Shown: one piece after another, positions 1 through 25,658 of the stretch | How the letters are laid out: each line of letters opens with the position of its first letter | Position numbering within the stretch: the stretch's first letter is position 1 | IMG/VR virus record: IMGVR_UViG_3300017585_000052 | DNA from: a virus | Taxonomy: Duplodnaviria; Heunggongvirae; Uroviricota; Caudoviricetes | Direction: 5' to 3' (one strand) | Length of the DNA: 25,658 nt | Translations under genes and position numbers: made by a program | The notes under the pieces: generated by a model | Database searches by the model: none | What the model was told of the DNA's origin: nothing | The model's input: the letters and a program-made list of their open reading frames with translations, nothing else

Positions 1-117
1 AGTTATCTATAATATAGAGACTGTATATAACAGTAAGTTATCCTATATAGGTTAGTTATATATAATATTTAATCAGTAATTATCGTCAGTCAGTAATACA
101 TCCTTTTTAATAAGAGA

Positions 118-146
118 AGTATAACACATTTCCTCTTAGATGTCAA
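118..146 (-). promoter_or_regulatory. sigma70/sigmaA-type promoter pointing left out of the window
   Basis: Minus strand TTGACA (141-146), 17-nt spacer, TATACT (118-123), with a TG extended -10. Confidence 0.6.
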
Positions 147-205
147 GAAGAAAGAGAGCGGTGGCTAAAAATTTACAAATTTTTCAAAATATTTTTCAAA
201 ACCCC

Positions 206-234
206 TTGACATTCTTGGAAAATTGTGGTATAAT
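206..234 (+). promoter_or_regulatory. consensus sigmaA promoter upstream of the RNA polymerase gene
   Basis: TTGACA 206-211, 17-nt spacer, TG-n-TATAAT 229-234, A/T-tract UP element upstream. Confidence 0.85.
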
Positions 235-398
235 ATAGCTAACCAGTGAAGTAGTCCAACCTACTACCACGGTTTGAATTGAGGTGATGACTCATAAAAA
301 ATAAGTCCGCAAAACACGGCTGTCCAGTAGTCGCTATATTGGTTGATACTGTGTAGGAGGCTATTCGTCAATCTAATAGATACCCTCATTCGCATATC

Positions 399-426
399 AT
401 TATATCATAGTCTGCTGTATAGTCAA
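399..426 (-). promoter_or_regulatory. possible antisense sigmaA promoter convergent with the 206-234 promoter
   Basis: Minus strand TTGACT (421-426), 16-nt spacer, TG-n-TATAAT (399-404). Confidence 0.45.
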
Positions 427-529
427 GTGAAGATATAGCTAATATAGAAAATATTTATATTTACAATAGTGGATATGAATTAGGAGCTATAATAGAATAT
501 CTAAATAAAGAATCTGAAAGGAGCATTTG

Positions 530-3500
530 ATGGCGAGAAATAAAGTTAGTCTATATTACATATACAAGGCTACAAGCTCAGAGATTATCAATAATAACTT
601 TTAGATTAACACAACATTTAAGCAAGCCAAGTTATCAGGTAAGATAATTGCCATTGGTGACAATTAGGTCTTGAAGTTTATTCGTACACTAAAAGACCAA
701 CAAGATGTTTCCTCTTAGATTAAAGAATTGAAATCTAAAAAGAAACAGCTACTTCAAGAGAATCCTTGCAAACCAAAGGAAATCCAAGCAACGCAGAATT
801 AGATAAATGATTTAATGTTTGTCCCTGACCTTGTGTCAGTAAAGACAGATACCACAAAGAAAGATTATAAAGCTATCTGTAAAAATCATTTCTCGATTAC
901 AATAGAGATAAACAAACACACATATTCTATTAGATATAAGCGCTTATGCGCTGGTGCTGGACAACTTCGTAGAAATTCTGCATTATTTGTAAATGAAGAA
1001 TTATATGATATGCTCGAACAGATAATGCTATGTGGCTTGACAAGACATAAGATAGGCAAGATTAACTTAGCTAAGTTCTCTGCTTATTATGCGTTGTATA
1101 CGTCAGCCACTAATGTTGTTACTACGCCGAGAATATGTGTGGTTCCAGATTTTGAATACGACTTAAAAGATTAGGTTGTTGATTGGATTTTTGAGCGTGA
1201 TGACGGAACGCCAGATATTGAAAGGCGTAGTATTGATTTCAATATTAACGCATTTGACGGGTCTGGTATGGTTTCACCAGCTATGGCAAGAATATGGCAA
1301 GAGGATTTACATTTAGATTATTTGCCAAGCAGTTTTATACTCCGCGCCCCGTGGCATAAGGGGCTGGTTAGTGTCTTTGATTTCCACAAGTTTGCAAGAG
1401 AAGTAGCGCACACTGATACAATCACGGATATTTATGGAACTGAGTATAATATAGATAACATTGATGTAATATGTACAGCAAGTCAATTTAAGATGCACAA
1501 GTATTATGTCAATTATCAAGAGTTTGAATATAACTTCCATAAATACGGGCATACATTTGGTGTCACGAGGGTAAATAAGAAATACAGCGATTTTGCTACT
1601 CCATTAAATTATCAATACATCCAGAGCAACAATTTCACGGAAGAAACGATTAAGCAATTAGCAGAACCTACGGCAAGATGGTTGGACGGTTTACTTTCAT
1701 GTGACCCAATATACGCCACAATACTAATGACTGGCGAACAACAAGACAAAACATTTGACGAGCTGGAATCTTCTTTAGACTCACCTATTGCCAAAGGACT
1801 TTTATATAATCAAGATTTGTTAAAAGATGATTATGTTAAAAGCAAAATTAAGCAATAGGCGCAAAAGAAGATAGACCAAGCTAAGATTGGTAAATTATAT
1901 GTCGAAGGTAGTTACGATTTTCAATTACCAGACTTATACGCTATGGCTGAATGGGCTTTTAAGCTACCAGTTAAAGGATTATTGCCAGCAAAAACATTAT
2001 GGAACAGACGGTGGGTTGAAAAAGGTTCTGAAAGAGTAAGTTGCCAGAGAAGTCCTTTGGTTGCGCCAGCAGAAAATCAAGTATTAAATGTTTATTCTGA
2101 TGATAAATGTATAGAGTGGTTCAAATACATTCAATGGGGCAATATTCTTAACGTCTGGGACTTGACTGCGATTTCCGAATCCGACTCAGATTATGATGGT
2201 GATATAATACTTACCAGTGATAATCCAGTTTTGATGGGAGCTATCAATCCCGAACTGCCAGTGATTACTTATGAAAAGAAGAAAGCAAAAGCCCAAAGAT
2301 TGAATATGGAATCTTTTGCTAATTGGGACGTTAAATCTTTTGACAGTCCTATTGGTGGAATAACAAATCTCGCAAGCAACATTTATGCAATGCTGCCGTT
2401 ATACAACCCCGACTCTAAGGAATATGCCGAATTAGATAAGAGAATACGGCTCCTACGTCGAAGTTAGGGGGACGCCATTAAATTATCAGTGGCCTCTTAA
2501 TAGCAATATTTCGAGTAAAACTCTGTGAACCTATAAATATAGGGTGTCATTCGTAAGAATGGCTAACATGGGAATCTAAAGCAAAAGCTATGATAATCAT
2601 GTGCCAAGCCGTGAAAACGGAAGGTGCAACGACTAACCGGAAGAAATTCCGAAAGGGTAAATGCGAAATTCATTTGCCCGTAGTGCAGAGCAACCCATTG
2701 GGTTGAAGATATAGTCTAATCCCCTAAGAAATATCGGGAAACCGAGGGTAGTAAATGAGATAAAACCAAGGGCATTACTTATGTTCCACCCCCTAAGAAA
2801 TGGTCTAAGAAACAAAAATACATACAAATCCCAGAGGGTGCAACACAAGAACAAATAGCAACCATTAACAAGATGAATGAGCAAATTAAATTCGACAATA
2901 ATATCTGCTGCGATAAAAAGGCTTACTTCTTTGGTTACGTTTATCCTCAAAAAATGGTTGAGTATAAAGAGCATAAGAAAGTAGCAGATACCGAATGTAG
3001 AATTAAATTTGATATGGGTGTTAATGACTTAATTAAAATAGTGGATAAGAGTCCAGAGCAAAAGAAATTCCTAAGAGATTATTATAAATATTCTCCATTA
3101 TTTAACTCCAAATGCACAATGAATATCCTTGCTAAATATATTGAAGATATGGATTTCAGGTATCGTAGGATGCCAAAGACTGGAACATTTGACTTTAGAT
3201 GTCTAATGTCTTGCGATGTGGCAGACCTCGACAAGAGAAAACTGAATCAGTTTGTAAGACTTATTAAAAAATATATTCAGCTCACAGGAAGAACAAGTGT
3301 TAATATAGAATACGCCTCAAAGTATCTAACAGAGGATGAAAAGGACGATATGCGTAAGGTGTTATTTGACGCTCTTTACGAAGATTTCAAAAATGACGCT
3401 TTAGATTTGTCTGATAGTTGTGCAGATGCAGTAAACTATATTGTTGGAGCTTTCTACGCAACAGGAATGAAAGCACAAAAGTCACTATTGTGGACTTCAT

Positions 3501-3631
3501 TTGGTGATGAATTAGTAGAGAATATTAAAGCAAACTCAAAACATCGTTATAGGATAGTTGAGAATCCAAATGGCAAAGACTATTTTGGAAAGAAACTAAC
3601 AATGATTGATGAATACCAAGCATAGGAGTGA
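530..3631 (+). CDS. YonO-like phage RNA polymerase (two-barrel, RdRP-related), ~940 aa; join(530..2478,2758..3631); 8 in-frame TAG
   Basis: ATG at 530 after an AAGGAG RBS. ORFs 815-1174, 1268-1858 and 1943-2467 are in one frame and joined by TAGs (602, 665, 716, 800, 1172, 1856, 2465, 3623). Catalytic DxDGD motif (DSDYDGD). Splicing restores RRSQGDAI|DKTKG. Position matches SPbeta yonO upstream of HU and head genes. Confidence 0.85.
2479..2757 (+). ncRNA. group I intron 1 (279 nt, no ORF) in the RNAP gene
   Basis: Exon ends in U (GCCAT|), intron ends in G (GTAAATG|). P7 GACTA 2631-2635 / TAGTC 2712-2716 in AACGACTA and AAGATATAGTCT contexts. IGS GTGGC 2489-2493 pairs with the 5' exon and TTATC pairs with 3' exon GATAA. 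Removal restores the reading frame. Confidence 0.9.
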
Positions 3632-3635
3632 TTAA

Positions 3636-4388
3636 ATGTTATTTGATGAGCGTCCAGAATACGCGCAGAGAATATTAACATAGAATTACTTGTCTGAAAA
3701 GAAACCAGTCCCTGACGCTGCGTGTGTTATACGGTATCTAAGATACAATGGCAAGAGTGACGAAGAAATTACAAAAGTCTTAACGAGAATGCTCCGTAAG
3801 ATTTATTACACTCCAAGTAGACCAGATATGATGCCATATATTAAACCAGCGTTTCAAATGGCTGATAAGTTGCCACCAATCAGGACTGATAACCTATATA
3901 TATCTAAAGAGCAACTTGATATTATTGCCTCTATTGGCAATCCTGAATATGAAGATTTTGTATTTGCTGCTCTTTGTATTCAGGAGTATTACACGAATGA
4001 TAGGGATAAATACATTGTGAAGTTCAAGGACGCTTTGAATGTAGCTGGGATTTCCAGCTATAAGAAGGTCATTGATTTCCTGAGAAATACAGACCTCGTG
4101 ACACTACGCCAATTTCGCAATGTTCACTTCTTAGATTTGTCGGAGAGGCTATTTCCAGAAGAAAATTCAAAAAATTCTGGAATAGTCCTTGACAATTTCC
4201 TTGATTTGTGCTATTATTATGATGAGTACAGGGGGTATGGTAAATTTACCCGTTGCGAATACTGCGGACGGATAGTGAAGCAGCCCCGTAGCTCCTACCA
4301 GAATAATGGTCGGCATAGGAAATACTGTAAGACGTGCTGGAAACGTGTAAAAGAGATTAAGAGCCATAGTAGCAGATATACCGAATGA
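3636..4388 (+). CDS. hypothetical protein with C-terminal Zn-finger (CEYCG...YCKTC), 250 aa, 1 TAG
   Basis: GGAG RBS and ATG at 3636, reading through TAG 3681 into ORF 3690-4388. Confidence 0.75.
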
Positions 4389-4529
4389 ATGGTGAAAAAA
4401 ATGAATTAACCTAAAAGTCAGCGTTTTCTTATCATTCGCTTTTGTACCCAAATTTTATCTTACAATGAAACAAACGGGCGTTTCGCTTGTTTTGTTTACA
4501 TATATTAGATGCAAAGGAGACACACAAAT

Positions 4530-4706
4530 ATGCGTGTAGTCACTCGCTCACAATTTGACGAGTTGCGTGAGGCTGGACTTATTAGATTTGGTAGGAATAA
4601 GAACTATCGAATTATGAACAAGAATAAGTCTGGTAAGCGCAAGAAGTATGTAGTCGTTGAGGAACAGAAGATTTTGGACTTCCTCGACAGAAAGGCGGCA
4701 GAATGA
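4530..4706 (+). CDS. small basic hypothetical protein, 58 aa
   Basis: AAAGGAG RBS before ATG 4530; its stop overlaps the next start (ATGA). Confidence 0.7.
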   Translation: MRVVTRSQFDELREAGLIRFGRNKNYRIMNKNKSGKRKKYVVVEEQKILDFLDRKAAE

Positions 4707-5317
4707 GAAATGAAAGACTCGGTTCGTCCGCTATTGACGAAGAAGTAATGATGCCAAAACTTCTCGACAAAGACCGCATGGTTGCATAGCTGGCTTTCCA
4801 GAATCGTAAAGTTATGCTTTACGATGACGTGGACGATGATTCTATCTTTAGATGTATCTACACTCTAATGAGAATTAGAGAGTTTGACAATAAGACTGGA
4901 ATCAAAAAGCCAATTACCTTGTATATTGACTCATGCGGTGGGACTGTTTATGACGGGATGAGCCTAATTTCGCTCATTGAATCCATGCAAGACGAAGGTT
5001 ATCAAATTGATACCGTTAATATGGGCTACGCTATGAGCATGGGCTTTATTATTAGTCTTGTTGGTACTCATAAATATTGTTTTAGACATAGCACCTATAT
5101 GTATCATGATATTTCTTCTTTGGTTATTGGTAAATTAGCTCAGATGCAAGAGGATATTAAACAGACCGAACGTCTGCGCGATGAGATTACAGAGTTTGTG
5201 TTATCTAAAACAAAATTAACCAAAGAACAGTTATACGATATACATGAACATAAACGTGACGTATATTACACATCGAAGCAAGCGGTTGAGCTTGGGATTT
5301 GTGAGGAAATTATATGA
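4703..5317 (+). CDS. clpP: ClpP-like serine protease, 204 aa, 1 TAG
   Basis: Motifs LYIDSCGG, GYAMSMG (catalytic Ser), MYHD (His) and Y(Y)TSKQAVELGI. The N-terminus extends to ATG 4703 through TAG 4787. Confidence 0.8.
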
Positions 5318-5730
5318 AGGTAAAGGGAAAAGAAGTTTCGGATGAATTTGTTCAGGACATCATTGACGCTCTGATTGAGGAAGATTCTAAGAGTAAGTGT
5401 TCTTGCGGACATTGCGATGACTGCGATAAGGATGATATGGACAATGAGGTCAGCATGGAGATTAACAACGAGATTGTACAGAATATCGTTGCTGCCTCTG
5501 ATTTCCTCGACCCTGACGCTTTTGAGAATGGAGTAAAGAGTGTTTCTGAGCTGTGTGGCAAAGTTGCTGCCCTGTCTGCTGTTGGTATTGACCCTGTTCA
5601 GGCTTTGAATTATTTCGGCTCTATGATGGAGAACGAGTATGCTTTGAAGAATAACAAGCTGGTTACAGAAACCAACGGTGCTACGCAAGTTAAGTGCGCA
5701 GAGCTTGGCGCGGTTGCCAATATGTCCTAA
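5314..5730 (+). CDS. acidic hypothetical protein, 138 aa
   Basis: ORF track; ATGA overlap with the clpP-like stop; codon usage matches the phage's TAG-free genes. Confidence 0.75.
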   Translation: MKVKGKEVSDEFVQDIIDALIEEDSKSKCSCGHCDDCDKDDMDNEVSMEINNEIVQNIVAASDFLDPDAFENGVKSVSELCGKVAALSAVGIDPVQALNYFGSMMENEYALKNNKLVTETNGATQVKCAELGAVANMS

Positions 5731-5766
5731 ATTTCAAAAATTTTTCAATTTTTTTATCAAAACCCC

Positions 5767-5795
5767 TTGACAAAGTTGGGGAGTTATGCTATAAT
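5767..5795 (+). promoter_or_regulatory. consensus sigmaA promoter driving HU and the tRNA island
   Basis: TTGACA 5767-5772, 17-nt spacer, TG-n-TATAAT 5790-5795. The upstream CAAAACCCC and T-tracts are shared with the 206-234 promoter. Confidence 0.85.
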
Positions 5796-5869
5796 GATTA
5801 CACAAAGAGAGCAAATCTCTTGAATATAAAGGTCTATACAGACCACGAATACAAAGGAGTTTACATAAT

Positions 5870-6142
5870 ATGACGAGTTCTATTTTTGCAAAGAAGTTTG
5901 CTGCTAATGCTGGTATTTCTCAGGCTAAGGCTCACGCTTATCTCATGGCTCTGGAATCCACTATTGTTGATGTTCTGAAGGACGAGGGTTCGCTAAAGGT
6001 TGCTGGCCTGAATGTGAAGATGAAGAACGTCCCAGAGCATACTGGTCGCAACCCTGCCACTGGCGCTTCTATCACCATTCCCGCAAAGAATCGGGTTCTG
6101 GTTAAGGTTAGCAAGACCATTAAGAAGGCAGTTAATTCTTAA
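5870..6142 (+). CDS. hup: HU-like histone-like DNA-binding protein, 90 aa
   Basis: HU arm motif GRNPATGASITIPAK; typical size; AAAGGAG RBS; SPbeta yonN-equivalent position. Confidence 0.9.
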   Translation: MTSSIFAKKFAANAGISQAKAHAYLMALESTIVDVLKDEGSLKVAGLNVKMKNVPEHTGRNPATGASITIPAKNRVLVKVSKTIKKAVNS

Positions 6143-6173
6143 CAAACGAGGGTGGCTCGTCCACCCATTATAT

Positions 6174-6249
6174 AGCTGCCGACAGTGCTGGCGTACTGGT
6201 TAGGCCCATAACCTAAAGCGGGTAAGTTCGATTCTTACGGTAGCAACCA
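6174..6249 (+). tRNA. tRNA with CAT anticodon (Met/fMet-like or Ile2)
   Basis: Cloverleaf AGCTGCC/GGTAGCA (1:72 mismatch), D CAGT/ACTG, AC TTAGG-CCCATAA-CCTAA, T GTAAG-TTCGATT-CTTAC, encoded CCA. Confidence 0.85.
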
Positions 6250-6345
6250 CAACTTAATAGCAATATCTGGTTTAATCTTTCTTCGCCCTACGGTTCATTT
6301 CCAGTATAATCTAAAATGAAAATAGGGGACGGGCTATGCCCGTAA

Positions 6346-6419
6346 TGGCTCTTGGTGTAAAGGTAGCACGGAACCCTTTGAAGGTTTAGAAGTTAGGTCG
6401 GTACTAACAGGGCCAGCCA
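6346..6419 (+). tRNA. tRNA-Gln(TTG)
   Basis: TGGCTCT/AGGGCCA acceptor, GAACC-CTTTGAA-GGTTT anticodon arm, encoded CCA. Confidence 0.9.
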
Positions 6420-6432
6420 CAACGCATAGCCA

Positions 6433-6539
6433 TAGACGCATACAGCAATTCGTCAGACAGATAGTCAAATGGTAAAGACAAAAGATTGTCCATCTTTTAA
6501 TGCGAGTTCGATTCTCGCTCCGTCAAAATACCGCGTCTA
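6433..6539 (+). ncRNA. ACAGCAA clamp element, copy 1 (encloses degenerate tRNA-Asp)
   Basis: TAGACGC 6433-6439 / GCGTCTA 6533-6539 stem; ACAGCAA 6442-6448. Confidence 0.6.
6455..6526 (+). tRNA. degenerate tRNA-Asp(GTC), no encoded CCA
   Basis: AAAGA-TTGTCCA-TCTTT anticodon arm, GCGAG-TTCGATT-CTCGC T arm, GTC/GAC D stem; two mismatches in the acceptor stem. Confidence 0.7.
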
Positions 6540-6600
6540 ATTTTTATAAAGACATTTCCGACAAAATGTTGTTTAACATAATATGTACCTCTTTCTGACT

Positions 6601-6773
6601 TAGATGCGCACAGCAACCTAACCTAACGAAAATTTTAGATTATGTAATTTTGATAACAGACTTGCTGATGCTGTGTCACGACACAGTTTTCAGGAGCGTA
6701 TCTTGAACCGCTAAGTTCGACATTTCTTGGTTCGTATAACCGTATTGGTTGTATGTAAATGCAAACGCATCTA
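6601..6773 (+). ncRNA. ACAGCAA clamp element, copy 2 (multi-hairpin insert)
   Basis: TAGATGCG 6601-6608 / CGCATCTA 6766-6773 stem; ACAGCAA 6610-6616. Confidence 0.55.
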
Positions 6774-6814
6774 CTTTTAATTGATAAACACCTCATAGGT
6801 TTTAATATAAGTCT

Positions 6815-6874
6815 TAGGCGGTCACAGCAACATAAGTTTTTATAGCGTGGTATTATAAAAATCAACACCGTCTA
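6815..6874 (+). ncRNA. ACAGCAA clamp element, copy 3 (single hairpin insert)
   Basis: TAGGCGGT 6815-6822 / ACCGTCTA 6867-6874 stem; ACAGCAA 6824-6830; inner TTTTTATA/TATAAAAA hairpin. Confidence 0.6.
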
Positions 6875-6879
6875 TACGT

Positions 6880-6953
6880 AGGTTCTTAGTATAATGGTAG
6901 TATATCTGTCTCCAAAACAGAGGGTAAGCGTCCGACTCGTTTAGAACCTGCCA
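6880..6953 (+). tRNA. tRNA-Trp(CCA)
   Basis: AGGTTCT/AGAACCT acceptor, TCTGT-CTCCAAA-ACAGA anticodon arm, encoded CCA. Confidence 0.9.
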
Positions 6954-6983
6954 TTCGTTTCATTATTCATTGTTAATCAGTTT

Positions 6984-7049
6984 TAGGCAGTTACAGCAGC
7001 TTAATCAAGTATTTGACTGTTAATCAAACTCACTAAAAAAAACTGTCTA
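6984..7049 (+). ncRNA. ACAGCA clamp element, copy 4 (encloses an Asn anticodon stem-loop)
   Basis: TAGGCAGTT 6984-6992 / AACTGTCTA 7041-7049 stem; ACAGCAG 6993-6999; inner TTTGA-CTGTTAA-TCAAA. Confidence 0.6.
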
Positions 7050-7056
7050 TTTGTTT

Positions 7057-7130
7057 CGAGAATGTAGTATAACAGTAATACACTCGCTTTGGGAGCGAGA
7101 ATAGTGGGGCAGCACCAACATTTTCGACCA
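7057..7130 (+). tRNA. tRNA-Pro(TGG)
   Basis: CGAGAAT/ATTTTCG acceptor, CTCGC-TTTGGGA-GCGAG anticodon arm, encoded CCA; atypical T arm. Confidence 0.85.
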
Positions 7131-7313
7131 GAAAGTCCTTGCTTAACGTATATCTAAGAATAAACAAGCTATTTGTTCTTTAATATACGCGATTACCAAA
7201 TGGGTTGTACAGAACGCAAGTAGTATTCCCACTTTCACCACTCGTGGCTATGGACACGTTAAACCCATAGCATTGGTCTTTAGATGTTAGACCTAAAAGA
7301 AACATTTTAACAT

Positions 7314-7398
7314 CGGCAATTACCCAATCGGAAACGGGAGCTGTCCGTAAAACAGCCGCCTTTGTGCTTACTTAGTTCGACACTAAGATTGCCGACCA
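7314..7398 (+). tRNA. tRNA-Tyr(GTA)
   Basis: CGGCAAT/ATTGCCG acceptor, GCTGT-CCGTAAA-ACAGC anticodon arm, long variable arm, CTTAG-TTCGACA-CTAAG T arm, CCA. Confidence 0.9.
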
Positions 7399-7464
7399 TC
7401 CGTTATTGCGGAGCATTAAACGACTTGCCCTTGATGGTATTCAACCCGCCATCGGGGGTTATAT

Positions 7465-7538
7465 TGGAACATCGTACAGCGGAAGTACCAGTGACTGTTA
7501 ATCACTATATCTAAGTTCAACTCTTAGTGTTCCAGCCA
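7465..7538 (+). tRNA. tRNA-Asn(GTT)
   Basis: TGGAACA/TGTTCCA acceptor, AGTGA-CTGTTAA-TCACT anticodon arm, CTAAG-TTCAACT-CTTAG T arm, CCA. Confidence 0.9.
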
Positions 7539-7804
7539 TAGCTGAACGCAAACGAGCGTTGCCGCGATAAAACATTGGGTGGGTCAAGACGCGCCAATGT
7601 GGAGCAGCTATCAGGGGTTTGGTGGATTCCACGACTTGAATAGGTCTAAAAGACCGAAAGAAAACACCACTTTATTTTCAAGGTGAGCCACTACCGTAAG
7701 TGCGGAGCTAACAAAGTGGTTTTGACAGTTCCATCCAAACACTATTGGTAAATACTGTCATATATGAATATTCAACTTAATTGCTTTAGATTGGAGTCGA
7801 TACT

Positions 7805-8108
7805 ATGAAAAAGCAAATCGAACAAATAGTTTTCGATGAGAAAACTGGCGAAATATTTTAGGATTATGTAACGGTTAAAGAAAGCAAACTGTGGAAAGAT
7901 TGTGTAGGTGGTATGATGAAGCCTCGAAATTATCATAAGAAGCTCTACAACGACCTCCCACTTTAGGACTATATTACAAACGAAGCTGATTTATTTAAGA
8001 CTTATAAATTGGATGAAAGAGAAGTATGAAGAACTAAATAGTGACCCAAATAAACCTACGAACAACGATAGTTTGTTCGTAGACGAAACCGAAGAAGATG
8101 AGGACTAA
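7805..8108 (+). pseudogene. short or frameshifted ORF remnant (74 aa to TGA 8029 with 2 TAG; acidic C-terminus continues in another frame to TAA 8108)
   Basis: GGAG RBS, MKKQIEQIVFDEKTGEIF*DYV...; an overlapping frame reads NWMKEKYEEL...DETEEDED-stop. Confidence 0.4.
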
Positions 8109-8269
8109 TTTTTCATATAATATATAATTGTATATATGAAAGTTGGGGTCATCAAAATGGGACTTTACCAATAAAACATTAACAAAATCGACTTTCAAAA
8201 GTGCCCCTCACAGGGGCAAAAAAGGCCGATTTTGCCCCTAAAAAGGGCAAAAATTTTTAGGGGATATAT

Positions 8270-8330
8270 ACCAACATAGTTTATATAGTAAAACATTGAT
8301 AACAGAGTGCAAATCTCTGTGTTGGTTCCA
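8270..8330 (+). ncRNA. tRNA-like RNA lacking an anticodon arm, CCA-ended (61 nt)
   Basis: ACCAACA/TGTTGGT acceptor, GTTT/AAAC D stem, 8-nt linker ATTGATAA, CAGAG-TGCAAAT-CTCTG T arm, T discriminator + CCA. Confidence 0.65.
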
Positions 8331-8399
8331 GCCTGACTTTCAGGCAAAGCAATTACAGTTTTGTCCGTGGCAGACTTCGACTCCCTGTCACGGATATAT

Positions 8400-8485
8400 G
8401 GTACTATGGCAGAGTGGTTTATTGCATCAGTCTTGAAAACTGACGGCGTTAATAGCGCCCCTTGGTTCAAATCCAAGTAGTATCG
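8400..8485 (+). tRNA. tRNA-Ser(TGA), CCA not encoded
   Basis: GGTACTA/TAGTATC acceptor, TCAGT-CTTGAAA-ACTGA anticodon arm, long variable arm GGCG/CGCC, CTTGG-TTCAAAT-CCAAG T arm. Confidence 0.9.
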
Positions 8486-8520
8486 CTTCTCTCTTAGATT
8501 TTCAAAGGTGTATACGCTAT

Positions 8521-8604
8521 GCGTGTATATCCAAGTTAGGTTTAAGGGAACGCACGACCATTTGTGTGTTATATTCACCAGTTCAAATCTGGTTACACGC
8601 ACTA
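8521..8604 (+). tRNA. tRNA-like or pseudo-tRNA with an enlarged anticodon loop
   Basis: GCGTGTA/TACACGC acceptor and ACCAG-TTCAAAT-CTGGT T arm. The anticodon loop is 8-10 nt (GACCATTT) and the 3' end is ACTA, not ACCA. Confidence 0.55.
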
Positions 8605-8677
8605 CAATGGAAACAAACGAATATGTGTTAGATTAGGACTAACACGCAGCAAAAAGCCAACAGGAGGGCTAATTACT

Positions 8678-9001
8678 ATGGTTAAGAACAAATTCTATTC
8701 AGATGTCACTAAGCAGTTCTATGATTCTATCGAGGACGCTAACCGTGCTGAACTTGCTGTCGCGGAAAAGAATAAGCAAGAGGACGAGGCTAAGAAGGCT
8801 CGCGCAGAGGCGGCTAAGAAGGTTGATGAGGCTCGTAAGGCCGTAGAGGACGCTATGAAAGCGTGGAACAAGGCCAATGAGTCTTACCGCAAGATTCTCG
8901 CGGATTTCTGCAAGAAGTATGGAGCATATCATACCACTTTCAAGGGCATTGATGATGACTTTAGCTTCTCAGATATTATTTCGGCATTTCTGGATTTCTA
9001 A
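8678..9001 (+). CDS. hypothetical coiled-coil protein, 107 aa
   Basis: AGGAGG RBS before ATG 8678. The ORF-track start at 8564 overlaps a tRNA-like gene and is unlikely. Confidence 0.8.
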   Translation: MVKNKFYSDVTKQFYDSIEDANRAELAVAEKNKQEDEAKKARAEAAKKVDEARKAVEDAMKAWNKANESYRKILADFCKKYGAYHTTFKGIDDDFSFSDIISAFLDF

Positions 9002-9011
9002 ATTGTAATAT

Positions 9012-9041
9012 GGGCTTACGGGGTTATCTGTAAGCCCTTTT
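9012..9041 (+). terminator. intrinsic terminator
   Basis: GGGCTTAC/GTAAGCCC hairpin followed by TTTT. Confidence 0.7.
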
Positions 9042-9115
9042 GTCGTACATAAGAGAGAACGAATCAAACGCTCGGAAAAGAAAGGAATACAATTATATGG
9101 TAAAGGAGTGCTTAC

Positions 9116-9571
9116 ATGGACACAACAGTGTTAGTAGCTCTAATAACTGGTTCTTTTTCTTTTCTCACCTTTATACTTACTCGGCATTTCGCGTCTAAAG
9201 ACAAGCAAACTGAGCAAGTATTAAAAGATGATGCTAGATACGAACAGTTAGAGCAGGAGCAAGCGAAACAAGAAAGTGATGTTCAAAAGTTATAGGCTAC
9301 CGTGGACAATCTAACAAAGATTTGTCAGAAGCAGAGTGATTCATTATCGAAATTAAGTGATGCGACACGCAGCACTCTAAGAAATGATATTATTCAAATG
9401 TACAATCGGTATACAAGCCCTGAGTATGGATATATGCCAATACATGAGAGGGAGAATCTTGAACATCTAACAACTGATTATTACGCTTTAGATGGAAACG
9501 GTGTAATACCTCGGTTGGTTGAAGAAATGTTGGCTTTGCCAACTAATAGACCAGAGAAAGACTTTTACTGA
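9116..9571 (+). CDS. holin-like / lysis-associated membrane protein, 151 aa, 1 TAG
   Basis: AAAGGAG RBS and an N-terminal hydrophobic helix. Reads through TAG 9293 into a C-terminus LRNDIIQMYNRY...YYALDGNG...LP, resembling the YxxLGGNG phage family often annotated as holin. Confidence 0.6.
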
Positions 9572-9598
9572 TACAACAGGGGCAAAGGGACATTTATT

Positions 9599-10777
9599 AT
9601 GAATAATTTCAAACGATATGAAAACGAAGGTATATTAGACTACGAATTTCGTATTTGCCAGCATAAAGACGAAATAGGAACTTGGCAAGACGTAGCGGAC
9701 TTACTCAATGAGGCGCTTGGATAGGAGTATACTGAATCTAAGTACAGAAAGCAATTTCAAGAAATGAGTAAGTATACTACTATGACTGAAACAGCGCAAG
9801 CTGCCGCAGTTGATATTCAAGAGCTAAAAGAGCAACGCAGACTTCTTGAATTTGAGAAGATTAAAATGCGTGATGAGCGCAATGAAGTATCAAGACTGTA
9901 TAGACAGCAAGCTCGTAAGGAATCTCTCGATGAGTTGTTTACGAGAGTTGTTGAGAGCTATACGCCAGTACAATTACATTCTTTTAGATTTGAAGATGAA
10001 AAGAATGAAAATACTTCGCTTTTGATTCCTATTTCAGATTTACATTATGGCTTAAATATAGATAATAGCTTTAATAAGTATAATACAGAAGTAGCTATTG
10101 AGAGATTAAATAAGTATGCTACTAAAGTAATTACTATCGCACAAAGACACCATTCTGTTGAGGCACAGGTTATGTTGCTCGGTGATGAGATTTCTGGACT
10201 GATTCATTCTAATCTTAGATTAGAGAACAATGAAAATGTTGTTCAGCAAACTATGGACGCAGCAGAACTCATTAGTCACTTCATTTATACACTTACACCG
10301 TATTTTGAGGTAATTAACGTATATAGCGTATCGGGGAATCATTCTCGCGTACAGCCCAATAAGGAGCTTAATGCAAAGGGAGAAGATTTTGATAAGTTTA
10401 TTCCTTTCTATGCTAAAGCAAAATTGCAACAATGTGAGAACGTGCATTTCTTTGATAACACTATTGACGAGAGCATTATCTCTTTCACCTGTCACGGTAA
10501 ATTGATTTATGGTATTCATGGCGATAAAGATAATCTAACAAGTGCAACACAGCGCTTAACTATGTTTACTCGTCAAAAGCCAGATATTATATATGCTGGA
10601 CATTTACATACCAACAGAATGTATACAGAATTTGATACTAAGGTTATTCAAAGTGGTTGCATTAGCGGTAATGATAATTACTGTATAGATAATAGAATAT
10701 CTGGAAAACCAGAGCAAGCAGTTGCCGTAATTTATAATAACGGTCTTGATTGCCTTTATGACATATCGCTTACTTAA
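9599..10777 (+). CDS. calcineurin-like metallophosphoesterase with an N-terminal extension, 392 aa, 1 TAG
   Basis: Motifs SDLHYG, LGDEISG, SGNH, HGD and GHLH; ATG 9599 reads through TAG 9722. Confidence 0.85.
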
Positions 10778-10796
10778 ATGATAAGGGAGTGAGAAT

Positions 10797-11903
10797 ATGC
10801 CGAGAGGTAGACCGCGCAAAACAACCACTACGACCACTACTAAGACCACAAAGGTGGCTAAAAAGCAAGAACCAGAACAGCCTAAGATTGTGTGTATAGG
10901 ATGCGGTTGTGCAACACAGACTAACTTCTATATGGCTCGTGATGAGCATAGGAGCTTTTTTAGAAAAGTACCTTATTGTAAAGACTGTGTAAACAAAATA
11001 TTTAAGAATTATCTAAGACTAAAGGGCGGGAATTATAATCTCGCCCTTTATTATACTTGTAGAAAAATAGATTTGCCGTATATACATTCTGCATATACTG
11101 GCGCAGTAGATAACGTCAATAATCCCAATTCTAATATCAAAGGCATGGATAACCTAATGTCTGCATACATGAAGAATATGTCATTTGCAGACGCTAATGG
11201 TTGGGGTGCTACATTTGATGAAAGCGTTGGAGAGGATTAGATTGACGGCCTTTCTTCGTTTGAAGATATTGTCAAAGTCAGAAGAAAAGTTGGTCTAAAA
11301 ACAAGCAGCGATAATGATTTTGACGTTATCGAAATGGACGCAGATGAACTCATGCGTAAGTGGGGAAGATTTGATAATGATGACCTTGCCTATCTTGAAT
11401 CTGAGTACATGGATTGGGAAGAACAGTTGAATGGCATTGTTGATAAGTATGTTGATATAATGGTTAAACAAGTATGCTTAACATTAAATGAGATTAGACA
11501 TGACCGTGAATCAGGTCAACCTGTCGAAAAGAAAGTCCAGAGCCTGAGAAATCTAATAAAGGATTCTGGGTTGTCTGATTTACAGAAGAATGATGCTGTT
11601 GAACAAGGAACTGGAATGACTATTCGAGATATTGAATTTAAGCGTCCAGTTAAAACTGTTGACCCAGATTTTGAAGATGTCGATGGTATGCGTCTTGTTA
11701 TAGACGCAATACTTGGTGGCACTTCAAGAGCAGTTGGAAAAGAAAATGAGTTTACTGAGAGATTTGACGAAGAATATAGTAAATATACTATTGATATTAT
11801 AGAGGACTTAAAGGTTCAATACGGATTAGATAATAAGAAAGCTGAAATTACATAGGTTGAAGAACCAGTAAATTCTGAAGGCGGTGAGCCTAAGAATGAG
11901 TAA
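10797..11903 (+). CDS. Zn-finger protein, candidate terminase small subunit, 368 aa, 2 TAG
   Basis: ORFs 10797-11240 and 11334-11855 are in frame via TAGs 11238 and 11853 and end at TAA 11903, overlapping the TerL start. CIGC...YCKDC motifs; directly upstream of TerL. Confidence 0.65.
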
Positions 11904-14143
11904 TTCAGTTTATATTAGAAGAAGAAAAAAGGTCAACAAATCTAAGACTAAGAGATTTATGGAGAACTTCGAGGCGTGGGTTGCATATTGGAGAGCAAAC
12001 CCTCAAAGGTTTATCACTGAATATCTTGGTCTTAAATTATATGATTTTCAAAAAGTTCTAATATACATGATGTTCATGTACCCCTCATTTATATTTGCAG
12101 CAAGTCGTGGCCTTAACTACGCAGGGCTTTCGGGCAAAATCGGTAGAAGTCGAGAAACGATGATACCGAGGTAACTTCTTAGATGACGAGAGGCTATGAA
12201 GTACCGTAGAGCATAGAAGATGAATAAATATAATTCTTCCAAGAGTGTCCGACACGAAAGTGAAAATATATGCCGAGCTAACGGGTTGAACCGTTAGAAC
12301 TGTCGGATAAAAAGCTGGCAGGATAACAAATATTTTGTGCGAAATCAACTTTGAGCTTGATATTTGCAACGGCTTATTGCATATTATATCCGGGAACAAC
12401 CGTTGTCGTAGTTGCTCCTACTAAGGGACAGTCCACGAGATTTGTTAAAAAGATACAAGAATTAGCTCGTGGAAGAAAGAACTTATAGGCAGAAATTAAG
12501 GCTGTTAAAACTGGTCTAAATGAAAGTCGCATAGACTTTAACAATGGCTCTGCTATAATTACTCTGCCGTATTCCGAGAACAGCTTGGGCGCACGTTGCC
12601 AGATTCTTATTGTTGACGAATTTGTTCGTACAGAAAAAGAAGTTATCAGTCGTGTATTTGTGCCTATGCTGACGAGTCCCCGTACTCCTGATTATACTGA
12701 ATTAACTAAGCAGCAAAGAGAGGCTATTCCAGAGGAACCGAATAAACAGTTATATCTGTCAAGTATTCGTGGTGCTGATGAATGGTCTTATGCTTACTTC
12801 TTAGATTATATAAATTATATGACCGATGGCGATGGTAAACATATTGCTGTCGCTTTACCTTATAATCTTGGAGTTAAAAACAAATATATTTCAAGAGCTA
12901 TAGTTGAACAATCCTTTAAGGAAAACCAAGATTCTGTTGAGATGTTGCTTGCTGAATATTGTGTTCAGGCAGAGCGTTCTTCTGGCGATGGTTTCTATAA
13001 ATACAACCAGATTGCAGAGAGAAGAACACAAGCTCGACCAATGGTAGCAATGAATGACTTTGAGTTTGTTGAGAATAAAGATGATAAATCTAAATGGAAA
13101 TATTATCAAGAGAAACTTAAAAATGAAATCAGAATAATGAGCATGGATATAGCTTTAGTCTCTGGTAAAAGTAATGACAATACCGCTTTCTGGATTCTTA
13201 GAATGATTCCAGAGGGGGCTGGATATAGAAGAATATTCCAGTTCTGCGAAACAATGAACGGCATCAACTCCCTCGTACAATGCCTAAGAGCAAAACAGTT
13301 ATTCTATGAATTTGACTGTGATTACTTTGTCATTGACGGGGCTGGCGTGGGGCGAAAAAGAGATTGCCCTCTTAATAGAAATATTAAGTAATTAAATTGG
13401 TATAAAAACTGGAATCCTGAAATGGAAATCAGAGCGGAAGTTTATAAATAATATTATAAACACGCGCAACGCATAGGTGTTGAAACTCGAAAGAGAATAT
13501 AATACACCCAAGAGATACCAACTCTAAGGATTTAATCTAAGAGAAAAGATATGCTGAACTAACAGGAATTTTAACTGTTAGATTTATGGGATAAAAAGCC
13601 CATAAGATAACAAATGAATCATGCCTTGATATTATGATGACTAAGACAGAAGATAAGGCTCGTGGAGAACTTTATCCAGCATGGACAGTAGTTAATCCAG
13701 AGGACGTGAAGAACGCTTCTCGCGTGTTAGATGATGACGCTGTTCCTGTTGTTGATTGCGTTAAGACTTCTATTGCAGATAAAAGCCGTATGTTGCTTTA
13801 TGCTCGTGACCAATTCTCTATTGGCGGTGTAGATTTGCTTGTTGATAGAGAGGACGGAACAGATTATCTAAATCAGACATTTAAGTTCCATAAAGAAGAA
13901 AATCAAGAAGTCAGAGGTAGAGTATTACAATCTTTTGCTCAGACTTCCGCATTTATAAACGAGGCTATAAATCTAAAACAAGTAACAGTCCAAGGTCGTT
14001 ATCCCAGCGTTGTTGAAAAGGCTGGTAGACGCAAGGATAGAGTTATGAGCTTCATTTATGCTTTAGATTTTTCAAAACAACTTGAAGATAATATGAATAA
14101 ACAAACAGATGTGAACATATTTGACTATATGTTCTTTACGTAA
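11896..14143 (+). CDS. terL: terminase large subunit, ~586 aa; join(11896..12113,12338..13353,13617..14143); 1 TAG
   Basis: Splicing restores Walker A ASRG|LAKST. Walker B ILIVDEF; RNase H motifs MSMDIAL and VIDGAGVG|Q; C-terminal RKDRVMS. TAG at 12486. Confidence 0.9.
12114..12337 (+). ncRNA. group I intron 2 (224 nt) in the TerL Walker A motif
   Basis: GGCCT| ... TTTTG| ends. IGS CGCA-GGGCT 12120-12128 pairs with both exons (P1 with U.G; P10 with TGCG). P7 GCATA 12211 / TATGC 12269. Confidence 0.9.
13354..13616 (+). ncRNA. group I intron 3 (263 nt) in the TerL nuclease domain
   Basis: IGS GATT-GCCCT 13362-13370 pairs with exon GGGGC and 3' exon AATC. P7 GCATA 13471 / TATGC 13550. Ends in ACAAATG. 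Removal restores the frame (GVGQSCLDIMM). Confidence 0.85.
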
Positions 14144-14210
14144 GTAATATAAGCTCATTTTGAGCTGGTTTTATCTGAGTAATATATAAACATTAAAGGT
14201 GGTGAATTTA

Positions 14211-15830
14211 TTGGCAGAAGAAAAGCTATCAGAACAAGAAGTTAATCAAGTATTAAATGCTTTTGACTTTTTGCAATTCTCTCAGGCTTACAGAGAGAGT
14301 TATTATAATAATGGGGCGTATTTCTCTCCTGATATTGTAAATCAGCAAATGCAGAACGTCAACATGAATCCTGTTGAAGCTACTGCACAAAATCTAAGAA
14401 ATGCTCTTGCTAATCCCAAATCCAGCGAAGAAATACTCAGAAGCTATGCCGAATATGCCGAGAATAATAATATGTATTATAAGCGGCTTGCTCGTTATTT
14501 TCCAGATATGGCAGCTTTTCATCCCACCTTTGATTGCATAAATATAGAAAAAGATTCTGAGTTTACTTCCCGTCAATTCAAGAGTGATTTAAGAGTGGTA
14601 GACCAATTCCTTTGTAAATTTAACTGCAAGGAAGAATTTCAGAAAGTATTTAGGCAGCTAATTCGCCAAGGTGTTTTCTATTGCGTTCTAAGAAAAGACG
14701 AACGTAAATATACCTTGCAAGAGTTGCCGCCTAAATTCTGCAAGATTACGGGTAGACACCCGTATGGTCTGTTATTCGACTTTGATATGCAATGGTTTAT
14801 TGGCAACTTTGGTGTAGATATTGATATGTACCCAAAAGTTTTTAAGAAGATGTACAGAGAAGTAATGGACGCTAATACGGTAGAATATGACCCTGCTACT
14901 AAAATTAGCAGACGTAATTCTACATTTATGTATTGGCATCAGTGTTCTCCTTTAGATGGATTCTGGGTTTTCAAAATGTCACCAGAGCTTGCTACAATAG
15001 TGCCGTATTTTGCTCCTATGATGCCAGATTTATCTTATGGCCCGATTGTAAAGAATTTGCAACAGGATAAGTATTTCATTGAGGCTTCTAAACTATTAGT
15101 TGGTCTTATTGGTTTTAATAAAGACGCTAAGAGTGGGTAGGTGCAAAATCAGGTTAATATCACCCCCGATATGCTTGGTAAGTTTATGGGGGTAGCTAGA
15201 AAAGGATTGAATAAACAAATTGGATTGGTAGCATTACCTTTGGATAGTATCGAAACCGTAGATTTTAGTGAGAGTGACGATAATATAGACGAGGATTATA
15301 CTTCAAGTCTTGCGAAACAAAGCGTTACGTCTTCTCAGGTTTTGTTTAGCACTGAGAAACTGAACTCTCACCAATCTAAATTGGCTTCGGCTATTGATAT
15401 GGCTTTAATTAACGCCACCTACGAAATTTTTTCTAATTTCGTTGAATATTATATAAATCTTGAAACCAAGAAATATAAGTTTAAGATTCATTTTAATGAC
15501 ACTTATACGCCTGATGACCAGAATAGGGTAAATGGACTGTTTAAGGACTATGCTTCTATGGGTATTGTTGATGTATAGCTTGCCGCTCGTGCTTTAGATA
15601 TGAACCCATTTGAGCTTACTCGTCATTTACAGATTACTAAGACTATGGGTCTTGATAAGAAGCTAATTCAGCTTACTAATCTAAACACTCAAAGTAGTAA
15701 TAGCAATTCTGGAACGACTTCTGGCACTGGCAAAGTTGGCAGACCGTCTAAACAAGATGACCCAACTGCTGACAATGAGAATACAGAGGCTTCTTGGGCG
15801 AGAGAATCTAACGACCTGAAAGACGGTTAA
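14211..15830 (+). CDS. portal protein, ~539 aa, 2 TAG
   Basis: ORFs 14199-15140, 15141-15578 and 15600-15830 are one frame joined by TAGs 15138 and 15576. It follows TerL and has a C-terminal GRPSK low-complexity tail. The TTG start after AGGTGGTGA is my inference. Confidence 0.8.
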
Positions 15831-15852
15831 GGAATAAAGGAGTTAAACAGAT

Positions 15853-16167
15853 ATGATTGATTTTACTAAGTATGACGAAGACGAATTGAAATCTCTCAAT
15901 TCCATTACTGTCAGTACACAACGCGCTCAGATGGGCCAGTTTTTAGCCGATGTTCTAAACTACTTTAAGTGCATTAACTTCGGCACTGTGATTGAAGATG
16001 ACCCTACTTCTAAAGTGCGTGATAATTGGCCTAATTCCACTCTGGTTCATACTATTGAGTATGTTCCCGAAAGTGAGGCCACTACTATTAAGCAATTAGT
16101 CGCTGACTATAACAAACTTATTAAGGCTCTGTCAGAGTCTGGATTTATGGCAAGGCCGAGTGACTAA
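15853..16167 (+). CDS. hypothetical protein, 104 aa
   Basis: AAAGGAG RBS; ORF track. Confidence 0.75.
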   Translation: MIDFTKYDEDELKSLNSITVSTQRAQMGQFLADVLNYFKCINFGTVIEDDPTSKVRDNWPNSTLVHTIEYVPESEATTIKQLVADYNKLIKALSESGFMARPSD

Positions 16168-16169
16168 TT

Positions 16170-16382
16170 ATGTTGATAGACAACCTAAATGATTTCAATG
16201 TTGATAATCTATATAAGTGTAATGATGAAACTCATCTAAAATTGTTATTGGCTGGATTTGAGCCAATATATATTGACGATGAGTTTTATTATTATCTTTT
16301 AGATTCAGCATTAAATGAATATCTAAACAAGGAGGTGTTTACCGATGGAACAGATTACACTTTCCTTGGAGTTCACAGTTGA
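16170..16382 (+). CDS. small acidic hypothetical protein, 70 aa
   Basis: ORF track; tightly packed between its neighbours. Confidence 0.6.
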   Translation: MLIDNLNDFNVDNLYKCNDETHLKLLLAGFEPIYIDDEFYYYLLDSALNEYLNKEVFTDGTDYTFLGVHS

Positions 16383-17727
16383 TGATTTCAGCTATGAGGA
16401 CATAAAGGATAAGCGGTTTGCAAAGGGTATTATTCATGCTTTTGCTGACGGTGAAAATGCCAACACTTGGCCTATTGATACCGCAGTATTAGCTGATTGC
16501 GCAAACTCTGTTTACGATATTCCCGTTGTGTGTAAATATAACGGTTTCGTAAATGATTTCATGTCGCATGAACGAGATGAAGTACCTATTGGTTTCATTA
16601 AGGAAACTTCTCCAACTTATAGTAATCCTATCGTTTTTGAAAAGAATCCCGATGGGAGACTGTTTATTGTTATAAAGTGCCTGATTTGGAAAAAGTACGC
16701 CAAAAATGCTCTTGAAGTCTTTAAGAGAAGTCAGGGCAAAAAGTCTGTTAGTGTCGAATTAACAGTTACTAAAGGTGAAGAAATTGATGGCAAAATTAGG
16801 GTGGACGAGTATGTCTTAGAGGGTATTACCGTCTTAGGCGATTACGTTACTCCCGCCGTCAAAGATGCCAGAATACAGGTAGAATTTGCGAAAGACAAAG
16901 CGGATTACTTAAATAGTATCGGCTTTTCTGATAATAATAATGATACAGAAGCGGGTGAGAAGAATATGACCGAAAATGAAAACACTCAGGATTGTGCAGT
17001 TGTAGAAAATGAGGCAACTCCCACCTGTGAGGGTACTTGTGCTGCTGACGGTTGCGCTAATTGTGCCGAAGGCGAAGGCGTTTGTGCTTCTTCCGAGGGT
17101 GAGGCTTGCGCAGAATCTAATGAGGAAATGAGTAAGGAACTTCCTGTTTATAATTATGAAGCAGACGGCGAAACCGTTACTTGTGAAGATAATGAGAATA
17201 AAGACGAGGAACCTGAATCTGAACCCGAAAAAGAGCCTGAGAATGAGGACGAAGAAGATAAGGGCGAGGACGCGGAAGGCGAGGAAGTTGAGGAATCTAA
17301 AGAGGAAAACAAAGAAGAATTTGCCGCTTTAGAGGCTGCTATGTCTAAAGTTTCTGAACTAACCTCTCGCGTTGAGGAACTTGAAGCGCAGAATAGTGCT
17401 TACATGGCTCAGATTGCTGAAATGTCTGATTACTCTGAATTAAAGCAGTACAAGGCTGAAATGTCTGCGAAGATTAAACAAGAGTCCGATATGGCTATTA
17501 TGAATAGCGTTATGTCTGATATTGCTGCTCGTGGCTATGATATGTCTGAGGCAGAAAAGAATGAGCTTTTTGCGAAGTTTGCTGATTTCGATTCTGCTGA
17601 CGCATGGTCTAATTATGTAAAAGCACAGGCATTTGACAAGGTGGAGAACGCTGGTAATAGTGTACAGCGTATTGGTCTGCCTTACGCTAATGTTGCAAAA
17701 TCTAATAGTATTTGGGATTTAATCTAA
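16345..17727 (+). CDS. prohead protease-scaffold fusion, 460 aa
   Basis: AGGAGG RBS; N-terminal KSVSVEL...GITVLG maturation-protease-type motifs; acidic linker and coiled-coil C-terminus; located between portal and capsid genes. Confidence 0.75.
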   Translation: MEQITLSLEFTVDDFSYEDIKDKRFAKGIIHAFADGENANTWPIDTAVLADCANSVYDIPVVCKYNGFVNDFMSHERDEVPIGFIKETSPTYSNPIVFEKNPDGRLFIVIKCLIWKKYAKNALEVFKRSQGKKSVSVELTVTKGEEIDGKIRVDEYVLEGITVLGDYVTPAVKDARIQVEFAKDKADYLNSIGFSDNNNDTEAGEKNMTENENTQDCAVVENEATPTCEGTCAADGCANCAEGEGVCASSEGEACAESNEEMSKELPVYNYEADGETVTCEDNENKDEEPESEPEKEPENEDEEDKGEDAEGEEVEESKEENKEEFAALEAAMSKVSELTSRVEELEAQNSAYMAQIAEMSDYSELKQYKAEMSAKIKQESDMAIMNSVMSDIAARGYDMSEAEKNELFAKFADFDSADAWSNYVKAQAFDKVENAGNSVQRIGLPYANVAKSNSIWDLI

Positions 17728-17752
17728 TAAACTTTGAAAGGTGTGTTAAATA

Positions 17753-18277
17753 ATGAACGTAGTTATTAAAAGACGTGTTGCGGCTCACAATGTTGACGCT
17801 ATGAACCGCACTGTTAAGGCCGATGTCGATATTGAGAACGGCTCTATTATGCTTCTTGACGCTCGTTCTACCGTTGATGGTGAGGATGAGGTTTGGATTG
17901 CTTCTAAGCCCACTGCTGATTCTCTTGGTGTTTGGATGGCTAAGAGTTCTGAGGTTGTCATCACATCTGTTACCATCAACGACAATGAGAAGCTCGATTT
18001 CAAGGGCATCGTTGATGACCCCCGTGCTTTCACCAATGTTGCTGGTCTGGTGTTTGACGCTTTCCAGCCTCGCAAGGGCGACATCATTGAGATGACCCTT
18101 GGCGCAGATGATAGCGACTATCTGGTTGCTGGCGCTGATTATCCGCTGGAAACCGCTTCTGCTGCTGGCGCTGGCTTTGCTATGAAGAAAGTCGGTACTT
18201 CCATTCTGCACATTGGTTCTGCCAAGCTGGTTAAGACCCCCGTTAAGACTTACATTTATGAAGTCGCGGCTAACTAA
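17753..18277 (+). CDS. capsid-associated (decoration/minor capsid) protein, 174 aa
   Basis: Located between scaffold and major capsid; strongly biased codons typical of high expression; no TAG. Confidence 0.6.
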   Translation: MNVVIKRRVAAHNVDAMNRTVKADVDIENGSIMLLDARSTVDGEDEVWIASKPTADSLGVWMAKSSEVVITSVTINDNEKLDFKGIVDDPRAFTNVAGLVFDAFQPRKGDIIEMTLGADDSDYLVAGADYPLETASAAGAGFAMKKVGTSILHIGSAKLVKTPVKTYIYEVAAN

Positions 18278-18299
18278 TTTTGATAAGGAGTGAATTATA

Positions 18300-19388
18300 A
18301 TGAATATTTGCTTTGCTCAGAATCACAATGCCGTAGCTGATTGCTTTAGAGATTACATGGGCCAGTACATGACCGAGGTTGAGAAGCGTCAGGGTTATAT
18401 CTACGACAAGACTGTTTCTTTTGCTGATAAAGAGTCCAAGATGAATAAGCTCATGCTGGACGAGATTGCGCGTCTTTCTGGTGTGCAGTTTGCTGACGGT
18501 TCTGCGTCTGTTGCTTCTATGTCCAGCAACCCGCAAGTCCGTTGGGCTTCTTTCGCTGTTATTGATTCCCTGATTGATATGATTATTCCCGAAGTCCTTG
18601 ACAAGTCTATCGGTATCTATACCGAGCAGCGTTATGGCGACTTTGGTGACTCTTTTAACTTCAAGGTTGAGTCTAATGACCTGTTCTATGTTTCTAAGAT
18701 GGGTCACGACCAGCGTACTGCTGAGTTCCAGAAGGCTTTTGTCGGTCAGACCACTATCGTTCCTGAGAACCGTGCGCTGACTGTTTCTGTGAACTGGTAT
18801 AAGGTGCTGTGCGGCAAGGAGTCTCTTGCTAAGTTCGTCACCAAGGCCGTTCTGTCTCTGGAGGCTCAGATTACCAAGGAAGTCTACATCGCTTTCGACA
18901 CTGCTATGAGCGAGATTCCTACTACCACCGAGAGCGACAATCTGCACCTTGCTGGTTGGAACGCTGATTCTGCTGTGCATATTGCTCAGACCGTTTCTGC
19001 TTTCAACAATGGCGCAGACCCCATCTTCCTTGGCACTAAGCTGGCTCTTAACAAGGCCATCCCTGCTGATGCTAACTACCGTTACGACATCCAGAGCGAC
19101 TATGTGCGCGTTGGCTATCTGCGTAACTTCATGGGCTATGACGCTCTTGAAATGAAGCAGGTTGCTGATTGGAAGAATCCTCACAAGCTGGTTCTCAACG
19201 ACAAGCGCATCTATGTTGTTTCTCCTGCCGCTGGCAAGATTGTCAAGCTCTGCTTCGAGGGTACTTCTCGTAATACCTACAAGGATTACTTCGATGCTGC
19301 TGACCTTGAAGCCTCTACCACTATCGTGAAGTCTTACGGTATTGGCATTGCTACCAATGCTCTGGTTGGCCTGATTGACCTCGTTTAA
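18300..19388 (+). CDS. major capsid protein, 362 aa
   Basis: Size, position, strong codon bias, no TAG, followed by a terminator; SPbeta yonB-like position. Confidence 0.8.
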   Translation: MNICFAQNHNAVADCFRDYMGQYMTEVEKRQGYIYDKTVSFADKESKMNKLMLDEIARLSGVQFADGSASVASMSSNPQVRWASFAVIDSLIDMIIPEVLDKSIGIYTEQRYGDFGDSFNFKVESNDLFYVSKMGHDQRTAEFQKAFVGQTTIVPENRALTVSVNWYKVLCGKESLAKFVTKAVLSLEAQITKEVYIAFDTAMSEIPTTTESDNLHLAGWNADSAVHIAQTVSAFNNGADPIFLGTKLALNKAIPADANYRYDIQSDYVRVGYLRNFMGYDALEMKQVADWKNPHKLVLNDKRIYVVSPAAGKIVKLCFEGTSRNTYKDYFDAADLEASTTIVKSYGIGIATNALVGLIDLV

Positions 19389-19425
19389 TCTTTTAGATTA
19401 AATTTAATATAGAATTAAAATAATT

Positions 19426-19449
19426 GGTGGGGCGAAAGCCCCACCTTTA
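19426..19449 (+). terminator. intrinsic terminator after the major capsid gene
   Basis: GGTGGGGC-GAAA-GCCCCACC-TTT. Confidence 0.8.
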
Positions 19450-19488
19450 CTATTGTTGTGAACAACAACGGAATAAAGGGGATATTAT

Positions 19489-20154
19489 ATGTCAGAACTT
19501 AATAAAGATTTGAATGAACTAAAGAAAGAATTTCAAGAATCTCAGAATAAACAGGCAGAATTTAATAGCCGTATTTTAGATTTACTTACACAGCTTACAT
19601 CCTCTAAGGTTGAAGCACAGACTTCAAGACCAGAGGAAATTAAGCATGAGGTGGTTAAGAAAACGTACACGAATCTAAAGCAGCCTCACGCAGATGAGAT
19701 GATTCAGGTTCAGTCTATGACTAAAGGTACGTTGAGCTTAAATGTTGGCGGTAAGCCGAAGCTCGTGTTCGAGCGTTACGGTATGATTAAGCCAGCTCTT
19801 TATGGAGATTTGGTTAATATCGTAAATGAGAACCGTAGTTTTGCAGAGGAAGGCTCTTTCTATATCTTAGATGATAGAGCGGTTTATCACCTTGGCCTTG
19901 CTTCTGCTTACAATAACCTGTTATCTCCTGATGATGTCGAAAATATAGAGGAATATAGTTACGAGCAGATTCAGACGTTACTTGCTAATCTAACAGAAAA
20001 GCAGAAATATATGCTCGTCAGAGTTTTGACTGATAGAATATATAATAATGAACGTGTTGACCACAATAAGATTGAAGCTATTAGTAAGGCGTGTGGAGTT
20101 GATATTAACTCCAAAGTACGTGAAATGAGAGAAATTGCTAATAGTATGAGTTGA
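19489..20154 (+). CDS. hypothetical virion morphogenesis protein, 221 aa
   Basis: AAAGGGG RBS; directly downstream of the major capsid gene. Confidence 0.75.
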   Translation: MSELNKDLNELKKEFQESQNKQAEFNSRILDLLTQLTSSKVEAQTSRPEEIKHEVVKKTYTNLKQPHADEMIQVQSMTKGTLSLNVGGKPKLVFERYGMIKPALYGDLVNIVNENRSFAEEGSFYILDDRAVYHLGLASAYNNLLSPDDVENIEEYSYEQIQTLLANLTEKQKYMLVRVLTDRIYNNERVDHNKIEAISKACGVDINSKVREMREIANSMS

Positions 20155-20167
20155 TGGTGGTGGTATA

Positions 20168-20952
20168 GTGAATACGTCTTTTCAAGATATATACCATCTA
20201 TTCCTAAATTCTATTCAGGATTATAATATTAGGAATATGTTCAATAATAATGTTGCGGTAGCAGAAGATATGTTATCTACATTCTTAGCAAGAAGTATTC
20301 CTAAATTTTATAATTGTGTTAAAGATATAAGAACCACCGATATTTCTTCTGGTGAGTTCCCTTGTGAACTTGATTTAGAGGAAAAAAATATTCTCGCGGA
20401 ACTTATGGTACTCGCATGGCTTGATTGGGTCATTAGTGATATTCGTCAAATGAATATTCATCTTAATGATAATGATTGACGCAAGATATACTGTATTCTT
20501 GCATAAGTCCTACGTACAAGTGATTGTATGTTGAAACCGCTTGAAATGCTGGAAGTCCCTTAGAGGCTATAACTAAAACAGAAAGATGAAATATGCTTAA
20601 ATGGACAGTTAAAAAATATAGCATTGGGTAATCAGCAGGGAAGTCCCGAAAAGGGGAACCCTCAACGACCATTGGTTGAAATACCAGTAGGAGAAATCCG
20701 AAGTGGGCGGCTCTCTTAATTATTATATTTGAAAATGATATTTTCATATTAAGAGATGAAGATATGGTCTGTGCTTACGCGAGAGCGTAAGATTAACATA
20801 AACAGTTTAAGCATTACAGCGAAGAATCCAATCTAAAGCAAAAATCCGAGTATTCCGATAGGCTACGCGAAAAGGTTAGTCAAGATATGACAAATTATGG
20901 TTTGTATAGAACCGAATTTTCTAAGTGGGCGGCGGGTGATTATGGTGTCTAA
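20168..20952 (+). CDS. putative head-tail connector (neck) protein, 151 aa; join(20168..20476,20806..20952)
   Basis: Splicing joins LNDND|FKHYSEESNLK... and continues to TAA 20952, which overlaps the next gene; position in the neck module. Confidence 0.7.
20477..20805 (+). ncRNA. group I intron 4 (329 nt) in the neck gene
   Basis: AATGAT| ... AAACAG| ends. P7 GACCA 20667 / TGGTC 20765 in CAACGACCA and AAGATATGGTCT contexts; GAAATGCTGGAA and AATCAGCAGG P/Q-like elements. P1/P10 were not clearly resolved by eye. Confidence 0.85.
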
Positions 20953-21256
20953 AGTAACTAATGTTACACAAGAAAACATGAAAGTTTATACTGACCGTTG
21001 CATCAATAGACTTTTCGCAATTCTTGGCATTTATGAAGATTGTCAGACCAAGAACGACTTTACAAGTTATAAACTCTATCTTGACAGACTTATTGTTGAG
21101 TTTGATGGATGCTATGAGCTTTTCAGAACTGATGTGTTTATTTCTATGGTCGGCGTACTTGAAGGTATGCGCAACCGTGATTTATCACACAAGGAGGTCA
21201 AGTCCTTAGTATTTCATCTGATTTCCCTTGTCAAGAAGGGTGCTGGTGCAAAATGA
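20942..21256 (+). CDS. hypothetical protein, 104 aa
   Basis: ATG 20942 after GGGTGA, overlapping the stop of the spliced upstream gene. Confidence 0.7.
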   Translation: MVSKVTNVTQENMKVYTDRCINRLFAILGIYEDCQTKNDFTSYKLYLDRLIVEFDGCYELFRTDVFISMVGVLEGMRNRDLSHKEVKSLVFHLISLVKKGAGAK

Positions 21257-22464
21257 ATTACTACGATTCATTCATGGCAGTAAACGGCAATCCTAAAGAT
21301 AAGTGGTATGAAGATTTCCAAGAATTTCAAGAACAACAATTTGATGATGCGTCAACCGTTCAAGACGATATTGAAGAAGAAATTGAGTTCGGTACATTAG
21401 AGTTCAAACCAATCCGAGCCAGATTAACGACCATTATTGACGTTAAGACTGGACAAAGAAATGGTGACGATTTTAGAAAGATTACTTTCCTTGATTATAC
21501 TCACCGTCCTGTTCCCGGAACTCGATATAGATTTGACGATAATATCTGGATGGTTTTCGCAACAAAGAATCTAAAAGTAAGTTCTTCAAGTGTTTATGTA
21601 TATAGATGTAACACTACACTGAATACTTAGGATAAGTATGGTAATATACACAGAGAACCAGTGTATATTGATTACAAGCTGAATGAAACTCAGCTTTATC
21701 AGGGCGAACAAATAGAGGTTCCACAAGGCCGCTTAAATGTTGTTGCACAACTTAATAAGTGGACTAAAGATTGGAATGTTAATAAGAGATTTATTATCGG
21801 CGATGACCCGTATAAGATTAGATACCGCTCAAAACATGAGCGCGAGAAAACTTTTGACATTGATTCAAGAAGCGTAGTTCAATTCTATGTTATGTATGAC
21901 AATGAGGCAGTCAATGACAACAAAGAGTTGCAAATTGCGGACTACTTGGAGAATATTTTTGCAATACAATGTGAATCTAAGATAGCAGAGACTGCTGGAA
22001 CAACTGGCACGATTTCGACTTCTGTTACCATGAACGGACAAGAAGTTGTTGAACCCGTTGAATATTACAGCGGAGACACTTCTATTATTACAGTAGACGA
22101 GAATGGTAATTATACTTGTGTCGCGGACGGAGAGACTACAATTACTGTTTAGATGACGAATAAACCCTCTTGTATTTCCACAATACAAGTTACAGTGGGT
22201 GAAGTTGAAAAAGAAGTTGCAGTCACACCAGATGTTCACAAAATTAGACTCAATGAAGAAGTTTCTTATACGATTACTTCTGATGAAGAAGTAACGATTA
22301 CTGCTGATTCCGATAATCCCTCTTATTACTATAAGTTTACCGTGACAGGTTCTAATACATTTACGATGAAAAATCTAAAGCAATCTCAATATCCTGTTAT
22401 AATAACGTACTCTGTCGGAGATATTACTGGCACATTTGAAATCACGTTAGGAGGCATCATCTAA
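21253..22464 (+). CDS. head-closure-like structural protein with C-terminal Ig-like (Big-2-type) repeats, 403 aa, 2 TAG
   Basis: ORFs 21253-21630, 21661-22152 and 22153-22464 are one frame joined by TAGs. Ig-like signature YYSGDTSIITVDENGNYTCVADGETTITV. Confidence 0.7.
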
Positions 22465-23027
22465 TGGCTCATTATGAAGAACTAAGTCCTATACTTAATG
22501 GCGTTGTTGGTGGTCGCTTCTTACGAGATAAGAAATTGTGCAAATTACTTTATGATTATATTCCGAACGATAGTGATGAGAATTATGTTGATTATGAAAA
22601 GAACCCTAACGCTCTTTTTATGACCCATATCTACCCTCTACCTAAAATGCCCGATGCTAAAACTGAGAAAAAGTGCTATATTTGCGCTTATTTCAATGGA
22701 GGCTATGAGGTGGATGAGAATGAAGGTTATAGAAATGTGTTATTACTGGTTGATATAATTTGTCATTTAGATGTTTGGTTTGACGATGACGGTTATCGTG
22801 TATACGATATAATGTCAAGAATCGACACGTTGCTCAATGGATAGTATACAGATTTGCCCATTCAGGGAACTCCTTATCTGAGAGGATTCCAGACGAGGGT
22901 ATATGCCGATTATTTCTATGGGGTACAGCTTATGTATAATCTAAAAGTAAATAGCACTGTTGAATGTAACAAGCCAACAATATCTTCTCTAATACGAACA
23001 GGTGGCGTGTATGACCCTACCAACTGA
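22464..23027 (+). CDS. putative tail-completion/terminator protein, 187 aa, 1 TAG
   Basis: Reads through TAG 22842 to TGA 23027; located upstream of the tail tube gene. Confidence 0.6.
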
Positions 23028-23865
23028 TGAGCAGTTGATGTTTGGCAAAGGATTGAAGCTAACGAATAAAGTGTCTGTTATTCATCCTACATTAGAGTAG
23101 GTTGTTAATGACGATAAATATGACGAGTTTCTTCCGTACCTTATGTTTACTTCTGAATAGGTGGCAGACGTACTATGGGTTGAAAACCATATATTATATA
23201 AGGACTTAAAAAGTGAGTGGGATTTCTTTTTACAACAATGTATTGCTGGCGGGAAGTCGCATGACGTTCTGTTCAACAAGAATGGCATTAAATATGTTGA
23301 AAAGGATTGCTTGATTATAAATTCTACTTACAGAGATGCTCTTAATTATTTTTTATCTTTAGATTGTGAATATATTGTCTATCATAGAAAGACAGGCAAT
23401 ATGGAACAAGATATATTATATTCGTTGTCGGTTGATGGCGACAACTACACATATAATGAGGGTAATTTCTTATTTACTGAAACATTCTATATGTTGACAT
23501 TAAAGTATCTAAGAAAGATAAACTGTTTTGACCCGAAATATTATTGGCAAACTGCTGGCAATAGAAAAGCGTTAAAGACGTTTTTGGAACGCGAGTATCA
23601 AGCTAGTCAGCGCAGAATGAAGAAACCCAAACCAGAAACTGTCACTCTTGGTAGTATCATGTCTGGATTAGTTGCTCGTGGTTAGCCTTATGATAAGATA
23701 GGCAACTACCCTATTTATATGATATTTGATTTACAACGCCGATTTGAAAAAATTGACGAGTATAACAGTACAATGCAAGGAATTTACAGCGGCTGCATTG
23801 ATACGCAGAAGCATCCTGTTGATTGGGAAAAAATCAACTGGGCCGCTGTTGTTAAAAACAAATAA
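23011..23865 (+). CDS. hypothetical tail-assembly protein, 284 aa, 3 TAG
   Basis: ATG 23011 reads through TAGs 23098, 23158 and 23683 to TAA 23865. Confidence 0.7.
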
Positions 23866-23882
23866 GAAATGGAGTGTTTTTG

Positions 23883-25458
23883 ATGGCAAACGCAATACCT
23901 AAAAAGTTTTCAATGCAGCAATGCTTTGAAATCTTGCTGAGAAAGCCCTCAGACAAGTCTATTATTGGTTATATGCAGGACTGCAAGACTACCGGACTGG
24001 AAAACACTATCGAACTGGTTTACCCAACCGGCGAACTAATACGCCGCCGCCTATATTCGTGAGAATATCTGAATAACGCTTTTAACTGCGGGAACATCCT
24101 TAGAGCGTAATATACTAAATTATTATAGCGATATAATAGTGGCTTAACTAATCATTAAGGTACAGTAACAAGTATTGCGATTGGAAAATCCGCAACTAAG
24201 ATTCTCTTTTAGGTGTGAGAGAATAAAGCTCAACGACTATCCTGAGAAGCTGTGTAAATCAGCAATAGGAGTAGGGCGCAAGTGCGTGGGTGAGAATCCC
24301 TTAAATCGAAATGGAGCGCATCTGTTAAGTACAGATGGTGATATAGTCTCAACTTCTGTGGAGACACAGAGACATTTATATGTGGTAAACTTTACGAGTT
24401 TATTAAGACGATATTGGGCGCAGGCAATGTCTATGTAGGGGTGACTTTCTTGGTAGCGGCCCCCTCTGTTTGCAAAAAGCAGAGAAAATTCTTCTAAGTG
24501 CTGGAACTCCTAACGGCTAATCTAACTACAACGTAACTGGCGACAGTAAGCGTGAACGTGACGAAAGTAGAAAAAATAGATTAGAGGGCGCATGGTTAAA
24601 TCCTAAACGCTGCATAACGGACAATCAGCAAGTAAGATTACTTTTTAGATTAAAGTAATAAACTTCAACGACTATCCCGACAGGGAGTAGGAACAAGCGT
24701 TCCGAAATGGAGAATACCCAATAATGGGTAGTGATATAGTCTAATCTCATAAGTAATTATGAGCTGTTTACTTTTCGACATGGTAAACGGGTAGTGATTA
24801 GCGAACACTATCGAATTTTAATGGCGCATTTGGTCACAGCAAACGTGCTACTCTGAATGTCGAGTCTGCAACTTACAGCACTGCTATTATGGCTCTGCAA
24901 AATGGTACTGAACTGGCTGTTGGTTCTCACGAGATTACTGCCTTTGACGTTATCGAAGTTACCTCCGATATGGTTACTAACGGCGTGACTCTGAACCATA
25001 CTCCTGTCGGTGCTACTGGTTCTGAGATTGGCTTTGCTTATCTCGTAAATGAGGATGGCTCTTTTGGCACTGAGTTCACTCAGGATGCTACCGCGAGTGC
25101 GACTACTTTTACCTACGCTGATGGCGCGATTAAGTTCGGCACTGATGCTATTGCTGTTGGTGACAGAGTTGCTTGTGCGTACACCTATAAGAGTGCTACC
25201 ACCGCAGAGCGCATTACTCTCGAAACTGACACTATTCCGGGCATGGCTCTTGTTACTTGCTTTGGCGTGGCTAAGGATGTTTGCTCTGAGCAGACTTATC
25301 CTTGCCAGCTTGAAGGCATTGTTCAGATTGACGGTAACTGGAACCTCGACCTGTCGGCTGATGGCGACCCCGTTGTTCAGTCTGTGAACATGGAGTTTGT
25401 CCGTAGCTGCTTGGAGAAGCGTCTGTACACCTTTACTGTGTACACCGAGGACGAATAA
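23883..25458 (+). CDS. major tail tube protein, 269 aa; join(23883..24032,24417..24442,24825..25458)
   Basis: Splicing gives ...LVYPTG|GAGNVYVGV|AFGHSKRATLNVESAT...; biased codons typical of high expression; terminator downstream. Confidence 0.8.
24033..24416 (+). ncRNA. group I intron 5 (384 nt) in the tail tube gene
   Basis: P7 GACTA 24235 / TAGTC 24344. IGS CGCC-GCCG 24042-24049 pairs with 3' exon GGCG and 5' exon CGGC. Ends in ATATTG. Confidence 0.85.
24443..24824 (+). ncRNA. group I intron 6 (382 nt) in the tail tube gene
   Basis: GGGGT| ... TAATGG| ends. IGS GCG-GCCCC 24456-24463 (P1 with U.G; P10 with CGC). P7 GACTA 24670 / TAGTC 24737; AAGTGCTGGAA and AATCAGCAAG P/Q elements. Confidence 0.9.
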
Positions 25459-25478
25459 TCCTTAAATTGAAATATTGT

Positions 25479-25506
25479 GCTGGGGCATAAGCCCCAGCTT
25501 TTTATT
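25479..25506 (+). terminator. intrinsic terminator after the tail tube gene
   Basis: GCTGGGGC-ATAA-GCCCCAGC followed by a T-run. Confidence 0.85.
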
Positions 25507-25585
25507 TTGTTTCATTATCAAAGGATAATAGAACTATTTTTAGATACTTTTGTACTACGATTGCAAAAGTATAAGGGGAATATTT

Positions 25586-25658
25586 ATGCCATACCAAAAC
25601 AGAACTTGTAATTATTGTGGCAAAAAATATTATGTTTGTTTAGCGTGTCAAAAGATGG
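25586..25658 (+). CDS. partial Cys-rich (Zn-finger) protein, truncated by the window end
   Basis: AAGGGG RBS; MPYQNRTCNYCGKKYYVCLACQKM... Confidence 0.6.
   Translation, partial: MPYQNRTCNYCGKKYYVCLACQKM

What the first reader, a model, noticed from the sequence alone, without database searches (positions are those of the whole stretch)
2479..24824. Six ORF-less group I introns in 22 kb, mostly in virion and packaging genes
Seen: introns of 224-384 nt in RNAP, TerL (2), a neck gene and the tail tube (2). Each has a P7 core and a terminal G, five have readable P1/P10 guides, and each restores frame. RNAP and TerL sites hit conserved motifs (QGDAI|DK, Walker A SRG|LAKS, DGAGVG|Q). None encodes a homing endonuclease. 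Established: phage group I introns are mostly reported in DNA-metabolism genes (td, nrd, pol), with some in terminase and structural genes. Inference: heavy invasion driven by free-standing endonucleases or reverse splicing, and virion production depends on both splicing and recoding.
Basis: partly seen in the sequence, partly recalled or inferred. Interest (0 to 1): 0.7.

Follow-up and report, generated by a model that had tools for sequence, protein, structure and literature searches.

The report
Six endonuclease-less introns in phage late genes
Six short self-splicing (group I type) introns really do interrupt the RNA polymerase, terminase, a head-tail gene and the tail tube of this SPbeta-like gut phage; this is a dense example of a known phenomenon, and two of the introns belong to a widespread intron family that the standard Rfam model misses.

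Summary
Observation confirmed. The window is an SPbeta-like gut phage contig that reads TAG as Gln. Six insertions of 279, 224, 263, 329, 384 and 382 nt split the YonO-like RNA polymerase, TerL (2), a head-tail gene and the YomU-type tail tube (2, flanking a 26-nt exon). Removing them gives open frames of 940, 586, 151 and 269 aa. These align without gaps across all six junctions to uninterrupted genes of a complete relative (61-73% identity).

Four introns reach the Rfam RF00028 gathering score. The two TerL introns match no Rfam family. They do belong to a structured RNA family with strong covariation and group I topology (P3/P7 pseudoknot, P4-P6, P7.1, P8, P9, J8/7 AAGAUAU). A model built only from other phages finds both (130 and 53.5 bits).

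All six end in G. Five have adjacent P1/P10 guides. Two splice after C instead of the canonical U. None carries an endonuclease gene, and none was found in the 39-kb contig, although homologous introns in a relative carry HNH genes.

Closest relatives are intron-free at all six sites. The same TerL and tube sites are occupied sporadically in other phages. Verdict: new members of a known kind (compare the three-intron Twort tail tube gene). Splicing itself is untested.

The parts
530..2478 (+). YonO-like single-subunit RNA polymerase, exon 1 (contains DYDGD motif, 7 in-frame TAG)
   Evidence: PHROG 8308 (E=3e-91) and Pfam RdRP PF05183. It aligns to SPbeta YonO and to G001 as part of one 939-aa HSP.
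2479..2757 (+). RNAP intron, 279 nt, group I. The 5' exon ends in U and the intron ends in G.
   Evidence: RF00028 gives 50.0 bits, E=4e-10, at 2489-2738. P1 is GCCAU/GUGGC and P10 is 5 bp. The intron is absent from L005 and G001. Its 3' end is 95% identical over 57 nt to a Twortvirinae TerL intron.
2758..3631 (+). RNA polymerase exon 2
   Evidence: The spliced ORF is 940 aa with no stop under TAG=Q. The junction aligns with no gap to G001 and L005.
11896..12113 (+). TerL exon 1 (ends inside Walker A: AASRG-L)
   Evidence: SPbeta YonF residues 30-87 align here. PHROG 15503 also matches.
12114..12337 (+). TerL intron 1, 224 nt. It is a divergent member of the Rfam-negative group I-type family.
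   Evidence: There is no Rfam hit. Model R1, built without window sequences, scores 53.5 bits, E=2.9e-12, at 12128-12254. P1 is GGCCU/GGGCU and P10 is UGCG/CGCA. Relatives L089, L091, L100 and L122 have similar introns at the same site.
12338..13353 (+). TerL exon 2 (ATPase remainder, start of nuclease domain, ends ...IDGAGVG + C)
   Evidence: YonF 89-417 aligns here. Pfam Terminase_6N matches.
13354..13616 (+). TerL intron 2, 263 nt, same family. The 5' exon ends in C.
   Evidence: There is no Rfam hit. R1 scores 129.7 bits, E=6e-33. P1 is GGGGC/GCCCU and P10 is AAUC/GAUU. P1 covaries with the exon across orthologous introns. The same site in L005 holds a 1137-nt version with a 289-aa HNH ORF in P8.
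13617..14143 (+). TerL exon 3
   Evidence: YonF 422-588 aligns here. The spliced TerL is 586 aa and forms a single 73%-identity HSP on G001.
20168..20476 (+). Head-tail ('neck' position) gene, exon 1
   Evidence: PHROG 3853 positions 1-105 of 146 match. The function is unknown, and the adaptor look-alikes are weak leads only.
20477..20805 (+). Neck-gene intron, 329 nt, group I. It has U before and G at the end, and no clear P1/P10 guide.
   Evidence: RF00028 gives 72.9 bits at 20488-20791. The true 3' splice site lies 14 nt past the model end, fixed by the reading frame and by gap-free alignment to L005 and G001. The guide search was inconclusive.
20806..20952 (+). Neck-gene exon 2
   Evidence: The spliced ORF is 151 aa and aligns to G001 with 0 gap columns.
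23883..24032 (+). Tail tube (YomU-type) exon 1
   Evidence: It aligns to L005 and G001. ESM-Atlas look-alikes for the G001 orthologue are the YomU_Tube family, score 0.97.
24033..24416 (+). Tube intron 1, 384 nt, group I. The 5' exon ends in C.
   Evidence: RF00028 gives 60.8 bits at 24012-24371. P1 is CGGC/GCCG and P10 is GGCG/CGCC. It shows 79-87% nucleotide matches to Staphylococcus phage sequences, among them the ORF30/ORF32 region of phage K and a stretch just upstream of the RQ1 major tail protein CDS. Relatives L167 and L172 are interrupted at the same site.
24417..24442 (+). Tail tube mini-exon, 26 nt (GAGNVYVG + 2 nt)
   Evidence: It matches GAGNVYIG of G001 and GKGNSYIG of L005.
24443..24824 (+). 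Tube intron 2, 382 nt, group I
   Evidence: RF00028 gives 75.7 bits at 24433-24763. P1 is GGGGU/GCCCC and P10 is CGC/GCG. Relative L171 is interrupted at exactly this site.
24825..25458 (+). Tail tube exon 3
   Evidence: PHROG 2729 'virion structural protein' matches. The spliced tube is 269 aa and forms a single HSP on G001.

Best explanation
All six insertions are group I-type self-splicing introns that are removed from late mRNAs. Each intron is thought to work in the standard way. Its guide sequence pairs with the end of the upstream exon (P1) and the start of the downstream exon (P10). An external guanosine bound in P7 attacks the 5' splice site. The intron's last G then takes that site, and the exons are joined. 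This restores the YonO-like RNA polymerase, TerL, a head-tail protein and the YomU-type tail tube.

Four introns are conventional IA2-like phage introns related to Staphylococcus phage introns. The two TerL introns belong to a separate, widespread lineage with the same core topology that the Rfam model does not detect.

The introns are site-specific mobile elements that have lost their endonuclease genes or never had them. They most likely arrived by endonuclease-driven homing from ORF-bearing copies such as those in relatives.

Shown here: the insertions, the exact frame restoration, the conserved and covarying structure, the intron-less alleles, and the site polymorphism. Inferred: that splicing actually occurs, that it is autocatalytic, and how the introns spread.
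For: - Four RF00028 hits reach the gathering score (repeated on the whole contig).
- SPbeta YonF aligns contiguously across both TerL junctions.
- The spliced ORFs have no stops. They align gap-free at all six junctions to uninterrupted genes of G001 (single HSPs, 61-73% identity) and of MT835481.
- TerL-type family: the motif occurs in 74 IMG/VR contigs. On a plain MAFFT alignment of 40 sequences, 91.3% of cells pair, against 63.8% when shuffled and 30-40% when slid. 30 of 33 pairs show compensatory change, and 0 of 500 shuffles reach the observed value.
- The P3 pseudoknot is present in 52 of 61 members, against 15.3 after partner permutation. The P7.1 helix is intact in 56 of 61, with 26 distinct helix sequences.
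- Model R1, built without the window, finds both TerL introns and nothing else in the window.
- The junction strands resemble the canonical ones: CAACGCAUA against CAACGACUA, AAGAUAUGC against AAGAUAUAGUC, and GG-AA...AAUC for P4/J4-5.
- The exon-guide pairing covaries at the TerL-2 site: GGGGU/GCCCC, GGCGU/GCGCC and GGGGC/GCCCU.
- All six end in G, and five have adjacent P1/P10 guides.
- A true stop (TAA or TGA, never TAG) lies in frame 3-61 nt into every intron.
- The same sites are occupied or empty in different relatives: five TerL sites with up to 4 introns per gene, and both tube sites.
Against: - There is no RNA evidence, so splicing is inferred.
- The TerL introns give no RF00028 hit even at E<=10. 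None of 16 family members scanned hit it either. Their group I status therefore rests on topology and junction motifs, and P7 itself is invariant and so untested by covariation.
- The RNAP intron only just reaches the Rfam cut-off.
- Two introns have C-G instead of the nearly universal U.G at the 5' splice site. From my own recollection of work on the Tetrahymena ribozyme (not checked in a paper here), such a change lowers activity.
- The neck intron has no convincing P1.
- In Bastillevirinae, half of the introns that spliced did so only in infected cells (PMC11878797), so true self-splicing may not hold for all six.
Confidence: 0.88

Rival explanations
1. The two TerL insertions are not group I introns. 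They are a distinct, so far unclassified class of structured intervening RNA that merely shares some motifs. They would be removed by another mechanism or need a protein partner.
For: Rfam gives no group I hit, even at E<=10, for either intron or for the 16 relatives scanned. The family has its own invariant elements (CCAAGAG, a GAUAAAAAGC loop, a GAUAACAA tail) that are not in the canonical consensus. C occurs at the 5' splice site in three independent members.
Against: The order of helices is exactly that of group I subgroup IA: P3, P4-P6, P7, P7.1, P3', P8, P7', P9. P3 crosses P7. J8/7, J6/7-P7 and P4/J4-5 resemble the canonical strands. A terminal G and an adjacent P1/P10 guide are present. 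The exon-guide pairing covaries. Members carry HNH or I-TevI-like ORFs in P8, as mobile group I introns do. The published view is that the Rfam model is incomplete for phage introns (PMC11878797).
Confidence: 0.07
2. The insertions are dead remnants or assembly artefacts. On this reading the genes are broken and the contig represents a defective phage or a chimeric assembly.
For: The contig is a metagenomic fragment, 34% complete. No RNA data are available. The neck intron lacks a readable guide.
Against: All six insertions restore frames to the nucleotide. The ribozyme cores are intact and score as well as or better than functional family members. Every intron has an early in-frame TAA or TGA. 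The same introns sit at the same sites in independent contigs and in cultured, plaque-forming phages such as Enterocloster CB457P2 (TerL) and Staphylococcus 6ec (tape measure).
Confidence: 0.03
3. Question of spread only: the introns were installed and are maintained by free-standing endonucleases or by reverse splicing, rather than by loss of an intron-borne endonuclease gene.
For: All six lack ORFs. Free-standing endonucleases that target intron sites are known from my own knowledge (T4 and cyanophage psbA). The contig is only a third of the genome, so such genes could lie elsewhere.
Against: A six-frame search finds no HNH or GIY-YIG in 39 kb. Homologous introns at the same TerL-2 site, and in the RNAP of MT835481, carry HNH ORFs inside the intron. 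Insert sizes at shared sites fall into short (about 250-380 nt) and long (about 960-1270 nt) classes. That pattern fits gain and loss of an internal ORF.
Confidence: 0.25

Closest known systems
Staphylococcus phage Twort orf142 (tail tube gene) with three group I introns
   Same: It is a tail tube gene of a Firmicutes phage with several ORF-less IA2-type introns. Two of them flank a tiny exon: 23 nt there (PMC10136302, PMC11878797) and 26 nt here. Tube intron 1 shows nucleotide-level similarity to Staphylococcus phage introns.
   Different: The phage type differs (SPbeta-like siphovirus relative, TAG-recoded, gut). There are two introns, not three. Skipping the 26-nt exon would shift the frame. 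Tube-1 follows a C, not a U. Splicing is not tested here.
TerL introns of Twortvirinae and Bastillevirinae (Herelleviridae)
   Same: TerL is split by more than one group I intron at conserved motifs. In phage PSU6, TerL is annotated in at least three pieces. Terminase is one of four intron-bearing gene families in Bastillevirinae (PMC11878797). The 3' end of the RNAP intron here is 95% identical over 57 nt to one of those TerL introns.
   Different: The TerL introns here belong to another lineage that Rfam does not detect. They carry no endonuclease, whereas 32 of 45 Bastillevirinae introns do.
Cluster J mycobacteriophage capsid and tail introns (LittleE, BAKA, Optimus)
   Same: These are group I introns in virion genes, and the BAKA tail intron is short (265 bp) and ORF-less. 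[quoted passage not shown]
   Different: Those phages have one intron per genome, high-GC actinobacterial hosts and no recoding.
T4 td, nrdB and nrdD (sunY) introns and SPbeta bnrdE/bnrdF introns (own knowledge)
   Same: They are subgroup IA phage introns with P7.1/P7.2, and homing is driven by intron-borne endonucleases. SPbeta-type phages are known intron hosts.
   Different: Those introns sit in nucleotide-metabolism genes at a density of about 3 per 169 kb in T4. Here there are six in 22 kb of late genes, including the phage's own RNA polymerase.

Membership tests
Group I intron (Rfam RF00028 / structural definition) | Score at or above the RF00028 gathering threshold (50 bits) | tested here: inconclusive
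   Met by four introns: 75.7, 72.9, 60.8 and 50.0 bits. Not met by the two TerL introns, which give no hit at E<=10. The model is reported to be incomplete for phage introns (PMC11878797).
Group I intron (Rfam RF00028 / structural definition) | Core topology: P3 and P7 form a pseudoknot that encloses P4-P6 and P8, with a conserved J8/7 | tested here: met
   The four Rfam alignments show it. For the TerL type, P3, P4/P5, P6/P6a and P7.1 are supported by covariation and P8, P9 and P9.1 by RNAalifold. P7 (GCAUA/UAUGC) is complementary but invariant.
Group I intron (Rfam RF00028 / structural definition) | Last intron nucleotide is G (omega G) | tested here: met
   All six end in G at the only boundary that keeps both the frame and the alignment to intron-less homologues.
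Group I intron (Rfam RF00028 / structural definition) | The 5' exon ends in U, paired with G in P1 | tested here: inconclusive
   U.G with a readable P1 in the RNAP, TerL-1 and tube-2 introns. The neck intron has U but no clear P1. C-G in TerL-2 and tube-1. C recurs at the TerL-2 site in L122 and L124.
Group I intron (Rfam RF00028 / structural definition) | Internal guide sequence pairing with both exons (P1 and P10) | tested here: met
   Five of six have contiguous guides of 4-5 bp plus 3-5 bp at intron nt 11-17. P1 covaries with the exon at the TerL-2 site. The neck intron is inconclusive.
Group I intron (Rfam RF00028 / structural definition) | Guanosine-dependent self-splicing | not testable with these tools
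   This needs in vitro transcription and splicing, or RT-PCR.
Subgroup IA (IA2-like phage introns) | Extra helices P7.1/P7.2 between P7 and the 3' strand of P3 | tested here: met
   The neck and tube introns have inserts of about 30 or more nt at that position (alignments). The TerL type has a covarying P7.1 helix there. No subgroup-specific models were on hand, so the subgroup name is by architecture only.
Mobile (homing) group I intron | Intron-encoded homing endonuclease | tested here: not met
   No endonuclease domain lies in any intron or in the 39-kb contig. Relatives' homologous introns do have HNH ORFs.
Mobile (homing) group I intron | Presence/absence polymorphism at the same site in related genomes | tested here: met
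   TerL sites were surveyed in 42 loci and tube sites in 37 loci. G001 and L005 are intron-less at 6 and 5 of the six sites.

The most novel reading that the evidence does not exclude
The TerL-type introns represent an undescribed subgroup of group I introns. This subgroup is invisible to RF00028 and has its own invariant elements (CCAAGAG before P3', a GAUAAAAAGC loop, a GAUAACAA 3' tail). It tolerates C-G at the cleavage site. It is widespread but unannotated in late genes (TerL, tape measure, capsid) of Firmicutes phages, cultured ones included. In this phage, splicing of the polymerase mRNA together with TAG read-through would act as a double timer on late gene expression.
Probability: 0.3. 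Interest if true: 0.55.

Novelty: new member of a known kind. Interest (0 to 1): 0.45.

Why it matters
- Gene calling: gene callers break TerL, the tube and the polymerase of this phage into 11 fragments. Correct exon joining matters for phage taxonomy, because TerL trees are standard.
- Intron load: a lineage can go from none of these six introns to all six in its essential late genes while close relatives stay clean at those sites. That makes it a useful natural case for studying intron gain and endonuclease loss.
- Detection gap: the TerL-type family exposes a concrete gap in Rfam-based intron detection. It is present and unannotated in cultured Enterocloster, Clostridioides and Staphylococcus phages, where splicing could be tested directly.
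- Cleavage-site chemistry: natural introns with C at the 5' splice site offer a test of how strict the U.G rule is.

Tried and rejected
- Rfam at E<=10 on the two TerL inserts returned only noise.
- An Rfam scan of 16 loci carrying the TerL-type motif gave no group I hit at the motif.
- tblastn with SPbeta proteins found the RNAP, TerL and one further structural protein (YomW), but no neck or tube homologue.
- Pfam gave nothing for the neck, tube or capsid genes.
- A PDB sequence search with the G001 tube and neck proteins gave nothing.
- AlphaFold2 of the tube orthologue with a 14-row alignment was poor (mean pLDDT 45.8), so no fold search was run.
- The Staphylococcus phage RQ1 tail gene was too distant to compare insertion sites.
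- Inteins were considered and rejected, because the inserts are out of frame and full of stops.
- Group II introns were rejected on size, on the absence of their boundary motifs and on the absence of an Rfam group II hit.
- Translational bypass or frameshift was rejected because the inserts are 224-384 nt long.
- Truly separate gene fragments were rejected because Walker A and an 8-aa piece would then stand alone.
- A literature search for an earlier description of the 6ec tape-measure intron found none.

Full report
**Context.** The window is the first 25.7 kb of a 39,181-nt IMG/VR viral contig, estimated 34% complete. Gene order and protein similarity place it with SPbeta-like phages: a YonO-type RNA polymerase, an HU-like gene, TerL (YonF), portal and a head and tail module. 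In-frame TAG codons join otherwise broken frames. The RNAP alone has 8, so I read the DNA with TAG=Gln throughout. Earlier notes of this scan reached the same code.

**Are the insertions there?** Yes.
- Rfam finds four group I introns at or above the gathering score: 2489-2738 (50.0 bits), 20488-20791 (72.9), 24012-24371 (60.8) and 24433-24763 (75.7).
- TerL is in three pieces. SPbeta YonF aligns as residues 30-87, 89-417 and 422-588 in three different frames.
- Using the reading frame, the terminal G and homologue alignments, I set the boundaries at 2479-2757, 12114-12337, 13354-13616, 20477-20805, 24033-24416 and 24443-24824.
- In the RNAP, neck and both tube introns, the real 3' splice site lies 14-61 nt beyond the end of the Rfam match.
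- The spliced ORFs are 940, 586, 151 and 269 aa with no internal stop.

**Test against intron-less alleles.**
- A complete relative, G001 (112,960 nt), has all four genes uninterrupted. The spliced proteins align as single HSPs at 68, 73, 70 and 61% identity. There is no gap at any of the six junctions, for example VYPTG|GAGNVYVG|VAFGHSK against VYPTGGAGNVYIGTGFGHSR.
- MT835481 (human faeces) is intron-less at five of the six sites.

**What are the two TerL inserts?** Neither matches any Rfam family even at E<=10. They resemble each other (alignment z = 10.3) and two inserts in the TerL of MT835481.
- A conserved motif retrieved 74 IMG/VR contigs. Sixteen of these were scanned, and none hit RF00028 at the motif.
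- On an unfitted MAFFT alignment of 40 members (window excluded), a structure I wrote by hand pairs 91.3% of cells. Shuffled partners give 63.8% and slid partners 30-40%. 30 of 33 pairs show compensatory change, and 0 of 500 shuffles reach the observed value.
- The long-range helix P3 is present in 52 of 61 members, against 15.3 after permuting partners. A helix between P7 and P3' (P7.1) is intact in 56 of 61, with 26 different sequences.
- RNAalifold adds P8, P9 and a further 3' hairpin, all with compensatory changes.
- The order of elements is P3, P4, P5, P6, P7, P7.1, P3', P8, P7', P9. That is the group I pseudoknot with the subgroup IA insertion.
- The single-stranded joints resemble the canonical ones seen in the window's other introns: CAACGCAUA against CAACGACUA, and AAGAUAUGC against AAGAUAUAGUC.
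- A covariance model built from those 40 sequences finds both window introns (129.7 bits, E = 6e-33; 53.5 bits, E = 2.9e-12) and nothing else in the window, the rest of the contig or G001.

I therefore file them as group I by architecture, not by model match.

**Splice-site anatomy.**
- All six introns end in G.
- Five have a contiguous guide at intron nt 11-17 that pairs with the last 4-5 nt of the upstream exon and the first 3-5 nt of the downstream exon.
- The neck intron has none I can defend.
- At the TerL-2 site the exon and guide covary among orthologous introns: GGGGU/GCCCC, GGCGU/GCGCC and GGGGC/GCCCU. This independently fixes that splice site.
- Two introns (TerL-2 and tube-1) follow a C that pairs with G, not the usual U.G. 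The same C is seen at the TerL-2 site in two other contigs. No other boundary keeps both the terminal G and the protein alignment.
- Every intron has an in-frame TAA or TGA 3-61 nt after the 5' splice site, never the recoded TAG.

**Mobility.**
- No intron holds an endonuclease ORF. A six-frame search of the whole contig finds no HNH or GIY-YIG.
- In MT835481 the intron at the TerL-2 site is 1137 nt, with a 289-aa HNH ORF in P8. Another HNH-bearing intron splits the DYD|GD catalytic motif of its RNAP.
- Across 42 related TerL loci, inserts recur at five sites. These are the window's two sites, Walker B and two others. There are up to four per gene, and sizes are about 250 nt or about 1000-1600 nt. 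The closest five relatives have none.
- Across 37 tube loci, 29 are uninterrupted. Both window sites are used elsewhere, and two loci probably carry both introns.
- The complete relatives G001, G003 and G004 have no RF00028 hit above the cut-off.

So this lineage is heavily and recently invaded. Ordinary homing followed by ORF loss, or mobilisation in trans, explains it more simply than reverse splicing.

**Comparison with the literature.**
- Twort orf142, now known to be the tail tube gene, has three group I introns. Two flank a 23-nt exon, and exon skipping occurs (PMC10136302, PMC11878797).
- Terminase is among the four gene families found to carry introns in Bastillevirinae, and a nearly identical catalogue is reported for Twortvirinae (PMC11878797). 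In the Twortvirinae phage PSU6, TerL is annotated in several pieces.
- Cluster J mycobacteriophages have capsid and tail introns, one of them ORF-less (PMC3706429).
- The Bastillevirinae paper states that the Rfam and GISSD models probably miss phage introns.
- The stop-codon recoding survey notes fragmented terminases caused by mobile introns (10.1101/2021.08.26.457843).

The kind is therefore known. What this window adds is the density (six introns, 1861 nt, in 22 kb), an intron in the phage's own late RNA polymerase, and a clean view of an Rfam-negative intron lineage. That lineage also sits unannotated in cultured phages: Enterocloster CB457P2 TerL (119.5 bits) and Staphylococcus 6ec tape measure (44.3 bits).

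**Gene labels.** 'RNAP' is secure (PHROG, Pfam RdRP, YonO alignment), and so is 'TerL'. 'Tail tube' rests on position, a PHROG 'virion structural protein' hit and ESM-Atlas look-alikes in the YomU_Tube family. 'Neck' is positional only.

**Limits.** No RNA data were available, so splicing, its autonomy and its timing are inferred. The contig is a fragment, so endonucleases and an amber suppressor tRNA may lie elsewhere.

Noticed in passing
window 7562-7672: A drum RNA (RF02958, 65.9 bits) sits inside the phage tRNA array, between tRNA-Asn and an ORF-poor stretch.
   Followed up: no
window 6346-8486: The tRNA array holds Gln(UUG), Asp, Trp(CCA), Tyr, Asn and Ser(UGA), plus an Rfam-only tRNA at 7058-7126 whose loop reads as Pro(UGG). 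No CUA (amber) suppressor tRNA lies in the window, although TAG is read as sense.
   Followed up: partly
L005 (MT835481.1) 808-1755: The relative's RNAP has a 948-nt intron with a 249-aa HNH-type ORF. It is inserted inside the catalytic DYD|GD motif, a different site from the window's RNAP intron. Its 3' end resembles the window intron's 3' end.
   Followed up: partly
L021 247-886: On an IMG/VR phage contig, a tmRNA gene (156 bits) is followed 17 nt later by a group I intron hit (68.7 bits). The pair could be an intron-associated or split tmRNA locus.
   Followed up: no
L029 3932-3994: A type-P5 twister ribozyme lies on a phage contig that also carries a TerL-type intron.
   Followed up: no
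window 24175-24438: An 87-aa ORF (TTG start) lies wholly inside tube intron 1 and has no Pfam or PHROG match. It is probably a chance ORF.
   Followed up: partly
G001 (L129/L130) versus window: The intron-free relative G001 also has far fewer in-frame TAGs in the same genes: RNAP 2 against 8, and TerL 0 against 1. Intron load and recoding depth rise together in the window lineage.
   Followed up: no
L083 (Enterocloster phage CB457P2) 1899-4722: The cultured phage's TerL is annotated as separate hypothetical proteins. A TerL-type intron sits at the Walker B site. A second insert near the window's TerL-2 site carries an 'intron-associated endonuclease 1' gene.
   Followed up: partly

What the first reader, a model, noticed from the sequence alone, without database searches (positions are those of the whole stretch)
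6433..7049. Repeated unnamed 'ACAGCA clamp' RNA element that brackets tRNA-like cargo
Seen: four elements interleaved with tRNAs share one architecture: a 5' stem strand starting TAG(A/G)(C/T), then ACAGCA(A/G), a variable insert, an A-rich linker, and the complementary 3' strand ending TCTA. The stems differ in sequence yet stay paired (TAGACGC/GCGTCTA, TAGATGCG/CGCATCTA, TAGGCGGT/ACCGTCTA, TAGGCAGTT/AACTGTCTA), which looks like covariation around a fixed unpaired heptamer. The cargo differs: a full degenerate tRNA-Asp, a ~150-nt multi-hairpin, an AT hairpin with a GC-rich loop, and a bare Asn anticodon arm. Inference: a modular phage RNA scaffold or processing signal that displays anticodon loops. 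Possible roles are decoys for host anticodon nucleases, sponges for tRNA-modifying enzymes or synthetases, or ligands that mis-set Firmicute T-box riboswitches. I cannot match it to a family I know.
Basis: partly seen in the sequence, partly recalled or inferred. Interest (0 to 1): 0.85.

Follow-up and report, generated by a model that had tools for sequence, protein, structure and literature searches.

The report
Phage Y-RNA-like "handle" RNA family
The four repeats are real small structured RNAs that share one docking "handle" and carry different tRNA pieces. They belong to a widespread, apparently undescribed phage RNA family that travels with a gene for a protein shaped like the RNA-surveillance protein Ro60.

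Summary
Four + strand elements (6433-6539, 6601-6773, 6815-6874, 6984-7049) share one layout. A 7-9 bp closing stem (N-AGRY.../...RUCU-N) is followed, exactly 9 nt from the 5' end, by unpaired ACAGCAR. Then come a variable cargo, an A-rich linker and the 3' strand. The 5' pattern occurs 4 times against 0.09 expected, and no Rfam family matches.

About 16 element types occur in the tRNA arrays of eight related phage records. The stems covary (5 of 9 pairs change on both sides; 91% paired against 35-45% in slid controls).

Every near-complete relative that has the elements also encodes a DUF2828+vWA protein, and its AlphaFold model matches Ro60/TROVE structures. In 75 of 80 further DUF2828 loci the same handle lies on the gene's strand (185 stem-closed copies against 17 on the opposite strand). 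It also follows this gene in mycobacteriophage Rumpelstiltskin and in E. coli phage momo.

Cargos are rich in T-loops and anticodon-shaped loops; the tRNA-Asn loop is the most common. The handle matches that of Dictyostelium Class I RNAs (9 nt + ACAGCAA).

Best reading: these are Y-RNA-like partners of a phage Ro60-like protein. Binding and function are inferred, not shown. This scan had already noted the same pairing on other phage DNA.

The parts
6433..6539 (+). Handle RNA copy 1. 5' strand 6433-6439, ACAGCAA 6442-6448, tRNA-Asp(GUC)-like cargo 6455-6526, A-rich linker, 3' strand 6533-6539.
   Evidence: It has the same clamp and the same 3' flank (AAUUUUUA) as the 85-nt element of relatives (G001 90326-90240), whose cargo keeps only the T arm.
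6601..6773 (+). Handle RNA copy 2. 8-bp clamp, ACAGCAA 6610-6616, ~150-nt multi-hairpin cargo.
   Evidence: The fold has a z-score of -2.75, and the clamp forms in the minimum-free-energy structure.
6781..6808 (+). Sigma-70-like promoter match (TTGATA-16-TAATAT) ending 6 nt before copy 3.
   Evidence: This is a consensus match only, and the number of such matches is not above shuffles. It would start transcription at or beside the first base of the handle.
6815..6874 (+). Handle RNA copy 3. 8-bp clamp with one G-U, ACAGCAA 6824-6830, AU hairpin cargo. tRNA-Trp starts 5 nt downstream.
   Evidence: Covariance model R1 scores it 45.6 bits, E 1.7e-7 (it was part of the seed).
6984..7049 (+). Handle RNA copy 4. 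9-bp clamp, ACAGCAG 6993-6999, cargo hairpin 7012-7028 with loop CUGUUAA (the tRNA-Asn anticodon loop). A tRNA-Pro-like gene starts 8 nt downstream.
   Evidence: In the orthologues G001 143737-143672 and G003 139704-139640 both stems covary and the loop is invariant.

Best explanation
The four elements are small non-coding RNAs of one family. Their constant part is a docking handle: the 5' and 3' ends pair into a 7-9 bp stem (N-AGRY.../...RUCU-N), and an unpaired ACAGCAR begins 9 nt from the 5' end, opposite an A-rich 3' linker. The handle closes off a freely exchangeable cargo. Cargos include whole or permuted tRNA bodies, T arms, anticodon stem-loops and plain hairpins.

I read the elements as Y-RNA-like partners of a phage-encoded Ro60-like ring protein of the DUF2828 + vWA/MIDAS family. 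On this reading the protein grips the handle, and the cargo presents a tRNA-shaped surface to a third party, as cellular Y RNAs tether Ro60 to other factors.

The most likely arena is the conflict over tRNA integrity during infection. The cargo could act as bait for host tRNA-cutting or tRNA-binding defence proteins, or it could bring damaged tRNA to the repair enzymes encoded beside the gene.

Shown here: the RNA family, its covariation, its strand-specific linkage to the gene, the protein's predicted Ro60-like fold, and the tRNA-part bias of the cargo. Inferred: physical binding, the RNA ends, and the biological role.
For: (1) The motif is far above chance in the window: 4 against 0.09 expected.

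(2) About 16 element types occur in eight related records, all in tRNA arrays on the tRNA strand. The clamp covaries: 5 of 9 pairs change on both sides, 90.7% of cells pair against 35-45% when the partner is slid, and 0 of 500 shuffles reach the observed score.

(3) A 499-aa DUF2828+DUF7788/vWA protein lies 2-4 kb from the second array, on the same strand. It is present in all six relatives that have handles and are 68-100% complete. It is absent from the two more distant relatives, which have no handles.

(4) Its AlphaFold model (pLDDT 90) has Ro60/TROVE structures as its 13 best PDB matches. These cover frog, human, Deinococcus Rsr and Thermus phage phiLo, with E 3e-9 to 3e-5 over the full length. 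The MIDAS residues D310, S312 and S314 are invariant.

(5) In 80 further DUF2828 loci from IMG/VR, ACAGCAR occurs 509 times on the gene's strand and 118 times opposite. Stem-closed copies number 185 against 17, with 21 and 6 in reversed-sequence controls. 75 of 80 loci have at least one copy. Upstream copies lie a median of 106 nt before the gene.

(6) The handle directly follows the homologous gene in Mycobacterium phage Rumpelstiltskin (annotated 'Ro-like RNA binding protein') and in E. coli phage momo.

(7) Some cargos have the V-T-AS-D order that defines YrlA Y RNAs. Examples are G001 11162-11287, which scores 37.7 bits against Rfam YrlA, L166 4533-4654 and L167 6359-6483.

(8) Cargos are enriched for T-loops (29 against 0.5) and anticodon-shaped loops (64 against 14).

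(9) A preprint reports that the Ro60-like gp130 of the Felix O1-type phage Bas63 counters the Ppl defence system, and it guesses that neighbouring 'tRNA genes' are Y RNAs (PMC11482910). I did not check whether gp130 belongs to the DUF2828 family.
Against: No experiment or structure shows that the protein binds the handle. Linkage and fold similarity are the whole case.

The DUF2828 gene could not be checked in this window's own genome, because the record held is only 39 kb (34% complete). In relatives, the array that corresponds to this window lies about 80 kb from the gene, not beside it.

The handle lacks the published Ro-binding motifs (GGUCCGA; GNCGAAN0-1G). Pfam TROVE does not match the protein. 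Rfam YrlA stays below its gathering score of 69 bits: 17.7 bits in the window and 37.7 at best in a relative.

The loci compared are partly related to each other by descent, and many come from one metagenome. The counts therefore overstate the number of independent events.

The one protein shown to bind a Dictyostelium Class I RNA directly is an RRM protein, Rnp1A (PMC7919456). A different kind of partner is therefore possible.
Confidence: 0.68

Rival explanations
1. The elements are protein-independent processing or stability cassettes of the tRNA operon. The clamp pairs the two ends of each spacer RNA, mimics an acceptor stem and guides host RNase P, RNase Z or RNase E cuts. These cuts free the neighbouring tRNAs. 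ACAGCAA plus the AU-rich stretch after it would be a leader signal.
For: Elements abut tRNAs tightly. G001 90326 starts directly after the CCA of tRNA-Arg. Many elements end 4-8 nt before the next tRNA, followed by UUUAUAU. Base -1 is mostly U and base 73 mostly A, as in good RNase P substrates. ACAGCAAUUUAUAU also directly precedes two ordinary tRNAs in G001.
Against: In most other phages the handle sits about 100 nt upstream of the DUF2828 gene, and this linkage is strand-specific. Dictyostelium Class I RNAs use the same handle. A bare processing stem would not need an invariant heptamer at a fixed 9-nt offset. The tRNA arrays of the two DUF2828-less relatives have no handles.
Confidence: 0.15
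2. The elements are decaying tRNA pseudogenes, left over from duplication within the array. The clamp would be an old acceptor stem and N-A-CAGC-AA the remains of positions 8-15.
For: Copy 1 and several relatives contain tRNA bodies. Read as positions 1-7 and 66-72, the clamp is 7 bp, flanked by a discriminator-like A. Some copies have a T arm right before the 3' strand (G001 90326-90240).
Against: The heptamer and the stem ends are invariant while everything else has diverged completely. The stem covaries. tRNA parts occur in three different topologies relative to the clamp, including permuted ones. The family spans phages of Actinobacteria, Proteobacteria and gut bacteria.
Confidence: 0.05
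3. The element is a small self-cleaving ribozyme that trims tRNA ends, like the theta (HDV-like) ribozymes of recoded gut phages.
For: Theta ribozymes sit next to tRNAs in such phages (PMC10879173). One relative's element begins directly at a tRNA 3' end.
Against: The topology is wrong. In HDV-like ribozymes the 5'-most strand pairs internally within a nested double pseudoknot, whereas here it pairs with the 3' end. There is no Rfam ribozyme hit even at E up to 10. The core between the strands is not conserved at all.
Confidence: 0.03
4. The elements are DNA-level features: inverted repeats of a miniature mobile element, or protein-binding half-sites.
For: The arms are inverted repeats that bracket variable cargo.
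Against: The arms differ between copies yet stay complementary, with G-U pairs that are mismatches in DNA. The asymmetric ACAGCAA is strand-specific, always on the tRNA or gene strand. There are no target-site duplications and no transposase.
Confidence: 0.02

Closest known systems
Ro60/Rsr with Y RNAs, especially bacterial and mycobacteriophage YrlA/YrlB (Chen et al. 2014, PMC4201824; Rfam RF02553)
   Same: The RNA ends pair into a basal stem, with a conserved single-stranded motif on the 5' side. The other end is variable, and in some members it is a tRNA mimic in the order V-T-AS-D. The RNAs are encoded near, and on the strand of, a ring+vWA protein with the Ro60 fold. Several different RNAs share one handle, as YrlA and YrlB do.
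   Different: The protein belongs to Pfam DUF2828/DUF7788, not TROVE. The motif is ACAGCAA at a fixed 9-nt offset, not GNCGAAN0-1G or GGUCCGA. Rfam YrlA does not reach its threshold. There are many more copies per genome, they are often scattered through tRNA arrays, and the cargo reaches down to a bare anticodon hairpin. Chen et al. searched only genomes annotated with TROVE.
Class I RNAs of dictyostelid social amoebae (Aspegren 2004; Avesson 2011; Kjellin 2021, PMC7919456; search pattern GTTGRCCTTACAGCAA ... GTCAACTG in PMC5054030)
   Same: A short stem joins the 5' and 3' ends. ACAGCAA is unpaired and starts exactly 9 nt from the 5' end. The remainder is highly variable. The typical length is about 60 nt (copies 3 and 4 are 60 and 66 nt). 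There are many paralogues per genome.
   Different: Class I RNAs are eukaryotic and have their own upstream promoter element (DUSE). Their stem is GUUGAC/GUCAAC with a 3' CUGU, not AGAC/GUCU. The first four bases of their 11-nt motif (CCUU) are not shared. They were reported as unique to Dictyostelia, and no Ro-like partner is known for them.
Bas63 gp130, a Ro60-like protein of a Felix O1-type coliphage (PhageMaP preprint, PMC11482910)
   Same: It is a phage protein with a Ro60-like fold, located directly upstream of the tRNA array. The authors suggest that some annotated tRNA genes are Y RNAs. I found handle RNAs in the equivalent place in the related phage momo.
   Different: The preprint does not identify or describe the RNAs. 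Its functional result, countering the Ppl defence, concerns the protein. I did not check Bas63 itself.
Theta (minimal HDV-like) ribozymes next to tRNAs in recoded gut phages (PMC10879173)
   Same: They are small structured RNAs interleaved with tRNAs in TAG-recoded gut phages.
   Different: They have a different fold (a nested double pseudoknot with a catalytic C). None of their motifs is present here.

Membership tests
Y RNA / YrlA (Rfam RF02553) | The 5' and 3' ends pair into a basal stem that closes the RNA | tested here: met
   Stems of 7-9 bp form in all four minimum-free-energy folds. Covariation supports them.
Y RNA / YrlA (Rfam RF02553) | Ro-binding sequence on the 5' strand (GGUCCGA in animals; GNCGAAN0-1G in bacteria) | tested here: not met
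   The conserved motif in that position is ACAGCAR. Rare variants such as ACUGCGAA come closer but do not fit.
Y RNA / YrlA (Rfam RF02553) | tRNA-like domain in the order V, T, AS, D | tested here: not met
   None of the four window copies has it; copy 1 holds a tRNA body in normal order. Family members elsewhere do have it: G001 11162-11287, L166 4533-4654 and L167 6359-6483.
Y RNA / YrlA (Rfam RF02553) | Score at or above Rfam's gathering score (69 bits) | tested here: not met
   17.7 bits in the window and 37.7 bits for the best relative. Sub-threshold YrlA hits also ring in 13 of 14 control genomes.
Y RNA / YrlA (Rfam RF02553) | Encoded within about 4 kb of, and on the same strand as, a Ro60 orthologue | tested here: inconclusive
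   Met for second-array copies in relatives and for 75 of 80 DUF2828 loci. The gene is not in the 39-kb record that holds this window. The matching array of relatives lies far from the gene.
Y RNA / YrlA (Rfam RF02553) | Physical binding to the Ro60-type protein | not testable with these tools
Dictyostelid Class I RNA | Short terminal stem plus a conserved unpaired 11-nt motif (CCUUACAGCAA) next to the 5' strand | tested here: inconclusive
   The last 7 of the 11 nt are identical, and the 9-nt offset from the 5' end is the same. The first 4 nt and the stem sequence differ.
Dictyostelid Class I RNA | DUSE promoter about 60 nt upstream; invariant 5' G and 3' CUGU | tested here: not met
   The context is phage, with sigma-70-like promoter matches, and the ends are UAG.../...UCUA.
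Theta / HDV-like ribozyme | Nested double pseudoknot in which the 5'-most strand (P1) pairs internally; catalytic C in J4/2 | tested here: not met
   Here the 5'-most strand pairs with the 3' end. There is no HDV-type Rfam hit at E up to 10.
tRNA (RF00005), for the cargo of copy 1 | Cloverleaf with an intact 7-bp acceptor stem and a usable 3' end | tested here: inconclusive
   The score of 53.9 bits is above the gathering score. However, pairs 1:72 (A:A) and 5:68 (A:C) are mismatched, there is no CCA, and the body is enclosed by the clamp.
Ro60 / TROVE protein, for the linked DUF2828 protein of relatives | Helical-repeat ring followed by a vWA domain with a MIDAS motif | tested here: met
   The 13 best Foldseek matches are all Ro60/TROVE over the full length. 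The DxSxS motif is invariant. By sequence, Pfam TROVE does not match.

The most novel reading that the evidence does not exclude
The ACAGCAA handle marks a cross-kingdom class of ribonucleoproteins built on DUF2828 (Ro60-like) proteins. Dictyostelium Class I RNAs would be the eukaryotic branch. In phages the handle would serve as a plug-in socket, letting the virus display a changing set of tRNA parts as baits. The parts include anticodon loops of tRNA-Asn, -Ser, -Lys, -Ile and -Phe, T arms and whole tRNA bodies. The baits would trap or misdirect host tRNA-targeting immunity.
Probability: 0.25. Interest if true: 0.9.

Novelty: new variant of a known kind. Interest (0 to 1): 0.8.

Why it matters
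If the pairing holds, Ro/Y-RNA particles are much more common in viruses than the TROVE annotation suggests. I found 691 GenBank phage records and at least 483 IMG/VR contigs that carry the protein. Phages would then diversify the RNA half of the particle by swapping tRNA-derived cargo.

This gives a concrete, testable partner for a large protein family of unknown function. It also offers a candidate mechanism for a reported anti-defence phenotype (Bas63 gp130 against Ppl). And it gives a first lead on the Dictyostelium Class I RNAs, whose biochemical role is unknown and which were thought to be confined to social amoebae.

Members occur in E. coli, Listeria, Staphylococcus and Mycobacterium phages, so ordinary bench tests are possible. 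On the practical side, these elements are being annotated as odd tRNAs or left unannotated in phage genomes.

Tried and rejected
1. Link to the amber codon. The stems begin with UAG and end with CUA in a phage that reads TAG as a sense codon, so I asked whether they relate to the missing suppressor tRNA. I rejected this because relatives have AAG.../...CUU and CAG... at these positions, and pair 1 covaries U-A with A-U.

2. ACAGCAA as two glutamine codons (CAG CAA) that might sense tRNA-Gln. I rejected this because of the variants CCAGCCA, ACCGCAA and ACUGCGAA.

3. Theta or other ribozymes. The topology does not fit and there is no Rfam hit.

4. Canonical Ro60. Pfam TROVE is absent from five of the phage records (the window's own and four relatives). 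The Ro-like protein emerged only through Pfam DUF2828 plus a fold search.

5. Searches for relatives with the exonuclease and the HU protein found nothing. The major capsid protein worked.

6. An exact-pattern scan for orthologues of copy 4 in IMG/VR returned only the two contigs already known.

8. The covariance model built from short elements (R1) misses most long-cargo copies and the handles of distant clades.

9. The supplements of Chen et al. 2014 are not held. I therefore could not list their 22 phages. Their text says the search covered TROVE-annotated genomes, with phage ET08 as an example.

10. I did not establish whether Dictyostelium encodes a DUF2828 protein. The atlas search was uninformative on this.
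Full report
**Observation**

The region 6433-7049 lies in a phage tRNA array. ARAGORN finds tRNA-Gln, -Asp, -Trp, -Tyr, -Asn and -Ser. Rfam adds a weak tRNA at 7058-7126 and a drum RNA at 7562-7672.

Each opens with U-AGRY, has ACAGCAR exactly 9 nt from its first base, and ends with the complementary strand RUCU-A after an A-rich linker.

The 5' pattern AGRYNNNNACAGCAR occurs four times, against 0.09 expected from shuffles. It occurs nowhere else in the 39-kb record. The clamp forms in every minimum-free-energy fold; the heptamer is left single-stranded in copies 1-3 but is paired in the predicted fold of copy 4. No Rfam family matches, even at E up to 10. The only overlap is a 17.7-bit YrlA hit at 6475-6578, far below the gathering score of 69.

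**Relatives and covariation**

The window comes from an IMG/VR record that is 34% complete. Earlier notes of this scan say the phage reads TAG as glutamine.

Its major capsid protein finds relatives at 73-78% identity and two more distant ones at 52%. Searching the whole related records with the 5' pattern alone gave 11 hits against 5 for the control pattern. Most of the 11 had a downstream strand that closed a 7-9 bp stem ending in UCUA.

A fuller catalogue gives about 16 element types in eight records. All lie in tRNA arrays, on the tRNA strand. An alignment of 12 short elements shows the helix clearly. 90.7% of cells pair, against 35-45% when the partner is slid. Five of nine pairs change on both sides, including the outermost pair (U-A six times, A-U five times). 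None of 500 shuffles reaches the observed covariation score.

Pairs 2, 3 and 5 (A-U, G-C, C-G) are invariant and pair 4 is A-U or G-U, so the stem end as well as the heptamer is under sequence constraint. Rare heptamer variants exist: CCAGCAA, CCAGCCA, ACCGCAA and ACUGCGAA.

**Cargo**

The cargo is exchangeable.
- Copy 4 has orthologues in two relatives. There both the clamp and the inner hairpin stem covary, while the loop CUGUUAA (the tRNA-Asn anticodon loop) stays fixed.
- Copy 1 shares its clamp and its 3' flank with an 85-nt element of relatives. That element keeps a T arm but has a 13-nt loop where copy 1 has the Asp anticodon loop. Anticodon display is therefore not conserved in that lineage.
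- Other types hold a normal-order tRNA body with a broken acceptor stem.
- One type (G001 11162-11287) holds a permuted body in the order anticodon-like arm, T arm, closed acceptor-like hairpin, D arm. This is the V-T-AS-D order that defines YrlA Y RNAs. Rfam YrlA scores it 37.7 bits (definition in PMC4201824).
- In G004 (90606-90494), G001 and a Logan contig (L083, about 6690-6810) a CCA-ended tRNA body carries the handle, capped by a 1-4 nt loop, where the anticodon loop should be. This is a circular permutation of the same design.

**The linked protein**

Pfam TROVE is absent from these phages. But next to the second tRNA array of the relatives lies a 499-aa protein with DUF2828, DUF7788 and weak vWA matches. 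It sits beside a Thg1-like gene and an SPFH/flotillin gene. In another contig it sits beside Thg1-like and RNA-ligase genes, and in others beside PhoH or a kinase/HD protein.

The gene is present in all six relatives that carry handles. It is absent from the two 52%-identity relatives, which have tRNAs but no handles.

An AlphaFold model built on 32 homologues has a mean pLDDT of 90. Its 13 best PDB matches are all Ro60/TROVE proteins aligned over the whole length: frog, human, Deinococcus Rsr and Thermus phage phiLo, with E from 3e-9 to 3e-5. Isolated vWA domains follow. The MIDAS residues are invariant.

**Test of the linkage**

I fetched the 80 best of 483 IMG/VR loci that encode this protein, at 42-99% identity.
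- On the gene's strand ACAGCAR occurs 509 times, against 118 on the other strand.
- Copies with a closing stem of at least 7 bp at the 8-9 nt offset number 185 against 17. Reversed-sequence controls give 21 and 6.
- 75 of 80 loci have at least one such copy.
- 117 copies lie upstream of the gene (median 106 nt before it) and 61 downstream.
- There are 79 distinct handles, with the consensus (A)AGAC..N.. ACAGCAA ... GUCU(U).

The loci are partly related to one another and many come from one metagenome, so these are not 80 independent events.

Among GenBank phages, 691 records hold a homologue. In Mycobacterium phage Rumpelstiltskin the gene is annotated 'Ro-like RNA binding protein'. Three handle RNAs follow it at once, and one has a V-T-AS-D cargo. 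In E. coli phage momo (Felixounavirus) three handle RNAs lie in the tRNA array just downstream of the gene. Rfam does not recognise any of them.

**Family-wide cargo bias**

In 169 unique elements, hairpins with 7-nt loops shaped like anticodon loops (Y-U-NNN-R-N) number 64, against 14 in shuffled cargo. T-loops number 29 against 0.5. The single most common loop is CUGUUAA (15 elements), followed by loops with the anticodons GCU, UUU, GAU and GAA. Even so, many cargos are plain hairpins.

**Comparison with the literature**

- Chen et al. 2014 found YrlA RNAs beside TROVE-annotated Ro60 genes in 254 bacteria and 22 phages, with the motif GNCGAAN0-1G. The present protein family and handle fall outside that search.
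- A 2024 preprint reports that Bas63 gp130 resembles Ro60, counters the Ppl defence system and sits upstream of tRNA genes 'possibly' including Y RNAs. It does not describe the RNAs.
The published search pattern is GTTGRCCTTACAGCAA ... GTCAACTG (PMC5054030). That is a terminal stem with ACAGCAA beginning 9 nt from the 5' end, as here. Kjellin et al. describe a short stem, an 11-nt unpaired motif and a variable remainder, and they report the class as unique to Dictyostelia (PMC7919456).
- I found no paper that describes the phage handle RNAs.
- This scan had already reported the same protein-RNA pairing on other phage genomes. I reached the protein independently. I took the Class I lead from those notes.

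**Mechanism**

The best-supported reading is that these are Y-RNA-like partners of a Ro60-like protein. The handle would be the docking site, and the cargo an adaptor or bait shaped like parts of tRNA.

The gene neighbourhood (Thg1-like 5'-end repair enzyme, RNA ligase, kinase/phosphatase, PhoH) and the Ppl result point to the conflict over RNA integrity during infection. Whether the particle baits host tRNA-targeting factors or helps repair cannot be decided here.

The main rival is a protein-independent processing or stability cassette of the tRNA operon. It explains the tight abutment to tRNAs. It does not explain the strand-specific linkage to the gene in loci where the handle sits just upstream of it, nor the invariant heptamer shared with amoebal RNAs.

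**Limits**

- The DUF2828 gene could not be checked in this window's own genome. An earlier first-reader note mentions a 'Y RNA locus' beside the SLT and Thg1-like genes about 57 kb beyond the window, which matches the layout of the relatives.
- Pattern-plus-stem scans have a real false-positive rate, as the controls show.

Noticed in passing
window 7562-7672 (+): A drum RNA (Rfam RF02958, 65.9 bits, gathering score 43) lies in the same tRNA array, right after tRNA-Asn. Its function is unknown, like that of other phage tRNA-array RNAs.
   Followed up: no
L046 3781-4344 (-) = G001 143781-144344: A full-length ROOL RNA (309 bits) lies in the third tRNA array of a relative, directly beside two handle RNAs (G001 143737-143672 and 143520-143455).
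   Followed up: no
L037 10494-10606 (-) = G004 90494-90606; also L083 about 6690-6810 and G001 about 89,100-89,200 (-): A CCA-ended tRNA body with good acceptor, D and T arms has its anticodon loop replaced by the handle hairpin plus ACAGCAA (ACAGCUA in G001) and a further hairpin. Rfam tRNA scores it 50.4 bits with a 50-nt insertion. The handle stem covaries among the three copies. Whether it can be charged with an amino acid is unknown.
   Followed up: partly
window 8270-8327 (+): A tRNA-like sequence (Rfam tRNA 34.3 bits) is too short to hold an anticodon arm. It has no handle.
   Followed up: no
window 2489-2738, 20488-20791, 24012-24371, 24433-24763 (+): Four group I intron matches at or above the Rfam gathering score lie in a 25-kb stretch of structural and packaging genes.
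   Followed up: no
L043 (G001 87,600-92,500, - strand) and L039 10800-12450: Nearly every tRNA in these arrays is preceded by UUAUAU or UUUAUAU. Twice a small hairpin UGCUG-GAAAGA-CAGCA followed by AUUUAUAU leads directly into a tRNA (Arg-ACG, Ile-GAU), so ACAGCAA also occurs paired in ordinary tRNA leaders.
   Followed up: no
L083 855-5107; L085 80-4152; L043 11042-15629: The Ro60-like gene sits in a varying RNA-maintenance neighbourhood: PhoH, a KTI12/AAA_33+HD protein, Thg1-like, an RNA ligase (PF09414), and in G001 an SPFH/flotillin protein.
   Followed up: partly
window 1-25658: Earlier notes say this phage reads TAG as glutamine, yet ARAGORN finds no tRNA with a CUA anticodon in the window. 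The handle RNAs do not supply one.
   Followed up: partly
L166 4533-4654 (Mycobacterium phage Rumpelstiltskin): The V arm of this mycobacteriophage handle RNA carries the same CUGUUAA loop as window copy 4, although the host phylum is very different. It is the commonest cargo loop in the family (15 of 169 unique elements).
   Followed up: partly
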